Assembly (NCBI GenBank): GCA_964431835.1
Contig: CAYSKO010000001.1
Location: 137,743 to 201,742, forward strand
Reading direction: 5' to 3'
DNA length: 64,000 nt
From: an uncultured Planctomycetia bacterium
GTDB lineage: Bacteria > Omnitrophota > Gorgyraeia > 2-02-FULL-51-18
Positions within the stretch are counted from its first letter, which is position 1, and each line of letters opens with the position of its first letter. Shown here piece by piece: positions 1 through 64,000 of the stretch. The position numbers and the translations under genes were made by a program. The notes under the pieces were generated by a model, which saw only the letters and a program-made list of their open reading frames with translations, was not told where the DNA came from and searched no databases.

Positions 1-83
1 CGATCGTCGCCAAAAGCCGGAGCGGCGAGGGCGCGACTTTCGTTATCTCGCTTCCGGCGTGATCCTTTGATAGAATAGGGCCC

Positions 84-893
84 ATGTCCGAATCGATCCC
101 GCAACCCCTCGACCAGATCATGACGAAGCTTGGCCTCTCCAACGCCCAGCTCGTCAACGCTTCGACCGAACAGCTCACTTTCAAGATGGTCCAAAAGGGC
201 CGCCGCGGCCGCAGGCTCACGCCGAACGTCCAGGAGAAGATCCTGAACGCGCTCCACGCCGCCCACCCCGAGCTTCGCTTGCGCCGCCGCGATCTTTTCC
301 GGTACGAGATGAACCCGATCATGGTGGAGACGATCCGGCAATCGCTGGAACTCGCCACGAAAGGGGAAGTCACCTACCCGCAGCTGGTCGATCTATTGGC
401 CGCCGCGGGAATCACGGGATACAAAGCCGAAGTCGGGCCGAACCGCTATACTTTCTACGGAACCGGCGGCGAGGCGCACGTGGAAGAGGGGCCCGCGGTC
501 GTCGAGGGCTCGCTCGGAAGGTACGACGAGACCGCGCTCAAAGCCGTGGTCGCCGTCGCGAAGAAAAAAGTCATCGACCATCCCGAGTTTCTGCGGAAGA
601 TCCACGCGGCGGGAATTTCGGTTTACGACGTGAATATCCGGAAGCGCTTCATCGATTACAAGGGCGAAAAAGACTCGTACCGCGAGAACGTTCCCGTTTA
701 CGTTCCGGAAGCGCCGAAGGCAGCGGAACCCGCGGCCGAAAAGGCCGCACCCAAGGTTTCCGCCAAAAAACCCTCCAAGGCCAAGAAGAAGCGTCCGGGC
801 ATCGTCCGGACGACCCGGAAGCAAAGGCTCACCTTCCGCAGGAAACTTCGAGCTTCGAAAAAAGCGAAGCGTCCGAAGAAGAAGCGGGCGTAG
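84..893 (+). CDS. DUF1398-like protein with C-terminal lysine/alanine/proline-rich histone H1-like tail
   Basis: ATG at 84. Middle region YPQLVDLLAAAGITGY...YTFYG and the second half AAGISVYDV resemble the two-repeat DUF1398 fold. The last ~60 aa are KKPSKAKKKRP...KKKRA. Confidence 0.5.
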   Translation: MSESIPQPLDQIMTKLGLSNAQLVNASTEQLTFKMVQKGRRGRRLTPNVQEKILNALHAAHPELRLRRRDLFRYEMNPIMVETIRQSLELATKGEVTYPQLVDLLAAAGITGYKAEVGPNRYTFYGTGGEAHVEEGPAVVEGSLGRYDETALKAVVAVAKKKVIDHPEFLRKIHAAGISVYDVNIRKRFIDYKGEKDSYRENVPVYVPEAPKAAEPAAEKAAPKVSAKKPSKAKKKRPGIVRTTRKQRLTFRRKLRASKKAKRPKKKRA

Positions 894-959
894 CCGAAGC
901 AGTCCGTTCCTCCGCCGGCAATTCACGCGGGCGGCATTCCGTTTTCCCGAGGATCGCGC

Positions 960-3332
960 ATGGTCGTCCACATAGAAGTGTATTTCCGCAGGCTGAGGCG
1001 AGTCTTCAGCCGGAGCCAGTGGCTCGCGAAGCTGCTTCATCTGCCCGCGGAAAAAGGCGCGCCGACCCGGCCTGGTCTCGTGATGATCCAGATCGACGGC
1101 CTCGGACTCAAGCATCTCGAGCGCGGGATGAAGGAGGGGCGGATGCCTTTTCTTTCAAAGCTCGCCGGCCGCGAAGGATACAAGCTCTACCGTCATTACT
1201 CCGGAGTTCCCTCCAATACACCCGCCGTTCAGGGGGCGCTTTTTTACGGCGTGAAGGCGTGTGTGCCCGCGTTCAGCTTCAAAAAACGCGAGAGCGGCCA
1301 GATCCATATGCTCTTCAATCCCGTTTCGGCCTCGGCCGTGCAAAAATGCCTCGAGGAAAAAACCGGCAAGCCGGGGCTCCTGGACGGCGGCAGCGCTTAC
1401 GGCAACATTTTCACGGGCGGCGCGAAAGAAGCTCATTTCTGCGCCGCGGGGATCGGATGGGGGAGTATGTTGAAAGCGGTGAATCCCCTGGGTTTGCCGC
1501 TGACGATCGTCCTCAATCTCCACGTCGTGGCGCGTGCGATTTTATTCGTAGCGGTGGAATTCGTCATTGCGCTCGTCGACTGCGTGCGCGGCATCGCCGC
1601 GGGCAAAGCGGTCCTCAAAGAACTTGTTTTCATCCCGCTCCGCATGATGGTTTGCGTCCTTTTGCGCGACGCGAGCGCGGAAGGAGCGAAGATCGACGTC
1701 ACGCGCGGCCTCCCGGTCGTGCACGTTAATCTCGCGGGTTTCGACGAGCAGGCGCATCACCGCGGTCCGAGTTCCTCCTTCGCGATGTGGTCTCTCAAGG
1801 GGATCGACGACGTCATCCGCGGAATCCACCGGGCGGCGCTCGAGGCTCCGAACCGCGATTACGACGTTTTTGTCTATTCGGACCACGGGCAGGAAGACGT
1901 GCAGCCATACCGACAGGAATTTGGCCGGAGCATCCAGGAGGCCGTCACCGAAATTTTCAAGGAAAAGATCGAAACCGACAAGTGGCATGTCGACTTCGTC
2001 CGTTCGCCCAAGCGCAACCGCGCGTACCTCATGCGGAACCGCGAGCGCGCCGCGCGCTCTCCGAAGAGCCCCGTGCCACCCCAAAAGGAAGCTGAGAAAA
2101 AAATGCAGGTGATCGTGACGGCGATGGGGCCCGTCGGCCATATTTACCCGCCTGTTCCTCTCACGAAAGACGAAAAAAAGACGCTGGCGCGCGGGCTCGT
2201 GACCGCCGCGAAGATTCCATTCGTCATGACCGCCGCCGAGCCGGGCAAAGCGCTCGCCTGGAACGCCGAGGGCGAATTCACGCTTCCGGAAGACGGCGCG
2301 CGCGTGATCGACAAGGCGCACCCCTTTTTCGAAAACGTCGTGGCCGATCTCGTCGATCTGTGCCATCACGACGACGCCGGCGAGCTTCTTACGTTCGGAT
2401 GGCGCGACAAAGGAAAGCCGCTCACGTTCATGGGGGAGCTCGGCAGCCATGCGGGGCCAGGGATGGTCGAGACCACCGCGTTCGCTCTACTGCCTTCCGA
2501 CGCCCTGCCCCGGCGCAAAAAAGAATGGATCGACACGCTCGACCTACGCGCGGCCGCGGAGCGATCGCTCAAGCGCGACGACGACGGACCGTTCGGCGAA
2601 GAGGGGGACGAGCCGCCGGCGGCTTTCCGTCTTATGACCTACAACGTCCATGGATGTCTGGGGCGCGACGGGAAAATTTCCCCGACGCGCATGGCCCGCA
2701 TCGTGGCCCGCCAGCGGCCCGACGTGGTCTGCCTGCAGGAACTGGACCCGGTGGGAGAAGCGCACCAGGCGGACCTCCTCGCGAAGAAGCTGGGGATGAA
2801 TTTTCATTACTTTTCGCCGTTGAAAGGCGGCCGGCGTCGGAGTCTGGCGGTGCTCAGCCGCCATCCGCTCAAGCTCGTGAAGACCGGTTTTTTGCCTCGC
2901 CTGGCGAACACCGCTCTTTTGGAGCCGCGGGGCGCGATCTGGGTCGAGATCGAACTCGGCGGGAAGAAGATACAGCTCGTGAACACGCACCTCAGCCTCT
3001 CGCCGCATGAAGCGCTGCGTCAGGCGGACGCGCTCGTCGGCGCCGAATGGCTCGGCGGTTTCACCGGGGACGGCCCTCTCATCGTCTGCGGCGATTTCAA
3101 CGCGGAGCCAACCTCCGGCGTCTGCGGTAAAATATGTAAGACGCTGAAAAACGTGCAGGACGGACGGGGTTCGCGCATCAAGACGTTCCCGAGCTATTAC
3201 CCGCTCCGCGCGCTTGACCACGTGTTCGTCGGACCGGGAGTGAAAGCGCTCCACGTTTCCGCGCCTGCCACGGAACTCGAACGACTGGCGTCCGACCACC
3301 TGCCGCTCGTGACTGACTTGGAGATCGAGTGA
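960..3332 (+). CDS. Two-domain phosphoesterase: N-terminal alkaline-phosphatase-superfamily phosphodiesterase-like domain fused to C-terminal endonuclease/exonuclease/phosphatase (EEP) domain
   Basis: N-terminal motifs IQIDGLG...YSGVPSNTPAVQGALFYG and VYSDHGQ fit the AlkP/NPP family. C-terminal YNVHGCLG...VVCLQELD...NTHLS...DHLPL fits EEP. An alternative start is the ATG at 1083. Confidence 0.6.
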   Translation: MVVHIEVYFRRLRRVFSRSQWLAKLLHLPAEKGAPTRPGLVMIQIDGLGLKHLERGMKEGRMPFLSKLAGREGYKLYRHYSGVPSNTPAVQGALFYGVKACVPAFSFKKRESGQIHMLFNPVSASAVQKCLEEKTGKPGLLDGGSAYGNIFTGGAKEAHFCAAGIGWGSMLKAVNPLGLPLTIVLNLHVVARAILFVAVEFVIALVDCVRGIAAGKAVLKELVFIPLRMMVCVLLRDASAEGAKIDVTRGLPVVHVNLAGFDEQAHHRGPSSSFAMWSLKGIDDVIRGIHRAALEAPNRDYDVFVYSDHGQEDVQPYRQEFGRSIQEAVTEIFKEKIETDKWHVDFVRSPKRNRAYLMRNRERAARSPKSPVPPQKEAEKKMQVIVTAMGPVGHIYPPVPLTKDEKKTLARGLVTAAKIPFVMTAAEPGKALAWNAEGEFTLPEDGARVIDKAHPFFENVVADLVDLCHHDDAGELLTFGWRDKGKPLTFMGELGSHAGPGMVETTAFALLPSDALPRRKKEWIDTLDLRAAAERSLKRDDDGPFGEEGDEPPAAFRLMTYNVHGCLGRDGKISPTRMARIVARQRPDVVCLQELDPVGEAHQADLLAKKLGMNFHYFSPLKGGRRRSLAVLSRHPLKLVKTGFLPRLANTALLEPRGAIWVEIELGGKKIQLVNTHLSLSPHEALRQADALVGAEWLGGFTGDGPLIVCGDFNAEPTSGVCGKICKTLKNVQDGRGSRIKTFPSYYPLRALDHVFVGPGVKALHVSAPATELERLASDHLPLVTDLEIE

Positions 3333-5173
3333 AATCCATGGAAGCCCCCCTCAAATATCCTTACGGACTCATCGGCAACTGCCTGAGCGCGGCCCTCGTC
3401 TCGACCGACGGAAGCGTCGACTGGATGTGCATGCCTTATCTGGATTCCTCGTCCGTCTTTGCGAAGATCCTCGACACGGAAAAAGGAGGCTCGTTCAAGA
3501 TCGAGGGAGTGAACACGGTCCGCACGAGCCAGGAGTACGTGCGCTTCACGCCCATCCTCCGCACGCGTATCGAGACGACCGAAGGCGTCTTCGACGTCTA
3601 CGACTTCATGCCACGCTTCCTTTTGCCGGACGGAAATAATTTCTACTGCCCGTCCGAGATCCAGCGGAGCGTCCGGCTCATCTCGGGAAAGCCGAAGATC
3701 CGTGTCATCCTCGACGCGCGCCCGAATTACGGCGCCAGCGGCGTGCGGGTGGAAAACCACGGCGAGTTCCTGAAGTACGTCACCGACGCCGGTGAATACC
3801 ACAGTTATTACTTCTACACCGACGCCGATTTCGCGAACGTTCTAGAGCGCCGGGAGTTCGAGCTGACGCGCTCGATGTATTTCGTCCTTTCGTACCACCA
3901 GAAGATCCGGCCGTTCAACGCCGACCGCTCCTATGTGGAATTCGAACAGACGAAGAGCCACTGGCTGAGCTGGGCGAGCCGCACGAGCTACCCCGAGCGC
4001 CACCGCGAGCAGATCATCCGGTCGCTCATCACGCTCAAGCTCATGATGTACCAGCGGACCGGCGCGGTCATCGCAGCCCCGACCACCTCGCTTCCCGAGA
4101 TTGCAGGGAAGGACCGTAACTGGGATTACCGCTTCTGCTGGATCCGCGACGCGTCGATGATCATCGAGCTTTTTGCGCGTCTCGGCCACGGAGGCTCCTC
4201 GACCGGCTACATGAATTTCATCCTGGACCGGATGCTTCTTAAGAACGACGGCATCTCGGTTATGTACGGCATCCACGGCGAGAAGGTGCTCACCGAGAAG
4301 ATGCTGATGCATCTCGAGGGGTATCTCGGCTCGAAGCCGGTCCGCATCGGGAACGCCGCGCACACACAGACGCAGAACGACGTGTACGGCGAGCTCATCG
4401 ACGCGATCTACACGTTCTTCGAGGCTCAAGGGGGCGTGGGTTTCCATTTTGACCAAGAGCTTTGGACCGCGGTGCGTTCGCTCGTGAACTTTTCCCGCGC
4501 CACGTGGGAAACGCCCGACAACGGCATCTGGGAGTACCGCGGAGAGGTCCAGCACCACGTTTTTTCCAAGCTTATGAACTGGGTCGCGATGGACCGCGCG
4601 GGCCGGATCGCCCAGAGCATTGGCAAAAAGGCCTACGCCGAGGATTATTTCAAGACGGCCGAGCGCATCCGCGAAGACATCTTGAAGAACGGCTGGAATG
4701 AGAAGGTTCAGGCTTTCACGATGTACTACGGCTCGGACAACGCCGACGCGTCCGTGCTCCTCATGCTCCACTACGGTTTCCTCCCGAAAACCGACCCGCG
4801 CATGATTTCGACGGTGGATTTCTGCTACCGCGAACTTTTGCGCGATGGTGTCGTCATGCGTTACACGGCCTCCGATGACTTCGGCCGGCCGGAGAACGCC
4901 TTCCTCATCTGCACGTTCTGGATGGTGAACGCGCTTTACCTCGTCGGCCGCCAAAAAGAGGCCCGAACGATCTTCGATTCCGCGCTCGCCTCGGCCAACC
5001 ACCTCGGCCTCATGTCGGAGGGGCTTCAGCCCTCGACAGGCCGGCAGGTGGGGAACTTCCCGCAAGGCTACTCGCACATGGCGTTCATCCAATCGGCGAT
5101 GCTTCTCGAGACGGATTACGAATGGGGCTCGATGCGCGAGAAGTACGCGACGGGCCGAACCCGCGAAGAATAG
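3329..5173 (+). CDS. Glycoside hydrolase family 15 (glucoamylase/trehalase-like)
   Basis: N-terminus YGLIGNCLSAALVSTDGSVDWMCMP is the GH15 signature, and the size (614 aa) fits. GTG at 3329 overlaps the upstream stop; an ATG at 3338 is also possible. Confidence 0.8.
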   Translation: MKSMEAPLKYPYGLIGNCLSAALVSTDGSVDWMCMPYLDSSSVFAKILDTEKGGSFKIEGVNTVRTSQEYVRFTPILRTRIETTEGVFDVYDFMPRFLLPDGNNFYCPSEIQRSVRLISGKPKIRVILDARPNYGASGVRVENHGEFLKYVTDAGEYHSYYFYTDADFANVLERREFELTRSMYFVLSYHQKIRPFNADRSYVEFEQTKSHWLSWASRTSYPERHREQIIRSLITLKLMMYQRTGAVIAAPTTSLPEIAGKDRNWDYRFCWIRDASMIIELFARLGHGGSSTGYMNFILDRMLLKNDGISVMYGIHGEKVLTEKMLMHLEGYLGSKPVRIGNAAHTQTQNDVYGELIDAIYTFFEAQGGVGFHFDQELWTAVRSLVNFSRATWETPDNGIWEYRGEVQHHVFSKLMNWVAMDRAGRIAQSIGKKAYAEDYFKTAERIREDILKNGWNEKVQAFTMYYGSDNADASVLLMLHYGFLPKTDPRMISTVDFCYRELLRDGVVMRYTASDDFGRPENAFLICTFWMVNALYLVGRQKEARTIFDSALASANHLGLMSEGLQPSTGRQVGNFPQGYSHMAFIQSAMLLETDYEWGSMREKYATGRTREE

Positions 5174-5185
5174 AGCATACCCGCC

Positions 5186-7090
5186 TTGGCCCTCATCAGC
5201 ATCATCGAAGTCTCGCTCGCCCTCGGCGGCCCCCTCCTTTTCGACGGGGTGAGCCTGCAGGTGGAGTCCGGCGAGCGCATCGCTCTCCTCGGCCGCAATG
5301 GGGCCGGCAAGACCACTCTCATGAAGGTCATCGCCGGCGAGATGAAGGTCGACAAGGGCGAGATCGGCTATCAGAAGGGAATCAAGGTCGCGCACCTTCC
5401 GCAAGAGGTACCCACCGGCGTCACCGGCGTCGTGTACGACATCGTCCTCTCAGGGCTTCCGGAACGCGTGAAGCTCCTCGGCGAATTTCACCGCCTCCAT
5501 CACCGCCTCGAGACCGAACACACCGAGCAGCTCATGGGCCAGCTCGACGCGCTTCAGGCCGAGATGGACCGCACGAACGGCTGGGAGACCGAGCGCCAGA
5601 TCGAGGAAGTCCTTTCGCACATGAAGCTCGACCCCGACGCCGCGTTCGAATCGCTCTCCGGCGGTCAAAAAAGAAAAGTTCTCTTGGCTCGTGCGCTGGT
5701 TCTCCGGCCCGAAGTCCTCCTTCTCGACGAACCGACGAACCACCTCGACACCGATTCCATCGAATGGCTCGAAGGCTATCTCAAGGATTACCCCGGCACC
5801 CTCTTTTTCGTCACGCACGACCGCATGTTCATGACGCGTCTGGCGACGAAGATCGTCGAGCTCGACCGGGGCAAGCTCTACGCCTGGACCTGCGACTACC
5901 CGACGTTCCTCGAGCGCAAGAAGCTCGCGCTTCACACCGAGGCGATGGAGTGGGAGAAGTTCGACAAGAAACTCGCCCAGGAAGAAGTCTGGATCCGGCA
6001 GGGCATCAAGGCGCGGCGCACCCGCAATGAGGGCCGCGTGCGGGCGCTCGAGCGCCTGCGCGAAGAAAAGAAATCGCAGCGCCAGCTCATCGGCAAGGTC
6101 CGCATGAAGGCGCAGGAAGCCGAGCGTTCCGGCGCAGTCGTTACGAAAGCCGAGAACGTGTCGGTCGCGTTCGGCGAGAAGCGGCTCGTCCGCGATTTTT
6201 CGATCCGCATTCTCCGCGGGGACCGGATCGGGCTCATCGGCCCCAACGGCTGCGGCAAGACGACGCTCCTACGCACGCTCCTCGGGAAGCTCGAGCCGCA
6301 GTCCGGAACGGTGACGCTCGGCACGAACCTCGAGATATCCTATTACGACCAGCTGCGCGAGCAGCTCGACGAGAACAAATCGGTGACGGAGAACGTGAGC
6401 GGGGAAACCGACACGGTCGTGATCGACGGGCGGCCGCGCCACGTGCTCGGTTACCTGCAGGAATTCCTTTTCTCGCCGGACCGCGCGCGTACGAAGGTGA
6501 GGGTTCTCTCGGGCGGCGAGCGGAACCGGCTCCTTCTGGCACGTCTTTTCACGCGCACGTCGAACCTGCTCGTCATGGACGAGCCCACGAACGACCTGGA
6601 CGTGGAGACGCTCGAGCTCTTGGAAGAACTTCTAGTCTCTTATTCGGGAACGCTGCTCCTGGTCAGCCACGACCGCGCGTTTCTCAACAACGTCGTGACG
6701 TCGACCATCGTGTTCGAAGGAGACGGCGTCGTGTATGAACATCCGGGCGGTTACGACGACTGGCTGAACCGCCGCGAACTCGAGCCGGAGTCGCGAGAGC
6801 CGGAACGGAACGTCGAGAGCGCGCCCAAACGACCGGCTCCCGCGCCTGCCGTCGCCGCGGCGAAGCCCAAGAAGCTTTCCTCCAAGGAGCGCAAAGAACT
6901 CGAAGCGCTTCCGGCGCTCATCGAAAAGCTGGAAGCCGAGCAGGCTCAAATCGTCCAAAAGATGTCGAGCCCCCATTTTTCGATGAAGGACGTGGGAAAG
7001 ATCGCGGAGATCAAAGCGCGCCTGGCGGCACTGACGGAGGAGCTCAAGGCGGCGTACGCCCGCTGGGAAGCCCTGGAGGGTTCCGTATAA
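5186..7090 (+). CDS. uup: ABC-F family ATPase Uup (two ABC cassettes plus C-terminal coiled coil)
   Basis: Two Walker A motifs (GRNGAGKTT and GPNGCGKTT), LSGGQ/LSGGE signatures, and a charged coiled-coil tail. TTG start. Confidence 0.85.
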   Translation: MALISIIEVSLALGGPLLFDGVSLQVESGERIALLGRNGAGKTTLMKVIAGEMKVDKGEIGYQKGIKVAHLPQEVPTGVTGVVYDIVLSGLPERVKLLGEFHRLHHRLETEHTEQLMGQLDALQAEMDRTNGWETERQIEEVLSHMKLDPDAAFESLSGGQKRKVLLARALVLRPEVLLLDEPTNHLDTDSIEWLEGYLKDYPGTLFFVTHDRMFMTRLATKIVELDRGKLYAWTCDYPTFLERKKLALHTEAMEWEKFDKKLAQEEVWIRQGIKARRTRNEGRVRALERLREEKKSQRQLIGKVRMKAQEAERSGAVVTKAENVSVAFGEKRLVRDFSIRILRGDRIGLIGPNGCGKTTLLRTLLGKLEPQSGTVTLGTNLEISYYDQLREQLDENKSVTENVSGETDTVVIDGRPRHVLGYLQEFLFSPDRARTKVRVLSGGERNRLLLARLFTRTSNLLVMDEPTNDLDVETLELLEELLVSYSGTLLLVSHDRAFLNNVVTSTIVFEGDGVVYEHPGGYDDWLNRRELEPESREPERNVESAPKRPAPAPAVAAAKPKKLSSKERKELEALPALIEKLEAEQAQIVQKMSSPHFSMKDVGKIAEIKARLAALTEELKAAYARWEALEGSV

Positions 7091-7150
7091 ATTAATGTTT
7101 TTTTAATCGGATTCTAATGATTCATCGTTTAGATTAGTTCTTTCGCACCC
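7091..7150 (+). promoter_or_regulatory. AT-rich phased TAATC-hexamer module (copy A), uup to katE
   Basis: ATTAATGtttttTAATCGgattcTAATGA...: hexamers at 11-bp spacing, beginning directly after the uup stop TAA. Confidence 0.4.
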
Positions 7151-7181
7151 TCCCAAGTGTCAGGCTAACCGAAAGAAAACG

Positions 7182-9389
7182 ATGAAAAAATCCGATCGCA
7201 ACAATCCCGGTTCCAAGCCCATCCCCTACCTGAAAGACGCCAAAAAGAAACCGGTCACCAACGACAAGGTGGCGGACCTCCAGAAAAACACTGAAAAAGG
7301 AGTCGAAGATTCCTTTTTAACGACGAATACCGGCCTCCGGATTAACGACGATCAGAACTCGCTCAAAGCTGGGGACCGCGGCCCGTCCCTCCTCGAAGAC
7401 TTTCATTTAAGGGAAAAGATCACTCATTTCGACCACGAGCGCATCCCGGAGCGGATCGTTCATGCCCGGGGATCCGCGGCGCACGGTTTTTTCCAGGTTT
7501 ACGAATCTCTCGCGCCGTTGACCAAGGCGAAATTCCTCCAAGACCCCGCGGCAAAAACCCCGGTCTTCGTCCGCTTTTCGACGGTAGCTGGTTCGCGCGG
7601 CTCGACGGACTTGGCCCGTGACGTGCGCGGCTTCTCGGCCAAGTTTTACACCGAAGAGGGGAATTACGACCTCGTCGGCAACAACATGCCCGTGTTCTTC
7701 ATCCAGGACGCCATGAAGTTCCCGGATCTCGTTCACGCGGTCAAGCCCGAGCCGCATCACGAGATGCCTCAAGCGGCATCCGCCCACGACACCTTCTGGG
7801 ATTTCATCTCCCTGATGCCGGAATCCGCGCACATGGTCATGTGGCTTATGTCCGACCGCGCGATTCCCCGCAGTTACCGGATGATGGAAGGCTTCGGCGT
7901 CCACACCTTCCGCCTGATCAACGAAAAAGGCAAGGCGCGGTTCGTGAAGTTCCATTGGAAACCCGTTCTCGGCCTCCAATCGGTGGTTTGGGACGAGGCT
8001 CAGAAAATTTCCGGAAAAGACCCTGATTTTCACCGGCGGGATCTCTGGGAATCGATCGAGAACGGCGATTATCCGGAATGGGAACTCGGTCTCCAGATCG
8101 TCGAAGAGGAAGACGAGCACAAATTCGATTTCGACCTGTTGGACCCCACCAAGCTCATTCCCGAGGAGCTAGTGCCCGTTCGGCGGGTCGGCAAGCTCAC
8201 GCTGAACCGGAACCCCGACAATTTCTTCGCGGAAACGGAACAGGTGGCGTTTCATCCCGGCCACGTCGTCTCGGGGATCGATTTCTCGAACGACCCCCTT
8301 CTTCAGGGGAGGCTTTTTTCCTATACGGACACGCAGCTCATCCGGCTCGGGGGGCCTAACTTCAACGAGCTTCCGATCAACCGGCCGATCGCCCCGGTGC
8401 ACAACAATCAGCGCGACGGGTTCGGTCGGCAGACGATCAACCCCGGCTCGGTCAGCTACGAGCCAAATTCGATCGGCGGGGGGATGCCCGCCCAGGCGAA
8501 AGCGGCGATGGGCGGTTTCGTCAGCCATATGGAGAAAATAAGCGCGGCGAAGATACGCGGACGGAGCGAAAGCTTCCTGGATCATTTCAGTCAGGCGGCG
8601 CTTTTTTTCAACAGCCAGTCCGAAACGGAAAAAACGCACATGGTCCAGGCGCTCCGCTTCGAACTTGGGAAAGTGGAACGCCCGGAGATCCGGAAGCGGA
8701 TGGTGGGCATTCTTTCGCTCATCGACAAATCCCTCGCCGAACGCGTGGCCAAGGGCCTCGGCATCGAAGTGCCCGTCCCGGAGCAGCCGATCAACCACAG
8801 CGTCCCGGCGGACGCCGATCCGGCGAAACTGCAGCCGAAGCGCGTCAAAAAACAGCAGGCGCCTTCTCCCGCGCTCAGCATCGCCCGCGCTCCAAAGAAG
8901 GGAATCAAGACGCGGAAGGTCGCGTTTCTGGCCGCCGACGGCGTGGACGACGATTCGCTGGAGTCCGTGAAGGAGGCCCTTCTAGCCGAAGGAGCTCTCG
9001 TGAAGATCGTGGCGCCGAGGCTCGGGTTCCTGCGAAGCGCGAAAGGAAAGGAAATAAAGATCGATTTCAGTCTGCTCACGACCGCGTCGGTTCTCTTCGA
9101 CGCGGTGTACGTGCCGGGCGGCGAGAAGAGTGTCACGGCGCTCAAGGAAGAGGCCTCCGCGATCCACTTCGTCAATGAGGCGTACAAGCACTGCAAATCC
9201 GTCGCGGCGGCGGGGGCGGGTCTCAAGCTGATCGAGGCTTCCTTCATTGGCACCGGAAGTGAAGAGGCTGGCGTGGTTTTAAGCGCGGATCCGAAAGCAC
9301 CGAAGCTGGCTAAAGCCTTCGTGAAGGCGATCGAGGAGCAGCGCCACTGGAGCCGGGAAACGAAGGACGAGGTCCCCGTCCCGGCTTGA
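7182..9389 (+). CDS. katE: Large-subunit catalase HPII with C-terminal DJ-1/PfpI-like domain
   Basis: [33 protein letters not shown] and a 735-aa length are typical of HPII catalase. Confidence 0.9.
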
Positions 9390-9392
9390 GGT

Positions 9393-9456
9393 CTTTTTTA
9401 ATTTTTAATGTATTTCTAATCTATTTCTAATCCTTCTCTGCCATACTATTCGTTCT
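9393..9456 (+). promoter_or_regulatory. AT-rich phased TAATC-hexamer module (copy B), katE to BNR gene
   Basis: TAATGTatttcTAATCTatttcTAATCCttctc... followed by CATACT. Confidence 0.4.
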
Positions 9457-9487
9457 TTAGCGTTCGCTTACTATTAACAGCAGCGGG

Positions 9488-11761
9488 GTGAGTATGGATA
9501 GATTTGTTCGTTTCGTCGGTGCGGCCGTTCTCTTTTTCGGGTTTTTCGGTTCCGTGGCGGATGCGGCGGATCCGCGTCTGATTCTCTCGAAGGGGAAGGC
9601 GTCGTTCGGAACGCAGGACACGCGGCGCGGGGGCTCACCCGAAAGCCTGCAAGCCGCCGAAACCGCCCAAGCCGCCGCTATCTCGCACAAGAACGCACTC
9701 CAGGAACCTTCTAATTTTCTTTCCGCTCAAGCCGCCCCCTCTTTGATCGAGCCGTCCGTGACGGCACCGACCCAGGTCGGCTGGTCGGGCGGCAGCACGT
9801 ACCCCGCGATCGTCTACGATCCGAAAATCCGCGGCCGGGCGTATACGCTTTCGGATTCCTCCGGCTTCTATCGCTCCGAAAACGGAGGCGCTACGTGGCA
9901 AGCCGCCAATCAGGGCGTCGTGAACCTCGCGGTCGCGTCGCTCGCCATCGCCCCGTCAAATTCCAACGTTCTCTACATGGGTTCGACCGCCGGCGTGCAC
10001 CGCTCGAACGACGCCGGAAAGACCTGGACCTTCTCCGAGGCGTCGCGCGGGAAGATCCCGTTTAAAAGGCTCGCGAGTTACAAGGCGCTCGCCGTCGACG
10101 CGCTGAACGTCAATAAAGTGTACGCGGGCTCCTCGGCTGGCCAGGTGTTCCATTCCGCCGACGGGGGAACGAGCTGGACGCAGGTGGGAACGCTCGCCAT
10201 CGGCGTGCCGGTGAGCGCGCTCCACCTGACGCGCGACGGCAGGCTCTTCGCCGGTTCTTCGAAAGGCCTCATGACGTACCAGGGCGGGACGTGGCAAAAG
10301 GTCGCACTCAAGAGCGACCACGTGTACGACATCGTCTCGATCATGCACAACGGCAAGGAGACGCTTTACGTCACGAACGGCCGCAACGTCGCTCATTCGA
10401 GCGACCTCGGCGTCCCGACGGTGTGGTGGTACGCCGGCATGGTGCCGAAATTCAACGCCGCGACGGACGGATGGATCAACCGCATCGCGGTGAGGCAGCA
10501 TCCGAGAACCGGCAAGGTCGAGGTGCTCGCGTCGCTTAAAAAGGACTGGAACGGCCGCCTTTTCCTGGGTACGAACCACGGCGAGTCGTGGAAGGAGATC
10601 GGTCTCAATTTCAACAACGACCCTCTCGCGAATCCGACGCGCGAGTGGAAGAAAAGCGGCGCGAACCAGTGGCTCGCCGTCGCGTTCGACCCATTCAATA
10701 CCGAGACGTTCACGATCGCCGACGACTGGGGCCTCTGGAAGACGACCGACTCCGGCGCGAGCTGGAACGAAAGCATCGCGGGCACGCCCAACGTGATGGG
10801 GACCTCGATCGTTCGCGATCCGCTCACGGGCACTTATCTCGTGGGCACGATGGACAACGGCCTGGTCGAGCTGAATCCGCAGACGGGCGCGATGAAGGCG
10901 GTGTTTCCGAACGCCTCGACTCCCTGGCAGCTTCATGGCCACGTCTGGAAGGCGGAAGTGCTTCCGAACGGAAACCGGATTCTTGCGGTTTCGCCTTGGA
11001 ACAGTGCGTCGAACGTCGTGGTCGTGGTGCGTCCCGACGGAACGACGGCCCTCGCGAACGGCCTTCCGGCGCTCTATCCCAAGACGAACACCGTCTGGGA
11101 GAAGGGCTACATGCGCACGCTCGCGGTCGATCCGTCGAACCCGGATAAACTTTACCTGGGAATCGACGGCAACGACGGCGGCGGACTTTACGTCTCCACG
11201 GACGGGGGGCTCAACTGGGCGCGTTCCGCGGGTCAGCCCGCGTCGCTCCGTGTCTACAACGGCCTCGCGGTCGATCCCGTCGAAACGAACCGCCTTTTCT
11301 GGGGAGCGATGGGTTCCGGCGGTGGCGTGTACCGTTCGCTCGACGCGGGCGGTACGTGGACGCGCGTGTTCACCGGCTCCTACAACGTCTCGGACGTGGT
11401 CGTCGGCCCGGATCAAACGGTGTACGCCGGAGGCGATACCGGTGGCCCCGCGCTTTACGTTTCGCGCGACAAGGGCGCGACGTGGGGAATGCTTAAGAAA
11501 TTCGAAGGCACGGGCACGCTTCAGGCGATCACGATCGACCCGAACGATCCCAAGCGTATGGTCGTGAGCTCCCGCAAATGGGGCGACTCCACGGGCGCGA
11601 AAGTCTATTTCACGGCGGACGCCGGAAAGACGTGGAAGGAAGTCGCCGCAACCGGCCTGCCTAATACGTCCGGAGCCGCGGACGCCGTTTTCAGCCAGGA
11701 CGGAAAATCGCTGTATCTTCTCATGACCGCCGGTTCTCTTTACCAGGTACCGCTCCCGTGA
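9488..11761 (+). CDS. Secreted BNR/Asp-box repeat protein (sialidase/GH74-like double beta-propeller), paralog 1
   Basis: Signal peptide plus at least 8 S-x-D-x-G-x-T-W motifs (SENGGATW, SNDAGKTW, SADGGTSW and others). An ATG at 9494 is an alternative start. Confidence 0.65.
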   Translation: MSMDRFVRFVGAAVLFFGFFGSVADAADPRLILSKGKASFGTQDTRRGGSPESLQAAETAQAAAISHKNALQEPSNFLSAQAAPSLIEPSVTAPTQVGWSGGSTYPAIVYDPKIRGRAYTLSDSSGFYRSENGGATWQAANQGVVNLAVASLAIAPSNSNVLYMGSTAGVHRSNDAGKTWTFSEASRGKIPFKRLASYKALAVDALNVNKVYAGSSAGQVFHSADGGTSWTQVGTLAIGVPVSALHLTRDGRLFAGSSKGLMTYQGGTWQKVALKSDHVYDIVSIMHNGKETLYVTNGRNVAHSSDLGVPTVWWYAGMVPKFNAATDGWINRIAVRQHPRTGKVEVLASLKKDWNGRLFLGTNHGESWKEIGLNFNNDPLANPTREWKKSGANQWLAVAFDPFNTETFTIADDWGLWKTTDSGASWNESIAGTPNVMGTSIVRDPLTGTYLVGTMDNGLVELNPQTGAMKAVFPNASTPWQLHGHVWKAEVLPNGNRILAVSPWNSASNVVVVVRPDGTTALANGLPALYPKTNTVWEKGYMRTLAVDPSNPDKLYLGIDGNDGGGLYVSTDGGLNWARSAGQPASLRVYNGLAVDPVETNRLFWGAMGSGGGVYRSLDAGGTWTRVFTGSYNVSDVVVGPDQTVYAGGDTGGPALYVSRDKGATWGMLKKFEGTGTLQAITIDPNDPKRMVVSSRKWGDSTGAKVYFTADAGKTWKEVAATGLPNTSGAADAVFSQDGKSLYLLMTAGSLYQVPLP

Positions 11762-12666
11762 CGGATCCCGCCCGTTCCACCCCGATGCCGAAAGCGTCGA
11801 TTCTCATCGTCGACGACGTGCCGGCCAATCTCATTGCGCTGGAAGCGGTTCTTTCCGAATACGACGTCGTGTCGGCGAAATCCGGCCAAGAGGCTTTGGA
11901 TGTCTTGAAGGACCGAAACTTCAACGTGATCCTCCTCGACATCCAAATGCCGGGAATGGACGGCTTCGAAGCAGCGCGCCGCATGAAGCAGATGAGCACG
12001 TACCACGGCACGCCGATCATCTTCGTCACGGCGAACTTCAAGGACGACCCGTACGTGAAAAAAGGATACGAAGCGGGCGGCGTCGATTACTTCACGAAAC
12101 CTTTCGACCCGGACATCCTTCGGATGAAGGTCGGTATCTACGCGTCGTTCCATCAGAAGACGAGCCTCCTCAAGGAGCGCGAAGAAAGGATCCGGCAATC
12201 GGAGGAACTGTTGAAAGCGGGCCATAAGCTGGCCGGGGTCCTCGAATCGCTCCCCGTGGGGGTGATCATCTCAGACGCCAAGGGAGGCATTCTCCAGACG
12301 AACGACGCGGTGCTCCGGATTTGGAAATCCATCGATCCGTCGCGGAAGGATTCCGCCGGAGAATTCTTGAAATGGTGGACGACGGCGGGAACGGCCATGA
12401 AAGACGCGTTCGCGACGACGTTAAGCACCGGTAGCTCGTCCCACAACGAGGTGCTCGACATCCAGTGCTTCGACGGAACCTGCAAGGCGATCTTGGTTTC
12501 CGTCTCTCCGCTCCTGGGAATCGACGACCAGATGGTAGGCGCCGTCGCCGTCGCCCAGGACATCACCGAGCACCGGAAGATCGAAGCCCACATGGAGGAG
12601 AGCATCATGAAGCTCGTTTCTATCGGCGTCGAGCTCCAGCAGATCGGCCCCACCGCTCCCGCCTGA
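11758..12666 (+). CDS. Response regulator with receiver plus PAS domain
   Basis: ILIVDDVPANL...LLDIQMPGMDG receiver followed by a PAS-like segment. GTG at 11758 overlaps the upstream stop; an ATG at 11785 is also possible. Confidence 0.7.
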   Translation: MTDPARSTPMPKASILIVDDVPANLIALEAVLSEYDVVSAKSGQEALDVLKDRNFNVILLDIQMPGMDGFEAARRMKQMSTYHGTPIIFVTANFKDDPYVKKGYEAGGVDYFTKPFDPDILRMKVGIYASFHQKTSLLKEREERIRQSEELLKAGHKLAGVLESLPVGVIISDAKGGILQTNDAVLRIWKSIDPSRKDSAGEFLKWWTTAGTAMKDAFATTLSTGSSSHNEVLDIQCFDGTCKAILVSVSPLLGIDDQMVGAVAVAQDITEHRKIEAHMEESIMKLVSIGVELQQIGPTAPA

Positions 12667-12671
12667 CAGGC

Positions 12672-12765
12672 TTAGAATTAGCTTTTTTTAATCCGCTTCT
12701 AATCCCGCTTTAATCCGTCCTTTCGTATACTGATTTCATCGTCGGATCCGCCTTTTCGTATCATT
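12672..12765 (+). promoter_or_regulatory. AT-rich phased TAATC-hexamer module (copy C) with duplicated TTTCGTATACT / TTTCGTATCAT boxes
   Basis: TTAATCCgcttcTAATCCcgcttTAATCCgtccTTTCGTATACT, then CCTTTTCGTATCAT. Confidence 0.45.
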
Positions 12766-12801
12766 CCGGGCCGAGCTTTCCTTAGATCAACGGAGGATTT
12801 T

Positions 12802-13317
12802 ATGCCCGCTAAAAAAAGCTCCAACAGCTCTACCGCCAGCAAGAAGAAGTCCAAGACGTACATCGATCTTCTCATCGCCGACCACGACAAAGTACGCGCG
12901 CTCTTCAAGCGGTTCGAAAAGACCGAAGACGACGATCAGAAGCGCGAAATCGTCGAGACCACGATCCTCGAGCTCAAGATTCATGCGACGATCGAAGAGG
13001 AGATCGTGTATCCCGCCTTCCGTGAGAACGAGGTCGTGGAAGAGGACATGATGGACGAGGCGGACGTCGAGCACGAAGTCGCCAAAAACCTCATCGCCGA
13101 GCTCGAGAACATGAAGCCGGGCGACGAATACTACGACGCGAAATTCACGGTGCTTTGCGAAATCATCGAGCACCACGCCGAGGAGGAAGAGGAAGAGATC
13201 TTCCCCGAAGCGCGTAAATCGAAAGAGATCGACGCGGAAGACATTACGGGCCGCGTCGCGGACCGCAAGCAGCAGCTGATGCAGGAACTCGGCGCGGAGC
13301 TCGCGGAAGCAAAATAA
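12802..13317 (+). CDS. Hemerythrin HHE cation-binding domain protein
   Basis: Repeated H/E ligands (IADHDK, IHATIEEE, VEHEV, IIEHHAEEEEE). RBS is AACGGAGGA. Confidence 0.7.
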   Translation: MPAKKSSNSSTASKKKSKTYIDLLIADHDKVRALFKRFEKTEDDDQKREIVETTILELKIHATIEEEIVYPAFRENEVVEEDMMDEADVEHEVAKNLIAELENMKPGDEYYDAKFTVLCEIIEHHAEEEEEEIFPEARKSKEIDAEDITGRVADRKQQLMQELGAELAEAK

Positions 13318-13350
13318 TAACCGCTCCACCGAAAAGGGGAGGTTTCGTCC

Positions 13351-13545
13351 ATGGGCATTCTGAAGACTCTGGTCGCCGGAACCATCGCCGTTGGCGCCGC
13401 TCGTCTGGCGATGAAGAACAAGAAGTTGGGCCGCGTCACGCGCGACGCGAAAGCGAGCATCCGCAAGGCCGTTCGCTCCGCCGCTCCGAAGGCTCGCAGC
13501 CTGAAGAGCAAGGCCCGCGTCAAGGCGAGAACCGCCTCGAAATAA
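13351..13545 (+). CDS. Small basic protein (64 aa) with N-terminal hydrophobic segment
   Basis: RBS GGGGAGG, followed by an intrinsic terminator. Confidence 0.4.
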   Translation: MGILKTLVAGTIAVGAARLAMKNKKLGRVTRDAKASIRKAVRSAAPKARSLKSKARVKARTASK

Positions 13546-13568
13546 CCGCTATAGACGCAAGAAAAACG

Positions 13569-13603
13569 AACGCCCGCCGGTCCAGCCGGCGGGCGTTTTT
13601 GTC
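13569..13603. terminator. Bidirectional rho-independent terminator
   Basis: Hairpin ACGCCCGCCGG-tccag-CCGGCGGGCGT with a T-run on both strands. It lies between convergent genes. Confidence 0.7.
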
Positions 13604-13628
13604 GGTTCCGGATCTCGAGGAGGAGGCT

Positions 13629-14135
13629 CTAGGACGCTCTTTCCAGAGCGAGAAGAACGCGCTTCGTGTTCTTCGGCCCGGAATAGCCGCCGGTCTTGCC
13701 GGAAGCGTTGATCACGCGGTGGCAGGGAACGACGATGCAGAGGGGGTTTTTTCCGTTCGCGCCGCCGACGGCACGAACCGCCTTAGGGTTACGGATCCGC
13801 CGCGCGACGGCCGCGTAGGAGCACGTTTCTCCGTACGGGATCTCGCTCAGGGCTTTCCACACTTTTTTCTGGAAAGCGGAGCCTTCCGGGTCGAGCGGCA
13901 GATCGAATTCCCGTCGTTTTCCGGCGAAATAGTCTTCGAGTTGCTTCACCGCGCGGGCCAGCAGCTTGGCTTCGGCCGTACGGCCGTCCAGCGACCGAAT
14001 CACGGGAGCGTGCTGCTTCCGCCAGAACACGCCCTGAAGTCCTTTTGCGGACGCGACGAGATAAAGGGGGCCGATCTTCGATTTCATGAGCCACTGTGCC
14101 GCCATTTTTTCCTCCCAGCCTTCTCTTTTAGACAT
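13629..14135 (-). CDS. ogt: Methylated-DNA-protein-cysteine methyltransferase
   Basis: Active site motif IVVPCHRVI and helix-turn-wing PYGETCSYAAVA. Confidence 0.85.
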   Translation of the reverse strand: MSKREGWEEKMAAQWLMKSKIGPLYLVASAKGLQGVFWRKQHAPVIRSLDGRTAEAKLLARAVKQLEDYFAGKRREFDLPLDPEGSAFQKKVWKALSEIPYGETCSYAAVARRIRNPKAVRAVGGANGKNPLCIVVPCHRVINASGKTGGYSGPKNTKRVLLALERAS

Positions 14136-14378
14136 AAAAGCACTATAAGCTGCATCGCCGCCCCATCAAAGTCTTTATCTTATACCGTGTATAAATTCTC
14201 TTTCGAATCCGGTTGCCGTCCGGCGGGTCCGATGATAACCTAATCGCACTTACCGTGAGCCCACTTCCGACATGAACCTCGAGCATTTCGCGAGTATCGC
14301 CTCGCACGATCCCCTGAGCACGCCCGGCCAGGGTTCGACGTTCATTGCCGAGCTCCAGGCGAAGATCGTGATGAGCGC

Positions 14379-15290
14379 GTGAAGGACATCAATTTAGAGA
14401 TAGTGCGCGTCACGGAGGCGGCGGCGATCGCCGCGGCTTCGTGGGTGGGGAGCGGGAACAAGAAAGCCGCCGACAAAGACGCGACCGACGCGATGCGCGT
14501 GCGTCTCTCGGCAATCGACTTCCGCGGCCGCGTGATCATCGGCGAAGGCATCAAGGACGAGAGCGCGGGCCTCTTCGCGGGGGAAACGGTCGGATGCGGC
14601 GGGGAGAAGTCTAAGATCTACGACATCGCGGTCGATCCGATCGAGGGGACGCGGCCCACGGTCCAGTCCGGGCCGGAGGCGCTGAGCGTGCTCGCGGTGG
14701 CGGGCAAGGACGCGCTTTTTTCGACCGCCGAATTCTACATGAAGAAGTTCGCCTACGGCCCCGCGATTGCGGAGAAGACGAAGCTCTCCATCGCGGACCC
14801 TCTTCCCGAGACGATCCGGAAGATATCCGCGGCGACGGGGAAGGACCCCGGCCGGGTCATGGTCTGCGTGCTCGACCGCCCTCGCCATGAAGGCCTGATC
14901 GCTGAGCTGCGCTCGCTCGGGACCCGCATCAAACTGATCCAGGACTGCGACGTCTCGGGCGGCATCGCGACGTGCCTCGAGCGAAGCGGCATCGACCTTC
15001 TCTGCGGCATCGGCGGCTCACCGGAAGGCGTTATCACCGCCTGCGCGATCAAATGCCTGAAAGGGGACTTCCAGGCGCAGATCGTGAAGAAGGACGGCAC
15101 GGTGGAACAGCGCGTCCTCGGCCTCGAAGATCTCGTTAAGGGTCCGTGCGCATTCGCAGCGACGGGAATCACCGACGGCAGCCTTCTTCGCGGTGTCCGC
15201 TTCGATCCTTCCGGCCCCCGCACCCACAGCGTTTTCATGCGCTCGATCAGCGGAACGATCCGCTGGATCAGCGCCTCCCACGGAAACTAA
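14379..15290 (+). CDS. glpX: Fructose-1,6-bisphosphatase class II
   Basis: N-terminus LEIVRVTEAAAIAAASWVGSGNK and the metal-binding region are GlpX-like. Confidence 0.85.
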   Translation: MKDINLEIVRVTEAAAIAAASWVGSGNKKAADKDATDAMRVRLSAIDFRGRVIIGEGIKDESAGLFAGETVGCGGEKSKIYDIAVDPIEGTRPTVQSGPEALSVLAVAGKDALFSTAEFYMKKFAYGPAIAEKTKLSIADPLPETIRKISAATGKDPGRVMVCVLDRPRHEGLIAELRSLGTRIKLIQDCDVSGGIATCLERSGIDLLCGIGGSPEGVITACAIKCLKGDFQAQIVKKDGTVEQRVLGLEDLVKGPCAFAATGITDGSLLRGVRFDPSGPRTHSVFMRSISGTIRWISASHGN

Positions 15291-15396
15291 CGCCCTCACG
15301 ACCTCCGGCCCGAGTTTTCTCCTTCCGTTATATTAATATCCGCTTAACCGAGCCGTAACATGGCGCGGCTATACTCCACATCAGAAAGCGGAGATC

Positions 15397-16086
15397 ATGG
15401 AAGAAAAGCGTCAGCTCGAGGTTCTTTACCAAATCAGCCGGGAACTCGTGGGGAAGCAGGATCTCGACGCGATCCTGCAGCAGGTGGTCAGCATGACCTC
15501 GCAGTTGATCGATTCCAAGATTTGCTCTTTGATGCTCCTGGACACCAAACGGGAGCGACTCGTCATCAAGGCGACGCAGAGCTTGAGTCTCGCCTACAGG
15601 GATAAGCCGCCGATCCGCGTGGGCCAGAGCGTGAGCGGGCAGGTGGTATCGCGCAAGGAACCGATCCAGGTCGCCGACGTGTCGAAAGATCCGCTTTACG
15701 GGTACCCGGACCTCGCGCGGCAGGAGGGGTTCAAATCGCTGCTCTGCGTTCCGCTCCTTCTGGCAGACAGGGTGATAGGGGTGCTGAACTCCTACACGGA
15801 AGCGGAACGGACGTTCTCAAAAGAGGAGGTCCAACTTGTTCAGACGGTTGCGAATCAGGCGGCTATGGTCATCGAGCACGCCCGGCTTATCTCCGAGGAA
15901 GCGCAAGCCCGTCTCTCGCTCGAGACGAAAAAGGCGGTGGACGCGGCCAAGCGGCTCCTGATCAAGTCGCGCGGAATGTCGGAGGAGGACGCGCACCGGT
16001 TCATCCAGAAGGCCAGCATGGAGAAGAACAGGCCCCAGAAGGAAATCGCCGACGCGATCCTGATGGCGGCCGATCTGACGAAGTGA
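15397..16086 (+). CDS. GAF-ANTAR RNA-binding antiterminator-type regulator
   Basis: GAF core, then a C-terminal ANTAR helix region (AVDAAKRLLIKSRGMSEEDAHRFIQKASMEKNRP). TATACT at 15370-15375 gives a 21-nt leader. Confidence 0.7.
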   Translation: MEEKRQLEVLYQISRELVGKQDLDAILQQVVSMTSQLIDSKICSLMLLDTKRERLVIKATQSLSLAYRDKPPIRVGQSVSGQVVSRKEPIQVADVSKDPLYGYPDLARQEGFKSLLCVPLLLADRVIGVLNSYTEAERTFSKEEVQLVQTVANQAAMVIEHARLISEEAQARLSLETKKAVDAAKRLLIKSRGMSEEDAHRFIQKASMEKNRPQKEIADAILMAADLTK

Positions 16087-16198
16087 ACGGACGGTTTTAA
16101 AAGAACGAACGACCGATGGGGATAATGACGTCCTTATCTTGAAGAGGCCGAAGGCGGCTTCCTCGGGGTAAGGATTTTTTCATTCATAGGAGGCAGCG

Positions 16199-16342
16199 AT
16201 GAATAACGCGGTTTACGGTCTCACGGAAAAAGCGGTTTCGATCTGGATGCGGATCAACGAACGAATGGCGGAGGACGAACGGCGCCGGGAAAACGAAAGG
16301 GTGTGGATGATCTGCACGACCGACCGCGGAGCGAGAGCCTGA
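16199..16342 (+). CDS. Candidate 47-aa small ORF in the 290-nt leader between the ANTAR gene and the PII genes
   Basis: Strong SD TAGGAGG 7 nt upstream of ATG. Stop TGA is in frame with the downstream PII gene. Confidence 0.25.
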   Translation: MNNAVYGLTEKAVSIWMRINERMAEDERRRENERVWMICTTDRGARA

Positions 16343-16378
16343 GGTGCTCACCGGAGAGAAGGACGCGGGGCCGTCCGC

Positions 16379-16729
16379 GTGAAGGAAGTGATGGCTGTCG
16401 TGCGCCCCGGAAAAGCGCGCGAGACGATGGAAGCGCTTGCGCGGATGGGCTGCCCCGCCTCGACCTCTTTTCGCGTGTTCGGACGCGGCCGGCAGAAAGG
16501 CCTGCGCTACGCCTCCGCCGAAATCGGCGCCCAGGAGATCACGGTCCGGTATCTTCCCAAGAAAATGATTCTTTGCGTCGTGCCCGACCGGCACTGGCGC
16601 GCGACGGTGCAGACGATCATCCGAGTCAACCAATCCGGCCAGTTCGGCGACGGCAAGGTGTTCGTCTCCGATATCAGGGAAACCTGCCGTATCCGCACCG
16701 GCGAAACTCAGGATGCCGCGCTTCGATGA
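16379..16729 (+). CDS. PII-family (GlnB-like) signal transduction protein, divergent, member 1
   Basis: T-loop GRGRQKG and B-loop GQFGDGKVFVSDI. An ATG at 16391 is an alternative start. Confidence 0.7.
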   Translation: MKEVMAVVRPGKARETMEALARMGCPASTSFRVFGRGRQKGLRYASAEIGAQEITVRYLPKKMILCVVPDRHWRATVQTIIRVNQSGQFGDGKVFVSDIRETCRIRTGETQDAALR

Positions 16730-17043
16730 AGATGATCAAGGCCGTGATACGGCCCGAAAAGGAATTCGACGTGGTCGGAGGTCTCGAGAAAGAGGGGTTC
16801 AATTCGCTCACGAAGCTCGACGTGCTCGGCAGGGGTCGCCAGAAAGGCGTGCGCGTCGGCGGAGCCGTTTACGACGAGCTCGCGAAGCTCCTCATTTACA
16901 TCGTCGTCGAGGACAAAGACGCGTCGCGTGTCGTCGAGACGATCAAGAAGCACGCGCACACGGGAAACTTCGGCGACGGAAAGATATTTATCTCCGACGT
17001 CCGCGAAGCCTACACGATCCGGACTGGAAAAAACCGCCTTTAG
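16726..17043 (+). CDS. PII-family signal transduction protein, divergent, member 2
   Basis: MKMIKAVIRP, GRGRQKG and GNFGDGKIFISDV. ATGA overlap with the upstream PII stop. Confidence 0.7.
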   Translation: MKMIKAVIRPEKEFDVVGGLEKEGFNSLTKLDVLGRGRQKGVRVGGAVYDELAKLLIYIVVEDKDASRVVETIKKHAHTGNFGDGKIFISDVREAYTIRTGKNRL

Positions 17044-17103
17044 CATGATTCTGGTCGAAATGCGTCTCGGCCCCCTCCTCATCCTACCGCGCCTTGCCAC
17101 CGG

Positions 17104-18149
17104 ATGATCGGCTCCGAAGCGGCGCTCGCGGCGGTCCTTTCGCACGCGCCCCGTCCGAAATCCGTTTCTGCGCCACTTCTTGCCGCGCTCGGGCACGTCG
17201 CGGCCCGCGACGTGAAATCTCCGCAGCCTTCGCCTCTCTTCGATAATTACGCGATGGACGGTTTCGCTTTTTCATCGGCATCGTCGGCCACCGCGGCCGC
17301 CGGGTCGCCGGTGCGGCTCCGGGTGACGGGCGCCGTCCGCGCCGGAGACGCCGTCGGGCCTCTCGGTTCCGGCGAAGCGGTGCGCATCATGACCGGAGCG
17401 GCCCTGCCTTTCGGCGCGGACACCGTGCTCCCGAATGAACGCGTGCTGACCGACCGGGATACGCTCGTCCTCCTCGAACCTGTCCGAGCGGGCGAGAACG
17501 TGCGTTACCGTGCGGAGGAATTGAAGAAAGGCGACGTCCTGCTACGCAAAGGCGCTCCGATCCACGCCGCCGCGGTGGGGATTCTCGCGGGCTTCGGGAT
17601 CCGGACGGTGGAAGCGTACGAATTTCAGCGTGTCGCGGTGATCGCGACTGGAAATGAACTGCGCTCGCCCGGAGAGGCGCTCGGCCCCGCGCAGATCTAC
17701 AATTCGAATTCCTGGATGATCCACGCGGCGCTCGTCCAAATGGGTATCCGGCCGATGTTTTGCAAACGCGTGGGGGATCACGCGGTCCACATCAAGAGGC
17801 TTCTCAAGTTCGCGCTCGCCCAGGCCGACGTCGTCATTTTGAGCGGGGGCGTTTCCGTGGGGGGCGCGGATCCGGTGAAGCCCCTCCTCCGAGACCTCGG
17901 GGTGCGTACGCTCTTTTGGAAGGTGAGCCAGAAACCCGGGAAGCCCCTTTTTTTGGCAAGCTCTCGAAGACGCTCGTCTTCGGCCTTCCGGGCAATCCGG
18001 CGGCGGTGTTCACCTATTTTTACGAGTACGTTTATCCCGCGATCCGCCGCATGTCCGGATTCGAGGAGCCGCGCCTGCGCCGCGAAGAGCTCGCGGTGGA
18101 AGAGCCGGTCGCGTCCGATCCCGAGAAATCCCTCAGCGCGCGCGAATAA
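17104..18149 (+). pseudogene. moeA: Molybdopterin molybdotransferase MoeA, reading frame broken by a 1-nt indel in a T7 run (17948-17954)
   Basis: NYAMDGFAF, GDHAV, KPGKPL in frame 1, then FFGKLSKTLVFGLPGNP in frame 0. Restoring a T8 gives a contiguous MoeA. Confidence 0.6.
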
Positions 18150-18167
18150 AAAGAGGGACCTCAAGAT

Positions 18168-18232
18168 CCATTAGAATCCTCTAATCCGCGTTTAATCCCT
18201 CTCTAATGCGCACTGTGCAATAATCTTCTCGC
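18168..18232 (+). promoter_or_regulatory. AT-rich phased TAATC-hexamer module (copy D), moeA to BNR paralog 2
   Basis: TTAGAATCCtcTAATCCgcgttTAATCCctctcTAATGC, then TGTGCAATAAT. Confidence 0.4.
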
Positions 18233-18289
18233 TCGACAATTTCCAAACCCATTTACCAGCATCTACAGTCATCCACAGGGGCGCCCTCC

Positions 18290-20575
18290 ATGAAAAGAAA
18301 TTCAGCTCTTTTTCTCTGTCTGGTCGTCGGTCTCCTTCACGCCCAGCTCGCTTGGGCCGTCGATCCCCGCGAGCTTCTCCTGCGCAGCAAGAAACATTTC
18401 CTCCAACAGGAAGGTCCCCGCGGCGGAGGCGAGTCCCCGGATCAGCTCGTCGCGAAGGAGGGGTCGAAGCAGGAGCTCATGGACAAACAAAACGCGCTTA
18501 CCACGCTCGCGCCCGAGCCCATTCAGGTCCGCGCGTCGAACGAGCTGACGCAGGCCGCGGTCGCGCCACCTAAGCAGCTCGGCTGGTCGGGTGGCAGCAC
18601 GTACCCTACGATTTATTACGACCCCGTGATCCGCGGTCGCGCGTACGCGCTCTCGGACTCGTCCGGTTTTTACCGTTCCGACGACGGCGGCGCGAACTGG
18701 TACGCTTCCAACAAAGGCATCCATAACCTCACGATTTCGTCCCTTACGGTCGCGCAAACCGACCGCAACGTCCTGTATGCCGGTTCCAATTCGGGTATCC
18801 ACCGCTCGACCGACGGCGGACGCAACTGGACCTATTTCGCGAATACCTCGAACATCACGTTCCGCCGGCTCCAGAGCTACCGCGCGATCGCGCTCAGCCC
18901 GACGAACCACTGGACCGCGTACGCGGGTTCGGGCATGGGCCAGGTTTACGAGAAGCGAAGCGGACAGACGAATTGGACGCAGATGGGCAGCCTGCATCCA
19001 GGGGTCGCGGTCAGCGCCGTGCACGTGGCGCGCAACGGCCGCATTTTCGCGGGCTCGGCGAACGGGCTTTTCCTTTGGAACGCCACGAACAGCACGTGGC
19101 AGAAGATCGCACTCGAATCGAACGTCGGGGCGTTCGACGTCGTTTCTCTTTGGGAGAACAACGTCGAGACGATTTTCGTGACGAACGGGCTCAAGGTGGC
19201 GCGTACGACGGACACCGGCACGCCGGCCCAGTGGACCTACACGGCCGCGATGCCGCGTTACGACGCTTCCTCGGCGGGCGAGGCGAGCCGCTTGGCGGTG
19301 CGCCGCACGGCCAACGGGCAGCTTCAGATGTTCGTGGGCCAGAAACGCAGCTGGCAGGGCAAGGTTTACATGACGACCGACTCCGGCGCCACGTGGCGCA
19401 GCATGAACACCGGCTTCGTGAACGACCCGGCGCAGAATCCGACGCGTGTCTGGAAAAAGAACGCGGGCGTTCCGGTCTCAGTGTCGTTCGATCCGTTCAA
19501 CGCGAACACGCTTTATTTCTCGGACGATTGGGGAATCTGGAAATCCACCGACAACGGCGTGACGTGGCGTGAGAGCGTGAAGGGGACGCCGAACACGATC
19601 GGCACTTCGCTCGCGTTCGACCCGCGCACCGGCACTTACCTCGTTGGCACGATGGACAACGGCCTCGTCGAGGTGAATCCGACGACCGGCGCGACGAAGG
19701 CGGTTTTCCCGAACGCCTCCACGCCCGCGCATTACCACGGACACGTGTGGCGCGTCGAAGTGGCGGCGAACGGCAACCGCGTCCTCACGGTCTCTCCGTG
19801 GAACGCCGCTCAGAGTTACGTCGTCGTCATCAAACCGGACGGGACCACTTCGTTCGCGACCGGACTGCCGACGTGGTTCCCTAAAGTGAACACGGTTTGG
19901 GAGAAGGGCTATCCGCGCGGATTCGTGAAGGATCCCACGAACGGAAACCGCTTCTACCTCGCGATCGACGGCGACGACGGCGGCGGCCTGTGGGTTTCGA
20001 ACGACGCGGGGCTCAGCTGGTCGCGTCTGGGGAATCCGTCCTCGAAGAGAATCTACAACGGTCTCGCGGTCGATCCGTCCTCGCCGAACGTCCTCTATTG
20101 GGGGACGATGTGGGCGAAGGAGGCAGGCGGCATCTTCCGGTCGACAAACTCCGGCGCCACGTGGTCGAAAGTTTTTTCCGGGAATCCGAACATCGCGGAC
20201 ATCGTCGTCGGTCCGACCGGCGTCGTTTACGCGGGGGGCGAGGCGGCAGGCGTGGCGACGGTCTACGTTTCGAGGGACCGCGGAACGACGTGGAGCGTCT
20301 TAAAGACTTTTGCGGGCCAGACGGGCGGCCCGGCGCAGGGTCTCGCCATCGACCCCGCGAATCCTCAGCGGATGGTCGTCAGCCAGCGCAAATGGAACGA
20401 TTTCACGGGTTCGAAGATCTGGCTCACGGAGGACGGCGGAGTGAACTGGCGCGAAGTGGCTACGGCGACCCTTCCGAACACCGCCGGCCACGTCGAGGCG
20501 CAGTTTTCGGCCGACGGCAATTCGCTCTTCGCCCTTCTCAACAACGGCACGCTCTACCACGTGCCGCTGGTCTAA
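18290..20575 (+). CDS. Secreted BNR/Asp-box repeat protein, paralog 2 (same architecture as 9488-11761)
   Basis: Signal peptide and SDDGGANW, STDGGRNW, TTDSGATW, STDNGVTW repeats. Co-linear with paralog 1. Confidence 0.65.
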   Translation: MKRNSALFLCLVVGLLHAQLAWAVDPRELLLRSKKHFLQQEGPRGGGESPDQLVAKEGSKQELMDKQNALTTLAPEPIQVRASNELTQAAVAPPKQLGWSGGSTYPTIYYDPVIRGRAYALSDSSGFYRSDDGGANWYASNKGIHNLTISSLTVAQTDRNVLYAGSNSGIHRSTDGGRNWTYFANTSNITFRRLQSYRAIALSPTNHWTAYAGSGMGQVYEKRSGQTNWTQMGSLHPGVAVSAVHVARNGRIFAGSANGLFLWNATNSTWQKIALESNVGAFDVVSLWENNVETIFVTNGLKVARTTDTGTPAQWTYTAAMPRYDASSAGEASRLAVRRTANGQLQMFVGQKRSWQGKVYMTTDSGATWRSMNTGFVNDPAQNPTRVWKKNAGVPVSVSFDPFNANTLYFSDDWGIWKSTDNGVTWRESVKGTPNTIGTSLAFDPRTGTYLVGTMDNGLVEVNPTTGATKAVFPNASTPAHYHGHVWRVEVAANGNRVLTVSPWNAAQSYVVVIKPDGTTSFATGLPTWFPKVNTVWEKGYPRGFVKDPTNGNRFYLAIDGDDGGGLWVSNDAGLSWSRLGNPSSKRIYNGLAVDPSSPNVLYWGTMWAKEAGGIFRSTNSGATWSKVFSGNPNIADIVVGPTGVVYAGGEAAGVATVYVSRDRGTTWSVLKTFAGQTGGPAQGLAIDPANPQRMVVSQRKWNDFTGSKIWLTEDGGVNWREVATATLPNTAGHVEAQFSADGNSLFALLNNGTLYHVPLV

Positions 20576-20588
20576 AACCGATGCGCCC

Positions 20589-21470
20589 TTACCGGCGCCG
20601 CGGCGCCTCGAAAATTTCGAAGAACTCTTTCGGCGGGGGCGAATCGAATTCGAGGCGTCGGCGCGTGGAGGGATGGGTGAAGGATAAGCGGGTCGCGTGG
20701 AGCGCCATCCGACCGATCGGGTCCGTCTCCGCACCGTACTTATGGTCACCGGCGATCGGGCAGCCGAGGTCCGAAAGATGCACGCGGATCTGGTTCTTCC
20801 GCCCGGTTTCGAGCGCGAGCTCAAGCAGGGAATACTTGCCGTTCGTCTCGTGGACGCGGTAGCGGGTCGCCGACCATTTCGCTCCGCGCTCGCGGGCGGC
20901 CGCGCTGTAGACGCGCTTGAACGCGTCTTCCATGAGCCAGCTTTCGATCGTTCCTTCCGCTTCCTCCGGCGCGCCTTCGGCGACCGCCGCGTAGCGCTTC
21001 TCCGTCTTCTCCCAATTCTCCTCTAAATATTCTTTCGATTCCGGATCCTTCGCAAAGAGAAGCAGACCCGACGTGTCGCGGTCCAGGCGGTGAACGATGA
21101 ACGCCCGCTTGCCGCTTTTGGCTCTCAGATACGCGGTCAGCTCGAAGTAAAGCGTGTGCTCGCGCTCGCGGTCGGTCGCCGTTGTGAGGAGGCCGGCCGG
21201 TTTATCGACCACGACCACCGCGTCGTCCTCGTGCACGATCTGCCATTTCAAACGTGTTTTCATGCGCTCCGCCGCGGCGTCCCCTTCGGACAGGAAATCG
21301 ACGACGTCGCCCCGTTTCAGTTCGTGACGGTGAAGCGTCACGACGTCGCCGTTGACGCGCACGGAGCCGTGTTCGAGGAGCGCCTTGACCTGCGTGCGCT
21401 TGAGCGGAGAAAGCCGGTCCAGCAGATAGTCCAGGAGCTTGGAAGGCGCGTCGACGCGCAGTGGTTTCAT
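20589..21470 (-). CDS. RluA-family 23S rRNA pseudouridine synthase (S4 domain plus catalytic domain)
   Basis: HRLDRDTSGLLLFAKD catalytic Asp motif. Confidence 0.8.
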   Translation of the reverse strand: MKPLRVDAPSKLLDYLLDRLSPLKRTQVKALLEHGSVRVNGDVVTLHRHELKRGDVVDFLSEGDAAAERMKTRLKWQIVHEDDAVVVVDKPAGLLTTATDREREHTLYFELTAYLRAKSGKRAFIVHRLDRDTSGLLLFAKDPESKEYLEENWEKTEKRYAAVAEGAPEEAEGTIESWLMEDAFKRVYSAAARERGAKWSATRYRVHETNGKYSLLELALETGRKNQIRVHLSDLGCPIAGDHKYGAETDPIGRMALHATRLSFTHPSTRRRLEFDSPPPKEFFEIFEAPRRR

Positions 21471-21547
21471 GCCGCTTATTATAGGCCCTGCGAGGACGTT
21501 TGTGGTACAATACGCCGTTCGTTAAACCAGGCCAAGAAACGAGCCGG

Positions 21548-21988
21548 ATGCTGCAGCCCAATCCCAAACTGATTCTCGTTACCGAAGACGACGAAGACGA
21601 TTATATTCTTCTTCGAGACGCTTTCCAGGAACACCATCCCGACATCCAACTCGCCTGGACGCGCGACGGGGAAGAGACTCTCGCTTACCTCGCGAGAGTC
21701 GCCGACGACCCGGCCCAGTCCCTCCCGTTCATCATCATTCTCGATCTCAACATGCCGAAAGTCGACGGCCGCGAGGTTTTGAGGGAGATCCGCGCCACCG
21801 AACGCTTGAAACACATCCCGGTCGTCGTCTTCACGAATTCAGGCAACTGGCGGGACGCGATGGACGCCTACCGGCTCGGCGTGAACTCCTTCGTCCGTAA
21901 GCCCGCGGGCTACCGCGAACAGGTCGAATTCGTGCAGTGCTTCTACAAATACTGGTTTCATTTCTCGAAACTCGTGGCTCCCGTTTAA
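21548..21988 (+). CDS. Single-domain response regulator (receiver)
   Basis: KLILVTEDDEDD...LDLNMPKVDG...VVVFTNSG. The track start at 21500 overlaps the TGgTACAAT -10 box. Confidence 0.7.
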   Translation: MLQPNPKLILVTEDDEDDYILLRDAFQEHHPDIQLAWTRDGEETLAYLARVADDPAQSLPFIIILDLNMPKVDGREVLREIRATERLKHIPVVVFTNSGNWRDAMDAYRLGVNSFVRKPAGYREQVEFVQCFYKYWFHFSKLVAPV

Positions 21989-21989
21989 G

Positions 21990-22574
21990 ATGAAAAAGCG
22001 TCTTTCCTTTACGCTGGCCCTGTCCCTACTTTCAATCGTGGTCTCCGCGGCCGCAGTGGAACAGCCACGCGAATTCTCCGCTTCGATGTCCATGAAGGCC
22101 GTCGAAGGCGCGTACGAAGCACGGATATACGTCTCCGACAAGAAGACGCGCCTCGAGATGCCGCAGGCCACGATGATCGTGCGCATGGACCGCAACGTCT
22201 CCTACATGTTGATGCCCCAGGAGAAGATGTACATGGAACAGCCGGTCGATACGGGCACGGCCGCCCGCACCGGCGGCGAGATGCCCGGTGAGATCGAACG
22301 CCGTTCACTCGGCAAAGAAACCGTAAACGGCGTGGCCTCTGAAAAATTCCTTATCCGCTACGCCGCTCCGGGCGCGGGCGAGCAGTCGGTGTACCAATGG
22401 CTGGGCGAGCAGGGAATGCCGGTGAAGACCTCCGCGGTCGACGACACGTGGTCGGTCGAGTTCACGGACGTGAAGATCGGCCCTCAGTCCGAAGCGCTCT
22501 TTGAGCCGCCCTCGGACTACAAACGCTTCGAGATGCCGAACATGGCGGAGTTCATGAACTCCGCCGGGCAGTGA
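21990..22574 (+). CDS. Secreted protein (DUF4412/LolA-like fold suspected)
   Basis: Signal peptide. No catalytic motifs. Confidence 0.5.
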   Translation: MKKRLSFTLALSLLSIVVSAAAVEQPREFSASMSMKAVEGAYEARIYVSDKKTRLEMPQATMIVRMDRNVSYMLMPQEKMYMEQPVDTGTAARTGGEMPGEIERRSLGKETVNGVASEKFLIRYAAPGAGEQSVYQWLGEQGMPVKTSAVDDTWSVEFTDVKIGPQSEALFEPPSDYKRFEMPNMAEFMNSAGQ

Positions 22575-22587
22575 AGCGACTTTCCCG

Positions 22588-22645
22588 CATTAAAAAGGTT
22601 TAATCCAAATTTAATCGAAAGCTAACGGAAATACGCCTAGGATGA
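22588..22645 (+). promoter_or_regulatory. AT-rich phased TAATC-hexamer module (copy E)
   Basis: TTAAaaaggttTAATCCaaattTAATCGaaagcTAACGG. Confidence 0.35.
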
Positions 22646-22690
22646 AATCGGGTCGACTCGTTTACGGTCTCGAACCGCAAGGAGGCACCG

Positions 22691-23203
22691 ATGGATTTCC
22701 GACGCATTTCCCCCCACCGCAAGACCGAACGCCAGTTCTACGTTCTCGCCCTCAGTAAAAGCCACGTCCGTCTTTTCGCCTGCGACATGCACGGCTTCCG
22801 CGAAATGGAGCTGGGCGGCGCCGTGCCCGAAGGCATGTCCGAGGCGATGAAATACACGGACGCGGAGAAGCAGTCCCAGTCACACACGCTCTCGTCGCGC
22901 CCCGGCCAAAGCCCGCAGGGGATGGGACACGGCCACGGCGTCGGACGGGACGACGAAAAGATGCGCGCGGAGGAGTATTTCCGTGAAGTCTCCGCCGGCG
23001 TGGCCGACATCCTGCGGGGCGACCGCTCGCCGATGGTCCTTGCGGCGGTGGAATACCTGGTTCCGATTTACCGGAAAGTGAACCGTTATGCGCACCTCCT
23101 GGACGAATTGATCCACGGGTCTCCGGACCGTCTTTCGGGGCGGGAACTTCACACGAAAGCGGTCGAGCTCATGAGGCACCAGATTATGAAAGACCGCTTT
23201 TAG
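22691..23203 (+). CDS. Hypothetical protein (170 aa)
   Basis: SD AAGGAGG. Gly/His-rich internal stretch GMGHGHGVG. Confidence 0.45.
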   Translation: MDFRRISPHRKTERQFYVLALSKSHVRLFACDMHGFREMELGGAVPEGMSEAMKYTDAEKQSQSHTLSSRPGQSPQGMGHGHGVGRDDEKMRAEEYFREVSAGVADILRGDRSPMVLAAVEYLVPIYRKVNRYAHLLDELIHGSPDRLSGRELHTKAVELMRHQIMKDRF

Positions 23204-23258
23204 GATCGTCCTTGCGCTTTCGGCCCTCCGGCGCCTACAATCGGCGTCGGAGGGCCGT

Positions 23259-24545
23259 ATGAAGAAGGACGCGTTCGCACTCGTTTTCGCCGACGACAAG
23301 GGGAAGGTCTACGATTTTCCGGGCCTCGAAGCCACCGGCATGAAAGCGGGCCGATTTTTCGAGCTGAACGCGGCCACGCTCGTGCCGCTCCCGGAATCGA
23401 GCGAGCTTTTCCTTCTGCCGGGCCGTCTTCCGGTGGGCCGCGATCCCGAAACGGGCGCCTTCCGTACGCTCGAAGGCGATCCTTACTCCGCTGGATCCCC
23501 CTGTTCGGCGGTGGCCGCGTTCATCCCGCCCGGCTGGACTCTCGCGCACAGCGCGGCGTTCGCGGAAGTTCCGGGCGCCAAAGCGCTACCGCTCTTCGCA
23601 TACGGCGCCGTCGCGTTCCGTGACGGTCGTTTCTGGGTGTCCGCGGTGCGCGTGGACGAAGACGCCCGTCATGACGAGCGTCTGATTGATCCCTCCGCGG
23701 TGGCAAGCGGCATCGCGGGCCTCCGCGCGCTCTTTCCGAAAAACCGCCTCGTGCCTCATCTTGAGAACTGCGCGACCGTCAACGCCTGTGCGAACGCGAA
23801 GAATTTCTTCCTCGGCCGCTTCGAGGCTCCCGTGCCCACGTCTCCCGTCTGCAACGCCCAGTGCCAGGGGTGTATCTCTCTCCAGCCCGACGGCCGCGAT
23901 TTCCCCGCCACGCAGAAAAGAATTTCGTTCGTTCCCGATCCGGAGGAAATAGCCGAGCTCGCGCTCTTTCATATCGACCGCGAGTCCGCGCCGATCGTCA
24001 GCTTCGGCCAGGGATGCGAAGGGGAGCCGACGCTGGCGGCGGACACCATCGAGAAGGCGATCCGCCTCATCCGCCGCCGCACGTCGAAAGGCGCGATCAA
24101 CGTCAACACCAACGCCAGCCGCCCGGAGGCGCTCGCGCGCCTTTTCGACGCGGGCCTCACGAATGTTCGTGTGAGTCTGAACAGTGTGCGCGAGCCGTAC
24201 TACTCCCGCTACTACCAGCCGCGCGGTTACGACGTGACGCGGGTGGCTGAATCGGTGCGCGTGGCCAAGCGCGCCGGCGGTTTTGTGTCGCTCAATTACC
24301 TTTCGATGCCCGGCTTCACGGATTCGAAGCCCGAACACGAAGCGTTCCGCCGTTTCGTCGGGGAAAACGGCGTCGACATGGTGCAGTGGCGCAACCTGAA
24401 CTACGACCCCGTCCGCTATTTCCGTGAGCTCGGCCTCGAGGGCGCCGACGAAGAGCTTATCGGCGTTCCGGAGGCGCTCGAAAGCCTCCGCGACGCATTC
24501 CCGCATCTGCGCATGGGCTATTTCAATCCGGTTAAAAAAAATTAA
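23259..24545 (+). CDS. Radical SAM protein with ~190-aa N-terminal domain and atypical CNAQCQGC cluster
   Basis: CxxxCxxC at about aa 200, followed by a TIM-barrel-like region. Confidence 0.6.
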   Translation: MKKDAFALVFADDKGKVYDFPGLEATGMKAGRFFELNAATLVPLPESSELFLLPGRLPVGRDPETGAFRTLEGDPYSAGSPCSAVAAFIPPGWTLAHSAAFAEVPGAKALPLFAYGAVAFRDGRFWVSAVRVDEDARHDERLIDPSAVASGIAGLRALFPKNRLVPHLENCATVNACANAKNFFLGRFEAPVPTSPVCNAQCQGCISLQPDGRDFPATQKRISFVPDPEEIAELALFHIDRESAPIVSFGQGCEGEPTLAADTIEKAIRLIRRRTSKGAINVNTNASRPEALARLFDAGLTNVRVSLNSVREPYYSRYYQPRGYDVTRVAESVRVAKRAGGFVSLNYLSMPGFTDSKPEHEAFRRFVGENGVDMVQWRNLNYDPVRYFRELGLEGADEELIGVPEALESLRDAFPHLRMGYFNPVKKN

Positions 24546-24608
24546 TACGGCTTGAACGGCGCGAAACCTGCTGGCAAATCGCCGCGCGGTGCCCTACAAT
24601 AAGGGCGC

Positions 24609-26624
24609 ATGAACGATTCGAGCGACAAACGCTCCATGAGTTCCGTCCGGCGCCGCCCGCTGCGCGAGATCGCACCCGCGATCCTCGCGCTCCTCCTCTC
24701 TTTTTCCGCCGCGGTCTATCTCTGGGACACCGGCCGCAGCAACGCCGAGCGGCAGGTGCGCGAACGCTTCGAAACCCAGGTCAAGCAGATCGCGTTTCTC
24801 ATACTCCGCCGGTTCGAACTGTACGCGTATTCGTTGTACGGGACTCAAGGGCTCTTCGCCGCTGACGCCGACGGCGTCGATGCCGGCGAATGGGAAGCGT
24901 TCACGCGCACGGAGGATCTGCGCCGCCGGTATCCCGGCCTGACGGCGGTGCGCTACGCGGAAACCGCGGACGGAAAGATTTGGATCGTAAAATACGCGGA
25001 CCCCACGACGCTCGCGGGTTCGGCGCCGCCGCCGCGCGCGCTCGATGCGCTCGACCGCGCCGCCGCCGAAGGCCGTCCGGCCGCTTCGCGTCCGGTGCTG
25101 GAAGACGGCGACCAGGCGATCTCGCTCGTCCTGCCGGTATACGCCGCCGCCACCGAAACCGGCGCCGCTCCCAAAGGTTTCGTCGAGGCGGCGCTCCGTC
25201 TGCGGGAGCTGCTCCAAGCCACTTTCCTCGGAGTGGGCATGTCGCCCGATTTACGCCTCCGGATCCACGACGGTCCGCCCGATCCCGTGAATCTCGTGTA
25301 CGACACGCACGCCGGAAAAGCAACCGAGCCGCTGGGCGAGCGCTTCACGGCGGTGATCCCGATGGAGGTCGCCGGCCGTCCGTGGACGCTCGAATTCGCG
25401 GCGCTGAACGCGTATTTTCCGGCCGCCGAACGGCGTCTGCCTCTTTTTTACCTGGCAGGTGGGATGCTCATCGGAATTCTGTTCTCCGGAATCGTCTGGG
25501 CACTTTCGACTTCGCGGTCGAAGGCGGTCGCTTTCGCCGAACGGATGACCGAGGATTTGACGCGCGAGATCGCCGAACGCCGCCTCGCCGACGAACGCCT
25601 GCAGAAAGTGGTCGTCGATCTCGAGCGGAGGAACCGGGAGCAGTCACTTCTAGGAGAGCTCGGAGAGCTTCTCCAGAGCGCTTCCCGTCCGGAAGAGGCG
25701 TATCCGATCATCGGGCGCTTTGCGGCCGAGCTTTTCCCTGGCACGAAAGGAACATTGCACCTCATGAACTCCTCGAGGAGCCTCGTCGAAAACGTCACCC
25801 AGTGGGGAGACGCATTGCGCGCAGAACGCGTATTCGGCCCGGAGGACTGCTGGGCGCTCAAGCGCGGCCGAATGCATGCTTCCACGCCGGGGGACGCGGA
25901 ACCCGTCTGCAGGCACCTGGGTACGAATCCGCCGGAGAACGGCTATCTCTGCGTTCCGATGATGGCGCACGGGGAAGGGTTGGGAATCCTATACGTGGAG
26001 CTTCTTCCCGCGGCGCTCCGCCGCGATGTTCCGCCGCCGCGACCGGAGATCGCGGTCGCCGTGGCCGAGCAGTCCGCGCTCGCACTCGCGAACCTGCGTC
26101 TTCGCGAAGCGCTGCGCAACCAGTCGATCCGCGACAAGGTGACCGGCCTTTTCAACCGCCATTACATGGAAGAATCTCTCGAGCGCGAACTCGCGCGCGT
26201 CACGCGCGGGAAGGAGCCGCTCGGCATCCTTCTACTGGACATCGATTATTTCAAGAAATTCAACGACCTCTACGGCCACGACGTGGGGGACGAGCTTCTC
26301 TCGGCGGTGGGTAAATTCCTTTCGGGTCGTTTCCGTGGTTCGGATATCCCGTGCCGTTTCGGCGGCGAAGAGTTCGTCGTGATCCTGCCCGGGGCGACGG
26401 TCGCCGAAGCCACCGTGATCGCCGAGGCGGTGCGCGCCGGCGCGACGTCCGTGAAAGTGCATGCCGGGGACCGCATCGAAGGCGTCACTTTCTCCATCGG
26501 CGTATCCGCGTTTCCTGAACACGGGACGGCGGCGGAAACGCTCCTCAAGAGCGCCGATATGGCGCTCTATCAAGCCAAACACGACGGCCGCGACCGCGTA
26601 CGCATCGGCCAGCCCGTCGTATAA
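24609..26624 (+). CDS. Sensor diguanylate cyclase (CHASE-TM-GAF-GGDEF)
   Basis: CHASE-like periplasmic N-terminus, TM helices, GAF, and an RFGGEEF active site. Confidence 0.8.
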   Translation: MNDSSDKRSMSSVRRRPLREIAPAILALLLSFSAAVYLWDTGRSNAERQVRERFETQVKQIAFLILRRFELYAYSLYGTQGLFAADADGVDAGEWEAFTRTEDLRRRYPGLTAVRYAETADGKIWIVKYADPTTLAGSAPPPRALDALDRAAAEGRPAASRPVLEDGDQAISLVLPVYAAATETGAAPKGFVEAALRLRELLQATFLGVGMSPDLRLRIHDGPPDPVNLVYDTHAGKATEPLGERFTAVIPMEVAGRPWTLEFAALNAYFPAAERRLPLFYLAGGMLIGILFSGIVWALSTSRSKAVAFAERMTEDLTREIAERRLADERLQKVVVDLERRNREQSLLGELGELLQSASRPEEAYPIIGRFAAELFPGTKGTLHLMNSSRSLVENVTQWGDALRAERVFGPEDCWALKRGRMHASTPGDAEPVCRHLGTNPPENGYLCVPMMAHGEGLGILYVELLPAALRRDVPPPRPEIAVAVAEQSALALANLRLREALRNQSIRDKVTGLFNRHYMEESLERELARVTRGKEPLGILLLDIDYFKKFNDLYGHDVGDELLSAVGKFLSGRFRGSDIPCRFGGEEFVVILPGATVAEATVIAEAVRAGATSVKVHAGDRIEGVTFSIGVSAFPEHGTAAETLLKSADMALYQAKHDGRDRVRIGQPVV

Positions 26625-26693
26625 TCCGTTAGAAAAAATTAATATTTTTCTAACTCCTCGCTAATCCGCGGACGCTTAGAATCAATTCATAGT
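26625..26693 (+). promoter_or_regulatory. AT-rich phased hexamer module (copy F)
   Basis: TAATCCgTTAGAAaaaatTAATATttttcTAACTCctcgcTAATCC ... CATAGT. Confidence 0.35.
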
Positions 26694-26729
26694 CCGGTGG
26701 AGCCCTTAAAAAACAAAGCGAGGTCCCGA

Positions 26730-27101
26730 ATGCAAGCCCTTCATTCCGCGAACGCGCTCATGCGACGCTGCATCGCCAATTGTCTAAACGGGCACCAGAT
26801 ATGCCTCGAGACCGTAGATTATCTCCTTCAAAGGGGGGTTCGCCGGGGAGACGCAGCTTTTCTCAAGCTTTTGGAGGATTGCGCAGAAATTTGCGAGTTG
26901 AACGCGGATTTCCTGAGCCGCGACTCCGTGCTCCGGCGCGAGACAAGCGCTCTTTGCGCAAAGGTGTGCGCCGAAGTGGCCGCGGAATGCGACCGCGCCC
27001 AGGACGGGCAAATTCGTGCGCTCGCGGACGCCTGCCGGAGCTGCGTCGACTCGTGTCACGAGATGGCCGAGGCGACCGCGGACGAAACCGTGAACGCCTA
27101 G
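26730..27101 (+). CDS. Four-helix-bundle cysteine-rich metal-binding protein (DUF326-like)
   Basis: Repeated CxxxC pairs on predicted helices. Confidence 0.6.
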   Translation: MQALHSANALMRRCIANCLNGHQICLETVDYLLQRGVRRGDAAFLKLLEDCAEICELNADFLSRDSVLRRETSALCAKVCAEVAAECDRAQDGQIRALADACRSCVDSCHEMAEATADETVNA

Positions 27102-28060
27102 CGGTAGATGGCGCCGGCGAAAGAAACGACGCCGCCGCGCGGATCGTCAGCTTGGCCGTAAGCCAGAAGTTCCGCTTTTGCCTCGGGGGCCATGTCCTTC
27201 AAGAGTCGTACGGCTGTATAAACGGCCGAAAGGCCGCAGACTTTCCTCCAGCCGCCGCCCTTGATCGTCGAGAGGTAAAACGCGTCGGCGTTTCCGCCCA
27301 ACGCGTGCGTGATCGACACACGGTCTTCCTGTTCGATTTTTTTCCGCGTCGCGGCGTCCGGCGCGCGCTCGTCCCCAAAGCAAAGACCCACGTGCGCGAA
27401 ATCCACCCCTCCCAATACGAGCACCTTCTTTCCCGAATCCCGAAGGCGTTTCAGGATCTTCCCGGTCTTCACGAGCGTTCGTTCCAGTAGGCGCACGCGC
27501 GAGGGTGCCCGGCCGCCTCCGTAAGCCTCGAACGAGGAGCAGAGGATGGGAACCCACGGCGGCGTGCGCTCGCCCCAAAGATGGCGCAGCCACACGGCCT
27601 GAAATTCGAGCGAATGCTCCTCGAGGTGCGTCCATTCGTCGGCGAGCGGGTCGTAATCGAGGCCGGAGACGAGTTCTTCGTAGAGCGGCTCGTCGAGCGC
27701 GAGGTCGCCGAGCGGTGTGCGGTACGTTTTTCTGGAAAATGCCCAAGGAGAGGGCGGCGAAACGTGGGCGACGCCCAGCGCGACGATCGTGTCGGGCGGC
27801 GGGCATTCGGCCAGCGCGCGGTAGGCGTGCGCGTACGCGGTCCCGCCCCGGACGAAATCGATGTGCGGCGCCAAAAGACCGAGCGCCGGTTCGGGCCGGG
27901 ACGGCCGAGCGGGCAAGGGCGATCCGGGCCCGTCGGGATGAAGCAAGAATTTCGTAAGGAATGGGACGAGCGCGCGTTCGGCCGCGGGGTAACATGCATC
28001 CGCAAGCGCCGGCTCTCGGACGTCGGAACGACGGCTGGGCGGGCGGGAAGGTGCTTCCAT
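27098..28060 (-). CDS. MEMO1/AmmeMemoRadiSam system protein B family
   Basis: YPAAERAL...LLAPHIDFVRGG...VLGGVDFAHVG pattern. Confidence 0.65.
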   Translation of the reverse strand: MEAPSRPPSRRSDVREPALADACYPAAERALVPFLTKFLLHPDGPGSPLPARPSRPEPALGLLAPHIDFVRGGTAYAHAYRALAECPPPDTIVALGVAHVSPPSPWAFSRKTYRTPLGDLALDEPLYEELVSGLDYDPLADEWTHLEEHSLEFQAVWLRHLWGERTPPWVPILCSSFEAYGGGRAPSRVRLLERTLVKTGKILKRLRDSGKKVLVLGGVDFAHVGLCFGDERAPDAATRKKIEQEDRVSITHALGGNADAFYLSTIKGGGWRKVCGLSAVYTAVRLLKDMAPEAKAELLAYGQADDPRGGVVSFAGAIYR

Positions 28061-28113
28061 GCGGTTATTTTAACATGAAACGCGGAGTCTGATCGGCTAC
28101 AATACCGCACGAG

Positions 28114-28656
28114 ATGAACATCATCGTTCCCCCGGGAAAAAAAAGACGCTGGCCGTACGCGGCCCTAGCGGCGCTCCTTTTGGCAGCGGCCGCGGCCGGA
28201 GGCGTGTGGGTAGGTAGACGTGCGTCCATCCCTTCCTCGTCCGCCGCCGCCGCGGACAACGAGACGGCCGCGGAAAAAAGTCTCCGCTCGCGCGTTGAGA
28301 CGTTCGAAAACGAACTTCGGAGCCTCGGGGACGCCCTGCGCATGGCCGAAGAGTTCGGCGACAGGTCCAAATACATGGAAATCGTTTCCGTCTCCGCCGC
28401 CAAGCACGTCGAGGCGGACGAGGCCTGGCGGAAGTGGCAGGCGGAAAAACACGGGCTCCGCGACGGGCTCGAGGACGGGATCTTCGAGACCTGGATGAAG
28501 CGTTTCACCGCCGAAGACAAATTCCGCATGCTTTCCGAACGTCACGGACTTTCCGTGGACGCGCTTAAAGTCCTGAAAGGGGAGTTTGAAGTCCTTTTCG
28601 CCGAGGAAATGGCGGAAAAGTTCGCGGCTCCCGAAGAAACGGAGGCCGCCGCGTGA
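28114..28656 (+). CDS. Membrane-anchored hypothetical protein
   Basis: N-terminal TM helix, otherwise charged and helical. Confidence 0.4.
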   Translation: MNIIVPPGKKRRWPYAALAALLLAAAAAGGVWVGRRASIPSSSAAAADNETAAEKSLRSRVETFENELRSLGDALRMAEEFGDRSKYMEIVSVSAAKHVEADEAWRKWQAEKHGLRDGLEDGIFETWMKRFTAEDKFRMLSERHGLSVDALKVLKGEFEVLFAEEMAEKFAAPEETEAAA

Positions 28657-29093
28657 AGCTCGTATTTCGACTCTCGTGGGCCGCGGCGGGGAAGAAACGC
28701 TTCAAATCTGAAGGCGCGCGCCTTCTCTTCGAGGATTACGCGGAGCGACTTGCCCGTTTCGCGCCGGTGTCGGCCGAAGGCGCGTTATCCGCGCCGCTCC
28801 CTTCCGGAAGCCGCCTTTGGTTGTGCGACTCCGCGCAAGGCAAGCCGCTCGCATCGGAGGCCGCGGCCGGGCTCCTTCGGAAGCTTGAAGTGCAGGGAAC
28901 AAAGGAACTTCATGTCGCGATCGGGCCGACAGACGGTTTCTCGGCGGCGGACCGCGTCCGTCTCAAACCCGATCTCGTTTGGAGTTTCGGACCCCTCACG
29001 CTGCCGCACGAACTCGCCGCGGCCGTCGCCGCCGAGCAGGTCTACCGCGCCTACACGATCGTGCGCGGCCTTCCTTACCACAGCGGCCATTAA
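28653..29093 (+). CDS. rlmH: 23S rRNA (pseudouridine1915-N3)-methyltransferase
   Basis: SPOUT C-terminus LTLPHELAAAVAAEQVYRAYTIVRGLPYH. Confidence 0.8.
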   Translation: MKLVFRLSWAAAGKKRFKSEGARLLFEDYAERLARFAPVSAEGALSAPLPSGSRLWLCDSAQGKPLASEAAAGLLRKLEVQGTKELHVAIGPTDGFSAADRVRLKPDLVWSFGPLTLPHELAAAVAAEQVYRAYTIVRGLPYHSGH

Positions 29094-29117
29094 TTTTTCC
29101 TAATCCGGATTTAAGGC
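29091..29117 (+). promoter_or_regulatory. Short AT-rich TAATCC module (copy G) between convergent rlmH and tex
   Basis: TAAtttttccTAATCCggaTTTAAGG. There is no downstream + gene. Confidence 0.3.
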
Positions 29118-29121
29118 GCTC

Positions 29122-31353
29122 CTAGCGCGCGTCGCGTTCCCGGTCGGCTTTCAGGCGGAACGTGAGCGCGATGCGGTTTCGGGGGCGGTCGATCTCGAGC
29201 ACCCGCACTTTCACGGTTTGACCAGTGCGGACGACCTCGTAGGGATCGCGCACGAAGCGCTCAGCGAGCTGAGACACATGCACGAGGCCGTCCTGGTGCA
29301 CCCCGATATCCACGAACGCGCCGAAAGCAGCTACGTTCGTCACTGTGCCCTCCAAAATCATCCCCGGCTTCAAGTCGCTGATCGTGTTCACGCCTTCCGC
29401 GAAGGCCGCCGTACGGAATTCCGGACGCGGATCACGGCCCGGTTTTTCGAGTTCGGCGAGGATATCCTCGACGGTCGGCACGCCGAACCGCTCGTCCACG
29501 TATTCCTCGGGCGAGAGCGCGCGCAGGAACTGCGAATTTCCGAGGATGTCCCCCAGAGCGCGACTGTTCTTCGAGAGCATACGTTCGACGACGGGATACG
29601 ATTCGGGATGCACAGCGGAAGCGTCGAGAGGATTCTCGCCGCCGCGGATGCGTAGGAACCCGGCCGCCTGCTCGAAAGTGCGTGGCCCGAAGTCCGGGAT
29701 ATCCTTCAATCGTTCGCGGCTTTTGAACGCGCCGTGCGCGTCGCGCCAGGCGACCAGGTTCTCCGCGGCGCGGCGCGTGAGCCCGGAAACGTATGAAAGT
29801 AGCGACGGGGAAGCAGTGTTCAAATCCACGCCGACCCCGTTCACGCAGTCCTCGACCACGCCTTGAAGCGATTTGGCGAGGCGCGTCGGGTTGAGATCGT
29901 GCTGATACTGCCCGACTCCGATGGATTTGGGGTCGATCTTCACGAGTTCGGCCAAGGGGTCCTGAAGACGCCGCGCGATGGACACCGCGCCGCGGATCGA
30001 GACGTCGAGCGTGGGGAGCTCTTTGGTCGCCAGCTCCGAGGCCGAATAGACGGAGGCCCCCGCCTCAGAAACGACCGCCTTCAGCGCGGGTTTCCCCGAA
30101 CGGCGGATCGCGTCTGCCGCGAGTTTCTCGGTTTCGCGGGACGCCGTGCCGTTCCCGATTGCGACGAGCTCGACTCCGTAGCGTTCGATCATGGTCGCGA
30201 GAACGGAGGTCGACCGGTCCCAGTCGTTTTCGGGCGGATGCGGAAAAACGGTCGCCGTCGCGACCACCTTGCCGGTTGCATCGACCACCGCGCATTTGAC
30301 GCCGGTCCGGAAGCCGGGGTCCAGGCCGAGCGTCGGTCGCGGCCCCGCGGGAGCGGCCAAGAGCAGGCTCCGCAGGTTCTCGGCGAACACGCGGATCGCT
30401 TCGTCCTCGGCGCCGCGCCGCAGGCGCGACATCGCGTCGAGCTCGAGGTGGAGGCGGATCTTGTAGCGCCACGCGTGGCGCGCCGTGTCGAAAAGGAAGG
30501 GATCGCCGGGCCGGCGCGTCGGTTTCCAACCGAGACGTTTCAGGACGGGTTCGAGGTAATCGCGGTCTGCCGCCGCGGGGTCTCCGTACGCCTGCGGCTC
30601 GAGCGACACGCGCAGGATCTCTTCCTGGCGGCCCCGCAGGATCGCCAGCGCCCGGTGCGAAGGAATCTTCCGGATCGGCTCGCGGAAATCGAAGTAGTCC
30701 GAAAATTTCGCCGCTTCCTCGCGCTTCGAAGGCGGCGCGGAAGGAGACAAAGAAGAGGCGACCCAGATCGAATTCCAGAAGGTCTCGCGGAGCGCGCCCA
30801 CCAGAGCGGCGTCCTCGGCGAGCCACTCGGCCAGGATTTCACGGGCTCCCGCTAGGGCCCCCGCCGCGTCCGCGATGCCCTTCACCGGATCCGCGTACGC
30901 GCGGGCTTCGGTTTCGGGGTCGAGCATCGGATCGGCAAAGAGCCTGTCGGCCAGGGGTTCCAGGCCCGCGTCGCGAGCGGCCTGCGCTTTCGTATGGCGC
31001 TTGGGCCGGAACGGCAGATAAAGGTCCTCGAGCGCGGATTTCGTGGCGGCCGCTTCGAGAGCTTCTTGAAGAGTCGGGTTCATGCGGCCTTGCGACAGGA
31101 TCGACGCGACGATCTCGCCCCGCCGGGTCTCGAGTTCGCGCACTTCCTCGACGCGCGCGGCCAAAAGCCGCAGGTGCACGTCGGTGAGGCCGCCGGTGGC
31201 CTCTTTACGGTAGCGCGCGATGAACGGCACGGTCGCCCCGGAATCGAGCAGGCGGATCGCCGCGCGGACCTGATGGGCTTTCACAGCGATCTCGCCGGCT
31301 AGGAGGGACTCGATCGTGACGGAGGCGGCGGTTTCTTTTTCCATGCGCGCCAT
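29122..31353 (-). CDS. tex: Transcription accessory protein Tex (YqgF/HhH/S1 domains)
   Basis: C-terminal S1 domain GMILEGTVTNVAAFGAFVDIG. Start taken at MARMEKE (31353); the long upstream ORF extension is judged spurious. Confidence 0.85.
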   Translation of the reverse strand: MARMEKETAASVTIESLLAGEIAVKAHQVRAAIRLLDSGATVPFIARYRKEATGGLTDVHLRLLAARVEEVRELETRRGEIVASILSQGRMNPTLQEALEAAATKSALEDLYLPFRPKRHTKAQAARDAGLEPLADRLFADPMLDPETEARAYADPVKGIADAAGALAGAREILAEWLAEDAALVGALRETFWNSIWVASSLSPSAPPSKREEAAKFSDYFDFREPIRKIPSHRALAILRGRQEEILRVSLEPQAYGDPAAADRDYLEPVLKRLGWKPTRRPGDPFLFDTARHAWRYKIRLHLELDAMSRLRRGAEDEAIRVFAENLRSLLLAAPAGPRPTLGLDPGFRTGVKCAVVDATGKVVATATVFPHPPENDWDRSTSVLATMIERYGVELVAIGNGTASRETEKLAADAIRRSGKPALKAVVSEAGASVYSASELATKELPTLDVSIRGAVSIARRLQDPLAELVKIDPKSIGVGQYQHDLNPTRLAKSLQGVVEDCVNGVGVDLNTASPSLLSYVSGLTRRAAENLVAWRDAHGAFKSRERLKDIPDFGPRTFEQAAGFLRIRGGENPLDASAVHPESYPVVERMLSKNSRALGDILGNSQFLRALSPEEYVDERFGVPTVEDILAELEKPGRDPRPEFRTAAFAEGVNTISDLKPGMILEGTVTNVAAFGAFVDIGVHQDGLVHVSQLAERFVRDPYEVVRTGQTVKVRVLEIDRPRNRIALTFRLKADRERDAR

Positions 31354-31387
31354 TGTAGCATAGACGAAACACACCCCGGAGGGACTC

Positions 31388-31948
31388 GTGAAAAAAAGGA
31401 AATCGCGCGGAGGCTGGACGACACTCGGGCGCCGCGTCGTGTACCGGAACCCCTGGTTCGTCGTTCGAAAGGACGTCGTGACGCGCCCTGACGGAAAGCC
31501 TGGGGCGTTCCACGTGATCGAAACTAAAGGCGCCGCGGTGTTCATTGTCGCTTTGAACGCGCGCAACGAAGTCCTCCTCGTGAAATTGTTCCGGTATCCC
31601 ACCGAGCGTTGGTCGGTCGAGGTTCCGGGCGGCAATTCCGAAGGGCAGCGCCCGCTCGCGGCCGCCAAGCGGGAACTCGAGGAGGAGACCGGCTGGCGCG
31701 CCCGCCGCTGGAAGAAGATCGGCTCGTTCCAGTCCGTGAACGGACTCTCGAGCGAGCTTTCGTACGTGTACCTCGCGACGTCGCTCGAGCGCACCGGCCG
31801 CGACCGGCAGGCGGAAGAAGGGATCGTCGGCGCGTTTTTCGTGCCGTTCGCGCGTGCGCTCCGCGACGTCGCCGAAGGCCGAATCACCGACGGGAAGACG
31901 GTCTGTGCGCTTGCGTACGCCGCGCTCGCGAAACGCGCCCTTCATTAA
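31388..31948 (+). CDS. NUDIX hydrolase
   Basis: Nudix box GGNSEGQRPLAAAKRELEEETGW. GTG start with SD GGAGGG. Confidence 0.75.
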   Translation: MKKRKSRGGWTTLGRRVVYRNPWFVVRKDVVTRPDGKPGAFHVIETKGAAVFIVALNARNEVLLVKLFRYPTERWSVEVPGGNSEGQRPLAAAKRELEEETGWRARRWKKIGSFQSVNGLSSELSYVYLATSLERTGRDRQAEEGIVGAFFVPFARALRDVAEGRITDGKTVCALAYAALAKRALH

Positions 31949-31998
31949 CGAAATCTAATCTTTTTTTAATGCCCCCCTAATCGCCCCGGCGCTAGACT
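31946..31998 (+). promoter_or_regulatory. AT-rich phased hexamer module (copy H) ending in TAGACT -10 box 6 nt before the ATG at 32005 (leaderless)
   Basis: TAAcgaaatcTAATCtttttTTAATGcccccCTAATCG...GCTAGACT. Confidence 0.45.
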
Positions 31999-32004
31999 GG
32001 GAAC

Positions 32005-32799
32005 ATGGAAAAAGACCGCCTCCGCATCGCCGCAGTGGGCGACCTCCATTGCCACAAGGACTCGCAAGGGGTCTTCCAGCCCTTTCTTGCGCGTGTGAAC
32101 GAGGTCGCCGATTGCCTTCTTCTCCTCGGCGATCTCACCGATTACGGGCATCCCGAAGAAGCGCACGTTCTCGCACGCGAGCTCACCGCTTCCGTGAAGG
32201 TCCCGATCCTCGCAGTTCTCGGAAACCACGATTACGAATCTGGGCACGAAGTCGAGGTGAAGCGCATCCTGACCGAGGCCGGCGTGAAGATTCTGGACGG
32301 AGACGTCTATGAGATCTGCGGCGTCGGATTCGCGGGGGTGAAAGGATTCTGCGGCGGTTTCGACCGCGCCTCGCTCCAGCCGTGGGGCGAAGCGACGATC
32401 AAACGCTTCGTGCACGAAGCAGTCGAAGAAGCGCTCAAGCTCGAATCCGCACTCGCCAAGCTCCGCACGGAAAAGCGCATCGTTCTCCTTCATTATTCGC
32501 CGATTCGGCAGACCGTCGAAGGGGAGCCTCTCGACATCTACACATTCCTGGGTTCCAGCCGTCTCGAGGATCCATTGAACCGTTATCCGGTCGACGCGGT
32601 CTTTCACGGGCACGCGCATCACGGCGCCCCCCAAGGTTTCACGAAGACCGGTACGCCCGTCTACAACGTCGCTTTGCCGCTTATGAGGAAGTTGTTTCCC
32701 GAACGGCCGTTCCGCGTTTACGAGATCCTAAAGGAGGCCCCATGCCCTTCACCGACGATCCCGAGCACCGCTTTTATCACGACGTCCTCGTCCTCCTGA
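32005..32799 (+). CDS. Calcineurin-like metallophosphoesterase
   Basis: GDLHC...LLGDLTDYG...GNHDYE. Confidence 0.7.
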   Translation: MEKDRLRIAAVGDLHCHKDSQGVFQPFLARVNEVADCLLLLGDLTDYGHPEEAHVLARELTASVKVPILAVLGNHDYESGHEVEVKRILTEAGVKILDGDVYEICGVGFAGVKGFCGGFDRASLQPWGEATIKRFVHEAVEEALKLESALAKLRTEKRIVLLHYSPIRQTVEGEPLDIYTFLGSSRLEDPLNRYPVDAVFHGHAHHGAPQGFTKTGTPVYNVALPLMRKLFPERPFRVYEILKEAPCPSPTIPSTAFITTSSSS

Positions 32800-33566
32800 G
32801 CGAAAAGAAGGCTTCCTTTCTCGTCGGGGGGGCTTTCGCGTTCCTTCCTTACACCGGCATATCCCGCGACACCAAAGACCTCGATCTTTTCTGCCGCCCG
32901 GAAGACGTGGACGGCATCATGGAAATTTTAAGTGATGCCGGCTACCGGACGGAGATCACCTTCAAGCACTGGCTCGGAAAAGCCCATGGCGAAGGGGACC
33001 GGTTCGTCGATTTGATCTACTGCTCGGGGAACGGACTTTGTCCCGTGGACGACTCCTGGTTCACGCACGCGCCGCAGGGCGAGGTGTTCGGCGTGCCGGT
33101 GCGTCTCATGCCGCCCGAGGAAATGATCTGGCAAAAGGCGTTCATCATGGAACGCGAGCGCTTCGACGGCGCCGACGTGGCGCATCTGTTGCGTGCCTGC
33201 GGCCCGCGGCTAGACTGGAAGCGTCTTTTGACCCGTTTTGGCGACGAACACTGGCGGGTACTTTTGACCCACCTCGTTCTTTTCGGATTCACGTATCCCT
33301 CCGAGCGCGCGGCGATTCCGGAAGACGTCCTTTTTGGCCTAGTGATGCGCCTCTGCGAGGAGCACGGTCCCGGGGAAGCGGCGAAAATCTGCCGTGGCAC
33401 GTTCCTTTCACGCGCGCAGTATCTGCCGGACATCGAGTCGTGGGGCTACGCGGACCCGCGTCTCAAGCCCGGCGGCAACATGAGCGAAAGCGACGTGCGC
33501 CGGTGGACGGATCCCGTCGACGAGACGAACAGCCACCCACACATCGCGCCCGTCCGGAACGGTTAA
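32742..33566 (+). CDS. Hypothetical protein (nucleotidyltransferase-like?)
   Basis: Internal ATG in a longer ORF. The first 120 codons of the track ORF are Arg/Ser-rich junk. Confidence 0.45.
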   Translation: MPFTDDPEHRFYHDVLVLLSEKKASFLVGGAFAFLPYTGISRDTKDLDLFCRPEDVDGIMEILSDAGYRTEITFKHWLGKAHGEGDRFVDLIYCSGNGLCPVDDSWFTHAPQGEVFGVPVRLMPPEEMIWQKAFIMERERFDGADVAHLLRACGPRLDWKRLLTRFGDEHWRVLLTHLVLFGFTYPSERAAIPEDVLFGLVMRLCEEHGPGEAAKICRGTFLSRAQYLPDIESWGYADPRLKPGGNMSESDVRRWTDPVDETNSHPHIAPVRNG

Positions 33567-33658
33567 GTTCTTCCTCAAGAGAGACCGCTCCGTGCGCGAA
33601 TGGCTTCAGGCACTGATGCTGGAGCTAGAGAAACCGAAGTTGAAGGAGAAGGAACCCG

Positions 33659-34753
33659 ATGAAATTGCCCACGCGTTACGCGCAAGCCGAATACGAATTG
33701 ACCGACCTTCTCGGGCAACCCGATTTGGACGGCACGCTTCGTGACCGCCCGTCGCTGGTTTTTTCCATCGAGAAGGCGCTCTCTTCGGCCGTGGGGCAAG
33801 CGTACGGTCTGGGTGAGGGGATCGGCGTCGACGACGCGCGCCTTTTTCTCCAGCGCGTCCTCTTTCACTGCAACCGCCTGGGATTTTTTCGCTTCGACGA
33901 CCCCGCGCGTTATTTGAACGAGAATTCGGAGTACGTCTTCCGCTTGCGTCGCCGGATCGAGGAAGCGTGGCAGGCACGCGAGCTCTCCCGCATCGACGTG
34001 CCCGCGCTCAAGCGTCTCGACACCCGCCGCGCGCTCGTGGATCGCGTGGCCGCGGATTCGGATCTCGAACCCTCCCCAACGTCCCTGTTCTTCCGCAAGG
34101 ACGCGTCCCCCCGGGGTTGGCACCGGGCGGCGGGAGTCACCGCGCTACGCTCGTTCTATACGTTGGGCTGCGCTTGGAAGGCGCTCGGCGGTCCCGAGCA
34201 CCGCGTGCGCGCGTCCCTAGCGCGTCTCCTGGCCGAAACGGGCGAGGCGAGCTCGCCCCAGAGGAAACTCTCCGAAGGGCTTCTTTCCACGCTCCAATGC
34301 GCGGGTCTGAAACCCGATCCCGAAGCGTACGTCAGTTTCGCTCCGTGGGAGTCGCTTTCCGAGATCAACGAGGCTTTCCATCTTTCGTCTCTGAGCCGTC
34401 AATTCCTGAAAATGGCCGGAGCACTCCTTTTTTGGGAGGCGTCCGGGCCCGCGGAGTTGGCGGACCACGACGCGGCCGCGCGGCGGCTGGGCCTGGGCGG
34501 CCGCCCGCAGGGAAATCCTTTTTACGAGGAACGGCGCTGCAGGCTTCTTCTTAACGAGATCGCGCTGCCGCTCGTCGACGCCTACCCGGACGAGTCGTGG
34601 CAGGTACTCGCGGGCTACGACATCGCGCGTCTCATGCGCCGGAGGTCGTCCGAGGCGTTGGCTCGCGCCGCGCGCGAAGCCGACGCCCTTTCCGGCGACG
34701 ACCGCGAGTTGCCGCGGATGGTCCCGAAGGCGTCGCTTTCGCCGCGCCCTTGA
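33659..34753 (+). CDS. Hypothetical protein (364 aa, helical)
   Basis: Long ORF. The antisense ORFs over it are rejected. Confidence 0.45.
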   Translation: MKLPTRYAQAEYELTDLLGQPDLDGTLRDRPSLVFSIEKALSSAVGQAYGLGEGIGVDDARLFLQRVLFHCNRLGFFRFDDPARYLNENSEYVFRLRRRIEEAWQARELSRIDVPALKRLDTRRALVDRVAADSDLEPSPTSLFFRKDASPRGWHRAAGVTALRSFYTLGCAWKALGGPEHRVRASLARLLAETGEASSPQRKLSEGLLSTLQCAGLKPDPEAYVSFAPWESLSEINEAFHLSSLSRQFLKMAGALLFWEASGPAELADHDAAARRLGLGGRPQGNPFYEERRCRLLLNEIALPLVDAYPDESWQVLAGYDIARLMRRRSSEALARAAREADALSGDDRELPRMVPKASLSPRP

Positions 34754-34806
34754 ATGCGCGTCCGTGAAATGGTAGATTTCAAGAGAACCCATCCTACGGA
34801 GGCACG

Positions 34807-35037
34807 ATGAGAACTTGTACCGCTTGCCGGGCGAAAGTCGAAGAGGAAGAGGGCACGATGAACGCGGCCGCCCGTTTCGTGTGCGCCGAATGCGCCGAAG
34901 ATGAACGCGCGGGAGCCGGAGAAGCGGCGGAATGCCCCGAATGCGGAGATCCCATCGAGGACAAGAAGGCCGAATCTTGCGTTTCCTGCGGCGCCGAGCT
35001 CAAACCCGGCGACGACGAGGAAGAAGAGGAAGTCTGA
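34807..35037 (+). CDS. Small acidic zinc-ribbon protein with four CxxC pairs
   Basis: CTAC...CAEC...CPEC...CVSC with a poly-Glu tail. SD ACGGAGG. Confidence 0.45.
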   Translation: MRTCTACRAKVEEEEGTMNAAARFVCAECAEDERAGAGEAAECPECGDPIEDKKAESCVSCGAELKPGDDEEEEEV

Positions 35038-35042
35038 CCGCC

Positions 35043-35408
35043 GTGAATCCACGAACCCGTCTCATCCCTCTCGCCGTCGCCGGCCTGATTCTCGCCGCCG
35101 GTCTGGGCTTGAGCCTCGGACAAAATGCCGAGCTCCGGAGGCGGCTCGATTCGTACGAGGCGACCACTGATGCGCGCCGCATCGCCAAGCGGAACCAGGA
35201 TAATTTACGCCGGACGCTTCTAGGGAATCTCGGAGAACTGCACCGCCTCCGCGTCGAAAACCGGGAGATGACGCTCGAGAATGGGATGCGCGCACAAGCC
35301 GAAAAAAACTCCGAACGGGAGTGGCGGGCGCGCGAGCAGGCGGAAGGCGGCCGCATCGAAAAGCTGGAGGCTGAACTTTTGGCCGCCCGCGCGGTGAATC
35401 CTCGGTGA
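35043..35408 (+). CDS. Membrane-anchored coiled-coil protein
   Basis: GTG start 5 nt after the upstream stop. TM helix then coiled coil. Confidence 0.4.
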   Translation: MNPRTRLIPLAVAGLILAAGLGLSLGQNAELRRRLDSYEATTDARRIAKRNQDNLRRTLLGNLGELHRLRVENREMTLENGMRAQAEKNSEREWRAREQAEGGRIEKLEAELLAARAVNPR

Positions 35409-35410
35409 CT

Positions 35411-36052
35411 TTAGCCGAGCTGGGTGTCGTGGGTTTTCTCGAACGCGGCGATCGCGGCTTCCTCGCGTAACGTGCGGCCGATGTCGTCGAGGCCGTGGAG
35501 GAAACGTTCTTTGACCGCGGGGTCCATCTCGAATCGATAGATGGTCTCGGAGCCGGGTGCGTGGATTTTCAGCGTCTCGGTCTCGACGTCCGCGGTCGCT
35601 TCGAGACCCGGATGCTCCACGACGAGCTCATGGATCTGCCCGACCTCGACGTCCGAAAGCTCGATCGTCAGAAGCCCGTTCTTCGAGGAATTGTTGCGGA
35701 AGATGTCCGCGAACGCCGGGATGAACGAGCCGTCCTTTTGTTTGTTCTTCGGAGCGACGACCACTTCGAACCCGAATTCCTTCACCGCCCACACCGCGTG
35801 CTCGCGGCTCGAGCCGCAGCCGAAGTTGTTTCCCGCCACGAGGATCGAAGCCCCCTGAAAGCGCGACTGGTTGAGAGGGAAGTCCGCGACCGGCTTCTCG
35901 TTCGCATCGAAGCGCCAATCGTGGAAAAGGTGCGGGCCGAATCCGGTGCGCGAAATCGATTTTAAAAACTGTTTCGCGATGATTTGGTCGGTGTCGATGT
36001 TCGAGCGGTCGAGCGACACGAGCTTGCCGCGGTGCTGGCGGAGAGCCTTCAT
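35411..36052 (-). CDS. leuD: 3-isopropylmalate dehydratase small subunit
   Basis: Overlaps the leuC stop by 4 nt. Conserved LeuD core. Confidence 0.9.
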
Positions 36053-37458
36053 TTTTCATTCCCCCACGAGCGCAAATCCACGAACTTGCCGGTGACCGCG
36101 GCGGCCGCGGCCATGCCGGGGCTGACGAGATGCGTGCGGCCGCCCTTGCCTTGACGCCCTTCGAAATTGCGGTTCGAGGTCGACGCGCAGCGCTCGCCCG
36201 GCTGGAGGAAATCCGGATTCATCGCCAGGCACATGCTGCAGCCTGACTGGCGCCAGTCCGCGCCGGCTTCCCTGAACACGCGGTCGAGCCCTTCGGACTC
36301 CGCCTGCTTCAAAACCTGCTGGGAACCGGGAACGACGAGGACGCGCATCCCCGACGACACTTTCCGCCCCCTCATCACGGCCGCCGCCTCACGAAGGTCT
36401 TCGATGCGCGCGTTTGTGCAGCTTCCAATGAAAACCGTGTCCACCTTCACGTCCGTAATCGGGGTGCCGGGAGTCAATCCCATGTACGCGAGCGCCTGCT
36501 CGACGTCCGTGCGGCTGTAGCCGGGAACGGAACCGGGCTCGGGGATGCGGCCCGTGACGTCCATCACCATGCCGGGGCTCGTCCCCCACGTGATCTGCGG
36601 CGCGATCTTGTCAGCTTCGATCGTGAGGCAGCGGTCGAACACCGCGTCCGGATCGGAGGGGAGCGTCTTCCAAAACCGCATCGCCCGCTCGAGCGCTTCG
36701 CCTTTGGGCGCGAAGTGCCGGCCGGGTTTCGAGACGTACTGGAAAGTGGTTTCGTCGGGAGCGACGAGGCCCGCGCGCGCGCCGGCCTCGATAGACATGT
36801 TGCACACGGTCATGCGCGCCTCCATGGAAAGCGCGCGGATCGCCTCGCCCGCGTATTCGAGAACGTAACCGGTCCCGCCGGCGGTGCCTATCTCGCCGAT
36901 GAGCTTAAGAATCAGATCCTTCGCGCCGACGGGAGACTTCGGGCGTCCGGTGAATTCCACGCGGAAGGTCTTCGGTTTCGTCTGGGCGAGGGTCTGCGTC
37001 GCGAGGACGTGCTCCACTTCCGAAGTCCCGATACCGAGCGCGAACGTGCCGAACGCGCCGTGCGTGGACGTGTGCGAGTCGCCACAGACGATGGTCATTC
37101 CGGGGAGCGTGATTCCCATCTCGGGACCGATGATGTGGACGATGCCCTGGCGGTCGTCGTTCAAGTCGAAAAGGCGGACGCCGAATTCGGCGCAGTTATG
37201 GCGGAGCGCTTCCACCTGCGCGCGCGAGATCGGATCCTTGATGACCGTACGGTCGTCCGTGGGCACGTTGTGGTCCATCGTCGCGAACGTGAGCTCGGGC
37301 CGGCGCGTCTTGCGGCCGGAAAGGCGGAGGCCCTCGAACGCCTGCGGGCTCGTGACTTCGTGCACGAGATGCCGGTCGATATAAAGGAGGGCGGTCCCGT
37401 CCTTGAGCGTCGCGACGAGATGCCGGTCCCAGATTTTCTCGAAAAGAGTTTTAGCCAT
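36049..37458 (-). CDS. leuC: 3-isopropylmalate dehydratase large subunit
   Basis: Aconitase-family motifs including the CMAMNPDF Fe-S cysteines. Confidence 0.9.
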
Positions 37459-37468
37459 AAGGCTTTAC

Positions 37469-37497
37469 AGTATAGCCACGCGGGCGACGGTCCTCAA
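37469..37497 (-). promoter_or_regulatory. Predicted leuCD promoter TTGAGG-17-TATACT, 10 nt upstream of the leuC ATG
   Basis: Read on the minus strand. Confidence 0.4.
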
Positions 37498-37540
37498 GTG
37501 TAATTATGGAAGGACGGGCGGGTTTCGGCTATAATGAGCC

Positions 37541-37750
37541 ATGATTCTTTCAGAAGCCACGATGACGTGCCCTGCCTGCGGGGCAGTGAAACTCGAAACG
37601 ATGCCGGCCTGCGGACTCCAGATGGAGTACGACTGCGCCGCCTGTGGCGTCCGGTCGGTGCCCCGTACCGGGGATTGCTGCGTGTACTGCTCGTATTCGG
37701 ACATCATCTGCCCGACCCAACAGGGCAAGCGCGATTGCTGCCACGAATGA
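37541..37750 (+). CDS. GDCC-motif cysteine-rich small protein
   Basis: CPACG...CAACG...GDCCVYC...CPTQ. TATAAT at 37530-37535 lies 5 nt before the ATG. Confidence 0.5.
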   Translation: MILSEATMTCPACGAVKLETMPACGLQMEYDCAACGVRSVPRTGDCCVYCSYSDIICPTQQGKRDCCHE

Positions 37751-38160
37751 AAATAGCGGTCCTCTTCCTCGCTTTCTCTTTTCTTTCTTCTGCGGCCTGG
37801 GCGGTCGAAGCGCCCATAGGCTACGACTCGGAAGCCGGCGCGCTCCCGGCGCCCGAACCCCGTCCGGCGGTCGTCGAAGCGGCGAGCCCGCCCGTTTTCG
37901 CGGATTCGGCGGGTCCGGTCGAGGTTTCTCCGGCCCGTTCGGCGCGCCCGGCGGCAGCGCCCGCCCAAGCCTCCGCACCGACGCTCGGCACCGCGCTCAT
38001 GTCGTTCGAGTCCGACCGCCCGCAGGATCGAAAGTTTCCGGCCGGAGTTTTCGTTTCGATGGAACGCGTCGTGACACCTCCGCCCGTTTCGTTTCCGCTC
38101 GGTCAGTACGACGTCGAAGAAGAGCCGCTTCCGGCCCGCCGCGTACCGCCCACAGATTAA
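37747..38160 (+). CDS. Secreted Pro/Ala-rich protein
   Basis: Signal peptide MKIAVLFLAFSFLSSAAWA. ATGA overlap with the upstream stop. Confidence 0.45.
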   Translation: MKIAVLFLAFSFLSSAAWAVEAPIGYDSEAGALPAPEPRPAVVEAASPPVFADSAGPVEVSPARSARPAAAPAQASAPTLGTALMSFESDRPQDRKFPAGVFVSMERVVTPPPVSFPLGQYDVEEEPLPARRVPPTD

Positions 38161-38215
38161 AAAGTCCTAATCCCTTTCTAACCTCTCGTTAATGCCCGCT
38201 TTGCTACCATATCCT
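38158..38215 (+). promoter_or_regulatory. AT-rich phased hexamer module (copy I)
   Basis: TAAaaagtccTAATCCctttcTAACCTctcgtTAATGC. Confidence 0.4.
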
Positions 38216-38252
38216 CGGATGGTAAATAAACCATTCAAAAGGAGGAAATCCG

Positions 38253-38405
38253 ATGAGCACTCTACTTCTGGTTCTTCTCGTGCTTCTTCTGATCGGCGCG
38301 CTTCCGACGTGGGGATACAGCAACGGTTGGGGATACTTCCCGAGCGGCTTTTTCGGGGTTATCCTCATCGTCCTGGTCGTCCTCGCGGCTACCGGGCGCA
38401 TCTGA
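38253..38405 (+). CDS. DUF3309-family small membrane protein (50 aa)
   Basis: Not in the ORF track. SD AAGGAGG. LLLIGALPTWGYSNGWGYFPSG then a C-terminal TM segment. Confidence 0.55.
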   Translation: MSTLLLVLLVLLLIGALPTWGYSNGWGYFPSGFFGVILIVLVVLAATGRI

Positions 38406-38454
38406 TCGAAGGAAATACGTCCGCCGGGGCCGAACGCTCCGGCGGACGAGTTTC

Positions 38455-39540
38455 ATGTCCGCCCCTCTAAAGACCGCCGCGATCGTTGCGGCGGTTTCGT
38501 TTGTTACTCTTCTGGTTCTCGCCGCGGCGCTTCTGGCCGTCGAAGGCTACCCGGCGATGGCGTCCGTCGTCCGGGAATGGTCTGCACCGCGCCCCTCGGC
38601 CGAACGCCTGCACACCGGGTTCGATCCCGATCTCGGATGGATCAATCTTCCGAACCTGCGCTTGAAGGATCTGTACGCCCCGGGTGCTTCGCTTTCCACG
38701 AACGCGCGCGGCTTCCGCGGGCTCCGGGAAACCTCCGACCGCCCGTCCCCCCGAAAGTTTCGCGTGATTTGTTCCGGCGATTCGTTCACGCTCGGCTACG
38801 GCGTCGACGACGCAGAAACCTGGCCCGCGGCGCTTGAGCGACTGGAACCGCGCGTGGACACCGTGAATCTGGGGCTCGGCGGCTACGGCGTCGATCAGTC
38901 GTACCTGCGCTTTCGCCGCGACGCCGCCCCACTCCAACACGACCTGCACGTTCTGGCTTTCATCTACGCCGATTTCGAGCGCATGAAAAGCCGCCAGTTC
39001 TTCGGCTATTCGAAGCCGCACTTGAGCGTCGAGCACGGCCGCTTGCGCGTCGAGCCTCCGCTGGTTTCCGATGGGGAGCCCGGGCCGCCGTCCCGTCTTT
39101 CGCGGATGCTCGTGGCGTTGCACCGGCTGGAAACCGTCCGGTTCTTCGAGAGCTTCGCGCGTCGCCACGTGCTCTCCGCCGACGACGCGGAGGTTCGGGC
39201 CGTGGCGCTGGCCATCTTCGAGGAGCTCGACCGCGAAAGCCGCCACCGGGGCGGCCGCTTCGTGGCCGTGTACCTGCCGACGCTCATGGACGAGGATCCG
39301 ACCCGGCTCGACGGGCTCCGGGCCTTCCTCACACGGGAACTCGGCAATCGCGGAATCCCGTTTATCGATTTGACGACGGAGTTCCGCCGTCTTCCCGGAA
39401 AACGGCTTGAAAGCCTTTTCATCGACGGCCGAGATTCCAAGTTCCTGGGCGCCGACGGCCATTACACTCCCGCCGGAAACCGCCTCGTCGCGCGGCTCCT
39501 CCGCGACCGTCTGCCTCTCCCAAAGAAGCGCCCCGCTTAA
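38455..39540 (+). CDS. Membrane-anchored SGNH/GDSL hydrolase
   Basis: TM anchor and ICSGDSFTLGYGV block I. Confidence 0.65.
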   Translation: MSAPLKTAAIVAAVSFVTLLVLAAALLAVEGYPAMASVVREWSAPRPSAERLHTGFDPDLGWINLPNLRLKDLYAPGASLSTNARGFRGLRETSDRPSPRKFRVICSGDSFTLGYGVDDAETWPAALERLEPRVDTVNLGLGGYGVDQSYLRFRRDAAPLQHDLHVLAFIYADFERMKSRQFFGYSKPHLSVEHGRLRVEPPLVSDGEPGPPSRLSRMLVALHRLETVRFFESFARRHVLSADDAEVRAVALAIFEELDRESRHRGGRFVAVYLPTLMDEDPTRLDGLRAFLTRELGNRGIPFIDLTTEFRRLPGKRLESLFIDGRDSKFLGADGHYTPAGNRLVARLLRDRLPLPKKRPA

Positions 39541-39647
39541 AATCTTCTAACGCGCGCGAACGCGTGGCGCGGCAGTTGGAGGAAATCCAAAAAACGCACA
39601 CCGCGATGAGCCAGCTCCAGAGCGAACTTAAACGCTAGAAAACCCCC

Positions 39648-39676
39648 TTGTATTTTGAACGAACGTTCAATATAAT
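39648..39676 (+). promoter_or_regulatory. Promoter TTGTAT-17-TATAAT with embedded palindrome TTGAACG-AA-CGTTCAA (Cheo/LexA-like GAAC-N4-GTTC). ATG is 6 nt downstream (leaderless)
   Basis: Palindrome at 39655-39670, inside the spacer. Confidence 0.5.
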
Positions 39677-39682
39677 GGAAGC

Positions 39683-40747
39683 ATGGTCCTCCAGAACAAA
39701 CCCCTCAGAGGCCGCGGAGCCGCGGAAAACCCTAAAAACCGTTTCGTGGAGTCGTCTTTCGAGCGGGACGACGAAGCCTGGGAGGACCCCGAGGCGCCCT
39801 CTCCGCAGACCCGTTTCTTCGAGAGCAAGGCGCGCACGGCCGTCACGTTCAACGACAGTCCCGACGTGGGACCTGGCGCAACCCTCAATCCTTACCGAGG
39901 ATGCGAGCACGGTTGCATCTATTGCTACGCACGGCCCACGCACGAGTACTTCGGTTTTTCGGGCGGACTGGATTTCGAAACGAAAATTCTCATGAAGCCG
40001 GATCTTCCCGAGACGCTCCGGAAAGAGCTTTCGTCGAAACGGTGGAAGCCGCAGACGATCGCGATGAGCGGCGTCACCGACTGCTACCAGCCCGCCGAGC
40101 GGCAATTCGGCCTCACGCGCCGCTGTTTGGAAGTGCTCGCCGAATTTCGGAATCCGGTCGTCGTCGTCACGAAGAATTTCCTCGTGACGCGCGACGCCGA
40201 TCATTTGGCGGCCTTGGCCGTCCACCGCGCGTCCCTCGTCGTCCTTTCCGTCACGACCCTCGACCCGGACTTAAGCCGCGTCATGGAACCGCGTGCGTCT
40301 CATCCCAAAAAAAGGCTAGAAGCGATCGAGGCGCTCACTCGCGCGGGAATTCCGGTGACCGTGAACATCGCACCCGTGATTCCGGGGCTCACGGATCACG
40401 AGATCCCCGCGATTCTCGCCGCGACGCGGGCGGCCGGAGCGCTTTCGGCCTCGTTTATTCCCGTGCGGCTGCCGCACGGCAACGCCGCTTTGTTCGAGGA
40501 GTGGCTGGGCCGCCACTTTCCCGGCCGTAAGGATAAGATCCTCAACCGCATCCGCGAAATGCGCGGGGGAAAGCTCAACGACGCGCGTTTCGGTTCCCGG
40601 ATGTCGGGGGAGGGGCTTTTCGCGGATCAAATGGCGAGTCTGTTCGACGTCGCTTACCGGAAGGCCGGTTTTCCGGAGGAAGGTCCGCGGCTGTCGGTGG
40701 CCGCGTTCCGGCGGCCCTCTCCACCGGACCTCTTTCCCGGGTTTTGA
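39683..40747 (+). CDS. Radical SAM DNA-repair-type protein (SplB/COG1533-like)
   Basis: NPYRGCEHGCIYCYA cluster and size. Confidence 0.75.
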   Translation: MVLQNKPLRGRGAAENPKNRFVESSFERDDEAWEDPEAPSPQTRFFESKARTAVTFNDSPDVGPGATLNPYRGCEHGCIYCYARPTHEYFGFSGGLDFETKILMKPDLPETLRKELSSKRWKPQTIAMSGVTDCYQPAERQFGLTRRCLEVLAEFRNPVVVVTKNFLVTRDADHLAALAVHRASLVVLSVTTLDPDLSRVMEPRASHPKKRLEAIEALTRAGIPVTVNIAPVIPGLTDHEIPAILAATRAAGALSASFIPVRLPHGNAALFEEWLGRHFPGRKDKILNRIREMRGGKLNDARFGSRMSGEGLFADQMASLFDVAYRKAGFPEEGPRLSVAAFRRPSPPDLFPGF

Positions 40748-40800
40748 TTAAAAAAAATTAATCCAAAATTAAGCTCTCCTTAATCGCTCCGGGAGTATGC
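40747..40800 (+). promoter_or_regulatory. AT-rich phased hexamer module (copy K) ending in TATGCT
   Basis: TGATTAAaaaaaatTAATCCaaaatTAAGCTctcctTAATCG...GAGTATGCT. Confidence 0.4.
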
Positions 40801-40820
40801 TGTCGAGAGGAGGTCCAAGA

Positions 40821-41921
40821 ATGACGAGAGCCTCGCTCGGCGAAGCTAAAAGCTTCTTCGCCGCCATGTTCAAGGAATTCATGGCCGACAAATGCTTCCA
40901 TTTGTCGGCTGCGCTCTCGTATTACACGCTATTCTCGCTCGCGCCGTTTCTGATCCTCGTGATCGCGGTGGCGGGCCTTTTTTTCGGCCGTGAAGCGGTG
41001 ACCGGTGAGATCTTTCAACAGCTGCGCGGGCTGATCGGCGCCGAGGGAGCCGCCGCGATCCAGGAGATGATCGAGAAGGCGGGCGCTCCCAAGGCGGGGC
41101 GGTGGGCCGCGGCGCTCGGAGCGGGAACCCTTCTTTTGGGCGCGACCACCGTCTTCATTCAGCTCCAAGACGCGCTGAACATGATTTGGAGCGTCAAGGC
41201 GAAGCCGAAGCGCGGAATTTTCAAGATGGTGCGGGACCGACTCCTATCCTTCGGGATGATCCTCGGGGTGGGTTTTCTGCTGCTCGTTTCTCTCGCCGCC
41301 CACGGGCTTATCACCATTCTTTCGCGCTGGCTCGAGCACGCGCTCCCGTATTTTCCGGTCGCGGTAGTCCGCGCGATAGAAATCGCCGTCTCGTTCGGCA
41401 TGACGGGTCTTCTCTTCGCGATGCTTTTCAAGTTCCTTCCCGACGCGAAAGTGCGCTGGCGCGACACATGGATCGGCGCGTTCGCGACGGCCGGACTTTT
41501 TTCAGCAGGCAAGGTGATGATCGGCCTTTACCTGGGTCAAAGCAACCTCGCTTCGACGTACGGGGCCGCCGCCGCCATCGTCCTGGTCATCCTTTGGGTG
41601 AATTACTCCTCGCTGATCCTTTTTTTCGGCGCCGAATTTACGCAGGTCTGGGCTTGCCGCTACGGCACCGAGATCGTTCCCCGCGATTACGCGGTCCGCG
41701 TGAAAAAGCTCGAGGAAGTCGTCGAAGCCGGGCCGGACGCCGAACTGACCCCGCCGCCGCCGTCCCCGCCGCCGCGCCGCACAGGCTTCCGGGACCCGGA
41801 GCTCGACCGGAAAATTGTCCGCTCGGCGATGGAGCTTGCGGCGCTTTCCGCGTTGTCCCGCGTTCTCCTTCGATGGAAAGAACGCCGCGAACGAAAACGC
41901 GGCGGACGTTCGGCCGCGTGA
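40821..41921 (+). CDS. YihY/BrkB family inner membrane protein
   Basis: ALSYYTLFSLAPFLIL and multiple TM helices. SD GAGAGGAGG. Confidence 0.75.
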   Translation: MTRASLGEAKSFFAAMFKEFMADKCFHLSAALSYYTLFSLAPFLILVIAVAGLFFGREAVTGEIFQQLRGLIGAEGAAAIQEMIEKAGAPKAGRWAAALGAGTLLLGATTVFIQLQDALNMIWSVKAKPKRGIFKMVRDRLLSFGMILGVGFLLLVSLAAHGLITILSRWLEHALPYFPVAVVRAIEIAVSFGMTGLLFAMLFKFLPDAKVRWRDTWIGAFATAGLFSAGKVMIGLYLGQSNLASTYGAAAAIVLVILWVNYSSLILFFGAEFTQVWACRYGTEIVPRDYAVRVKKLEEVVEAGPDAELTPPPPSPPPRRTGFRDPELDRKIVRSAMELAALSALSRVLLRWKERRERKRGGRSAA

Positions 41922-42844
41922 AGCGGCCCCTGGGCGACGCCGTCTGGGACGTGATCGTGGTGGGCGGGGGTCCTGCGGGTCTTTCCGCAGCGCTCATTCT
42001 CGGCCGCTGCCGCCGGCGCGTCTTGGTTCTCGACTCCGGCGAATACCGGAACGCGGCGATCCACGCCATGCACGGTTTCCTCTCGCGCGACGGAATCGAC
42101 CCCGCAGAACTCCGCCGGACCGCCCGCGAGCAGCTAGCCGCCTATGACGGCGTCGAGCTTCGAAGCGTCGAAGCCGTCGACGCAGAGATGCAGGGAGGAC
42201 ACTTCGACGTCTCGCTCGCGGACGGATCGACCGAGCGGACGCGAAAACTCCTTCTGGCGACCGGGATGAGCGATGAGCTTCCGCCCATCCCGGGAATCCG
42301 CGCGTTTTACGGAACGAGCGTTTTCCATTGTCCGTACTGCGACGGTTGGGAGGCGCGCGACCGCCCGGTTTCCGTGTACGGCTGCGGAGAGAAGGGCGTT
42401 TCCTTCGCGCAGACCCTCTCTTTTTGGACGAGGGATCTCACGCTCGTCACCGACGGCGGCGAGCCGCCGGACGACGCGGGCCTAAAAAAATTGGCCGCCC
42501 GTGGGATCGCCCTGAAAACGGAGCCGATCGAGCGTCTCGTCGGCGACGCCGGACGTCTCCAATCGCTCCTCTTCAGCGACGGTTCGCGTCTCGAGAGCGA
42601 GTTCCTCTTTTTTTGCACCGGGAAATGGCAGCGCTCGGGTCTGCCCGAAAAGCTCGGCTGCAAATTCCTGCCCGGCGGCGACGTCGCGACGCGTCGCGAC
42701 CAATCGGCGCGTCAGCCCGGATTGTTCGTGGCCGGCGACGCCGCGGAGGATCTCAAGCTCGCGATTGTCGCCGCCGCCGAAGGCGCGAAGGCTGCCTTTT
42801 CCGTCCATTCCGAGCTCATGAACGAGGATCTGGGGGAAGCCTGA
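41918..42844 (+). CDS. NAD(P)/FAD-dependent oxidoreductase (thioredoxin-reductase-like, CxxC)
   Basis: VIVVGGGPAG Rossmann fold and HCPYCDGWE redox motif. GTG overlaps the upstream stop. Confidence 0.7.
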   Translation: MKRPLGDAVWDVIVVGGGPAGLSAALILGRCRRRVLVLDSGEYRNAAIHAMHGFLSRDGIDPAELRRTAREQLAAYDGVELRSVEAVDAEMQGGHFDVSLADGSTERTRKLLLATGMSDELPPIPGIRAFYGTSVFHCPYCDGWEARDRPVSVYGCGEKGVSFAQTLSFWTRDLTLVTDGGEPPDDAGLKKLAARGIALKTEPIERLVGDAGRLQSLLFSDGSRLESEFLFFCTGKWQRSGLPEKLGCKFLPGGDVATRRDQSARQPGLFVAGDAAEDLKLAIVAAAEGAKAAFSVHSELMNEDLGEA

Positions 42845-42888
42845 TACCCGAACTGCCCTCGCTGCCAAAAGCCCTGACGGGTGGTACA

Positions 42889-44379
42889 ATGGCGGTCCCT
42901 ATGGAAAAGACGCTTCCTCCCAAGATGCCCAATCCTTTCGCCCCGCGTACGTACGGCGAGCTCCAGCGCGTGTCCGAACGCGTGTGGATCGTCCGCAACA
43001 TCACGAATTCCTCTTTCGTCGTGGGGGACCGGGGCGTCGCGGTGATCGACACGCAGGTGAACAAAGCCTCGGCCGAGCGCCTGGCGGCGTTCGTCAAGGA
43101 AGTCACCGACAAGCCGGTTCTTTACGTGGTGAACACGCACTACCATTGGGACCACACGAACGGGAACGCCCTTTTCAAGAAACAGGGGGCCGCGGTCGTC
43201 TCCTCGAAGCTCACGAAGGAGTTCATGACCGTGCGCGCACCGCGTCAGAAGGAATTTCTCGCCGGCCGCGGCTTCGAGCTGGGGAACGACCCTCTCCTTC
43301 CCGACGAAACGTTCGAAGGCGAGACCACGCTCGACTTGGGCGGCGTGACGCTGCGGCTTTTCTTCGCGGGGAAAGCCGAATCCGACGATGCGACCGCCGT
43401 GTGGGTCGACCCCGATCGCGTACTCATGGCGGGCGATACCATTATGACGGGGAGTTTTCCGATTTTCGGCCAGCCCGTCTGGGACGAGGGGCTCCAGGGC
43501 GACGGCGCATGGCAGGAGGCGGTCCGTCGCTTGTCGGCGCTCGACCCTTCGCGAATCGTTCCCGGGCACGGCCCTCTCGCTACGAAAGAAGACGTAAATA
43601 GGCTTCTCGAGATCGAAGATTACTTCTGTGCGGAAGTCGCCGCGTGCGTGAAGAAAGGCCTTTCGCTCGAGCGGACGATCGCCGAGCTCGAGCCGCGGCT
43701 TCCCGCGTGGATGCGCGGAATTCCGGTGGTTTGGGGCTCACCGCGGTATGCGATCCTGCGCGTCTGGCGCGGGCTGACACGCCCGTCCGCCGACGCGGAG
43801 CCCGGCTGGCAGAAGATGAAGCCGAGCGCCGTCCCGTCCGCGCCGGAAGCCACGGTCGCTTCGAAAACGGCAAACGCCCGTGAGCTCGGCGATTATTCGC
43901 GGATGGCCGAAGAGGCGGGTGAAGGCGGAGACGCGGGGCTCAAACTCGCGCTCCTCGAGAAAGCCGCGGACGCAAGCGGCCGCGCGCCGGAGGCGCTCTG
44001 CGCGTGGGCCGAGGCGCTCATCGACGAATCGCGCCGGGAGCCATCGGTTCTCGAGAAAGGCGATTTCTTTTCGCGCGCCCGTGCGCTTTGGGACGAGGCC
44101 CTCGCGCGCCGTACCGATCATGGCGGCGCGCTCCTGGGGAAGGGTCGCTACCTCACGATGATGGCGTTCCGCGGCGGCGACGATCCTTCGGAAGGCATGC
44201 GGTTCCTCGAAAAAGCCGCGGCTCTTTCAGAGGCGGGCCGCCCGCGCGCGGAGGCGGAATTTTATCTCGGGATCGGTTTCCGGCGGCTCGGCGACGAGTC
44301 TCAGGCTCGCGAGCGTTTCCGAAGAGCGCTCGCGTTCGATCCTTCCTTCGTACCGGCGGCGCTCGCGTCGCAATCCTGA
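42889..44379 (+). CDS. MBL-fold metallo-hydrolase with C-terminal TPR-like region
   Basis: HYHWDH and GHG motifs. C-terminal helical repeats. Confidence 0.65.
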   Translation: MAVPMEKTLPPKMPNPFAPRTYGELQRVSERVWIVRNITNSSFVVGDRGVAVIDTQVNKASAERLAAFVKEVTDKPVLYVVNTHYHWDHTNGNALFKKQGAAVVSSKLTKEFMTVRAPRQKEFLAGRGFELGNDPLLPDETFEGETTLDLGGVTLRLFFAGKAESDDATAVWVDPDRVLMAGDTIMTGSFPIFGQPVWDEGLQGDGAWQEAVRRLSALDPSRIVPGHGPLATKEDVNRLLEIEDYFCAEVAACVKKGLSLERTIAELEPRLPAWMRGIPVVWGSPRYAILRVWRGLTRPSADAEPGWQKMKPSAVPSAPEATVASKTANARELGDYSRMAEEAGEGGDAGLKLALLEKAADASGRAPEALCAWAEALIDESRREPSVLEKGDFFSRARALWDEALARRTDHGGALLGKGRYLTMMAFRGGDDPSEGMRFLEKAAALSEAGRPRAEAEFYLGIGFRRLGDESQARERFRRALAFDPSFVPAALASQS

Positions 44380-44445
44380 TCAATTAAAAATTTTTAATAA
44401 TATTCTAACCCGTCCTTAACGTCCTTTCGGTTATCCTAACTCTCG
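44380..44445 (+). promoter_or_regulatory. AT-rich phased hexamer module (copy L)
   Basis: TAAaaattttTAATAAtattcTAACCCgtccTTAACG...TATCCTAACTC. Confidence 0.4.
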
Positions 44446-44595
44446 TAAACCGAAAAGGAGCGTCCGTGAGAGAATCTCTCCGTTTTCGCGTTCCTGCCGT
44501 GAAGCCGCCGCGCCGGCCGCAATTCCCCGATTCGTTTTCTCTAGACAACGACGTTCGCGAACCCGGCTTCATACGGCCGGAGAAGGGAATGCCCC

Positions 44596-44886
44596 ATGCT
44601 GATGATCATGACCGTGGTTCCCGTAGGCAAAAAGGCGGCGCAGCGAGATCTCACTCAGGCGTTCGACATCCAAGACCCGGCGGGCCGCAGCGTGGAGGAA
44701 AGGCTCACCGCCGAAGGCGGGTTGGATGAAATCCTTCAGTTCGTAGCGCGCTGCCAGCACCGCTTCAGCGATGTGCTGGGAGAATCGGTCGTCTTCGTCA
44801 ATTTCCAGGAACCGGAGGACGGGGACGGCTGGCTCGTCCGCGAAGATCCGGAAACGCCGGACGAGTTCGCTCCCTCGCTCAACTGA
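44596..44886 (+). CDS. Hypothetical small protein (96 aa)
   Basis: Acidic and plausible, but about 150 nt from the module. The alternative Arg/Pro-rich ORF at 44466-44729 is rejected. Confidence 0.3.
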   Translation: MLMIMTVVPVGKKAAQRDLTQAFDIQDPAGRSVEERLTAEGGLDEILQFVARCQHRFSDVLGESVVFVNFQEPEDGDGWLVREDPETPDEFAPSLN

Positions 44887-45055
44887 GGGGGCGCTTCCCT
44901 AACACCGCTTACAAAGCGCGTTACCCGGGCTACGACTCCCTCTCGGAGCCGTAGCCTTTTTTTTGGCCCCCTTTTTTCATTGTATCCGCCGCGAGGGAGG
45001 GGTATAAAGGGAGAACACCGCGCGAGACGGCGCACCTACTCTGGATGATAAAAAA

Positions 45056-45445
45056 ATGACGACGACCCGTAACGTGAAGCTTCTTTTGATCGAAGACGAC
45101 CAGGACGACGCGCTGCTTTTCGAAGAAACCCTCTCGAGCGTCGACGATTCGCTGAAAGTGAAGATGGAGTGGGTGGACAGTCTAGAGGAAGGCCTCGAAC
45201 GCATCGTGGGCGGCGGTTACGACGTGATCTTCCTGGATTTGTCGCTGCCGGGTACGCATGGGATCGACACTTTCCTCACACTACACAACCAGTACCCCAT
45301 TTTGCCGATCGTCATCCTCACGGGCTTCACGCACGACTCGTTCGCGGACGAAGCCCGGCGCCAGGGCGCCCACGATTATCTTGTCAAAGGCGACATCGAC
45401 GGCGACGCGCTGACCCGCGTGCTGACCTCCCTCTTCGAAGACTGA
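45056..45445 (+). CDS. Single-domain response regulator (receiver)
   Basis: KLLLIEDDQDD...FLDLSLPGTHG...LTGF. Confidence 0.75.
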   Translation: MTTTRNVKLLLIEDDQDDALLFEETLSSVDDSLKVKMEWVDSLEEGLERIVGGGYDVIFLDLSLPGTHGIDTFLTLHNQYPILPIVILTGFTHDSFADEARRQGAHDYLVKGDIDGDALTRVLTSLFED

Positions 45446-45450
45446 CCGCG

Positions 45451-45505
45451 ATTAGAATTTTCTAATCGGATTCTAACCCGCCTTTAACTTCGCTTTTCGT
45501 ATACT
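45451..45505 (+). promoter_or_regulatory. AT-rich phased hexamer module (copy M) with TTTAAC-11-TATACT
   Basis: ATTAGAAttttcTAATCGgattcTAACCCgccTTTAACttcgcttttcgTATACT. Confidence 0.45.
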
Positions 45506-45555
45506 CTCCTCTAAATCGAGGTCCGCATTCGCGGGCCCTGAAAAAGGGGGGCACA

Positions 45556-46173
45556 ATGGTCACACGAAAGATCCAGCACGCCGCGTTCGCGGCATTCACC
45601 TTGGCCGCACTTCTTCCGTTCTCCGATCCCGCGCTGTCCTTTTGGAACGCGCGCATGGACGTATTGACGCCCGCTCCGGCTCCGCCGGTACCGATGCGCC
45701 TGTACGAGCCGCCCGCGCGACGAGCCATCTTGGTCGATGCCGACGGCCTCGCTCAAAAGACCGCGGACGGTATCTGGATGACCAAGCGCGACCGTAGCCG
45801 CGTATTGATCGAGGACCGGCGTGAAACCCGCCGCGGAATCCCGGTGTACGTGCATCCGGAATCTTCCCCCGTGCTCACCCGGGGAGACGGAAGCGCAGAG
45901 TACACAGCGGCGGAACGCCGTATCGACGTCACCGAACCCGCGGAAGCGCCCGTGTCGGACGAAGTTCTCGCCGCGCGTGTCCGCGAAGCGGTGACCGCCG
46001 AGGAGGCGCTTTATATCGCGGCGCTCAACGTGCGCATTGAAGCCTCCGCTGGGGTGATCACGCTCGCCGGCCGCGTCAATTCGGAAGCCGAGCGACTTGA
46101 AATCCTCGAGAAGGCGCGTCAAACGTCCGGCGTCGCCGGCGTGAACGACCGTCTCGAAACGGCCGCGCTCTAA
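45556..46173 (+). CDS. BON-domain secreted/periplasmic protein
   Basis: Signal peptide and C-terminal BON domain (ITLAGRVNSEAERLEILEKARQTSGVAGVNDRL). Confidence 0.65.
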   Translation: MVTRKIQHAAFAAFTLAALLPFSDPALSFWNARMDVLTPAPAPPVPMRLYEPPARRAILVDADGLAQKTADGIWMTKRDRSRVLIEDRRETRRGIPVYVHPESSPVLTRGDGSAEYTAAERRIDVTEPAEAPVSDEVLAARVREAVTAEEALYIAALNVRIEASAGVITLAGRVNSEAERLEILEKARQTSGVAGVNDRLETAAL

Positions 46174-46186
46174 AGAAAGTTTGTGA

Positions 46187-46224
46187 AAGACCCGCTGGCT
46201 TTCGGGCTGGCGGGTCTTTTTGTG
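46187..46224 (+). terminator. Rho-independent terminator
   Basis: GACCCGCTGGC-tttcgg-GCTGGCGGGTC + TTTTTG. Confidence 0.7.
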
Positions 46225-46232
46225 CGTGTGCG

Positions 46233-46261
46233 TTGACGCACGCGCACCGCGGCGCTAGGAT
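46233..46261 (+). promoter_or_regulatory. Promoter TTGACG-17-TAGGAT, 6 nt before the ATG at 46268 (leaderless). Overlapped by a near-palindrome
   Basis: Canonical 17-nt spacing. Confidence 0.45.
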
Positions 46262-46267
46262 GAATCC

Positions 46268-46579
46268 ATGCGCACCCGCACCCTCGTCCTCGCTTTTTTG
46301 GCCTTCGCCTCCTCGGTCTCGGCCGACGCCGAAAAACTCGCCGGCCGGCAGTGGAAAGGGCTCAGCGAACAGCGCCGGATATACTACGTCTTCGCGATGC
46401 GCGAGAAGCTCCAGGAGAAAGGAATCGTTTTCTCCGTTCCCGCAGGCGATTATCCCGAGATGATCTCCGCAACTCTCCGAAAAACCCCCGCTTTCCTCGA
46501 CCTCGACCTCGACGACGCTTTTCTAGAGACCGTCGCGACGGTCGAGCCCGGCGCCCGCGCCATCCTTAAAAAAAACTAA
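46268..46579 (+). CDS. Small secreted protein (103 aa)
   Basis: Signal peptide. The stop codon sits inside the TAATC hexamer of module N. Confidence 0.45.
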   Translation: MRTRTLVLAFLAFASSVSADAEKLAGRQWKGLSEQRRIYYVFAMREKLQEKGIVFSVPAGDYPEMISATLRKTPAFLDLDLDDAFLETVATVEPGARAILKKN

Positions 46580-46619
46580 TCTGATTTTAACCGTTCTCTA
46601 AGGCCCCGTCGGCTAGACT
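46565..46619 (+). promoter_or_regulatory. AT-rich phased hexamer module (copy N) ending in TAGACT
   Basis: TTAAaaaaaacTAATCTgatttTAACCGttctcTAAGGC...GCTAGACT. Confidence 0.4.
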
Positions 46620-46649
46620 CTCTTTATTCCCTCGCCAATGGAGACCATC

Positions 46650-46769
46650 ATGAAAAAAGTAATGGTTGTCGACGACGTGGTCATCACCCGCGGTTTCTAC
46701 AAAGAGCTTCTTTCGCAGCAAGAATCCGCCGAGGACTCCTCTGCGGAAGAATCGATAGCCGGCCACTAA
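46650..46769 (+). pseudogene. 39-codon remnant resembling the N-terminus of a receiver domain (MKKVMVVDDVVITRGFYKELL), followed by a terminator
   Basis: CheY-like first beta-strand and helix, then a premature stop. A hairpin overlaps the stop. Confidence 0.3.
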
Positions 46770-46796
46770 GCCGGCATCGAAGGTACGATAACGGAC

Positions 46797-46834
46797 GGCC
46801 TGCGGGTGCATCACCCGCAGGCCACGTTTTTTTC
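46797..46834 (+). terminator. Rho-independent terminator
   Basis: GGCCTGCGGGTG-catc-ACCCGCAGGCC + T7. Confidence 0.7.
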
Positions 46835-46857
46835 AACTTAAAACGGGAGACGTAAAA

Positions 46858-47724
46858 ATGAAATCCATGAAAATGACGGGCTGGCTCGTGGCAGCGGCAC
46901 TTTTGGCTTCTACTCCGGTGTGGGCCGAACCGACTGCCGCACAGGCGGACCGGATCAAGCAGGCTCAGCAGGACATCGACGGAATCGCGTCCAAGTCTAC
47001 GGACGACCGGCACGTGCAGGCACTGAAGGGCAAACTGAACGTGAACGACGAAGCGGTCACGCGTCTGCGTGAAAAGAATCAGTCGAAGGGTTGGGGCGAA
47101 ATCGCCGCACAGGCCGCAATGGCGAAGGAGCTCACCCGGTTCAATCCGGGCGCGTACGCCGACACGAACACCGCTCTCGGCGCGATCGAAGAACGCCGTG
47201 CGCAGGGAAAGAATTGGGATGAAATCGCGCGTGACATCGACGCCGCCCAGTTCGATCTCTCCAAGGTGGCTGATGACGTGAACGCCGTCCGCGACGAGTT
47301 CCGCAAAGCGGGTGAAGAGGGTGCTTCGCAGGCTTCGGCGAACGTCGACGGCGCCGCTCAGGAGCTTCGCCAGACCCAGCAGGACATCGACAGAACCGCT
47401 TCGACGCTCGCCTCGGACGAGGAACGCCAGCAAGCGATCGCCACGGCCGTCGGCGCGCCCGCCGAGGACGTGAAAGAAGTGCGTGAGGAGAACAAGAGCG
47501 AAGGTTGGGGCGAGGTCACCGTCCAGCTTGCGCTCGCCAAGGAAATGCACCAGTCGAAATCGGCCGAGTACGCGTCCATGCAGGCTGCGATGGACAAGGT
47601 CGAAGAGCTGCGTAACCAGGGCAAGCGTCTCGAAGAGATCGCCCGCGAACAGAGCATCGAGCTCCGCCCGGTCCTGGACATGGCCAACCGCGTCCGCGAC
47701 GCGTTCAAGACTCGCGCTGCTTAA
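46858..47724 (+). CDS. Secreted protein with internal two-fold repeat
   Basis: Signal peptide. The repeats share QQDID...S and N.SKGWGEI..Q.A.AKE. Confidence 0.5.
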   Translation: MKSMKMTGWLVAAALLASTPVWAEPTAAQADRIKQAQQDIDGIASKSTDDRHVQALKGKLNVNDEAVTRLREKNQSKGWGEIAAQAAMAKELTRFNPGAYADTNTALGAIEERRAQGKNWDEIARDIDAAQFDLSKVADDVNAVRDEFRKAGEEGASQASANVDGAAQELRQTQQDIDRTASTLASDEERQQAIATAVGAPAEDVKEVREENKSEGWGEVTVQLALAKEMHQSKSAEYASMQAAMDKVEELRNQGKRLEEIAREQSIELRPVLDMANRVRDAFKTRAA

Positions 47725-47881
47725 GTCTATGTTTTAAAACGGTTTAGGAAGGTCGGTAGGGAATGCGAATCGTTTTTCTCGCACGCGTTTGGTGGAGATT
47801 CGAATTCTCTACCGATCGGCCGTTCCGTTTTTCGGTTGATTTTCGGGCTCAGGCGAGCTAGTTTATAGGCTCTGAGCCAAA

Positions 47882-48337
47882 ATGAACAAAGAAGCGGGCC
47901 CCCCGCCGCCCTCCAACGTCATATTGATCGCCGAAGACGACGAGGACGATTTCGTTCTTGCGAAAGAGGCGTTCGGGCAGCATTGTCCGATGAGCGATCT
48001 CCGCTGGGTGCGTAACGGCGAAGAGCTGATGGACTACCTGCACAAGCGCGGCCGCTTCGAGAAAGTGCCCGATCCCGCGATCATCCTACTCGATCTCAAC
48101 ATGCCGAAGATGGACGGCCGTGAAGCGCTGAAAGAGATCAAGGCGCATCCCGTACTCAAAAAAATTCCGATCGTCGCCCTCACCGGTTCCAACGACAAAG
48201 AGGACGTTTTCTTCGCCTATTCGAACGGCGTCAATTCCTTCATCCGTAAGCCGGTTGGTTTCGGCGAATTCGTCGATTTCATGAAAGTCTGTTACGAGTA
48301 CGGACTGGACCTCGTCAAGATCCCGAAGCTCGACTGA
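47882..48337 (+). CDS. Single-domain response regulator (receiver)
   Basis: ILIAEDDEDD...LLDLNMPKMDG...VALTGS. Confidence 0.75.
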   Translation: MNKEAGPPPPSNVILIAEDDEDDFVLAKEAFGQHCPMSDLRWVRNGEELMDYLHKRGRFEKVPDPAIILLDLNMPKMDGREALKEIKAHPVLKKIPIVALTGSNDKEDVFFAYSNGVNSFIRKPVGFGEFVDFMKVCYEYGLDLVKIPKLD

Positions 48338-48368
48338 TCCACCCCCTAAAAAACTAAAAAGTAAAATC

Positions 48369-49454
48369 TTGTCCGACGTTTACGACGTCTTCATTGCGGG
48401 CGGAGGCCCGTCCGGCAGCGCGCTTGCGCGTTCGCTGGCTCGCGCCGGTTTACGGACGCTGCTCGTCGAGCGTTCGTCGCCCGGCAGCGGCCGGGTGTGC
48501 GGCGGCTTCCTCGGTCCGGAGACCGCTTCCGCGTTCGAGGCGCTCGGTCTTCCGCCTCCGCCCTCGGCGCCGCTCGATACGCTCGTCCTCTCCGCGCCCC
48601 GGGTGAACGCGTTCGAACGCGCCATTCCCGGCCGTGCGTTCGGCGTGCGACGGGACGCGTTCGATGCCTGGCTCTTCGCCTCGGCCCGCGAAGCGGGCGC
48701 CGAGACGCTCGAGTCCGTTTCGTTTTCCGGCGCCGAGCGGGACGGTGGTTTATTTCGCGTGGCCCTCGCGGCTCGGAAAGGGGAGCGGTGCGTACGCGCA
48801 CGGCTCGTCGTAGTGGCCACCGGGCGCCGGCCCCACGCGCCCGGCGGCGCGGTGTCCTTCGGATCGAAAGCGCTTTACTCCGGAGTGGAGAAAATCGAAG
48901 GAAGGATCGCCTTGCATTTCGTCCGTGGCGGAAACGTGGGCTTGAATCCCGTGGGCGGCGGGCTCACGGCGCTTTGCTTTTACGTCGCGTCCAGTCGACT
49001 GCGCGAGACGCGCGGCTCGCTCGATGCGCTCGTGGAAGCTTTCGCCCGGGAAAACCCCTCTTTGGCCGCGCAGCTGGGCGCCGCGCGCCGCGAAGGAGAG
49101 TGGACGTCGTGCCAGGCGGAACCCGACGGCAGGAAAATACTGCGTTCCGAAACGGCCGTCCACGCGGGCGACTCGGTTTCGATGATTCATCCGCTCGTCG
49201 GCGGCGGGATTTCGCTCGCGCTGGCTTCAGGCGTCCTTCTTGCGGGATCGATTCGGCGAGAGGGTCCCGGCGAGCGTGCGGTTCGGCGCTACGCTGCTGA
49301 ATGGCCGCGGCGGTTCGGCCCCTCCTTCCGCTGGGCTGGCGCGGTGGGCCGCTTGCGCCGCTCGGAACGTCTCGCCGCACTCGCCCTGGGTCTTCTCCGC
49401 TCTTGTCCCGCCGCGCTGGATCCGCTCGTGCGGCGAACGCGCCCTTCAGGTTAA
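48369..49454 (+). CDS. FAD-dependent oxidoreductase (geranylgeranyl-reductase/monooxygenase-like)
   Basis: VFIAGGGPSGSALA dinucleotide-binding motif. Confidence 0.7.
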   Translation: MSDVYDVFIAGGGPSGSALARSLARAGLRTLLVERSSPGSGRVCGGFLGPETASAFEALGLPPPPSAPLDTLVLSAPRVNAFERAIPGRAFGVRRDAFDAWLFASAREAGAETLESVSFSGAERDGGLFRVALAARKGERCVRARLVVVATGRRPHAPGGAVSFGSKALYSGVEKIEGRIALHFVRGGNVGLNPVGGGLTALCFYVASSRLRETRGSLDALVEAFARENPSLAAQLGAARREGEWTSCQAEPDGRKILRSETAVHAGDSVSMIHPLVGGGISLALASGVLLAGSIRREGPGERAVRRYAAEWPRRFGPSFRWAGAVGRLRRSERLAALALGLLRSCPAALDPLVRRTRPSG

Positions 49455-49504
49455 AAATTTCTAATCGTATTTTAACCGTCCTTTAATCGCGTTTTTTGTA
49501 TCAT
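49451..49504 (+). promoter_or_regulatory. AT-rich phased hexamer module (copy O) with TTTAAT-11-TATCAT
   Basis: TTAAaaatttcTAATCGtatttTAACCGtccTTTAATcgcgttttttgTATCAT. The stop TAA lies inside the first TTAA. Confidence 0.45.
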
Positions 49505-49550
49505 GTGAAGCGTCGGGGCTCCCGCCCCGTATCCGACGCAAAGGATACCC

Positions 49551-50084
49551 ATGAATAAGTCGACACACCTTACGATTCTTTCTGCTCTGGCCCTTCTCGT
49601 GCCTGCCGTGCTTTTCGCTTCCGAAATCGATTCCATGTCGCGCATCGACGTGCCCGCGGGCTGGCAGACGGCTGAGCGCATCGGCTCGAGCGTGGCCCTC
49701 GCTTACAGAGCCCCTGCCGTGGCCGGCGACCACTTCGAGGAAAACGTGAATTGGGTGGTGAGCCCTCTTGAGGCGGAAACCGGGTTCGAGGAATACTCCC
49801 GCCGCGCCGTCGCCGAGGTTCTCGGAGGTGTACCCGATGCGCGCCTCCTGGAGTCGGCGCCCGACACGCTCGCCGGCGATCCGGCTTACCGGATTGTCTT
49901 CACGGGCCGGCTGGGCGCGAGGCCCATGAAATGGCTTCAAACATGGACGTTTCACGACGGGAAGATTTACGTCGCCACTTACAGCGCGGACGTCGCCGAT
50001 TACGAGTCTCGGCTGGCGGACGCCAACGAAGCGATCCGGTCCCTGCGTTTTAGGGATCCGGTCAACCAAAGGAGAACCAAATGA
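49551..50084 (+). CDS. Secreted hypothetical protein
   Basis: Signal peptide. Confidence 0.45.
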   Translation: MNKSTHLTILSALALLVPAVLFASEIDSMSRIDVPAGWQTAERIGSSVALAYRAPAVAGDHFEENVNWVVSPLEAETGFEEYSRRAVAEVLGGVPDARLLESAPDTLAGDPAYRIVFTGRLGARPMKWLQTWTFHDGKIYVATYSADVADYESRLADANEAIRSLRFRDPVNQRRTK

Positions 50085-50251
50085 ACAAACGTATCGGTGT
50101 GTTCGCCGCTGTGCTCGCAGTCGCTGGATTCGTCGGCCTTCAGGGTTGCGACAACCGCAGCGATCTCGAGAAGAATATGGACAAGGCGGGCAATAACATC
50201 CAGGAAGGTGTGAACGACGCCGGCCGGGGAATCAAAGATGCGACGGATTAA
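50081..50251 (+). CDS. Mini-lipoprotein 1 (56 aa, lipobox LQGC)
   Basis: Not in the ORF track. ATGA overlap with the upstream stop. MNKRIGVFAAVLAVAGFVGLQGC. Confidence 0.45.
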   Translation: MNKRIGVFAAVLAVAGFVGLQGCDNRSDLEKNMDKAGNNIQEGVNDAGRGIKDATD

Positions 50252-50399
50252 CGCGTTCCACTGGACCGCGCTCTCCCTCGTGCTCGCGACCGCCGTCGTG
50301 ACCTCCGGATGCGTGGCGGCCGCCATCGGCGCGGGTGCCGCGGGCGGTTACGTCGCGGCCAAGGACATGGAAGACGGTAAACTGATCGACTCACAGTAA
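50238..50399 (+). CDS. Mini-lipoprotein 2 (53 aa, lipobox TSGC)
   Basis: Not in the ORF track. MRRINAFHWTALSLVLATAVVTSGC, then a Gly/Ala-rich segment. Confidence 0.4.
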   Translation: MRRINAFHWTALSLVLATAVVTSGCVAAAIGAGAAGGYVAAKDMEDGKLIDSQ

Positions 50400-50410
50400 A
50401 GGAGCCAGAC

Positions 50411-50563
50411 ATGAAAAAGAACCTGACTCTGGCGCTGGCGCTCATCGCCGTCGCTTCCGTCGCCCTTCAGGGATGCGGTCCTCAGACCCGCGACTCCATG
50501 AAGCGGGACGTCAACTACGCCGCGGACAAGATCGACGGCAAGGTCGACGACGCGCGGGATTAA
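50411..50563 (+). CDS. Mini-lipoprotein 3 (50 aa, lipobox LQGC)
   Basis: Not in the ORF track. MKKNLTLALALIAVASVALQGC. The C-terminus DKIDGKVDDARD parallels copy 1. Confidence 0.45.
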   Translation: MKKNLTLALALIAVASVALQGCGPQTRDSMKRDVNYAADKIDGKVDDARD

Positions 50564-50569
50564 GCCGTT

Positions 50570-50610
50570 CCCCGGGAGCGCTTTTTCGCGCGCTCTCGGG
50601 GCGTTTTTTC
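50570..50610 (+). terminator. Rho-independent terminator
   Basis: CCCCGGGAGCGC...GCGCTCTCGGGG + T6. Confidence 0.65.
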
Positions 50611-50633
50611 TTGATCTTCAAGTGAGGAGAGCG

Positions 50634-51224
50634 ATGGAATCCCTACTCGCGACCCTGATCCTTTTCCTGGCGTCTTCCGCGGCCTTCGCGGAGGAGGCGC
50701 CCGCCGTTCCCGAAACGTTCGAGGGTGAGATCGCCGCCGTCGCGCCGGAGCAGAACGTCTTCAGCGTCACCACCAACCCCGGCTCCGAAGAACCCGACGT
50801 GCGCGTTCTGACGGACGAGGCGACCCGTTTCGTCGGTGTGGAGTCGCTTGGGGAGCTGCAGTTGGGGGACAAGGTCGAAATCGCCGCGGTCGAAGATCCC
50901 GCCACGAACTCGTGGGATGCCGAGAATATCACACTCGAGGAGCGTCCCGAGGAAGATCCCGCGCTCGCGATCGCCCGTGAAGTCATCAACGACGAGACAA
51001 TCCGGGGAGACCGTTCGAGTCTGGCACGCACCGGGACCGAACCGCGCGCCGAAACGGAACGAGCACCCCGACCCGCCGAAGTGAACCCCGAAAATGCGGT
51101 CCCGGCCGCCGCATCACCCGCCCCCGAAAACGCCCCCGAAGACACACCCGAAGACATCCGTCCGGAAGAAGGAGGCCCGCCTCGCCGGCCCACCGGAGAC
51201 GATCAGAGAAATTTTTCGCGGTAG
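50634..51224 (+). CDS. Secreted acidic Pro/Glu-rich protein
   Basis: Signal peptide MESLLATLILFLASSAAFA. SD GGAGAG. Confidence 0.45.
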   Translation: MESLLATLILFLASSAAFAEEAPAVPETFEGEIAAVAPEQNVFSVTTNPGSEEPDVRVLTDEATRFVGVESLGELQLGDKVEIAAVEDPATNSWDAENITLEERPEEDPALAIAREVINDETIRGDRSSLARTGTEPRAETERAPRPAEVNPENAVPAAASPAPENAPEDTPEDIRPEEGGPPRRPTGDDQRNFSR

Positions 51225-52255
51225 ATTTTTAAGAGGACGAAGAAGAGCGACAGCACGACCGGGGCAAGAAACATTCCCATGAGGCCGTACACCTGGACGC
51301 CGCCGAGAATGCCGAGGAAAAGAAGCAGATAGGGAAGCTTCGTTTTCCCCCCGATCAGGACGGGCTTGAGAAAATTATCCACGAGGCTGATTCCGAAGGC
51401 TCCCAATAGGAAAAGCACGATCGCCTTGGCGATCGCTTGCTTGAAAACGAGATAGAGGGTGAGCGGGAACCAGACCATGGGCGCTCCGAGTACCGGGATG
51501 AGGGCGGTCAGGAAAGTGACCGACGCGAAGAAGATCGGCAGCGGGATGCCCAGGGACCAAAAAATGATTCCGGCCAGAAGCGCCTGGATGAGCGCGGTCA
51601 GCAGCTGTCCGCGGATGACCGCTTCGAACGTCCCTGTCACGCGCTCGAAAACGTCGTGCCGGTCCGGTTCCTCTAGAGGCGTCGCGTCGTACACGAACGC
51701 GTAAATTTTCTCTCCGTCGCGCAGGAAGAAGAACACCAGGAAGAACGTCAGAAGGAAGTTGAGAGGAAAAAGAAGGATTCCGCGGGTCACCACCGCCGCC
51801 GGTGTGCCTGCCGCCGCCACGATCGAGCGGAAAGCCGCCGCGATCCACCCTTTGTAATTGGTCTGTACGACCTCCCATTGACCGACGATCGCTTCGATAC
51901 GCCGCATCGGCCGCAGGTCCATCAGCCGGTCCCACCACGCCTCGTACCGGTGCTCCCTTACCGCGTCGATCGCCCACTGGTAGAGTTTCACGGATTCGCC
52001 CGCGAGGCTCAGAACGATCACGAGAACCAGCGGCACGAACGCGAGGAAGATCACGGCGGTCGTCAGGAACGCCGTCCAACCGTCGTGTCCGTTCAGGTGG
52101 CGGCGGATGCGTACGTGCACGGGATAGAATCCGAACGAAAGGATCGCGGCCCAGAAGATCGGCTGCGCGAACGGCGACAGGATCCGGAGTGCTTGAAAGA
52201 CGACGAACCCGAAGAAGAAGAGGAAGAACCCGGTGACGAGCTGATGGCGATTCAT
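51203..52255 (-). CDS. AI-2E family transporter (PerM/YhhT-like)
   Basis: 8 TM helices and the conserved pattern. Start at MNRHQLV. Confidence 0.75.
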   Translation of the reverse strand: MNRHQLVTGFFLFFFGFVVFQALRILSPFAQPIFWAAILSFGFYPVHVRIRRHLNGHDGWTAFLTTAVIFLAFVPLVLVIVLSLAGESVKLYQWAIDAVREHRYEAWWDRLMDLRPMRRIEAIVGQWEVVQTNYKGWIAAAFRSIVAAAGTPAAVVTRGILLFPLNFLLTFFLVFFFLRDGEKIYAFVYDATPLEEPDRHDVFERVTGTFEAVIRGQLLTALIQALLAGIIFWSLGIPLPIFFASVTFLTALIPVLGAPMVWFPLTLYLVFKQAIAKAIVLFLLGAFGISLVDNFLKPVLIGGKTKLPYLLLFLGILGGVQVYGLMGMFLAPVVLSLFFVLLKIYREKFL

Positions 52256-52342
52256 GGGCTCCACTATAGCGTACGGCGCCCGGGCCGACAAGGGGGACCG
52301 CCGCGATTGACCGTGACGGGCGCATGGCTTAAGCTGGAAGGC

Positions 52343-53485
52343 ATGCGAAGGAAACTCCCCACTCTCATCACGGCCGTCCTTCTCTGCGCCCTTCCGGCGC
52401 TAGCGGAAACGCGCCTGCGCCTGGAGCCCGCCTTCCCGAAGCTCGAGTTCGAACGGCCCGTCGCGATGGAGGAGCCGCGTGACGGTTCGAAGCGGCTTTT
52501 CGTGGTCGAACAGCGGGGCACGATCCGTGTCTTCCGGCGAGATGTCTCGGAAAAAAGCGAGATCTTCCTCGATATTCGCGACCGCGTCGAATACGACCAA
52601 AGCGAAATGGGCCTTCTCGGACTCGCCTTTCATCCAAAATTCGCCGAGAACGGTTTTTTTTACGTCAATTACACGGCCGGCTCCCCGATGCGCACGGTGA
52701 TCGCGCGCTTCCGCGTCGATCCGAAGAATCCCGCGCTCGCCGACCGCGCGAGCGCGAAGACGATTCTTGAGATCGCCCAGCCTTACTCGAATCACAACGG
52801 CGGCCAAGTATCCTTCGGCCCCGACGGTTACCTGTACGTCGGTATGGGGGACGGGGGAGCGGCCGGCGATCCCCACGGCCACGGTCAAAACCGGAAGACG
52901 CTCCTCGGCGATTTGCTTCGCATCGACGTGGACCGCCCGACGGGAGGCCGCGCGTACGGAATTCCGCCGGACAATCCTTTCGTGGGCAACCGTGACGGTT
53001 GGCGGGAGGAAATCTACGCCTGGGGCCTTCGCAATCCCTGGCGTTTCGGTTGGGATGCCCAAGGCCGCCTGTGGCTCGCGGACGTGGGGCAGAACCGGCG
53101 CGAGGAGATCGATCTCGTCGAAAAGGGGAAGAATTACGGCTGGAACGTCATGGAAGGAAGTCTTTGTTTTAAGCCGCGCGAAGGCTGCGACAAAACCGGG
53201 CTCGAGCCTCCCGTCGCCGAGTACGGACGCGACGAGGGCGGCTGTGTCACTGGCGGCTACGTCTACGCGGGTCGGCGGGCACCGTCCCTCGCGGGCGCCT
53301 ACGTGTACGGCGATTTTCTTTCTACCCGGATTTGGACCTATCGCGCGGCCGCGCCCGGCGGCGCCCGGAACGACCTTCTCTTCGAAAGCGGCAAACAGAT
53401 CGCCTCGTTCGCGCTGGACGCCGACGGAGAGCTTTACGTGCTTGCGTTCGACGGCCGCATCTACGGCTTCACCGAAGGCCCATGA
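52343..53485 (+). CDS. PQQ-dependent soluble sugar (glucose/sorbosone) dehydrogenase-like beta-propeller
   Basis: Signal peptide. HNGG and GDGG motifs, NYGWN. Confidence 0.7.
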   Translation: MRRKLPTLITAVLLCALPALAETRLRLEPAFPKLEFERPVAMEEPRDGSKRLFVVEQRGTIRVFRRDVSEKSEIFLDIRDRVEYDQSEMGLLGLAFHPKFAENGFFYVNYTAGSPMRTVIARFRVDPKNPALADRASAKTILEIAQPYSNHNGGQVSFGPDGYLYVGMGDGGAAGDPHGHGQNRKTLLGDLLRIDVDRPTGGRAYGIPPDNPFVGNRDGWREEIYAWGLRNPWRFGWDAQGRLWLADVGQNRREEIDLVEKGKNYGWNVMEGSLCFKPREGCDKTGLEPPVAEYGRDEGGCVTGGYVYAGRRAPSLAGAYVYGDFLSTRIWTYRAAAPGGARNDLLFESGKQIASFALDADGELYVLAFDGRIYGFTEGP

Positions 53486-53787
53486 CTCCGGACGACGACG
53501 AACCGAAGGATTGGGAGCCCGTCGAAGAGGAAAAAATCCCCGAATCGCTCCAGCGCCGCTGGAACGATTACGTAAAGGAAGGCCTGCGTGCCGGCGTCTG
53601 CCGCTCGTGCGGGCATCTTTTCACCGAGGACGACCTCTCTTGCCCCGCTTGCGGCACCTGGACCGATATTCCGCGCCACGGCGTCGTTGTAGGTCTCTGG
53701 AAGTTCCTCACCGCCACGCCGTGGGGCTTCGTCACCCTGCTTCTAATCATCACCGCGGTTGCCGCCTACCTTTTTTCCGCGTACTAA
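53482..53787 (+). CDS. Zinc-ribbon protein with C-terminal TM helix
   Basis: CRSCG...CPACG. ATGA overlap with the upstream gene. Confidence 0.45.
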   Translation: MTPDDDEPKDWEPVEEEKIPESLQRRWNDYVKEGLRAGVCRSCGHLFTEDDLSCPACGTWTDIPRHGVVVGLWKFLTATPWGFVTLLLIITAVAAYLFSAY

Positions 53788-53794
53788 AACCTCT

Positions 53795-53855
53795 CATTAA
53801 AAAATTCTAATCTCATTTTAACCTCGCTTTAAGGTCGACGGGCGTATTCTCAAAT
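53795..53855 (+). promoter_or_regulatory. AT-rich phased hexamer module (copy P)
   Basis: TTAAaaaattcTAATCTcatttTAACCTcgcTTTAAGG...GCGTATTCT. Confidence 0.4.
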
Positions 53856-53973
53856 CAGCAACCGCCGACCCGATGAACGACGCGTTCATGCCTTTACCGG
53901 CCGGAGAAGAGCGCAGCGTGTCCGGGCCTACGGCGGTTTTCTTGTTTGTTTCCCGCCTCATACAAGAGGAGCG

Positions 53974-54282
53974 ATGACCATGCAGAAGAAACTGTACGTC
54001 GGAAACCTGAGTTTCAACGCGAAGGAAGAGGAAGTGCGCACGCTTTTTTCGGCCTGCGGGCCGGTCGAAGAGGTGAGCATCATCACCGACCGCCAAACCG
54101 GCCGACCGAAAGGCTTCGCGTTTGTCCGCATGGCGGACGACGAGGGCGCACGCAAAGCGCTCGAGCTGAACGACCGCGATTTCATGGGGCGCAACCTTCA
54201 GATCGCCGAAGCGCGCTCGGAGGGGCCCTTCGGCGCGGGCAGCGGTGCGCGCACGTCGGGACGAGGTTCCTCGGAATACTAA
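53974..54282 (+). CDS. RRM-type RNA-binding protein with Gly-rich tail
   Basis: RNP2 LYVGNL and RNP1 KGFAFVRM. Confidence 0.75.
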   Translation: MTMQKKLYVGNLSFNAKEEEVRTLFSACGPVEEVSIITDRQTGRPKGFAFVRMADDEGARKALELNDRDFMGRNLQIAEARSEGPFGAGSGARTSGRGSSEY

Positions 54283-55356
54283 ATGGCGCGCCGCGCGTTC
54301 GCCCTGGCGGCGGCGGCTCTGCTGGCCCTGCAAGCGGCCGCGTGGACCGAACCGACGTTCGTCGGAACGACCTACAGCCACCGGCAAAGCGGGTATTTCG
54401 ATCTCGACGCGAAACAGACCTACCTCGAGATCCTGAAGCTTGATTTCTACGTGATCCGACTGGGCGCGTACTGGGACGAGATCGAACGCGAGAAGGACCA
54501 CTTCGATTTCTCCACGCTTGATTGGCAGATCGCCGAAGCGAAGAAGCGCAACGTGCCGATCGTTTTGACCGTCGGTATGAAGGCGCCGCGCTGGCCCGAG
54601 TTCTTCATCCCCGAATGGCTCCGCCCCGCCGCACCGGTCGGCGGAGACGTGTCGAAAGACCCTTATCTGCGTGAACGGACGCTCAAGTTCGTGGAACAAG
54701 TCGTTCTCCGGTACAGGAACGAGCCCACCGTCCGCTACTGGCAGGTGGAGAACGAGGCGCTCGACCGCTCGGGTGCGCGTTACTGGTGGATCGGAAAAGA
54801 TTTTCTCAAGACCGAAGTCGATCTCGTCCGCCGTTTGGACGGCGGCAAGAGGCCGATCATCCTGACCGCCGCCACCTTCCCGAATGCGTTCCTATTTTTC
54901 CTCGCGCGGTTTCGCTTCGACGTGAATCCCATCTACGACAACCTGGAGATGTGCGACATCCTGGGGATCAATATCTATCCGGTGGTCGGGCAGATGTTCT
55001 GGGGCAAGAAACTCTACTTCTGGTCGACGCGCGGGGAGCGCGCCGAATATTTCACGAAGCTCCTGCGGCTCGCCAAGAAGCGCGGCAAGGACGCCTGGAT
55101 CATGGAGCTGCAGGCGGAGCCGTGGGAGCCCGGCATGCTCGTACACAAGACAAAGGAACGCGTGCCCAGCGGCTGGCCGGAGCCGGTGCGCGAAAGCTTC
55201 CGCGAGTTCAGGCAGCTCGGCTACAACGCTATTTTTCTATGGGGCGCGGAGTACTGGTATTACCGGAATTTCGTTCACGGAGATTCGAATTGGTGGGAGA
55301 TGGTCGGCGATCTCATGAAGGAAAGAGTGGCTGATTGGAAAGAGAATCACGTTTGA
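54283..55356 (+). CDS. Secreted TIM-barrel glycoside hydrolase (GH5/GH42-like, catalytic NE motif)
   Basis: Signal peptide. WQVENEA. Confidence 0.55.
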   Translation: MARRAFALAAAALLALQAAAWTEPTFVGTTYSHRQSGYFDLDAKQTYLEILKLDFYVIRLGAYWDEIEREKDHFDFSTLDWQIAEAKKRNVPIVLTVGMKAPRWPEFFIPEWLRPAAPVGGDVSKDPYLRERTLKFVEQVVLRYRNEPTVRYWQVENEALDRSGARYWWIGKDFLKTEVDLVRRLDGGKRPIILTAATFPNAFLFFLARFRFDVNPIYDNLEMCDILGINIYPVVGQMFWGKKLYFWSTRGERAEYFTKLLRLAKKRGKDAWIMELQAEPWEPGMLVHKTKERVPSGWPEPVRESFREFRQLGYNAIFLWGAEYWYYRNFVHGDSNWWEMVGDLMKERVADWKENHV

Positions 55357-55370
55357 CGAAGGAGGCTCGA

Positions 55371-56252
55371 GTGGGATTATTCGGTTCTGGAGGAGGCAGT
55401 GAAGAGGAGTTGGCCGCCTCGCGCTGCATCGAGTGGCAGGCGGACGCGCCAGACACGCTGGTCTCGCGCTTCCCGCTCAAGCGCGAGATCCGGATGGGCT
55501 CCTCTTTATTCGTGCGCGAGGGCCAGCGCGCGGCGTTCGTGGCGGACGGCCGCCTCGCCGACGTGTACGGTCCGGGACGCTACCGGCTCTCGGCCGCAAA
55601 CATGCCCGCGCTCACGGCGCTGCGCAATTGGAACTCGGGCTACAACGGCTCGTTCCGCTCGGACGTGTATTTCTTCAACGCCCGCAATTTCCCCGACCTC
55701 CCGTGGTCCTCTCCCGAGGAGCTCACCGTGAACGACTCTAAATTCGGCACGTTCCGCATCCGCGTGGCGGGCGTGTATACGGTGCGAGTCAACGACGTTG
55801 AGCGTGTCCTCCCGCTTTTTTCCGGGAAGATGGAGGACGTCTGCAAGATCAGCCGTATGGAAAGCCATCTACGGCAGACGATTCTTTCCGCGCTGATCGC
55901 CATTCTCGCCGACGGCGACGTGTCATTTTCCGATTTCGGGTGGGACTTGGGACTTCTCTCCGACAAGCTTTGGTTCATGATCGACCCCGCTTTCAAAGTG
56001 ATGGGTTTCAAGCTTGTGAAGTTCGCGGTCGAGGACCTTTGCCTGCCGGCCGACGTCCAGCGTACGCTCGACCGTAAGGCCGTCTCCCGTTACGCGGGAG
56101 CCGCGCCTGCCAAGCCTCCGTCGGCCGCACCCGCCGTCGCGGCCCCCGGCGCCGTCAAGATCGTGATCCGCTGCACGCAGTGCGATTGCCTGGCCCCGGA
56201 GCAGGCCAAGTTCTGCGCCGAGTGCGGCACGGCCCTCCGTAAGAAGGCATGA
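55371..56252 (+). CDS. SPFH/Band-7-like protein (PF13421-type) with C-terminal zinc ribbon
   Basis: GTG start with SD GAAGGAGG. MGLFGSGGG...IEWQADAPDTLVSRFP. C-terminal CTQCDC...CAECG. Confidence 0.6.
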   Translation: MGLFGSGGGSEEELAASRCIEWQADAPDTLVSRFPLKREIRMGSSLFVREGQRAAFVADGRLADVYGPGRYRLSAANMPALTALRNWNSGYNGSFRSDVYFFNARNFPDLPWSSPEELTVNDSKFGTFRIRVAGVYTVRVNDVERVLPLFSGKMEDVCKISRMESHLRQTILSALIAILADGDVSFSDFGWDLGLLSDKLWFMIDPAFKVMGFKLVKFAVEDLCLPADVQRTLDRKAVSRYAGAAPAKPPSAAPAVAAPGAVKIVIRCTQCDCLAPEQAKFCAECGTALRKKA

Positions 56253-56305
56253 CGCGCAGCCGTTTCTGTATTACAATCCCCTCTATCTAAAGAAAAGGGG
56301 AAACC

Positions 56306-56542
56306 ATGCCTTACGACGCGAGTCTCGACAAGAAGCTGTTCTCGAAAGAATGGGAAGACGACGGCGGACGCCTGGTTGTCAGCGTGTTCTCCTACAACGC
56401 AGGCACGAAGAAACTTCAGATCTCGCGCGAGACGCGGGACGCTGAAGGGGAGTTCCGTTTCGCGAAGCTCGGCCGCATGACTAAGCCCGAGCTCGAGGCC
56501 GTCCTGCCTTACCTCAACGAAGCACTTCAGCACATGGATTGA
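56306..56542 (+). CDS. Hypothetical small protein (78 aa)
   Basis: SD AAAGGGGA. ATGA overlap into malQ. Confidence 0.4.
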   Translation: MPYDASLDKKLFSKEWEDDGGRLVVSVFSYNAGTKKLQISRETRDAEGEFRFAKLGRMTKPELEAVLPYLNEALQHMD

Positions 56543-58359
56543 CGATGCCACGCGGCGGCGCTTACGCGTCCTTTCTCCGTTCGCCCGCGGCGCGCCAGTG
56601 GAAGCGCGTCGGCGCGAGGCGCCGTTCGGCCGTCGCGACGCCCCTTTTTTCTATCCGCTCCGAAGCGAGCGTCGGCGTGGGGGAGCTTCCGGATCTCAAA
56701 CTCCTGGCGGATTGGTGCGGTAAAACGGGAATTGGGATCATCCAGCTTCTACCGATGAACGACATCGGTTTTTCGTTTCGTCCGTACGACGCGGAAAGCT
56801 CGTTCGCCCTCGAACCGATGCATCTTTCGCCCGAATCGATCGCCGGAGTCCCGCGCGGCCGCTTCGAACGCGAGATCGCCGCGCTTCGCAAACGCTTTCC
56901 CGCCCAGCGCCGCTTCGACGTTTCCGTGAAGCGCGCCAAACTCGAGCTTTTCGCCCGCATCCACGAAGCCTTTCCTTCCGACGACTCCGCCGATTTCCAG
57001 CGTTTCCGCCAGAATAATACGGCGTGGCTCGATCCCTACGTCGCTTACCGCCTCTTGAAGGAAAAAATGAACGACGAAAGCTGGGAGCGCTGGCCCGCGG
57101 CTTACCGTGATCCCGCCGCCGGGAGTTCGGTCGAAAGCGAGAACCCCCGCCGCGCGGCGTTTCACCGCTGGCTCCAGTGGCAGCTTTTCCTCCAGCTCGC
57201 CGACGCTCGCCGCCACGCGAACGCGCGGGGCGTTCTCCTCATGGGAGACCTGCCGCTCCTGGTCTCGCGCGACTCCGCCGACGTCTGGGCGGAGCCCGCG
57301 GCTTTCAAGCTCGACCTCGCGGCCGGCGCGCCGCCGGACCTGTGTTTCGCGGGCGGTCAGAAATGGGGAATGCCGCCGTACGACTGGAGCCGCATCGAAT
57401 CGGACGATTACGGTTATCTCGTGCGGAAGCTGCAATACGCCGAGAATTTCTACGACCTTTTTCGTATCGATCACTTCGTGGGGCTCTTCCGCATCTGGTC
57501 GATTCCCAAGGACGCCTCGGGCGCGGAAGGATTCTTCGATCCTCCGGACGAGAGCGTCTGGGAGGAGCACGGACGGAAAATTGTCTCGACGGCGCTCGAC
57601 CGGACCGAGATGCTTCCGTGCGCCGAGGATCTGGGCACGGTGCCCGAATGTTCGTTCAAGATCCTGCGTGAGTTTGGGCTACCCGGCATGGACGTCCAGC
57701 GCTGGACGAAGACGGGCTGGGAGACGTACGACTTCCGCGCTCCCACCGCCTACCGCCTGAACTCCATGGCGACGTTGTCCACGCACGACCTCACGTCCTT
57801 CCGCGCGTGGTGGGAGTTCGAGGCGGGCACGGTCGACGCGATCGTGTTCGAGGCGAAATGCCGCAACCGCGACATCGACCCGCAATGGGCGCGCGAGCGT
57901 CTCTTCGACGAATCGCGCTCGGCGTACGGCCGCCTGCGCTGGAAAGCCGAGCTCCGCGATCCGGACGTGATTCCCGGCCTCCTACACCGCACCGAAAACG
58001 AAACGGGCGAAGTCGTGGATCTTTTCCGCTCGACGTTCGACGAGCGCGAGAAATTCTGGCGTTTTGCCGGACTTCCCGGAGATTTCGAAGGGCTCATGAG
58101 GCCCGCGCTCGCCGCCGCCGCGCTCCTGCGCTTGAACGAGGCAAGCTCCGTTTTCTCGAGCGCGCTCCTCCAAGACTGGCTATCGCTCGGCGACGCGCTC
58201 GCGGCTGAAGATCCCTGGAGCTTCCGGATCAATTTCCCGGGAACGGCCGACGCCGCGAACTGGCGGATGGTCCTGCCGCTCACTCTCGAAGAAATGCTCG
58301 ACCTGCCGATCAATTCCGAAATCCTAAAAATCAATCGAGCGACCAAGCGCGTTTCCTAA
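56539..58359 (+). CDS. malQ: 4-alpha-glucanotransferase (amylomaltase, GH77)
   Basis: LPMNDIG, RIDHFVG, GEDLG motifs. Confidence 0.85.
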   Translation: MTMPRGGAYASFLRSPAARQWKRVGARRRSAVATPLFSIRSEASVGVGELPDLKLLADWCGKTGIGIIQLLPMNDIGFSFRPYDAESSFALEPMHLSPESIAGVPRGRFEREIAALRKRFPAQRRFDVSVKRAKLELFARIHEAFPSDDSADFQRFRQNNTAWLDPYVAYRLLKEKMNDESWERWPAAYRDPAAGSSVESENPRRAAFHRWLQWQLFLQLADARRHANARGVLLMGDLPLLVSRDSADVWAEPAAFKLDLAAGAPPDLCFAGGQKWGMPPYDWSRIESDDYGYLVRKLQYAENFYDLFRIDHFVGLFRIWSIPKDASGAEGFFDPPDESVWEEHGRKIVSTALDRTEMLPCAEDLGTVPECSFKILREFGLPGMDVQRWTKTGWETYDFRAPTAYRLNSMATLSTHDLTSFRAWWEFEAGTVDAIVFEAKCRNRDIDPQWARERLFDESRSAYGRLRWKAELRDPDVIPGLLHRTENETGEVVDLFRSTFDEREKFWRFAGLPGDFEGLMRPALAAAALLRLNEASSVFSSALLQDWLSLGDALAAEDPWSFRINFPGTADAANWRMVLPLTLEEMLDLPINSEILKINRATKRVS

Positions 58360-58374
58360 ACCTCCTCGTAACGT

Positions 58375-59208
58375 GTGGTATACTCGAAAGATATGAACGA
58401 AGAGGCCCTGCGGCGTGAACTGGAAGAGACGAAGAAGGCGCTGAACGACACGCGTGACGAGCTGGCCGCGCACGAAGGTCTCGTCCGTGTGGCGATGGAC
58501 GACATGCGCCGTATCTACGACGATTTTTTAGCGACTCAGACCCACCTGCACCACTCCGACAAACTCGCCACCGTCGGTCTTCTCACGGCCGGCATTGTTC
58601 ACGAGATCAATAACCCGCTCACCATCGTGCACGGCAACCTGACGCTTCTGCGCGACTCCGCGCTTTCGACCGAACAGGCCGAGCGGGTCGCGGATTCGAT
58701 CGAGGCGATCGAACGCATCATGGCGATTGTACGCGACATCCGCACGTTCTCCCGAACCGACAAGGGCGAGAGCGCTCCGCGGAATCTTAACGACGTTGTC
58801 GAGAGCGTCATCCGCCTGGTCACAAGCCAGATCAAGCACAAGGCCGCCACCGAGAGCACGTTCGGGAATTTGCCTCCGGTGAAGTGCAACGCTCAGCAGC
58901 TCTCGCAGGTCTTTCTGAATCTCCTCGTGAACGCCGCGCAGGCCATCCGGGACAGCGGCACGATCCGCGTGACCACGCGCGTCGAGGGCGCCCATGCCGC
59001 CGTCGACATCGCCGACGACGGCTGCGGCATGACGCCCGAGGTCAAGGCCCGGCTCTTCGAACCGTTCTTCACCACGAAGCCCGCGGAGCAGGGGACCGGG
59101 ATGGGTCTCATGATCTCCGCCGACATCGTCAAGCGGCACGGCGGCGAAATCCGCGTCGAAAGTACGCCCGGAAAGGGAACCGTCTTTACGGTACTCCTTC
59201 CGCTCTGA
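58375..59208 (+). CDS. Cytoplasmic sensor histidine kinase (HisKA plus HATPase_c)
   Basis: H-box SDKLATVGLLTAGIVHEINNPL, with N, G1 and G2 boxes. The true start is probably the ATG about 58393, 7 nt after the extended -10 TGTGGTATACT. Confidence 0.75.
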   Translation: MVYSKDMNEEALRRELEETKKALNDTRDELAAHEGLVRVAMDDMRRIYDDFLATQTHLHHSDKLATVGLLTAGIVHEINNPLTIVHGNLTLLRDSALSTEQAERVADSIEAIERIMAIVRDIRTFSRTDKGESAPRNLNDVVESVIRLVTSQIKHKAATESTFGNLPPVKCNAQQLSQVFLNLLVNAAQAIRDSGTIRVTTRVEGAHAAVDIADDGCGMTPEVKARLFEPFFTTKPAEQGTGMGLMISADIVKRHGGEIRVESTPGKGTVFTVLLPL

Positions 59209-59254
59209 CGCAAAGCGCTCCCCGCGCGCCGCGCTTTGTGTTAAAATCCACTCG

Positions 59255-62020
59255 ATGACCATCGCCCAATCTCGCAAAGAACGAACCGACAAAAAAGAAG
59301 ACACGCTCGCTCCGCTCAAAAAGGACGTCCGTTTCCTGACGACGCTCCTAGGCGACGTCATCCGCGAGCGCGAGGGTGACAAACTCTTCCAGAAGATCGA
59401 GTCCATCCGGAACCTCGCCAAAAACGTCCGCCGCGAGTCGACCTCCGAATGGATAGCGGAGCAGAGGCGGCTCGTGCGTTCGTTCACGCCCGAAGAGGCG
59501 TTCAAGGTCGCGCGCGCTTTCACGATCCATTTTCAGCTCGTCAACATCGCCGAGGAAATGCACCGCGTCCGCCGCCTACGCGAATACGCGAAGGATCCGT
59601 CCCGTCCCCCCGAGATGTCCCTGCGCAAGCTGTTCCAGGATTTGAAGAAGGAGGGCCTCACCGCCGCCGAGGTCCGCCAATTCTTCTCGCGCATGGAAGT
59701 CGAACTCGTCCTCACCGCGCACCCCACCGAGGCGAAACGCCGCACTGTGCTCGATCATCTGCTTCGAATCGCCGGCCAGCTGCCGCTTTTCGGGGACTCG
59801 GACCTCACGGTGCGCGAGAACGATGAGATTTGCGAGAACATCAAGGAATCGCTCGAGATCCTCTGGCAGACCGCCGAGATCCGCCAGCGCAAGGTCGAGG
59901 TGATCGACGAAGTCTCCCAGACGCTCTTTTATTTCCAGCGCACGATCCTCGCGCTTCTGCCGGACCTCCAGCGGAACGCGCGCCGGGAGTTCCGCCGCGC
60001 CTTCGGCGAGGAAGGCGATCTTCCGCCGTTCGTCGCGTTCGGCTCGTGGGTCGGGGCGGACCGCGACGGTAATCCGAACGTCACCTGCGACGTGACCCGG
60101 CAGGCCGCGGGCATGCAGCAGGAGCTGATCTTTAAGAATTACCTCTCCGCGATCGAAAGCTGCATCCTGCGTTTCAGCCAGTCGCAGGACATCGCGCCCG
60201 TCTCCAAGCGCCTGCTCGAATCGATCGAAGCCGACCAGCGGCAGATGCCCGAAGAAGCCCGCGTCCTCCGCCGTTTCGAGTCGAACGAAGTGTATCGCCG
60301 TAAATTTTCCTTCATCCACCAGAGGCTCCTGAATTCGCTGGCCAACCGTTCGTCCAAAAAGCGTCTGCCCGGCTACGCCTCAGCCGAAGATTTCCTAGCC
60401 GATCTCGAGATCGTTCGCGAGAGCCTTGCTTCCAACGGAGGAGAGCTCGCCGCGCGCGAGCTCGGCCGGCTGACGGACCAGGTCCGTTCATTCGGGTTTC
60501 ATCTGGCCAGGCTCGATTTCCGCGACCACGCCAAGAAAGTGAACAAGGCCATGGCCGAACTCTTCCCTGGAGAGAACATCGACGAGGATTTCCTCGTGAA
60601 GAAAATCCTCTCGTCCGCGCCGCTTCCGCTCGGAGCGAAGCTTTCCGCCGAGTCGAAGGATATCCTCGACCAGCTCGAGACCATGCGCGAACTGCAGGAC
60701 CGCCGCGACGCGCGCTTCGCGGACGACTACATCTTGAGCATGACCGAATCGCCGAACGATCTTTTGGCGCTCTTCTACCTCGCGGCCCGGAAGGGCCTCA
60801 TCCGCGTGTCGAAGGGGAAGGTGGTCGAAGCGCGCGTGGGCATCGTCCCGCTTTTTGAAACCATCGGCTCGCTCGGTCGCGCGCGTGGCATCATGGAAAA
60901 GCTCTACGCGATACCGGTCTACAAGTCCTACCTCAAAGCGCGCGGCAATTCGCAGGAAGTCATGCTCGGTTATTCCGACAGCTCGAAGGACGGCGGTTAT
61001 CTCTCGGCTAATTGGAAACTCTACCTCGCCCAGAAGGATCTCGCGCGTTCCGCCGAGTCGCTCGGAATCCGACTCGAACTTTTCCACGGCAAGGGCGGTT
61101 CGATCGACCGCGGCGGCGGGGAATCGCACCGCGCGATTTTGGCCCAGCCGTATTCCGCCGCCGCCGGCCGCCTCAAGATCACCGAGCAGGGAGAGGTGAT
61201 CGCCCAGAAATACGCCAATCCCGTAATCGCCGAGCGCAACATCGAGCAGCTCGTCTCGGCCGTCGCCTGGACGAATCTCGTTTCGCGGCGTGAAGTCGAG
61301 AAGAACAAAAAATTACCGGTGTGGGAGAGCCGTCTCGAGGCGCTTTCCGAGCACTCGTTCACTTTTTACCGCGAACTCGTTTTTGGCACTCCCGGCTTCC
61401 TCGAGTTCTATTACCAAGCCACCCCGATCGGAGTCATGCAGATGACGAAGATCGGTTCACGGCCCGCAACCCGCGGCGGCAAGAAAGGCTTCGAAGACCT
61501 ACGCGCGATCCCGTGGGTTTTCAGCTGGATCCAGTCACGTTACATCATCTCCGCCTGGTACGGCATGGGCCACGCGCTCGAGGAATACGTGCGCGAGCGG
61601 GGGGAGTCCGCGATGGCGGAGCTGTGCGAGATGTACGAGGAGTGGCCGTTCTTCCGCTCACTCGTCCACAACGTCCAGACGTCTCTGGCGAAAACGGATC
61701 TCTCCATCGCCGCACAGTACACGGAACTGGTCGAGGACGCGGCTCTCCGGAAAACGATCCACGGACGCATCGCTGCCGAACACAAGCGTGCGGTGGAACA
61801 GGTTTTACGCGTTTCCTCCCAAAAAGAGCTCCTGGATTTCAACCGGACCCTGAAGGATTCTATCCGTCTCCGGAATCCCTATATCGACCCCCTCCACTAC
61901 CTTCAGATGCGCTGCTTGGCCGAAGTCCGGGCCGACGGCGCCCGCCCGGAATCGCTCCTCGAAGAGACCCTCCTTCTGACCGTAAACGGTATCGCCTTTG
62001 GAATGAAAAGCACCGGCTGA
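59255..62020 (+). CDS. ppc: Phosphoenolpyruvate carboxylase
   Basis: 921 aa. VLTAHPTE and GRGGSIDRGGG signatures. Confidence 0.9.
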   Translation: MTIAQSRKERTDKKEDTLAPLKKDVRFLTTLLGDVIREREGDKLFQKIESIRNLAKNVRRESTSEWIAEQRRLVRSFTPEEAFKVARAFTIHFQLVNIAEEMHRVRRLREYAKDPSRPPEMSLRKLFQDLKKEGLTAAEVRQFFSRMEVELVLTAHPTEAKRRTVLDHLLRIAGQLPLFGDSDLTVRENDEICENIKESLEILWQTAEIRQRKVEVIDEVSQTLFYFQRTILALLPDLQRNARREFRRAFGEEGDLPPFVAFGSWVGADRDGNPNVTCDVTRQAAGMQQELIFKNYLSAIESCILRFSQSQDIAPVSKRLLESIEADQRQMPEEARVLRRFESNEVYRRKFSFIHQRLLNSLANRSSKKRLPGYASAEDFLADLEIVRESLASNGGELAARELGRLTDQVRSFGFHLARLDFRDHAKKVNKAMAELFPGENIDEDFLVKKILSSAPLPLGAKLSAESKDILDQLETMRELQDRRDARFADDYILSMTESPNDLLALFYLAARKGLIRVSKGKVVEARVGIVPLFETIGSLGRARGIMEKLYAIPVYKSYLKARGNSQEVMLGYSDSSKDGGYLSANWKLYLAQKDLARSAESLGIRLELFHGKGGSIDRGGGESHRAILAQPYSAAAGRLKITEQGEVIAQKYANPVIAERNIEQLVSAVAWTNLVSRREVEKNKKLPVWESRLEALSEHSFTFYRELVFGTPGFLEFYYQATPIGVMQMTKIGSRPATRGGKKGFEDLRAIPWVFSWIQSRYIISAWYGMGHALEEYVRERGESAMAELCEMYEEWPFFRSLVHNVQTSLAKTDLSIAAQYTELVEDAALRKTIHGRIAAEHKRAVEQVLRVSSQKELLDFNRTLKDSIRLRNPYIDPLHYLQMRCLAEVRADGARPESLLEETLLLTVNGIAFGMKSTG

Positions 62021-62107
62021 AATTGCCGATTTACGCCCGCCTTTAAGCGTTGTATATTTAGCTGCTGTCTTAAGTTAGGGGGGATAGCCACTCATCAAGG
62101 AGGCATC

Positions 62108-62722
62108 ATGAAACGTACGGCAATGATCACCATGCTCTCGCTTTTCCTCGGCGCGTCTGCGTACGCCGAAACCATCGTGACGACGGACTCCGGTTCGAGC
62201 GTCGCGTACGACCGCGTCGGTCGCGTCGACTGGGGTATCCTGGGCGGCGGCGCGTTCAACGACACGATCGACGAGGCCGGCTACGTGCAGACCAGCGTTT
62301 CCTACGGCGTCACGCCGTGGATCGCGATCGGCGTGGAAGGCGGCTGGCAGCAGGCGGACGGCGCGGCGTCTCACGAAGAAACGGGTATCGTTCAGGTCAT
62401 GGGCGACATCATCGTCCGCGTCCCTGAGCACCCGTTCCACGAAGCACTCGTTCCGTACGGCGTGCTCGGTCTCGGCGTCATCGGTGTTTACACCGAAGCG
62501 GAGCCGACTGCCACGACGCAGAACGGCGACGATGCGGACGACACCGTGTTCGGCTGGAAGCTCGGCGCCGGTTTCGACTGGTTCCTCAACCAGAACTGGG
62601 CGATCAACTTCGAAGTCGCTTATTTCGACTCCTCGGAGCTCGATCTTGCTCCGACGTCGATGGGCAACAATGCCGAAATCGACTTCTGGACGGTCGGCGG
62701 CGGTCTGAAGTGGGTTTGGTAA
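62108..62722 (+). CDS. Outer-membrane beta-barrel protein (OmpW/OmpA-like)
   Basis: Signal peptide. Alternating beta pattern. C-terminal GGGLKWVW. Confidence 0.6.
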   Translation: MKRTAMITMLSLFLGASAYAETIVTTDSGSSVAYDRVGRVDWGILGGGAFNDTIDEAGYVQTSVSYGVTPWIAIGVEGGWQQADGAASHEETGIVQVMGDIIVRVPEHPFHEALVPYGVLGLGVIGVYTEAEPTATTQNGDDADDTVFGWKLGAGFDWFLNQNWAINFEVAYFDSSELDLAPTSMGNNAEIDFWTVGGGLKWVW

Positions 62723-62737
62723 AGTAAGATTTAAAAA

Positions 62738-62776
62738 AGAAACCCCCGGAGGGAAACCTCCGGGGGTTTTTTATTT
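62738..62776. terminator. Bidirectional rho-independent terminator
   Basis: AAACCCCCGGAGG-gaaa-CCTCCGGGGGTTT flanked by T/A runs. It lies between convergent genes. Confidence 0.75.
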
Positions 62777-62785
62777 CTCCGCGCG

Positions 62786-62998
62786 TCAGCCCGGGCGCCG
62801 CCGGGGATCTTCGAGCAGGTAGCGCACTTCAGTTTCCGTCGCACCGAATTCGCGGGCCGTGGTGACGAATTCCGCGCAGTTTTCGTATCGTTCCTTCTGA
62901 AGCGCTTCCCGCAAGTACAAGAGCGCCGTAAGCCCAAGCGGGTGGCGCGTATTCCGTGCCGGGCGAGGGGAGTCGGCGTTCGGAGCCGTCTTCAACAT
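62786..62998 (-). CDS. Hypothetical small protein (70 aa)
   Basis: Minus-strand SD AAAGGAGG 8 nt upstream of the ATG. Ends at the shared terminator. Confidence 0.5.
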   Translation of the reverse strand: MLKTAPNADSPRPARNTRHPLGLTALLYLREALQKERYENCAEFVTTAREFGATETEVRYLLEDPRRRPG

Positions 62999-63035
62999 GT
63001 TCGTTCCTCCTTTTTATTCGTTTAAATATACCCCA

Positions 63036-63066
63036 ACAAAAAAACCCACTGCCTACAGGCAATGGG
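63036..63066 (-). terminator. Minus-strand intrinsic terminator/attenuator just upstream of the 62998 start
   Basis: On the minus strand: CCCATTGCC-tgtag-GGCAGTGGG + T7. Confidence 0.6.
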
Positions 63067-63094
63067 TCGTCGGAACTCCTTATGGGAACGAAAC

Positions 63095-63226
63095 CTAAAC
63101 TGCTACGTTCCCCTCCCGACCCACCGCCTTGCGCGACTTTCGCGCAATCAGAGCACAGCCCATCCACACCGGCGTTCCGGCGCGATACGCGAGTACTTCA
63201 TGATGGATCGTGAAATAGGATTTCAT
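63095..63226 (-). CDS. Candidate 43-aa leader ORF between the minus-strand promoter and the terminator
   Basis: ATG about 10 nt after the predicted TSS. Followed by hairpin GGGAACG...CGTTCCC and the terminator. Confidence 0.25.
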   Translation of the reverse strand: MKSYFTIHHEVLAYRAGTPVWMGCALIARKSRKAVGREGNVAV

Positions 63227-63240
63227 TTTTTACCTGAATT

Positions 63241-63269
63241 ATTTTATCACGCCGCGGCCGGTCGTTCAA
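63241..63269 (-). promoter_or_regulatory. Minus-strand promoter TTGAAC-17-TAAAAT
   Basis: Read on the minus strand. Canonical spacing. Confidence 0.45.
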
Positions 63270-63351
63270 GCGAGTTTTAGGACCGTCGTTTTTGCGCGTT
63301 GACTCACGGGGAACGTAACCGGACGCTGCACACGTCGTCCCGGCCGGGTGC

Positions 63352-63380
63352 TTGACAGACGCGCCCGCGCCGCTTATGCT
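63352..63380 (+). promoter_or_regulatory. Promoter TTGACA-17-TATGCT, 6 nt before the ATG at 63387 (leaderless)
   Basis: Consensus -35 and 17-nt spacer. Confidence 0.55.
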
Positions 63381-63386
63381 CGCCGA

Positions 63387-63977
63387 ATGACTCTTAAGCC
63401 GTCCGTCCGCCGACCTTTGTTTTCCGCGCTCCATCTCGTGACGCTGGGTGTCGCCGCCGTCGCCGCAGCCACGTTCGCTTTCGCACCGAAATCCCGTGCG
63501 GACCTTCCCGTGTATGGCCAGATCCCCGATTTCGCGCTCACTGGACACGATGGCGGGCCGCTCACGACCTCCTCGCTGGAAGGGAAGCCGTGGATCGGGG
63601 ATTTCATTTTCACCGGATGCCAAGGCCAATGCCTCGTGATGAACGAGCAAGTCGCGGGCCTGCGGGACGAGCTTTCCGGTGTGCGCTTCGTTTCGTTCAC
63701 CGCCGATCCGGAGCGTGATACCCCCGAAGTCCTCGCGCGTTACGCCGGGAAATACGGTGCGGACGTCGCCCGCTGGACGTTCGCGACGGGCCCGCGCGGG
63801 GAGCTCGACCGCGTCTCCGCGGCGCTCAAATTCGGACGTCTCGGGGATCCGCTCTTCCACAGCACGCGCCTCGTTCTCGTGGACGCCGCCGGCCGTGTGA
63901 GAGGGTATTACGATTCGAACGAACCTTCCGAGATCGACCGCCTCAAATCCCACGCTCGCTCGCTTGCCTCCTCCTAA
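63387..63977 (+). CDS. SCO1/SenC family thioredoxin-like copper chaperone
   Basis: TM anchor. CQGQC (CxxxC) and the downstream His region. The track start at 63348 overlaps the -35. Confidence 0.75.
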   Translation: MTLKPSVRRPLFSALHLVTLGVAAVAAATFAFAPKSRADLPVYGQIPDFALTGHDGGPLTTSSLEGKPWIGDFIFTGCQGQCLVMNEQVAGLRDELSGVRFVSFTADPERDTPEVLARYAGKYGADVARWTFATGPRGELDRVSAALKFGRLGDPLFHSTRLVLVDAAGRVRGYYDSNEPSEIDRLKSHARSLASS

Positions 63978-64000
63978 AGAAAACCCCCGTTCGTTTTTTT

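Follow-up and report, generated by a model that had tools for sequence, protein, structure and literature searches.

Activation by an OmpR-family regulator bound to phased direct repeats is a textbook mechanism. In the PhoB-dependent promoters of E. coli, such as those of pstS and phoA, the Pho boxes occupy a position equivalent to that of the module described here. Like the module, these class II promoters, as they are generally known, carry 11-bp direct repeats in place of the -35 element, with several tandem boxes, and about 10 bp separate the last repeat from the -10 box downstream. They are also activator-dependent, a property predicted for the module as well. To our knowledge, the boxes known for the CusR/CopR clade are not TAAT repeats or TAAT tetramers, and a literature search on the CusR/HprR box returned nothing usable. 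As far as we know, Omnitrophota have almost no cultured representatives, and a literature search on their transcriptional regulation found none. The PmrA box of Salmonella, Klebsiella, and Acinetobacter is YTTAAK-N5-YTTAAK (PMC10927774). In the cyanobacterial SphR Pho box, PyTTAAPyPy(T/A) units repeat at intervals of 3 nt, and four of them often stand in tandem (PMC4195498). The CtrA box of Alphaproteobacteria is TTAA-N7-TTAA (PMC3751295).

The module looks like a docking site for a two-component response regulator, a well-known type of switch, here in a group that is unstudied. It recurs in the window, which is the whole 64,000-nt stretch of DNA analysed (62% GC, not 65% as the initial annotation had it). 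Every named homologue of the PEP carboxylase encoded in the window comes from Candidatus Omnitrophica. The AT-rich hexamer module reported by the initial annotation was recovered between 7.1 and 53.9 kb on the + strand only, where 14 copies are strong, one is weak, and one is partial (Table 1). The module spans about 55 bp. A full copy has three TAAT/TAAC cores with a spacing of exactly 11 bp and an ATTA(A/G)AAA element 10 bp upstream of this array. From distal to proximal, the consensus elements are R4 ATTA(A/G)AAA, R3 yTAATc, R2 TTyTAAyC, and R1 yTAAb. R4 is placed 10 bp rather than 11 bp from R3 and its sequence is unlike that of the other elements, and it may be a different kind of element, for instance an UP-like one. 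In 13 of the 15 copies, R1 is followed by N11 and a -10-like TAnnnT box assigned from sequence. There is no -35 element, the best match reaching 1–3 of six bases in 14 of the 15 copies and 4 of six in one. The TAnnnT boxes are putative -10 boxes and the start sites are predicted from them. If the assignment is right, the leading T's of R4, R3, R2, and R1 would stand at about -60, -49, -38, and -27, respectively. Every copy points the same way as the gene behind it and keeps a fixed register to the -10 box. The array and promoter at 31944..31998 lie 6 nt ahead of the metallophosphoesterase ATG, and this transcript is probably leaderless.

Table 1. Module copies in the window, with the genes behind them. 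The index is the position of the T of the promoter-proximal TAA.
Feature	Coordinates	Strand	Index	Elements and -10-like box	Score	Downstream
Array + promoter	7088..7135	+	7115	Cores TAAT 7093, 7104, 7115; TAGATT	48.1	Catalase (HPII type), 7182-9389
Array + promoter	9394..9449	+	9428	TACTAT or CATACT	46.9	BNR/sortilin-like, 9494-11761; then receiver-PAS gene
Array + promoter	12677..12731	+	12711	TATACT	61.3	Hemerythrin, 12802-13317
Weak array	15322..15375	+		TAAT/TAAC/TAAC, N10, TATACT	24.6 (left-out 4.9)	GAF-ANTAR, 15397-16086
Array + promoter	18170..18224	+	18204		57.6	Second BNR/sortilin-like, 18290-20575
Array + promoter	22589..22643	+	22623	TAGGAT	50.1	Run of baeRF, radical SAM, CHASE-GGDEF, 22691-26624
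Array + promoter	26628..26682	+	26662	TAGAAT	58.0	Small function-unassigned gene, ~26697-27101
Partial array	29089..29126	+		ATTAAT, CTAATC, TTTAAG (R4 to R2 only)	14.2	
Array + promoter	31944..31998	+	31978	TAGACT	55.6	Metallophosphoesterase, 32005-32799
Array + promoter	38156..38210	+	38190	TACCAT	59.2	Small membrane-peptide ORF, GDSL-like gene, radical SAM gene
Array + promoter	40747..40801	+	40781	TATGCT	57.4	BrkB/YihY family (ATG 40821)
Array + promoter	44383..44437	+	44417	TATCCT	64.8	Small ORFs; single-domain response regulator, 45056-45445
Array + promoter	45451..45505	+	45485	TATACT	62.9	BON domain, 45556-46173
Array + promoter	46565..46619	+	46599	TAGACT	64.8	43-aa receiver-like ORF, 288-aa gene, response regulator gene, FAD oxidoreductase gene
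Array + promoter	49450..49504	+	49484	TATCAT	64.2	Function-unassigned 177-aa gene, 49551-50084
Array + promoter	53796..53850	+	53830	TATTCT	65.5	RRM RNA-binding protein (ATG ~53980)

The occurrence of the module is non-random. The pattern TAAY-N7-TAAY-N7-TAAB occurs 14 times, always on the + strand (14/14), against 0.00 times in 100 dinucleotide shuffles. The proposed 11-bp phasing shows in 32 TAA-to-TAA pairs on the + strand at 11 bp, with 1–3 at most other spacings. A position weight matrix was built from the copies, and the strong ones score about 45–65 bits, or 31–58 bits when left out. In the control, for which both strands of ~1.3 Mb of loci from other bacteria were scanned, the maximum is 19.5 bits; these are loci of Tex-protein homologues, mostly from Proteobacteria at ~60% identity, with one Chthoniobacteraceae MAG at 68%. 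No matrix matches occur on the - strand of the window. The initial annotation had called the copy at 15330 weak, and its 10-nt gap to the -10 box and its low left-out score agree. Two other places were rejected as copies, namely 39538 and 62021, the latter being a classical TTTACG-N17-TATATT promoter. An Rfam search of the window found nothing.

The module is conserved in other contigs. Unrelated metagenome contigs were found by the motif pattern alone, which gave 116 loci with 16–65% GC, and positions unselected by the pattern also agree with the window consensus in these loci. At the L106 locus, whose RRM protein shows 73% identity, the array upstream of the RRM gene is conserved in register although the 5' UTR is diverged. 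The arrays are also linked to a CusRS/PmrAB-like two-component operon. An OmpR-family regulator is encoded in 29 of the 116 loci, and the DNA-binding domains of 25 of the 29 are 43–74% identical to one reference; the control DNA gave only two weak matches to such a regulator in 1.33 Mb. A partner HAMP-HisKA kinase is encoded in 42 of the loci. In 31, the array begins 31–172 bp past the 3' end of the kinase gene on the same strand. Even at positions outside the search pattern, the window arrays resemble these kinase-adjacent ones. Ten array-linked regulators are 65–86% identical to regulators of MAGs labelled Omnitrophica. Four regulator-homologue loci were also inspected, one reached via a BNR-protein homologue and three by regulator homology alone. 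The array follows the kinase gene directly in L211 (score 52.5) and L210 (score 35.1) and lies 1.5 kb from it in L085 (score 34.6), and in L209 there is none close by. In L085, the orthologous BNR and hemerythrin genes are without arrays. Therefore, membership of the regulon is not kept at the level of single genes. The contig of P0294, from another sample, ends within the kinase gene.

The best family match of the array-linked regulator is the heavy-metal CusR/CopR/SilR model TIGR01387, with 237–274 bits, just below the NCBIfam cut-off of 279.2. That of the kinase is TIGR01386, with 278.7 bits, just below the cut-off of 292.55. Among relatives of the regulator with a solved structure are PcoR, DrrD, M. 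tuberculosis PhoP, and BasR, and the closest solved DNA-binding domain is that of PcoR (2JZY). As in CusRS, CopRS, PcoRS, and HprRS, a putative target gene adjoins the regulatory operon in the array-linked system. In contrast to those systems, copper efflux and oxidase genes are absent behind the window arrays. Neither a winged-helix regulator nor a matching kinase is encoded in the window and 10 kb on each side of it, and thus the cognate protein of this organism was not seen.

The period, the orientation, the distance to the -10 box, and the linkage to an OmpR-family operon elsewhere make tandem winged-helix repeats the closest analogy, as had been suggested with OmpR, PhoB, and CtrA in mind. 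Our main reading, to which we assign a probability of roughly 70%, is that the modules are activator-dependent promoters for a tandemly bound OmpR/PhoB-family regulator of a CusR-like Omnitrophota two-component system. The four phased elements would stand in for the -35 element and would be head-to-tail sites for a winged-helix response regulator of this family, probably bound as two dimers. The promoter-proximal protomer would leave about 10 bp to the -10 box downstream and recruit RNA polymerase with a sigma factor of the primary type, in the manner of PhoB and PmrA/BasR. The candidate regulator would be part of a two-component system that is conserved throughout Candidatus Omnitrophota, and its closest named relatives appear to be CusR/CopR/PcoR, HprR, and PmrA. 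In most genomes, this system would drive the gene directly after its own kinase gene. In the present lineage, the operator seems to have reached 14 promoters or more over 47 kb and to have built an island of co-regulated, stress-type genes (catalase, hemerythrin, BON, BrkB, baeRF, RRM protein, BNR proteins, and small response regulators). Binding by that regulator, activation rather than repression, and the signal sensed are what we infer from the DNA. A wider version is tentative and somewhat doubtful. A single Omnitrophota-wide CusR/PmrA-like system might act as a master stress/dormancy switch, whose four-site operator was copied in some lineages before dozens of genes to give promoters that lack a -35 element and depend strictly on the activator, together with a compact regulon island like that of the window. 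If this is true, the regulon would be readable from sequence in any Omnitrophota genome. A high-information operator of ~55 bp tied to a conserved two-component system would allow regulon prediction from metagenomes. It nominates specific genes for a stress response that is coordinated, namely catalase, hemerythrin, BON, BrkB, RRM, baeRF, and small response regulators, and it would be a clear example of regulon growth via operator spread inside a gene cluster.

It is rather unlikely that another OmpR/PhoB-family regulator, of the PhoB/SphR phosphate type or the PmrA envelope type, binds here instead of the CusR-like system. The repeat unit does resemble both the cyanobacterial Pho box and the PmrA box, phosphoesterase-type genes are nearby, and the window has no regulator gene of its own. 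The SphR box shares with the module an 11-bp period (an 8-bp unit plus a 3-nt gap), a frequent tetrameric form, and a similar core. However, SphR boxes lie 61–182 nt upstream of start sites whereas the module abuts the -10 box, and the regulon and the regulator subfamily differ. PhoB has the core CTGTCAT in place of TAAT/TAAC, and its phosphate-uptake genes are not among the module targets. No pst/phoU genes follow any of the arrays, which argues against a phosphate regulator, and the linked kinase is of the HAMP type without the PAS domain of PhoR. The PmrA/BasR box has nearly the same half-site and 11-bp period. Moreover, in L095, L101, L115, and L118, four-unit CTTAAK arrays stand ahead of ArnB-, ArnT-, and GT2-like genes, which is a PmrA-like target set. 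In contrast, the half-sites of the window are mostly yTAAyC (CTAATC, CTAACC) rather than TTAAK, they come as four elements rather than two, and they precede stress-type genes in an Omnitrophota member. CtrA shares with the module the TTAA-N7-TTAA spacing, the regulator family, and single-domain response regulators among its targets, but it belongs to another phylum and no cell-cycle genes are among the module targets. The array-linked regulators stay below the cut-offs of all three equivalog models, namely PmrA (NF007928, 151–199 bits against 330), PhoB (TIGR02154, 183–203 against 296), and CtrA (NF045991, 143–191 against 350). The agreement of the window arrays with the kinase-adjacent ones at unselected positions also speaks for the CusR-like system.

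A promoter that works independently of a regulator is quite unlikely. It would be a phased A/T-rich, UP-like or curved element on a -10-only promoter, or an alternative sigma site. The module, placed between -60 and -24, overlaps the zone of UP elements, R4 resembles an A-tract, and the -10 box is well conserved in the absence of a -35 element. On the other hand, specific TAAT/TAAC cores are conserved in contigs of 30–63% GC, and not just A/T content. This makes the UP-element or DNA bend offered by the initial annotation less likely. A gap of 11 or 22 nt to the -10 box does not fit the -35/-10 spacing of the sigma-70 family. The module is missing from housekeeping genes of the window and its surroundings, one of which has a classical -35/-10 promoter, and the linkage to a regulator and kinase operon is strong. 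A phylum-wide housekeeping promoter type was rejected because housekeeping genes are without the module. Promoters of the sigma-B, sigma-28, or ECF type were rejected for their unsuitable spacing and -10 box.

A nucleoid-associated or silencing protein that coats the AT-rich arrays and represses the island, rather than activating it, is very unlikely. AT-rich islands do cluster in one region of a 62% GC genome. No arrays are found on either side of the 7–54 kb cluster, over 17 kb on the left and 19 kb on the right (window and 10-kb flanks), nor in three 20-kb loci of the housekeeping gene for PEP carboxylase from other Omnitrophota. Since the copies are clustered, the earlier idea of a global factor is only partly supported, and its figure of one site per 4 kb cannot be upheld. 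The 29091 copy, without a promoter, would also suit silencing. It had been listed as clear and used against a purely promoter role. It is in fact partial, lies between convergent genes, and lacks the proximal repeat and the -10 box. Being truncated in this way, it says little against a promoter role. Against silencing stand the fixed -10 register and the orientation of every copy with its downstream gene. The motif is also equally conserved in genomes of 30–45% GC, where AT-richness is not distinctive.

The shuffling was also confined to the AT-richer intergenic segments (55% GC). There, 31 pairs are observed where 0.99 would be expected, and 15 triples where the expectation is 0.008. An independent repeat finder retrieves the family with copies 60–78% identical, only core positions are conserved, and there are no terminal repeats as in a MITE or REP-like element. 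The family is therefore a diverged one and not a mobile repeat, as the earlier choice of a binding or promoter architecture implied. With these results, and with orthologous positions kept in other organisms, the chance that the pattern is a compositional artefact of AT-rich stop-proximal DNA or a decayed mobile repeat is practically negligible, even though TAA stop codons overlap some elements. The first element was said to be usually the stop codon of the upstream gene. The stop lies inside an array element in only six of 15 copies. Three TAAs 11 bp apart occupy all three frames, so that any ORF entering the array must stop there. This and the tight gene packing account for the overlap, and a functional link of the array to stop codons was dropped.

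At every coordinate where the initial annotation had read a clear copy of a TAATCC-like hexamer array phased at 11 bp, an AT-rich block was found between two + strand genes of the window, whose GC content is 62% (for the block at 29091, see below). The blocks were aligned on the T of the promoter-proximal TAA, called the anchor, and a single architecture was observed: four elements, R4 to R1, followed by a gap and a -10-like box. R1, R2 and R3 are spaced by exactly 11 bp in the aligned copies and R4 and R3 by 10 bp. R4 may not be of the same kind as the other three. At a spacing of 16–18 bp, the best match to a -35 element has 1–3 of 6 bases in 14 of 15 copies; the remaining copy reaches 4 of 6.

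Table. Array anchors in the window and the elements of the array, with element positions relative to the anchor
Feature	Position	Strand	Sequence or basis
Array anchors	7115, 9428, 12711, 15356, 18204, 22623, 26662, 31978	+	block alignment
Array anchors, continued	38190, 40781, 44417, 45485, 46599, 49484, 53830	+	block alignment
R4	-34 to -27		aTTA(A/G)AAA
R3	-23 to -18		yTAATc
R2	-14 to -7		TTyTAAyC
R1	-1 to +4		yTAAb(s)
Gap from R1 to -10-like box	11 nt		unconserved
-10-like box	+15 to +20		TAnnnT

The weak copy proposed at 15330 is present, with N10 spacing to its -10 box. The candidates at 39538 and 62021 are not copies; the latter is a canonical sigma-70-type promoter (TTTACG-N17-TATATT, 62030–62058) upstream of an outer-membrane beta-barrel gene (62108–62722). 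Therefore, the organism also uses ordinary -35/-10 promoters. The block at 29091, which had been counted as clear, is a partial array without R1 or a -10 box. This truncated array (29089–29126; R4, R3 and R2 only) fills the 28 nt that separate the SPOUT methyltransferase gene from the convergent Tex gene. It may be what is left of a decayed copy, or a binding site in its own right.

The pattern TAAY-N7-TAAY-N7-TAAB occurs 14 times in the window, always on the + strand, against 0.00 in shuffles, and TAA pairs at 11-bp spacing number 32 against 1–3 at most other spacings. The initial annotation had named AT-rich stop-proximal composition as an explanation that would undo its reading. When shuffling was confined to the intergenic segments (55% GC), 31 pairs were observed against 0.99 expected and 15 triples against 0.008. 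Therefore, such composition does not explain the pattern. A position weight matrix built from the aligned copies scored them at 45–65 bits, or 31–58 bits with each copy left out in turn. Nothing above 8 bits was found on the - strand of the window, and the maximum in control DNA (~1.3 Mb, both strands) was 19.5 bits. The family is picked up by a generic repeat finder at no more than 60–78% identity. The arrays are real and well defined. The stop codon of the upstream gene, said to lie usually in the first element, lies inside an element in only 6 of 15 cases. TAAs repeated three times at 11-bp steps fall once in each reading frame, so with genes packed this tightly the overlap is to be expected, and no function need be invoked for it.

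Downstream of every full copy lies a + strand gene in the same orientation. Between the -10 box and the assigned start codon there are 6–70 nt, or about 130 nt for the copy at 53830, whose downstream start was placed at about 53980 by alignment with the orthologue in contig L106. Within 31993–32007, the TAGACT box of the array anchored at 31978 ends 6 nt before the ATG of a metallophosphoesterase gene (32005), and this proximity suggests a leaderless transcript. The other genes directly downstream encode a large-subunit catalase, two paralogous BNR/sortilin-like proteins, a hemerythrin, a GAF-ANTAR protein, a run of baeRF, radical SAM and GGDEF proteins, a BrkB/YihY-family protein, a BON-domain protein, single-domain response regulators, an RRM RNA-binding protein and several small unknown proteins. 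They look like a stress set. Housekeeping genes of the window (PEP carboxylase, LeuCD, Tex, GlpX, MoeA, pseudouridine synthase and SPOUT methylase) have no array. The arrays are confined to 7.1–53.9 kb; none was found by scanning the window's first 7 kb together with 10 kb of upstream flank, or its last 10 kb together with ~9–10 kb past the right end. That right flank also contains a very large ORF (L082, 14055–20615; at least 2447 aa), which has no Pfam entry on record and runs off the locus ~9 kb beyond the window.

Several array-associated genes have features of their own. The BNR/sortilin-like genes (9494–11761 and 18290–20575), both preceded by arrays, share DNA segments at 72–79% identity; few close homologues turned up in the protein collection, where the nearest from outside the source organism are 58% and 52% identical. 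Receiver-only or receiver-PAS response regulators are unusually concentrated in the array cluster (11758–12666, 21500–21988, 45056–45445 and 47882–48337), and 21731–21790 and 48080–48139 share 80% DNA identity. Behind the array at 46599 lies a 43-aa ORF (46638–46769; METIMKKVMVVDDVVITRGFYKELLS...) that resembles a receiver-domain N-terminus, perhaps a truncated gene. In contigs L088, L098, L123 and L176, the single-domain regulators downstream of arrays are full-length (120–129 aa).

The window sequence matches contigs in JGI metagenomes 3300020596 and 3300020057, two Logan runs and one NCBI assembly, and the named homologues of its PEP carboxylase (55–65% identity) are all Candidatus Omnitrophica/Omnitrophota. 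A metagenome collection was scanned with a strict pattern derived from the module, which gave at least 116 loci (0.72 Mb). Among the matches listed, most loci score 40–63 bits with the window matrix, positions left free by the pattern also agree with the window, and the contigs range from 30 to 65% GC. The recurrent downstream genes among these matches encode single-domain response regulators, small secreted proteins, DUF5666, BON, GH15, RRM and Hsp20. The RRM protein of L106 is 73% identical to that of the window. Upstream of its gene all four elements and TATTCT are kept in register, and the 5' UTR has diverged, with indels. This orthologous footprint agrees with the picture drawn from the other contigs.

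Linkage to one two-component system is the deciding result. Among the matches listed, an OmpR-family regulator is encoded in 29 of the 116 loci, its DNA-binding domain being 43–74% identical to one reference in 25 of the 29; a partner HAMP-HisKA-HATPase kinase is encoded in 42 of the 116, and in 31 of the 116 an array begins 31–172 bp past the kinase 3' end on the same strand. Control DNA (1.33 Mb) gave two weak regulator hits. The cassette order is regulator, kinase, array and target gene; in L092, L104 and L132 the regulator gene, too, has an array in front of it. The regulator gene is also present in contig L085, found through a homologue of the window BNR protein; here an array (34.6 bits) lies 1.5 kb away from the kinase gene and precedes a convergent gene. 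The BNR and hemerythrin genes of L085 have no arrays, so the regulon is not conserved at the level of individual genes. When the L085 regulator was used as a protein query, a large family (63–81% identity) came up in which every named member is Omnitrophica, and 10 pattern-derived regulators among the matches listed are 65–86% identical to Omnitrophica-labelled ones. Three contigs were chosen by the regulator protein alone. An array directly follows the kinase gene in L211 (52.5 bits) and L210 (35.1 bits), and scanning of L209 found none. On the 235-kb contig that contains the window, which is in NCBI and in JGI sample 3300020596, neither the regulator nor the kinase gene was found in the window and its 10-kb flanks.

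Against NCBIfam, the regulators score highest with the heavy-metal regulator subfamily TIGR01387 (237–274 bits, cut-off 279), followed by the RppA, CusR and HprR models, all below their cut-offs. Scores were 183–203 bits for PhoB (cut-off 296), 151–199 for PmrA (cut-off 330) and 143–191 for CtrA (cut-off 350), and the kinase model TIGR01386 gave 279 bits (cut-off 293). The closest solved DNA-binding domains are those of PcoR (2JZY), Thermotoga DrrD and M. tuberculosis PhoP, with BasR/PmrA also a clear relative. These scores and relatives place the pair, as judged from protein sequence, in the CusR/PmrA clade of OmpR-family systems, as an orthologue of no characterised regulator.

If TAnnnT is assumed to occupy -12 to -7 of the predicted start sites, the repeats start at -27, -38, -49 and -60, and ~10 bp separate the end of R1 from the -10 box. 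In PhoB-dependent promoters lacking a -35 element, Pho boxes have the same placement. With its 11-bp period, the half-site yT(T)AAy(c/k) comes close to the PmrA box, YTTAAK-N5-YTTAAK (PMC10927774), to the often tetrameric cyanobacterial SphR box, PyTTAAPyPy(T/A) with 3-nt gaps (PMC4195498), and to the CtrA box, TTAA-N7-TTAA (PMC3751295). From this placement and these likenesses, we infer activation by the regulator: in its phosphorylated form it would bind the array head-to-tail, probably as two dimers, substitute for -35 recognition and recruit RNA polymerase. The sequences themselves show the architecture of the arrays, its conservation and the linkage to the operon; binding, activation, the start sites and the signal are predictions. 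The earlier proposal of tandem winged-helix sites was essentially right, given the 11-bp direct repeats, the PmrA/SphR/CtrA-like half-sites and the linkage to an OmpR-family regulator operon elsewhere. The arrays are a previously uncharacterised example of a well-known kind of regulatory site. Their interest lies in the uncultured phylum, the four-element layout in strict register with a -10 box and the spread to about 15 promoters within 47 kb.

In three independent contigs from Omnitrophota, the gene immediately upstream of the regulator gene is of the DJ-1/PfpI family (L210, 9418–9996; L212, 9320–9988; L213, 981–1649), and the window catalase, whose gene follows an array, also has a DJ-1/PfpI-type C-terminal domain. 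Because of this upstream gene and the catalase and hemerythrin targets in the window, our guess is that the signal would be oxidative, envelope or general stress. In a lineage of 42–45% GC (L101 at 2151 and 7767, L095, L115 and L118), the arrays consist of four CTTAAK units at 11-bp spacing and precede ArnB-like (DegT) and ArnT-like (PMT_2) genes, which adjoin a regulator and kinase pair of the same kind. As a set, these targets are similar to the PmrAB lipid A modification genes.

What the first reader, a model, noticed from the sequence alone, without database searches (positions are those of the whole stretch)
15397..18174. GAF-ANTAR regulator, 290-nt structured leader, tandem divergent PII-like pair, then moeA
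Two adjacent PII-superfamily genes (16379-16729 and 16726-17043, ATGA-coupled) carry the GRGRQKG T-loop and GDGK(I/V)F B-loop. They are clearly divergent from GlnB/GlnK and are not next to amtB or nif genes. Tandem PII pairs are otherwise known mainly as NifI1/NifI2.

They sit behind a GAF-ANTAR RNA-binding antiterminator gene and a 290-nt leader. The leader holds a strong-SD 47-aa ORF and a hairpin plus U-tract near 16150-16180. moeA (Moco biosynthesis) follows.

The arrangement suggests a nitrogen or nitrate-responsive module in which the ANTAR protein controls PII expression by antitermination. I have not seen this combination described.
Basis: partly seen in the sequence, partly recalled or inferred. 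Interest (0 to 1): 0.6.

Follow-up and report, generated by a model that had tools for sequence, protein, structure and literature searches.

The report
NifI-like PII pair behind ANTAR attenuator
This short gene cluster is a stripped-down copy of a nitrate-assimilation operon seen in related uncultured bacteria: it keeps an RNA-binding antiterminator, its RNA switch, a tiny conserved gene and two nitrogen-sensor proteins of the kind so far known only for switching off nitrogenase, which suggests an undescribed role for such sensor pairs in nitrate and nitrite reduction.

Summary
Three points need correcting.

1. The two PII genes belong to the NifI clade, not GlnB/K. PII-B groups with NifI1 (99% bootstrap) and PII-A with NifI2 (70%).
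2. The "290-nt leader" is two things. The first is a ~65-nt attenuator in which a hexaloop hairpin (AAUGAC: A1, G4) competes with an intrinsic terminator for GUCCUUA. The second is a conserved 47-aa gene.
3. moeA is frameshifted in a T7 run and lacks its C-terminal domain.

Related loci explain the arrangement. In Omnitrophota-like MAGs the same 229-aa GAF-ANTAR gene and the same attenuator precede nirB-nirD-PIIA-PIIB-(narK)-nasA-(nrtABCD), or precede nrtABCD. The same type of PII pair also sits beside nitrite reductase and narK genes in a Nitrospirae MAG and in one other metagenomic lineage, where no ANTAR gene is nearby. The window has no nir, nas, nrt or nif gene in 64 kb, so it holds a reduced version of this operon.

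Most likely mechanism: the GAF-ANTAR protein antiterminates. The PII pair forms a NifI-like heterotrimer that senses 2-oxoglutarate and ATP/ADP and throttles nitrite/nitrate reduction or uptake.

I found no description of NifI-type pairs in nas operons, and no characterised GAF-ANTAR protein. I rate this a new variant of known kinds. All function is inferred.

The parts
15397..16086 (+). GAF-ANTAR one-component regulator, 229 aa
   Evidence: Pfam GAF, GAF_2, GAF_3 and ANTAR. It is 72-84% identical to more than 80 'GAF and ANTAR domain-containing protein' clusters, named only from Omnitrophica/Omnitrophota MAGs. The GAF part is closest to the PtsP/EI-Ntr GAF (3trc, 1.3e-14) and to the NifA-like Nlh1 GAF. 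The ANTAR part hits Rv1626 and NasR.
16115..16138 (+). P1 hairpin (antiterminator). 5' arm GAUGGGGAU at 16115-16123, hexaloop AAUGAC at 16124-16129, 3' arm GUCCUUAUC at 16130-16138
   Evidence: It is the fold of the leader RNA truncated before the terminator 3' arm (ensemble frequency 0.85). The five core pairs form in 10 of 10 related leaders, and only wobble-compatible changes occur. The loop is AANGAM, with A1 and G4, in 10 of 10.
16144..16161 (+). P2 hairpin, which is also the apical stem of the terminator. GAGGCCG / AAGG / CGGCUUC
   Evidence: It forms in both the nascent and the full-length folds. A 6-9 bp GC-rich hairpin is present at this position in all 10 leaders, with a 3-6 nt loop (core AUGA, UGA or AAGG). 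Formal covariation is not significant.
16130..16180 (+). Intrinsic terminator. Lower stem 16130-16142 pairs with 16163-16175, then a U-tract at 16175-16180
   Evidence: Full-length fold -32.4 kcal/mol, z = -4.2. The lower stem is 99% paired across 10 leaders, with 2 pairs changed on both sides. It shares GUCCUUAUC with P1.
16199..16342 (+). Conserved small ORF, 47 aa, with Shine-Dalgarno AGGAGG at 16188-16193
   Evidence: Related small ORFs (motif ..S/G-h-W-h-x-x-x-E..R-V-x-M) follow the terminator in L011, L020a, L042 and L049, and a similar ORF lies farther downstream in the L019 leader. The ORF is fused to NirB in L017 and lies between nirD and PII-A in L015. Library relatives are a 43-aa protein at 67% identity and a 50-aa protein at 50% identity. 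It has no Pfam or NCBIfam hit.
16379..16729 (+). PII-A, a NifI2-like PII protein (116 aa from GTG 16379, or 112 aa from ATG 16391)
   Evidence: Pfam P-II. The best solved relative is 9p1x_G, M. acetivorans NifI2, at 1.3e-24. The nearest database relatives outside its own small group lie in nif clusters. It groups with NifI2 at 70% bootstrap. It has a short T-loop insertion and the VNQ(S/T)G motif.
16726..17043 (+). PII-B, a NifI1-like PII protein, 105 aa, overlapping PII-A by ATGA
   Evidence: The best solved relative is 9p1x_H (NifI1) at 8.5e-32, against about 1e-19 for GlnB-like chains. It groups with NifI1 at 99% bootstrap. It shares the 4-residue shorter T-loop and the YT(I/V)RTG C-loop. 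More than 100 homologue clusters are 60-90% identical.
17104..18149 (+). moeA, a probable pseudogene. Frameshift in the T7 run 17948-17954, and the 3' end is truncated
   Evidence: MoeA_N plus part of MoCF_biosynth are in the first frame (residues 5-287). The next 43-62 matched residues are in the frame of ORF 17760-18149. Model coverage ends at about 344 of ~400 and there is no MoeA_C. The same 356-aa ORF is called on JGI and Logan contigs.

Best explanation
The region is a reduced copy of a nitrate/nitrite-assimilation operon type found in Omnitrophota-like bacteria.

Step 1, shown by sequence comparison. In relatives, a 229-aa GAF-ANTAR gene is followed by a conserved ~65-nt attenuator and usually a ~50-aa small gene. 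Then come nirB-nirD-PIIA-PIIB-(narK)-nasA-(nrtABCD). In the window, nirBD and nasA are absent. The attenuator and small gene directly precede the PII pair, and a broken moeA follows.

Step 2, inferred from structure prediction and from the known ANTAR mechanism. The nascent leader folds into two hairpins. P1 has the hexaloop AAUGAC. P2 lies 5 nt downstream. P1's 3' arm, GUCCUUAUC, is also the 5' arm of the terminator's lower stem. Without protein, the longer terminator forms and transcription stops at U6. When the GAF domain is in its active state, the ANTAR dimer binds the P1 and P2 loops and holds P1 closed. The terminator then cannot form and RNA polymerase reads into the small ORF, PII-A and PII-B. 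The GAF ligand is unknown. Candidates are 2-oxoglutarate or glutamine, as for the related PtsP and NifA GAF domains, or nitrate/nitrite.

Step 3, inferred by homology to NifI1/NifI2. PII-B and PII-A assemble into a 2:1 heterotrimer that binds ATP/ADP and 2-oxoglutarate. When 2-oxoglutarate is low, the complex clamps onto a target through the PII-A T-loop. In relatives the likeliest targets are the flanking, translationally coupled NirBD or NasA enzymes, or the nitrate transporter. This would be a post-translational shut-off of nitrate assimilation, analogous to nitrogenase switch-off.

In this genome the target must be encoded elsewhere, or has been lost.
For: Gene content and domains.

Closest relative L010 (PII-A 66%, PII-B 90% identity) reads nirD(ATGA)-PIIA-PIIB-nasA N-terminus.

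Full operons: L011/L012, L013, L015 and L019. NirB scores above the curated cut-off, 888 against 578 bits.

ANTAR and leader linkage: the ANTAR gene sits directly upstream of the conserved leader in 10 of 10 leader copies. The leader precedes nirB in eight cases, nrtA in one, and the small ORF and PII pair in the window.

Leader model: the covariance model finds exactly one copy in the window (65 bits) and one per ANTAR gene elsewhere.

P1 and terminator competition. The A1/G4 hexaloop is the published ANTAR recognition rule (PMC3369931).

NifI affiliation.

NifI mechanism: a 2:1 heterotrimer in which the NifI2 T-loop is the main target contact and 2-oxoglutarate plus ATP release it (PMC12439982 and bioRxiv 10.64898/2025.12.07.692841).

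The same pair type lies next to nitrite reductase and narK in a Nitrospirae MAG (L064) and in L066/L067, without ANTAR.

Window content: no nir, nas, nrt, nif, narK or amtB homologue in the window.

Selection: pairwise dN/dS is 0.06-0.23, and the window copies are not clearly faster than those of L010.
Against: - Nothing here is experimental.
- In the window the presumed targets are absent within 64 kb and moeA is broken, so the module may be idle here.
- The P2 loop is 3-6 nt with a core AUGA, UGA or AAGG. It is not a strict A1/G4 hexaloop.
- P1, not P2, overlaps the terminator, which differs from the canonical ANTAR layout.
- The leader family is shallow (effective number of sequences 2.75). 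Covariation tests for P1 and P2 are not above the controls. The terminator stem is only marginal, with 20-24 of 500 shuffles reaching the observed value.
- A sigma-70-like match (16097-16126) overlaps P1. If it were used, P1's 5' arm would not be transcribed. However, 1 match was found against 0.7 expected.
- Several ANTAR-nirBD operons lack the PII pair (L020a, L042, L049, L058), so the pair is optional.
- All comparison loci are metagenomic contigs or MAGs.
Confidence: 0.6

Rival explanations
1. Relic. In this genome the cluster is a decaying leftover of a nas operon.
For: There are no nir, nas or nrt genes in 64 kb. moeA is frameshifted and truncated. The PII-A start codon and Shine-Dalgarno arrangement look disturbed. 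The neighbours are unrelated housekeeping genes.
Against: The ANTAR gene, attenuator, small ORF, PII-A and PII-B are all intact and keep every conserved ligand-site residue. dN/dS is well below 1, and the window copies show no consistent acceleration relative to L010, which lies in an intact context. The junctions are clean (36-nt and 60-nt spacers) with no gene fragments.
Confidence: 0.25
2. Autonomous module. ANTAR-controlled expression of a PII pair is itself the functional unit. The pair acts on targets unrelated to nitrate reduction, for example molybdenum cofactor supply or general nitrogen control.
For: The arrangement exists in several assemblies. The pair is under purifying selection. 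moeA follows the pair here, and a moeA gene lies downstream of the nrtABCD operon at the end of locus L020.
Against: No second locus has ANTAR-PII-PII without nirBD. Every other pair examined lies in a nitrite/nitrate assimilation gene cluster, and where the flanks are visible it directly adjoins nitrite reductase, nitrate reductase or narK genes. moeA is broken.
Confidence: 0.15
3. Feedback on the regulator. The PII heteromer binds the GAF-ANTAR protein, as GlnB and GlnK act on NifA and NifL, and feeds nitrogen status into antitermination. It does not act on enzymes.
For: The GAF domain resembles the NifA-like and PtsP GAF domains. The regulator and the pair are the components retained together in the window.
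Against: The pair occurs without ANTAR in L064 and L066. ANTAR operons occur without the pair in L020a, L042, L049 and L058. The two modules are therefore separable.
Confidence: 0.1
4. Plain terminator. The hairpin and U-tract simply end the ANTAR gene's transcript, and the downstream genes have their own promoter. There is no antitermination.
For: The hairpin lies 44 nt after the stop codon. A sigma-70-like match overlaps P1. Covariation for P1 is not statistically demonstrable.
Against: The complementary 5' arm and the AANGAM loop upstream of the terminator are conserved in 10 of 10 leaders, whereas the sequence just 5' of them is not. The motif travels with each ANTAR paralogue (L020 has two genes and two copies). 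It fits the published ANTAR rule.
Confidence: 0.1
5. True NifI1/NifI2. The pair regulates a nitrogenase encoded elsewhere in the genome.
For: The best solved matches are NifI2 and NifI1. JGI names the homologues 'PII 1' and 'PII 2'.
Against: There is no nif gene in the window. All close relatives are in nas clusters, not nif clusters. The gene order is reversed. The PII-A T-loop insertion is much shorter than in nif-linked NifI2 proteins, and that loop is the main NifDK contact.
Confidence: 0.05

Closest known systems
NifI1/NifI2 (PII pair that switches off nitrogenase in methanogens and some anaerobic bacteria; PDB 9p1x)
   Same: Both are two adjacent, co-translated PII genes. One product is 105 aa with a shortened T-loop and the YT(I/V)RTG C-loop. 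The other is longer, with a T-loop insertion and the VNQTG motif. The window pair clusters with NifI1 and NifI2 in the tree (99% and 70% bootstrap). All residues for ATP/ADP and 2-oxoglutarate binding are kept.
   Different: The window pair is not in a nif operon, and no nif gene lies nearby. The gene order is reversed, with the NifI2-like gene first. The T-loop insertion is only about 3-7 residues, against roughly 15-30 in the NifI2 proteins compared. Relatives are embedded in nirBD-nasA or narK clusters, so the target is presumably different.
NasR (NIT-ANTAR) and NasS/NasT (ANTAR) nitrate-responsive antitermination of nasF and nirBD leaders
   Same: An ANTAR protein is encoded next to a nitrate-assimilation operon whose leader carries a hexaloop hairpin plus an intrinsic terminator (PMC3369931, PMC10783516, PMC3795266).
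   Different: The sensor domain is GAF, not NIT or a NasS partner. The A1/G4 hexaloop hairpin is the one that overlaps the terminator's 5' arm, while the second hairpin is the terminator's own tip. In the window the regulated genes are PII genes, not nas genes.
Cyanobacterial PII (GlnB) control of the NrtABCD nitrate transporter (PDB 8wm7; PMC10945777) and PII effects on nitrate/nitrite assimilation in mycobacteria (PMC11001197)
   Same: A PII protein sensing 2-oxoglutarate throttles nitrate assimilation post-translationally.
   Different: Those are canonical homotrimeric GlnB-type proteins encoded away from the operon. Here a dedicated NifI-type pair is encoded inside the operon.
GnfK/GnfR of Geobacter sulfurreducens (REC-ANTAR antitermination of nitrogen-fixation genes; PMC2995071)
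   Same: ANTAR-mediated read-through of terminators in leaders of nitrogen-metabolism genes.
   Different: GnfR is a response regulator with a kinase partner. Its RNA motif differs (CAGGCAANGGCGCC). Its glnB gene was not under antitermination.

Membership tests
ANTAR antiterminator system | Protein carries an ANTAR domain (PF03861) C-terminal to a sensor domain | tested here: met
   ANTAR 2.9e-14 at residues 170-222, and GAF at residues 22-159.
ANTAR antiterminator system | Target RNA has two small hairpins, each with a hexanucleotide loop carrying A at position 1 and G at position 4 (PMC3369931) | tested here: inconclusive
   P1 meets the rule: its hexaloop AANGAM has A1 and G4 in 10 of 10 leaders. 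P2 is present in 10 of 10, but its loop is 3-6 nt (AUGA, UGA or AAGG core) and read as a hexaloop it usually starts with G. No match in Rfam.
ANTAR antiterminator system | The dual-hairpin fold is mutually exclusive with an intrinsic terminator | tested here: met
   P1's 3' arm at 16130-16138 is also the terminator's 5' arm. The leader RNA truncated before the terminator 3' arm folds as P1+P2, and the full leader folds as the terminator. The terminator stem is 99% paired in 10 leaders. Layout differs from the canonical one, because here P1, not P2, overlaps the terminator.
ANTAR antiterminator system | Protein binds the RNA and causes read-through in response to a signal | not testable with these tools
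   This needs EMSA, in-vitro transcription or genetics.
NifI1/NifI2 PII pair | Two adjacent PII genes whose products group with NifI1 and NifI2 rather than with GlnB/GlnK | tested here: met
   NJ tree with 500 bootstraps: PII-B with NifI1 at 99%, PII-A with NifI2 at 70%, and all four groups against GlnB/K at 98%. Best PDB hits are 9p1x_H and 9p1x_G.
NifI1/NifI2 PII pair | Encoded inside a nif operon (nifH-nifI1-nifI2-nifDK, or next to nifB/nifEN) | tested here: not met
   No NifH, NifD, NifK or NifEN homologue in the window at tblastn E<=1e-3. Relatives lie in nirBD-nasA or narK clusters. The gene order is reversed relative to L003, L004 and L007.
NifI1/NifI2 PII pair | NifI2 has a long T-loop that contacts NifDK | tested here: not met
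   The PII-A insertion is only about 3-7 residues, against roughly 15-30 in the four nif-linked NifI2 proteins aligned.
NifI1/NifI2 PII pair | Forms a 2:1 NifI1:NifI2 heterotrimer and inhibits dinitrogenase, with relief by 2-oxoglutarate plus ATP | not testable with these tools
   This is biochemistry. Only the ligand-site residues could be checked, and they are conserved.
GlnB/GlnK canonical PII | A 112-aa protein with a canonical T-loop (Tyr51), grouping with GlnB/K and often linked to amtB or glnA | tested here: not met
   The window proteins are separated from the GlnB/K sequences at 98% bootstrap. The T-loop is shortened in PII-B and lengthened in PII-A, and the residue aligned to Tyr51 is Ser in PII-A. 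There is no amtB in the window.
NasR / NasS-NasT nitrate-responsive antiterminators | NIT sensor domain, or a NasS partner, sensing nitrate or nitrite | tested here: not met
   The sensor is a GAF domain. The ANTAR part matches NasR only weakly (4akk, 8e-5).
NasR / NasS-NasT nitrate-responsive antiterminators | Controls the leader of a nitrate/nitrite assimilation operon | tested here: inconclusive
   This holds by position in 9 related leader copies, before nirB or nrtA. In the window the downstream genes are the small ORF and the PII pair only.
MoeA molybdopterin molybdotransferase | Complete MoeA_N, MoCF_biosynth and MoeA_C domains in one reading frame | tested here: not met
   There is a frameshift at 17948-17954. 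Coverage ends at about position 344 of ~400 and MoeA_C is absent. All NCBIfam scores are below the cut-offs.

The most novel reading that the evidence does not exclude
NifI-type heterotrimeric PII complexes are not specific to nitrogenase. A sister set of pairs, encoded inside nirBD/nasA/narK operons in the Omnitrophota-like MAGs, a Nitrospirae MAG and one further metagenomic lineage of unknown taxonomy, would clamp and switch off assimilatory nitrite or nitrate reductase, or nitrate uptake, when 2-oxoglutarate is low. In the Omnitrophota-like lineage the whole operon is gated by a one-component GAF-ANTAR antiterminator whose RNA site can be read directly from the sequence. The window's orphan copy would then mean that the pair also has a target encoded elsewhere.
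Probability: 0.35. Interest if true: 0.75.

Novelty: new variant of a known kind. Interest (0 to 1): 0.6.

Why it matters
NifI1/NifI2 are treated in the literature I could search as dedicated nitrogenase inhibitors. Their structures bound to NifDK appeared only in 2025. Finding the same kind of pair built into nitrate/nitrite-assimilation operons in more than one lineage gives a concrete, testable case of the NifI design being retargeted. The short PII-A T-loop is the obvious specificity element.

It also gives the GAF-ANTAR architecture, which reviews up to 2025 list without any characterised member, a defined regulon and a defined RNA site. The layout is unusual in that the hexaloop hairpin itself competes with the terminator.

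The window copy has regulators but no enzymes. It is either a snapshot of operon decay or a hint of a further target.

Tried and rejected
- **Rfam.** A scan of 15000-18400 at E<=10 found nothing.
- **Simple terminator scan.** It missed the hairpin. The one promoter-like hit is no more than chance expectation.
- **Metagenome scan with the terminator pattern.** It gave 38 stretches. Only L042, L049, L058 and L060 (the same place as L011) belong to the family.
- **L029/L062.** They resemble the motif (49 bits with the model) but have no ANTAR or nir genes and no long ORFs near the motif, so I excluded them.
- **Covariation.** With both the MAFFT and the model-based alignments, P1 and P2 show only one-sided changes and do not beat the shuffles. 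I therefore do not claim covariation support for them. My earlier impression that P2 covaries rests on individual folds with shifting register.
- **Alternative AUAA/UUAU pairing around P1.** I rejected it because it breaks in L017 and L020b.
- **P0121.** This variant of PII-A has no gene on record.
- **L068.** This contig carries one of the closest ANTAR relatives (83% identity) and ends 82 nt after the gene, before any motif. Its upstream MFS transporter is not identifiable as NarK.
- **dN/dS.** dS is saturated, so the values give only a rough argument.
- **Literature.** Six searches found no paper on NifI-like pairs in nas clusters and none on a characterised GAF-ANTAR protein. The library lacks most subscription journals, so absence is not proof.

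Full report
**Observation**

- A GAF-ANTAR protein is encoded at 15397-16086.
- Two P-II family proteins are encoded at 16379-16729 and 16726-17043. They share an ATGA overlap and carry the GRGRQKG and GDGK(V/I)F motifs.
- MoeA domains begin at 17104.
- The 292-nt gap between the ANTAR gene and the first PII gene holds a long hairpin that runs into six U residues at 16175-16180. The hairpin has an energy of -32.4 kcal/mol, z = -4.2, and none of 200 shuffles folds as well.
- The gap also holds a 47-aa ORF with an AGGAGG ribosome-binding site.

One correction applies at this level. MoeA homology changes reading frame in a run of seven T at 17948-17954 and ends at 18149, about 60 residues short, with no MoeA_C domain. 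The same 356-aa ORF is called on JGI and Logan contigs. I cannot tell whether those assemblies are independent.

**What the PII genes are**

The nearest relatives of PII-A outside its own small group are proteins that JGI names 'PII 2'. They lie in genuine nif clusters, next to nitrogenase (Oxidored_nitro) genes and in some loci NifH, and follow a 105-aa PII gene. PII-B has more than 100 homologue clusters at 60-90% identity, and the few that carry a JGI name are called 'PII 1'.

Against solved structures, PII-B matches NifI1 of the Methanosarcina acetivorans nitrogenase-PII supercomplex (9p1x_H) at 8.5e-32. GlnB-type chains score about 1e-19. PII-A matches NifI2 (9p1x_G) best, at 1.3e-24.

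In a neighbour-joining tree with 500 bootstraps:
- PII-B-type proteins group with NifI1 at 99%.
- PII-A-type proteins group with NifI2 at 70%.
- All four groups separate from GlnB/GlnK at 98%.

PII-B shares the four-residue shorter T-loop and the YT(I/V)RTG C-loop of NifI1. PII-A shares VNQ(S/T)G and a T-loop insertion with NifI2. That insertion is only about 3-7 residues, against roughly 15-30 in the NifI2 proteins aligned. The pair is therefore of NifI type, not GlnK-like, and not a separate new PII group.

**Context in relatives**

The closest relative (L010; PII-A 66% identical, PII-B 90%) reads: 3' end of nirD, overlapping PII-A by ATGA, then PII-B, then the CxxCGVGC N-terminus of a nitrate-reductase-like molybdoenzyme.

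Longer contigs give the full picture:
- L011/L012: GAF-ANTAR, leader, a 50-aa ORF, nirB, nirD, PII-A, PII-B, nasA, nrtABCD.
- L013 and L019: the same core. L019 has a narK-like gene between PII-B and nasA.
- L015: narK-like, nirB, nirD, small ORF, PII-A, PII-B, nasA.

NirB scores above its curated NCBIfam cut-off (888 against 578 bits). The molybdoenzyme matches NasC/NasA-type models below their cut-offs.

The GAF-ANTAR proteins of these loci are 72-79% identical to the window's. The family numbers more than 100 clusters. Where named, they are 'GAF and ANTAR domain-containing protein' from Candidatus Omnitrophica/Omnitrophota. The genome collection labels some of the MAGs Planctomycetia.

The ANTAR module and the PII pair are separable:
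- L020 has two ANTAR paralogues. One precedes nirBD, an Fe-S/membrane protein and a molybdoenzyme. The other precedes nrtABCD. Neither operon has a PII pair.
- L042, L049 and L058 resemble the first of these.
- A Nitrospirae MAG (L064) has a fused NirB-NirA-like nitrite reductase, then PII(115 aa), PII(105 aa), then a NarK-like MFS transporter (narK), with a sigma-54 activator and no ANTAR gene.
- L066/L067 have four PII genes in a row between a small siroheme-domain protein and narK-nasA-nirA.

So the PII pair is a module of nitrite/nitrate-assimilation clusters in several lineages. The GAF-ANTAR gene and its leader form a separate module that gates such operons in the Omnitrophota-like lineage.

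The window carries both modules but none of the enzymes or transporters. tblastn with NirB, NirD, NasA, NrtA-D, NarK, NirA, AmtB and NifHDK/EN finds nothing in 64 kb. The remaining genes are ordinary housekeeping genes.

**The leader**

Ten leader copies align well: the window, L011, L013, L017, L019, L020 (two copies), L042, L049 and L058. Three of them were found with a search pattern that specified only the terminator arms.

Invariant or nearly invariant elements are:
- a 5' arm (U)AGGAU;
- a hexaloop AANGAM;
- GUCCUUAYYUU;
- a GC-rich apical hairpin;
- RUAAGGRY followed by at least five U.

The sequence immediately 5' of these elements is not conserved.

In the window:
- P1 is 16115-16123 paired with 16130-16138, with loop AAUGAC.
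- P2 is 16144-16150 paired with 16155-16161.
- The terminator's lower stem is 16130-16142 paired with 16163-16175.

RNA truncated before the 3' arm folds as P1 plus P2 (ensemble frequency 0.85). The full RNA folds as the terminator. The L011 and L020 leaders behave the same way.

The loop of P1 has A at position 1 and G at position 4 in all ten copies. This is the published recognition rule for ANTAR proteins (PMC3369931).

A covariance model built from the ten copies finds exactly one site in the window (65 bits). It finds one per ANTAR gene in the other loci, and none in L010, L015, L064 or L066. Pattern counts agree.

Caveats on the leader:
- The family is shallow. P1 and P2 vary only on one side, and neither exceeds the shuffling controls.
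- The terminator stem has two pairs changed on both sides, with 20-24 of 500 shuffles reaching the observed values.
- The P2 loop is 3-6 nt with an AUGA, UGA or AAGG core, not a strict A1/G4 hexaloop.
- The layout departs from the canonical one. Here the A1/G4 hairpin overlaps the terminator's 5' arm, and the second hairpin is the terminator's tip.

**The small ORF**

The 47-aa ORF lies downstream of the terminator, so it is not part of the switch.
- Related peptides (..S/G-h-W-h-x-x-x-E.. and ..R-V-x-M-x-C-V..) are encoded at the same place in L011, L020a, L042 and L049, and a similar ORF lies farther downstream in the long L019 leader.
- The peptide is fused in frame to the NirB N-terminus in L017.
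- It lies between nirD and PII-A in L015 and L016.
- In L013 it is reduced to a five-codon tail.
- An exhaustive phmmer search finds a 43-aa protein at 67% identity and a 50-aa protein at 50% identity.

It is a real, uncharacterised small gene of these operons.

**Mechanism proposed**

Shown: gene content, homology, conserved synteny, conserved RNA elements, and predicted alternative folds.

Inferred:
1. The GAF-ANTAR dimer binds the P1 and P2 loops of the nascent RNA and keeps GUCCUUAUC sequestered. The terminator then cannot form and transcription continues.
2. The GAF domain sets the activity. By sequence it is closest to the PtsP/EI-Ntr GAF (3trc, 1.3e-14) and to NifA-like GAF domains. From general knowledge, those domains respond to glutamine or 2-oxoglutarate. 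Nitrate or nitrite sensing is equally open.
3. PII-B and PII-A form a 2:1 heterotrimer like NifI1/NifI2. In NifI the NifI2 T-loop makes most target contacts, and ATP-Mg plus 2-oxoglutarate release the complex (PMC12439982; bioRxiv 10.64898/2025.12.07.692841).
4. In full operons the target is NirBD, NasA or the nitrate transporter. The siroheme nitrite reductase gene is the most constant immediate neighbour of PII-A.

For the window itself, either the target is encoded elsewhere or the cluster is a relic. Pairwise dN/dS of 0.06-0.23, and no consistent acceleration relative to L010, argue against long-standing decay. dS is saturated, so this is a weak test.

**Comparison with known systems and novelty**

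- ANTAR control of nitrate assimilation is known for NasR and NasS/NasT. Those use other sensors and the canonical hairpin layout.
- PII control of nitrate uptake is known for cyanobacterial GlnB acting on NrtC/NrtD (PMC10945777).
- NifI pairs are described only as nitrogenase regulators.
- Reviews up to 2025 list GAF-ANTAR as an architecture with no characterised member.
- Six full-text searches found no paper describing NifI-like pairs in nas clusters. The library omits most subscription journals, so this is absence of evidence only.

I class the finding as a new variant of known kinds. My confidence is about 0.6 in the overall reading and about 0.35 in the strongest form, in which the pair is a NifI-like switch for nitrite/nitrate reduction.

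Noticed in passing
window 17104-18174 (T-run 17948-17954; homology ends 18149): moeA is frameshifted in a T7 homopolymer (T8 would restore ...KPGKPLFFGKLSKTLVFGLPGNP...). It also lacks the C-terminal MoeA_C domain, and an AT-rich stretch with no homology follows. This could be a true pseudogene or, for the frameshift only, an assembly error.
   Followed up: partly
window 16199-16342; also L011 4693-4845, L015 7484-7654, L017 6467 onward: This is a conserved ~45-55-aa protein of unknown function in these nas operons. It is found before nirB, between nirD and PII-A, or fused to the NirB N-terminus. It has no Pfam or NCBIfam family.
   Followed up: partly
L066 5772-7318 and L067 5773-7318: Four PII genes stand in tandem (107, 117, 115 and 105 aa). 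That is two successive pairs, with the short gene first in the upstream pair and last in the downstream one, between a 232-aa siroheme-domain protein and narK-nasA-nirA.
   Followed up: no
L020 698-1472 and 10001-10779: Two GAF-ANTAR paralogues lie on one contig, each with its own copy of the leader. One gates nirBD plus an Fe-S/membrane subunit and a NasC-like molybdoenzyme. The other gates nrtABCD. A moeA gene starts at 19509.
   Followed up: partly
L018 128-820: A GAF-ANTAR homologue (75% identical) has no leader motif downstream. An ORF that reads like a methionine sulfoxide reductase (not tested against any family library) follows directly, so not every family member has a cis target.
   Followed up: no
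window 16379 vs 16391: The PII-A start is ambiguous. GTG at 16379 reproduces the conserved MKE(I/V) N-terminus. ATG at 16391 is the codon preceded by a good Shine-Dalgarno sequence (AAGGAAG). In relatives the start overlaps the nirD stop, so the loss of nirD may have disturbed translation initiation.
   Followed up: no
window 9488-11761 and 18290-20575: Two large paralogous BNR/Sortilin-type repeat proteins (757 and 761 aa) flank the region, one on each side.
   Followed up: no
L029 9096-9174 and L062 458-509: A sequence closely resembling the leader (49 bits with the model; its P2 loop AAGGAA has A1 and G4) lies in a stretch with no long ORFs near the motif and no ANTAR or nir genes. Its origin is unexplained.
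   Followed up: partly

What the first reader, a model, noticed from the sequence alone, without database searches (positions are those of the whole stretch)
39648..40747. Cheo/LexA-type palindrome inside the promoter of a SplB-like radical-SAM DNA repair gene
The promoter TTGTAT-17-TATAAT is leaderless: the ATG is 6 nt after the -10 box. Its spacer contains the perfect inverted repeat TTGAACG-AA-CGTTCAA (39655-39670). This fits GAAC-N4-GTTC, the core of Gram-positive/Actinobacterial-type LexA (Cheo) boxes, and it overlaps the RNA polymerase footprint.

The downstream gene belongs to the COG1533/SplB-like radical SAM family, which is linked to DNA photoproduct repair. This is a plausible SOS-regulated repair gene.
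Basis: partly seen in the sequence, partly recalled or inferred. Interest (0 to 1): 0.55.

Follow-up and report, generated by a model that had tools for sequence, protein, structure and literature searches.

The report
LexA (SOS) operator before repair-type radical-SAM gene

Summary
TTGTAT (39648-39653), a 17-nt spacer holding the perfect dyad TTGAACG-AA-CGTTCAA (39655-39670), TATAAT (39671-39676) and an ATG 6 nt later (39683) are all present.

The palindrome alone is not beyond chance. The window has 16 perfect 7-N2-7 palindromes, and GAAC-N4-GTTC occurs 5 times against 2.1 expected. Comparison makes it significant:
- The three closest orthologues (68-71% protein identity) keep TTGACA-N-TTGAACGA[A/T]CGTTCAA-TATAnT exactly, while their flanks have diverged.
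- The same operator, in the same promoter position, precedes a lexA/Y-family-polymerase operon on a contig from the same samples. That contig has near-identical composition (tetranucleotide r = 0.989), so it is almost certainly the same organism.
- The operator also precedes lexA in five further members of that LexA clade, which NCBI names Candidatus Omnitrophica.

The gene is a PA0069-family radical SAM protein, the "splB"/COG1533 gene of the SOS literature. It is not a true spore photoproduct lyase. This family is already known as a LexA target in Actinobacteria, Proteobacteria, Verrucomicrobia and Bacteroidetes, and I saw lineage-typical LexA boxes upstream of 12 of 80 orthologues.

Verdict: interpretation supported; a new member of a known kind. 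LexA binding, damage induction and the leaderless start remain untested.

The parts
39648..39653 (+). -35 hexamer TTGTAT (weak, 3 of 6 matches to TTGACA)
   Evidence: Read directly. It aligns with a perfect TTGACA in 8 of 8 related rSAM and lexA promoters.
39655..39670 (.). Putative LexA operator TTGAACGAACGTTCAA (dyad GAACG-N2-CGTTC, a GAAC-N4-GTTC type). It fills the -35/-10 spacer.
   Evidence: Searches show the site. It scores 28.4 bits on the clade matrix and is the only strong site in the window. It is identical or differs only at the central base in orthologous promoters L087, L089 and L090. The same element lies upstream of lexA in L213, L137, L218, L219, L220 and L223. AACG..CGTTC is invariant in alignment A2.
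39671..39676 (+). -10 hexamer TATAAT (perfect)
   Evidence: Read. It aligns with TATAAT, TATACT, TATAGT or TATATT in all related promoters.
39683..39683 (+). Inferred transcription start coinciding with the A of the ATG (leaderless mRNA)
   Evidence: This is an inference. The ATG lies 6 nt after the -10 hexamer with no room for a Shine-Dalgarno sequence. The same 6-7 nt spacing recurs in L087 and L090 (rSAM) and in L137 and L219 (lexA), whereas L089, L213, L218 and L220 have leaders with GGAG-type ribosome sites.
39683..40747 (+). PA0069-family radical SAM protein (354 aa; the COG1533 'SplB-like / DNA repair photolyase' annotation), with CX3CX2C at C74-C78-C81
   Evidence: NCBIfam NF033668 scores 451.3 bits against a cut-off of 360, and Pfam Radical_SAM gives 1.5e-20.

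Best explanation
The palindrome is the operator of the organism's LexA-family repressor.

Proposed mechanism:
1. A LexA dimer binds the 16-bp dyad TTGAACG-N2-CGTTCAA. This dyad occupies the whole 17-nt spacer between the -35 and -10 hexamers, so bound LexA keeps RNA polymerase off the promoter.
2. After DNA damage, RecA filaments trigger LexA self-cleavage. The predicted cleavage site is Ala79-Gly80, with Ser114 and Lys152 as the catalytic dyad.
3. The promoter opens and a probably leaderless mRNA for a PA0069-family radical SAM enzyme is made.
4. The enzyme presumably acts on damaged DNA. Its substrate is unknown.

Shown here: the sequence elements; their exact conservation in orthologous promoters; the same operator upstream of the lexA/Y-family-polymerase operon of what is very probably the same organism, and of five further clade members; the family assignment of both proteins; and lineage-typical LexA boxes upstream of orthologues in other phyla.

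Inferred: physical binding, repression, damage induction, the transcription start and the enzyme's function.
For: 1. Phylogenetic footprint. The three closest orthologues (68-71% amino-acid identity, partly syntenic with leuCD and the Lactamase_B gene) carry TTGACA-[A/T]-TTGAACGA[A/T]CGTTCAA-TATA[A/C/G]T directly before the gene. Sequence further upstream is unalignable.

2. Autoregulation signature. P0126 is a 194-aa LexA-family protein. TIGR00498 scores 112.1 against a cut-off of 110.95, and it aligns over its full length with E. coli LexA, keeping the Ala-Gly site and the Ser and Lys residues. It is found in JGI 3300020057, SRR6448207, SRR6448212 and SRR6448209, which are the samples that hold the window's gene. 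Its contig has 60.3% GC and a tetranucleotide correlation of 0.989 with the window. The next best value is 0.94, for a related organism, and seven unrelated loci give 0.28-0.80. Its promoter is CTTGACA-A-TTGAACGGTCGTTCAA-TATACT.

3. The same operator in the same spacer position precedes lexA in L137, L218, L219, L220 and L223.

4. Family precedent seen directly. Among 80 orthologue loci from reference genomes, CTGT-N8-ACAG precedes the gene in 5 beta/gamma-proteobacterial loci, GTTC-N7-GTTC in 5 alphaproteobacterial loci and TGTTC-N4-GAACA in 2 verrucomicrobial loci.

5. Literature. splB/COG1533 is called a core LexA-regulon gene, with gel-shift proof in Verrucomicrobium spinosum and Opitutus terrae (PMC4951493). 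Bacteroidetes show the same (PMC8565304). ChIP-seq in M. tuberculosis places LexA at Rv2578c/Rv2579 (PMC3381160).

6. No known RNA family lies in the region.
Against: - No binding or expression data exist for this lineage.
- That the lexA contig and the window come from one organism is inferred from co-occurrence and composition. It is not proven by a shared contig.
- Only two transcription units (lexA-polymerase and the rSAM gene) could be linked to the operator. recA, uvrA and imuA-imuB-dnaE2 could not be reached.
- P0126 only just passes the LexA model. Its C-terminal domain scores better as UmuD, and Pfam LexA_DNA_bind is below threshold (13.1 against 23.7 bits). It could therefore be a specialised LexA paralogue rather than the global SOS repressor.
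- The same 16-mer pattern is also used elsewhere in nature next to TetR-family genes.
- Orthologues at 67% identity or less (L091, L221, L222) lack the site.
Confidence: 0.85

Rival explanations
1. The palindrome is the operator of a different repressor, for example a TetR-family protein, which binds the same dyad and controls the gene for reasons unrelated to DNA damage.
For: In the capped metagenome scan for TTGAACGNNCGTTCAA, five or six apparently intergenic hits lie next to TetR-family genes (L093, L135, L172, L175, L189). TetR proteins that use this dyad therefore exist.
Against: - No TetR homologue of those types is found in the window, nor next to the site in any related locus. The only match is one marginal hit about 8 kb away in L220 (E = 0.007).
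- The neighbouring genes are a GDSL esterase and a YihY/BrkB membrane protein.
- The TetR-linked sites have different flanks (CTTGAACG..CGTTCAAG) and are not embedded in the TTGACA/TATAnT frame.
- The operator travels with lexA in 6 of 6 clade members examined.
Confidence: 0.05
2. The conserved block is simply a strong, conserved promoter whose spacer happens to be palindromic. No repressor is involved.
For: The whole -35/spacer/-10 block is conserved as a unit. Perfect 7-N2-7 palindromes are common in the window, 16 of them.
Against: - Promoter spacers are normally free to vary. Here the invariant positions are exactly the symmetric AACG..CGTTC, while the two central bases vary (AA, AT, GT, TT), which is the pattern of a dimer-binding dyad.
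- The arms change in a symmetric way in L218 and L219 (TAGAACG..CGTTCTA).
- The block is shared only by lexA and a known SOS-family gene.
Confidence: 0.05
3. The site is a chance palindrome with no function.
For: Within the window alone the core motif is not enriched: 5 occurrences against 2.08 expected, with 9 of 100 shuffles reaching 5.
Against: The site is conserved exactly across four organisms whose encoded proteins are only 68-71% identical. It recurs upstream of six lexA genes.
Confidence: 0.01

Closest known systems
LexA-regulated splB (COG1533 radical SAM) promoters of Verrucomicrobia (V. spinosum VSP_RS12190, O. terrae OTER_RS07185; PMC4951493)
   Same: An orthologous gene family with a single LexA dyad in the promoter. 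It is part of a small core regulon together with lexA and a translesion-polymerase operon. Verrucomicrobia belong to the PVC group, to which Omnitrophota is usually linked (my own knowledge).
   Different: The dyad there is TGTTC-N4-GAACA, with half-sites in the opposite orientation. Here it is GAACG-N2-CGTTC. Binding there was shown by gel shift; here nothing has been tested.
Cheo box / Gram-positive SOS box: B. subtilis CGAAC-N4-GTTCG and M. tuberculosis TCGAAC-N4-GTTCGA, including the ChIP-seq site at Rv2578c/Rv2579 (PMC3381160)
   Same: The same GAAC-N4-GTTC core. In M. tuberculosis it also lies before a radical SAM gene of the sister family (Rv2578c).
   Different: The outer flank is T/A here (TTGAAC...GTTCAA or TAGAAC...GTTCTA), not C/G. 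The inner bases G and C are fixed (GAACG-N2-CGTTC). The LexA recognition helix differs: SKNAAFWLVKRL here, against SSSTVHGHLARL in B. subtilis. The organism is not a Firmicute or an Actinobacterium.
Pseudomonas aeruginosa PA0069, type member of NF033668, listed among LexA-regulated genes (Cirz et al. 2006, as cited in PMC4951493)
   Same: The same NCBIfam family (451 bits against a cut-off of 360). A LexA box lies upstream, as seen here in the Ectopseudomonas orthologue L072 (CTGT-N8-ACAG).
   Different: The gammaproteobacterial 16-bp box CTGT-N8-ACAG is a different LexA specificity.
lexA-dinB operons of Geobacter and the UmuD-like repressor UmuDAb of Acinetobacter (my own knowledge, not checked in the library)
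   Same: The clade's lexA is always co-transcribed with a Y-family polymerase. Its catalytic domain is UmuD-like.
   Different: The operator sequence and lineage differ. UmuDAb is not adjacent to a polymerase gene. No function has been tested here.

Membership tests
LexA operator of the GAAC-N4-GTTC (Cheo-box) type | Inverted repeat GAAC-N4-GTTC | tested here: met
   GAACGAACGTTC lies at 39657-39668.
LexA operator of the GAAC-N4-GTTC (Cheo-box) type | Outer flanks as in Bacillus or Mycobacterium (CGAAC...GTTCG, TCGAAC...GTTCGA) | tested here: not met
   The flanks are TTGAAC...GTTCAA, or TAGAAC...GTTCTA in L218 and L219. This is a lineage variant of the core.
LexA operator of the GAAC-N4-GTTC (Cheo-box) type | Lies in or overlaps the promoter of the regulated gene | tested here: met
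   It fills the 17-nt spacer between the -35 and -10 hexamers in the window and in 9 related promoters. The promoter itself is inferred from consensus only.
LexA operator of the GAAC-N4-GTTC (Cheo-box) type | The same motif precedes the lineage's own lexA (autoregulation) | tested here: met
   L213, from the same samples and with tetranucleotide r = 0.989, carries TTGAACGGTCGTTCAA 46 nt before lexA. The motif is also present in L137, L218, L219, L220 and L223.
LexA operator of the GAAC-N4-GTTC (Cheo-box) type | Motif upstream of further SOS genes (recA, uvrA, imuA-imuB-dnaE2, ruvAB) in the same genome | not testable with these tools
   The window holds no lexA or recA. The rest of the genome could not be fetched. 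Only the Y-family polymerase downstream of lexA is linked.
LexA operator of the GAAC-N4-GTTC (Cheo-box) type | Bound by LexA in vitro, with the gene induced by DNA damage in a RecA-dependent way | not testable with these tools
   This needs an experiment.
PA0069 family radical SAM protein (NCBIfam NF033668) | Whole-protein HMM score above the curated cut-off | tested here: met
   451.3 bits against 360, covering residues 9-346 of 354.
PA0069 family radical SAM protein (NCBIfam NF033668) | Radical SAM CX3CX2C cluster motif | tested here: met
   C74-E-H-G-C78-I-Y-C81 in the translation. Pfam PF04055 gives 1.5e-20.
Spore photoproduct lyase proper (SplB; TIGR03886 family) | HMM score above the cut-off, or sequence relation to solved SPL structures | tested here: not met
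   16 bits against a cut-off of 437.55. No PDB chain matches at E <= 0.01.
Rv2578c family radical SAM protein (NF038135) | HMM score above the cut-off | tested here: not met
   207.2 bits against 430. It is a sister family, not this one.
LexA repressor (TIGR00498), for the regulator P0126 | Full-length HMM match above the cut-off | tested here: met
   112.1 bits against 110.95, covering residues 11-193. This is marginal. The UmuD subfamily model NF007621 also passes (117.5 against 110) for the C-terminal domain.
LexA repressor (TIGR00498), for the regulator P0126 | Ala-Gly cleavage site and Ser/Lys catalytic dyad | tested here: met
   The alignment with E. coli LexA places A79-G80, S114 and K152 opposite A84-G85, S119 and K156.
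LexA repressor (TIGR00498), for the regulator P0126 | Pfam LexA_DNA_bind N-terminal domain | tested here: not met
   13.1 bits against 23.7. The N-terminus still aligns with E. coli LexA residues 10-69 and with solved LexA chains from residues 14-21 onward.
Leaderless mRNA | Transcription start at or within a few bases of the start codon, with no Shine-Dalgarno sequence | tested here: inconclusive
   The geometry fits: the ATG lies 6 nt after TATAAT. It recurs in 4 related promoters, while 4 others have leaders with ribosome sites. No transcript-end data exist.
TetR-family operator (rival) | Adjacent or divergent TetR-family gene | tested here: not met
   There is no TetR homologue in the window or beside the site in related loci. 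The neighbours are a GDSL esterase and YihY.

The most novel reading that the evidence does not exclude
This site, together with the lexA promoters found here, would be the first definition of the SOS box of Omnitrophota (candidate phylum OP3). The box is GAACG-N2-CGTTC, placed in the spacer of TTGACA/TATAnT promoters, which are often leaderless.

The visible regulon would be small: lexA with a Y-family polymerase, plus the PA0069 radical SAM gene. A relative of the PVC group would then keep the Gram-positive-type dyad, while Verrucomicrobia use the flipped TGTTC-N4-GAACA.

In addition, the repressor's C-terminal domain is UmuD'-like. The residues after the predicted cut, GFPSPAEEE, mirror E. 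coli UmuD' (GFPSPAADY). One self-cleavage might therefore both derepress the regulon and release an accessory factor for the co-transcribed polymerase.
Probability: 0.35. Interest if true: 0.5.

Novelty: new member of a known kind. Interest (0 to 1): 0.3.

Why it matters
It adds one more phylum, known only from metagenomes, to the list of lineages in which a COG1533/PA0069 radical SAM gene sits under LexA control. That strengthens the published view that this uncharacterised enzyme is an ancient core SOS function worth biochemical study.

It also gives a usable operator model (TTGAACG-N2-CGTTCAA) for annotating SOS regulons in Omnitrophota genomes. It bears on the proposed evolutionary path between GAAC-N4-GTTC and the verrucomicrobial TGTTC-N4-GAACA motif. 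It does not reveal a new mechanism.

Tried and rejected
- I searched the window and all fetched loci for lexA and recA by tblastn. None is in the window.
- The consensus promoter scan does not call the window's promoter, because its -35 hexamer matches at only 3 of 6 positions.
- The metagenome scan for TTGAACGNNCGTTCAA stopped at 120 loci. Most hits were uninformative: 10 lie in the N-terminal coding sequence of ffh (SRP54), many are inside ORFs, and 5-6 lie next to TetR genes. None was upstream of an rSAM gene. Only L137 was useful, and it led to the LexA clade.
- I rejected the TetR-operator idea because no TetR gene is near any of the rSAM or lexA sites.
- Orthologues L091, L221 and L222 (66-67% identity) lack the operator, so the footprint is confined to the close lineage.
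- I looked up P0180 hoping to find the lexA of the L087 organism. It is instead a LexA paralogue on a conjugative element from another sample, though it still carries the operator.
- The rSAM protein has no sequence relative in the PDB.
- There is no Rfam family in the region.
- The paper library holds nothing on LexA in Omnitrophica.
- A matrix scan of the window found no second credible site.

Full report
**The observation.** Reading 39400-40900 confirms every element. TTGTAT lies at 39648-39653. A 17-nt spacer follows, and positions 39655-39670 within it are the perfect dyad TTGAACG-AA-CGTTCAA. TATAAT lies at 39671-39676, followed by six bases (GGAAGC) and the ATG at 39683. That ATG opens a 354-codon ORF ending at 40747, and it is the first start codon after an in-frame stop.

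The -35 hexamer is weak, matching TTGACA at 3 of 6 positions. This is why the consensus scan reports no promoter here.

Taken alone, the palindrome is not remarkable. GAAC-N4-GTTC occurs five times in the window against 2.08 expected, and 9 of 100 shuffles reach five. Perfect 7-N2-7 palindromes occur 16 times against about 6 expected. However, this is the only GAAC-N4-GTTC copy outside a long ORF.

**The gene.** Pfam finds a Radical_SAM domain (1.5e-20). NCBIfam assigns the protein to the PA0069 family: NF033668 scores 451.3 bits against a cut-off of 360. The sister family Rv2578c scores 207 against 430. The spore-photoproduct-lyase family scores 16 against 437.55, and no PDB chain is related by sequence. 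It is therefore the COG1533 "SplB-like / DNA repair photolyase" gene of the annotation pipelines, but not a true SPL. The CX3CX2C motif is C74-C78-C81.

The neighbours are a GDSL-type esterase upstream and a YihY/BrkB membrane protein downstream. The downstream gene differs in relatives, so no conserved operon is evident.

**The family is a known SOS target, and this can be seen directly.** I fetched 80 orthologue loci from reference genomes and searched 200 nt upstream for published LexA motifs.
- CTGT-N8-ACAG precedes the gene in Caballeronia, Ectopseudomonas, Trinickia and two other beta/gamma-type loci.
- GTTC-N7-GTTC precedes it in Micavibrio, Thalassospira, Asticcacaulis and two further alphaproteobacterial loci.
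- TGTTC-N4-GAACA precedes it in a Chthoniobacterales locus and a Verrucomicrobiae locus.

This matches the literature. [quoted passage not shown] It shows gel shifts on two splB promoters and cites LexA control of the orthologous group in Actinobacteria and in Gamma-, Beta- and Alphaproteobacteria. PMC8565304 lists splB among core SOS genes of Bacteroidetes. PMC3381160 finds a LexA ChIP-seq peak at Rv2578c/Rv2579.

**Phylogenetic footprint.** The protein search showed that the lineage is sparsely sampled, with the nearest relatives at 68-71% identity. I fetched their contigs, and the promoters read as follows:
- L087: CTTGACA-A-TTGAACGAACGTTCAA-TATAAT-CCCGGT-ATG
- L089: CTTGACA-T-TTGAACGATCGTTCAA-TATACT, followed by a 19-nt leader with GGAGG
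- L090: CTTGACA-A-TTGAACGATCGTTCAA-TATAGT-GTGTTTC-ATG

Everything further upstream is unalignable. L087 and L089 share synteny with the window through leuCD, DUF3309, the GDSL gene or the Lactamase_B gene. Orthologues at 66-67% identity from other lineages (L091, L221, L222) lack the element.

**The link to lexA.** The window has no lexA or recA. I scanned metagenome contigs for TTGAACGNNCGTTCAA, and the scan stopped at 120 loci. Most were uninformative: ten were ffh coding sequence, many lay inside ORFs, and five or six sat next to TetR genes.

One locus, L137, carried TTGACA-A-TTGAACGTTCGTTCAA-TATACT-TAGGTC-ATG in front of a 193-aa protein with an N-terminal helix-turn-helix region and a Peptidase_S24 domain. 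A Y-family polymerase gene follows it.

Searching with that protein returned a clade whose named members are "LexA repressor [Candidatus Omnitrophica bacterium]". One member, P0126 (70% identical), is encoded in JGI 3300020057, SRR6448207, SRR6448212 and SRR6448209. These are the samples that hold the window's rSAM gene.
- Its contig has 60.3% GC, against 62.0% for the window.
- Its tetranucleotide correlation with the window is 0.989. The related organism L087 gives 0.94, and seven unrelated loci give 0.28-0.80.
- I take it to be the same organism, with roughly 85-90% confidence.

Its promoter follows a clear intrinsic terminator and reads CTTGACA-A-TTGAACGGTCGTTCAA-TATACT. A 26-nt leader with AAGGAG comes next, and then lexA, which overlaps a Y-family polymerase gene.

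Four further lexA loci of the clade show the same design:
- L218: TAGAACGGTCGTTCTA
- L219: TAGAACGTTCGTTCTA
- L220: CTAAACGATCGTTCAG
- L223: CTGAACGTTCGTTTAG

In the alignment of nine promoters (four rSAM and the lexA promoters of L213, L137, L218, L219 and L220), the invariant columns are AACG..CGTTC plus promoter positions. The two central bases vary, and the outer arm bases change symmetrically. That is the signature of a dimer-binding dyad.

A matrix built from these sites scores the window's site at 28.4 bits. The next best window sites score 14.9 and 14.4 bits, both inside ORFs, and shuffled sequence reaches up to 19.5 bits.

**The regulator.** P0126 passes the LexA equivalog model narrowly (112.1 against 110.95 bits, full length). 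It aligns with E. coli LexA from residue 9 to 191, with A79-G80, S114 and K152 opposite the cleavage site and catalytic dyad. Its recognition helix (SKNAAFWLVKRL) differs from those of both E. coli and B. subtilis.

Its C-terminal domain is closer to UmuD than to LexA. The UmuD subfamily model scores 117.5 against 110, and the best PDB hits are UmuD and UmuD'. Pfam LexA_DNA_bind is below threshold. It could therefore be a specialised paralogue, which is the main caveat.

**Taxonomy.** The window's Uup protein lies on the same 235,456-bp NCBI contig as the rSAM gene. Eleven of the twelve named homologues are labelled Candidatus Omnitrophica or Omnitrophota. Uup and Tex are 74% and 61% identical to those of L220, a member of the LexA clade. 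The paper library holds nothing on LexA in this phylum.

**Mechanism.** A LexA dimer on a dyad that fills the -35/-10 spacer would exclude RNA polymerase. RecA-stimulated self-cleavage would then derepress the promoter. The ATG lies 6-7 nt after the -10 hexamer in the window, L087, L090, L137 and L219, which argues for leaderless transcripts. L089, L213, L218 and L220 have leaders with ribosome-binding sites. No Rfam family matches the region.

**Rivals.**
- A TetR or other repressor is possible in principle, since such dyads occur next to TetR genes elsewhere. No TetR gene accompanies any of the ten sites.
- A repressor-free conserved promoter does not explain the symmetric conservation pattern.
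- Chance is excluded by the conservation.

**Verdict.** This is a new member, in Omnitrophota, of a well-known kind: a LexA box before the COG1533/PA0069 radical SAM gene. Interest is modest, unless the UmuD'-like nature of the repressor proves functional.

Noticed in passing
L213:10001-11864 (also L137, L218, L219, L220): The clade's LexA has a UmuD'-like C-terminal domain. The residues after the predicted Ala79-Gly80 cut read GFPSPAEEE, against E. coli UmuD' GFPSPAADY. The best PDB hits are UmuD and UmuD', ahead of LexA. In these five loci the gene is followed by, or overlaps, a Y-family polymerase gene. Self-cleavage might therefore both derepress the regulon and make a polymerase accessory factor.
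   Followed up: partly
L223:9285-10582: A LexA paralogue (P0180) sits after an SRAP (SOS-response-associated peptidase) gene on an element with conjugation genes (TraG, TrbC, TraC, TrbL, CagX, TrbI) and integrases. Its promoter, TTGACA-TA-CTGAACGTTCGTTTAG-TATATT, keeps the operator.
   Followed up: partly
L089:3717-4661: In one close relative the rSAM gene is followed, without a gap, by an AlkA/HhH-GPD-type DNA glycosylase gene. This fits a DNA-repair role for the rSAM protein.
   Followed up: partly
L175:8205, L189:1082, L128:2964, L196:1339: GC-rich metagenome contigs carry CTTGAACGNNCGTTCAAG palindromes. In L175 and L189 they lie next to TetR-family genes. L128 and L196 share the 28-bp palindrome CATATCTTGAACGATCGTTCAAGATATG, whose neighbouring genes I did not identify. 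These look like operators that share the core dyad but are probably not LexA sites.
   Followed up: partly
L015, L024, L030, L023/L041 (upstream of the rSAM orthologue): Orthologue promoters in other phyla hold their own palindromes: Bdellovibrionota ACCATACATTTGTATGGT, Planctomycetia ATCATGATACAAATGTCCATCATGAT, Vampirovibrio ATCGAATAAATTTTCGAT, and Balneolaceae repeats of the TATATGT..ACATATA type. These are candidate LexA boxes for lineages without a described motif.
   Followed up: no
window 44383-44398 and 45451-45466: Two AT-rich perfect palindromes, ATTAAAAATTTTTAAT and ATTAGAATTTTCTAAT, lie just after the stop codons of the Lactamase_B-type gene and a response-regulator gene, in an otherwise 62% GC window.
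   Followed up: no
window 3329-13317 and 22691-23203: The window is rich in stress and dormancy genes: a trehalase, catalase HPII, a PA2171-family ribosome-binding persister protein and a weak match to a ribosome hibernation factor. A DUF3309 protein and a BON-domain protein lie near the rSAM gene.
   Followed up: no
L095, L115, L116, L123, L124, L141, L148, L149, L152, L187: Ten of the 120 metagenome hits to TTGAACGNNCGTTCAA lie in the N-terminal coding region of ffh (SRP54). This is a conserved coding sequence, not a regulatory site, and a caution for pattern-only scans.
   Followed up: yes
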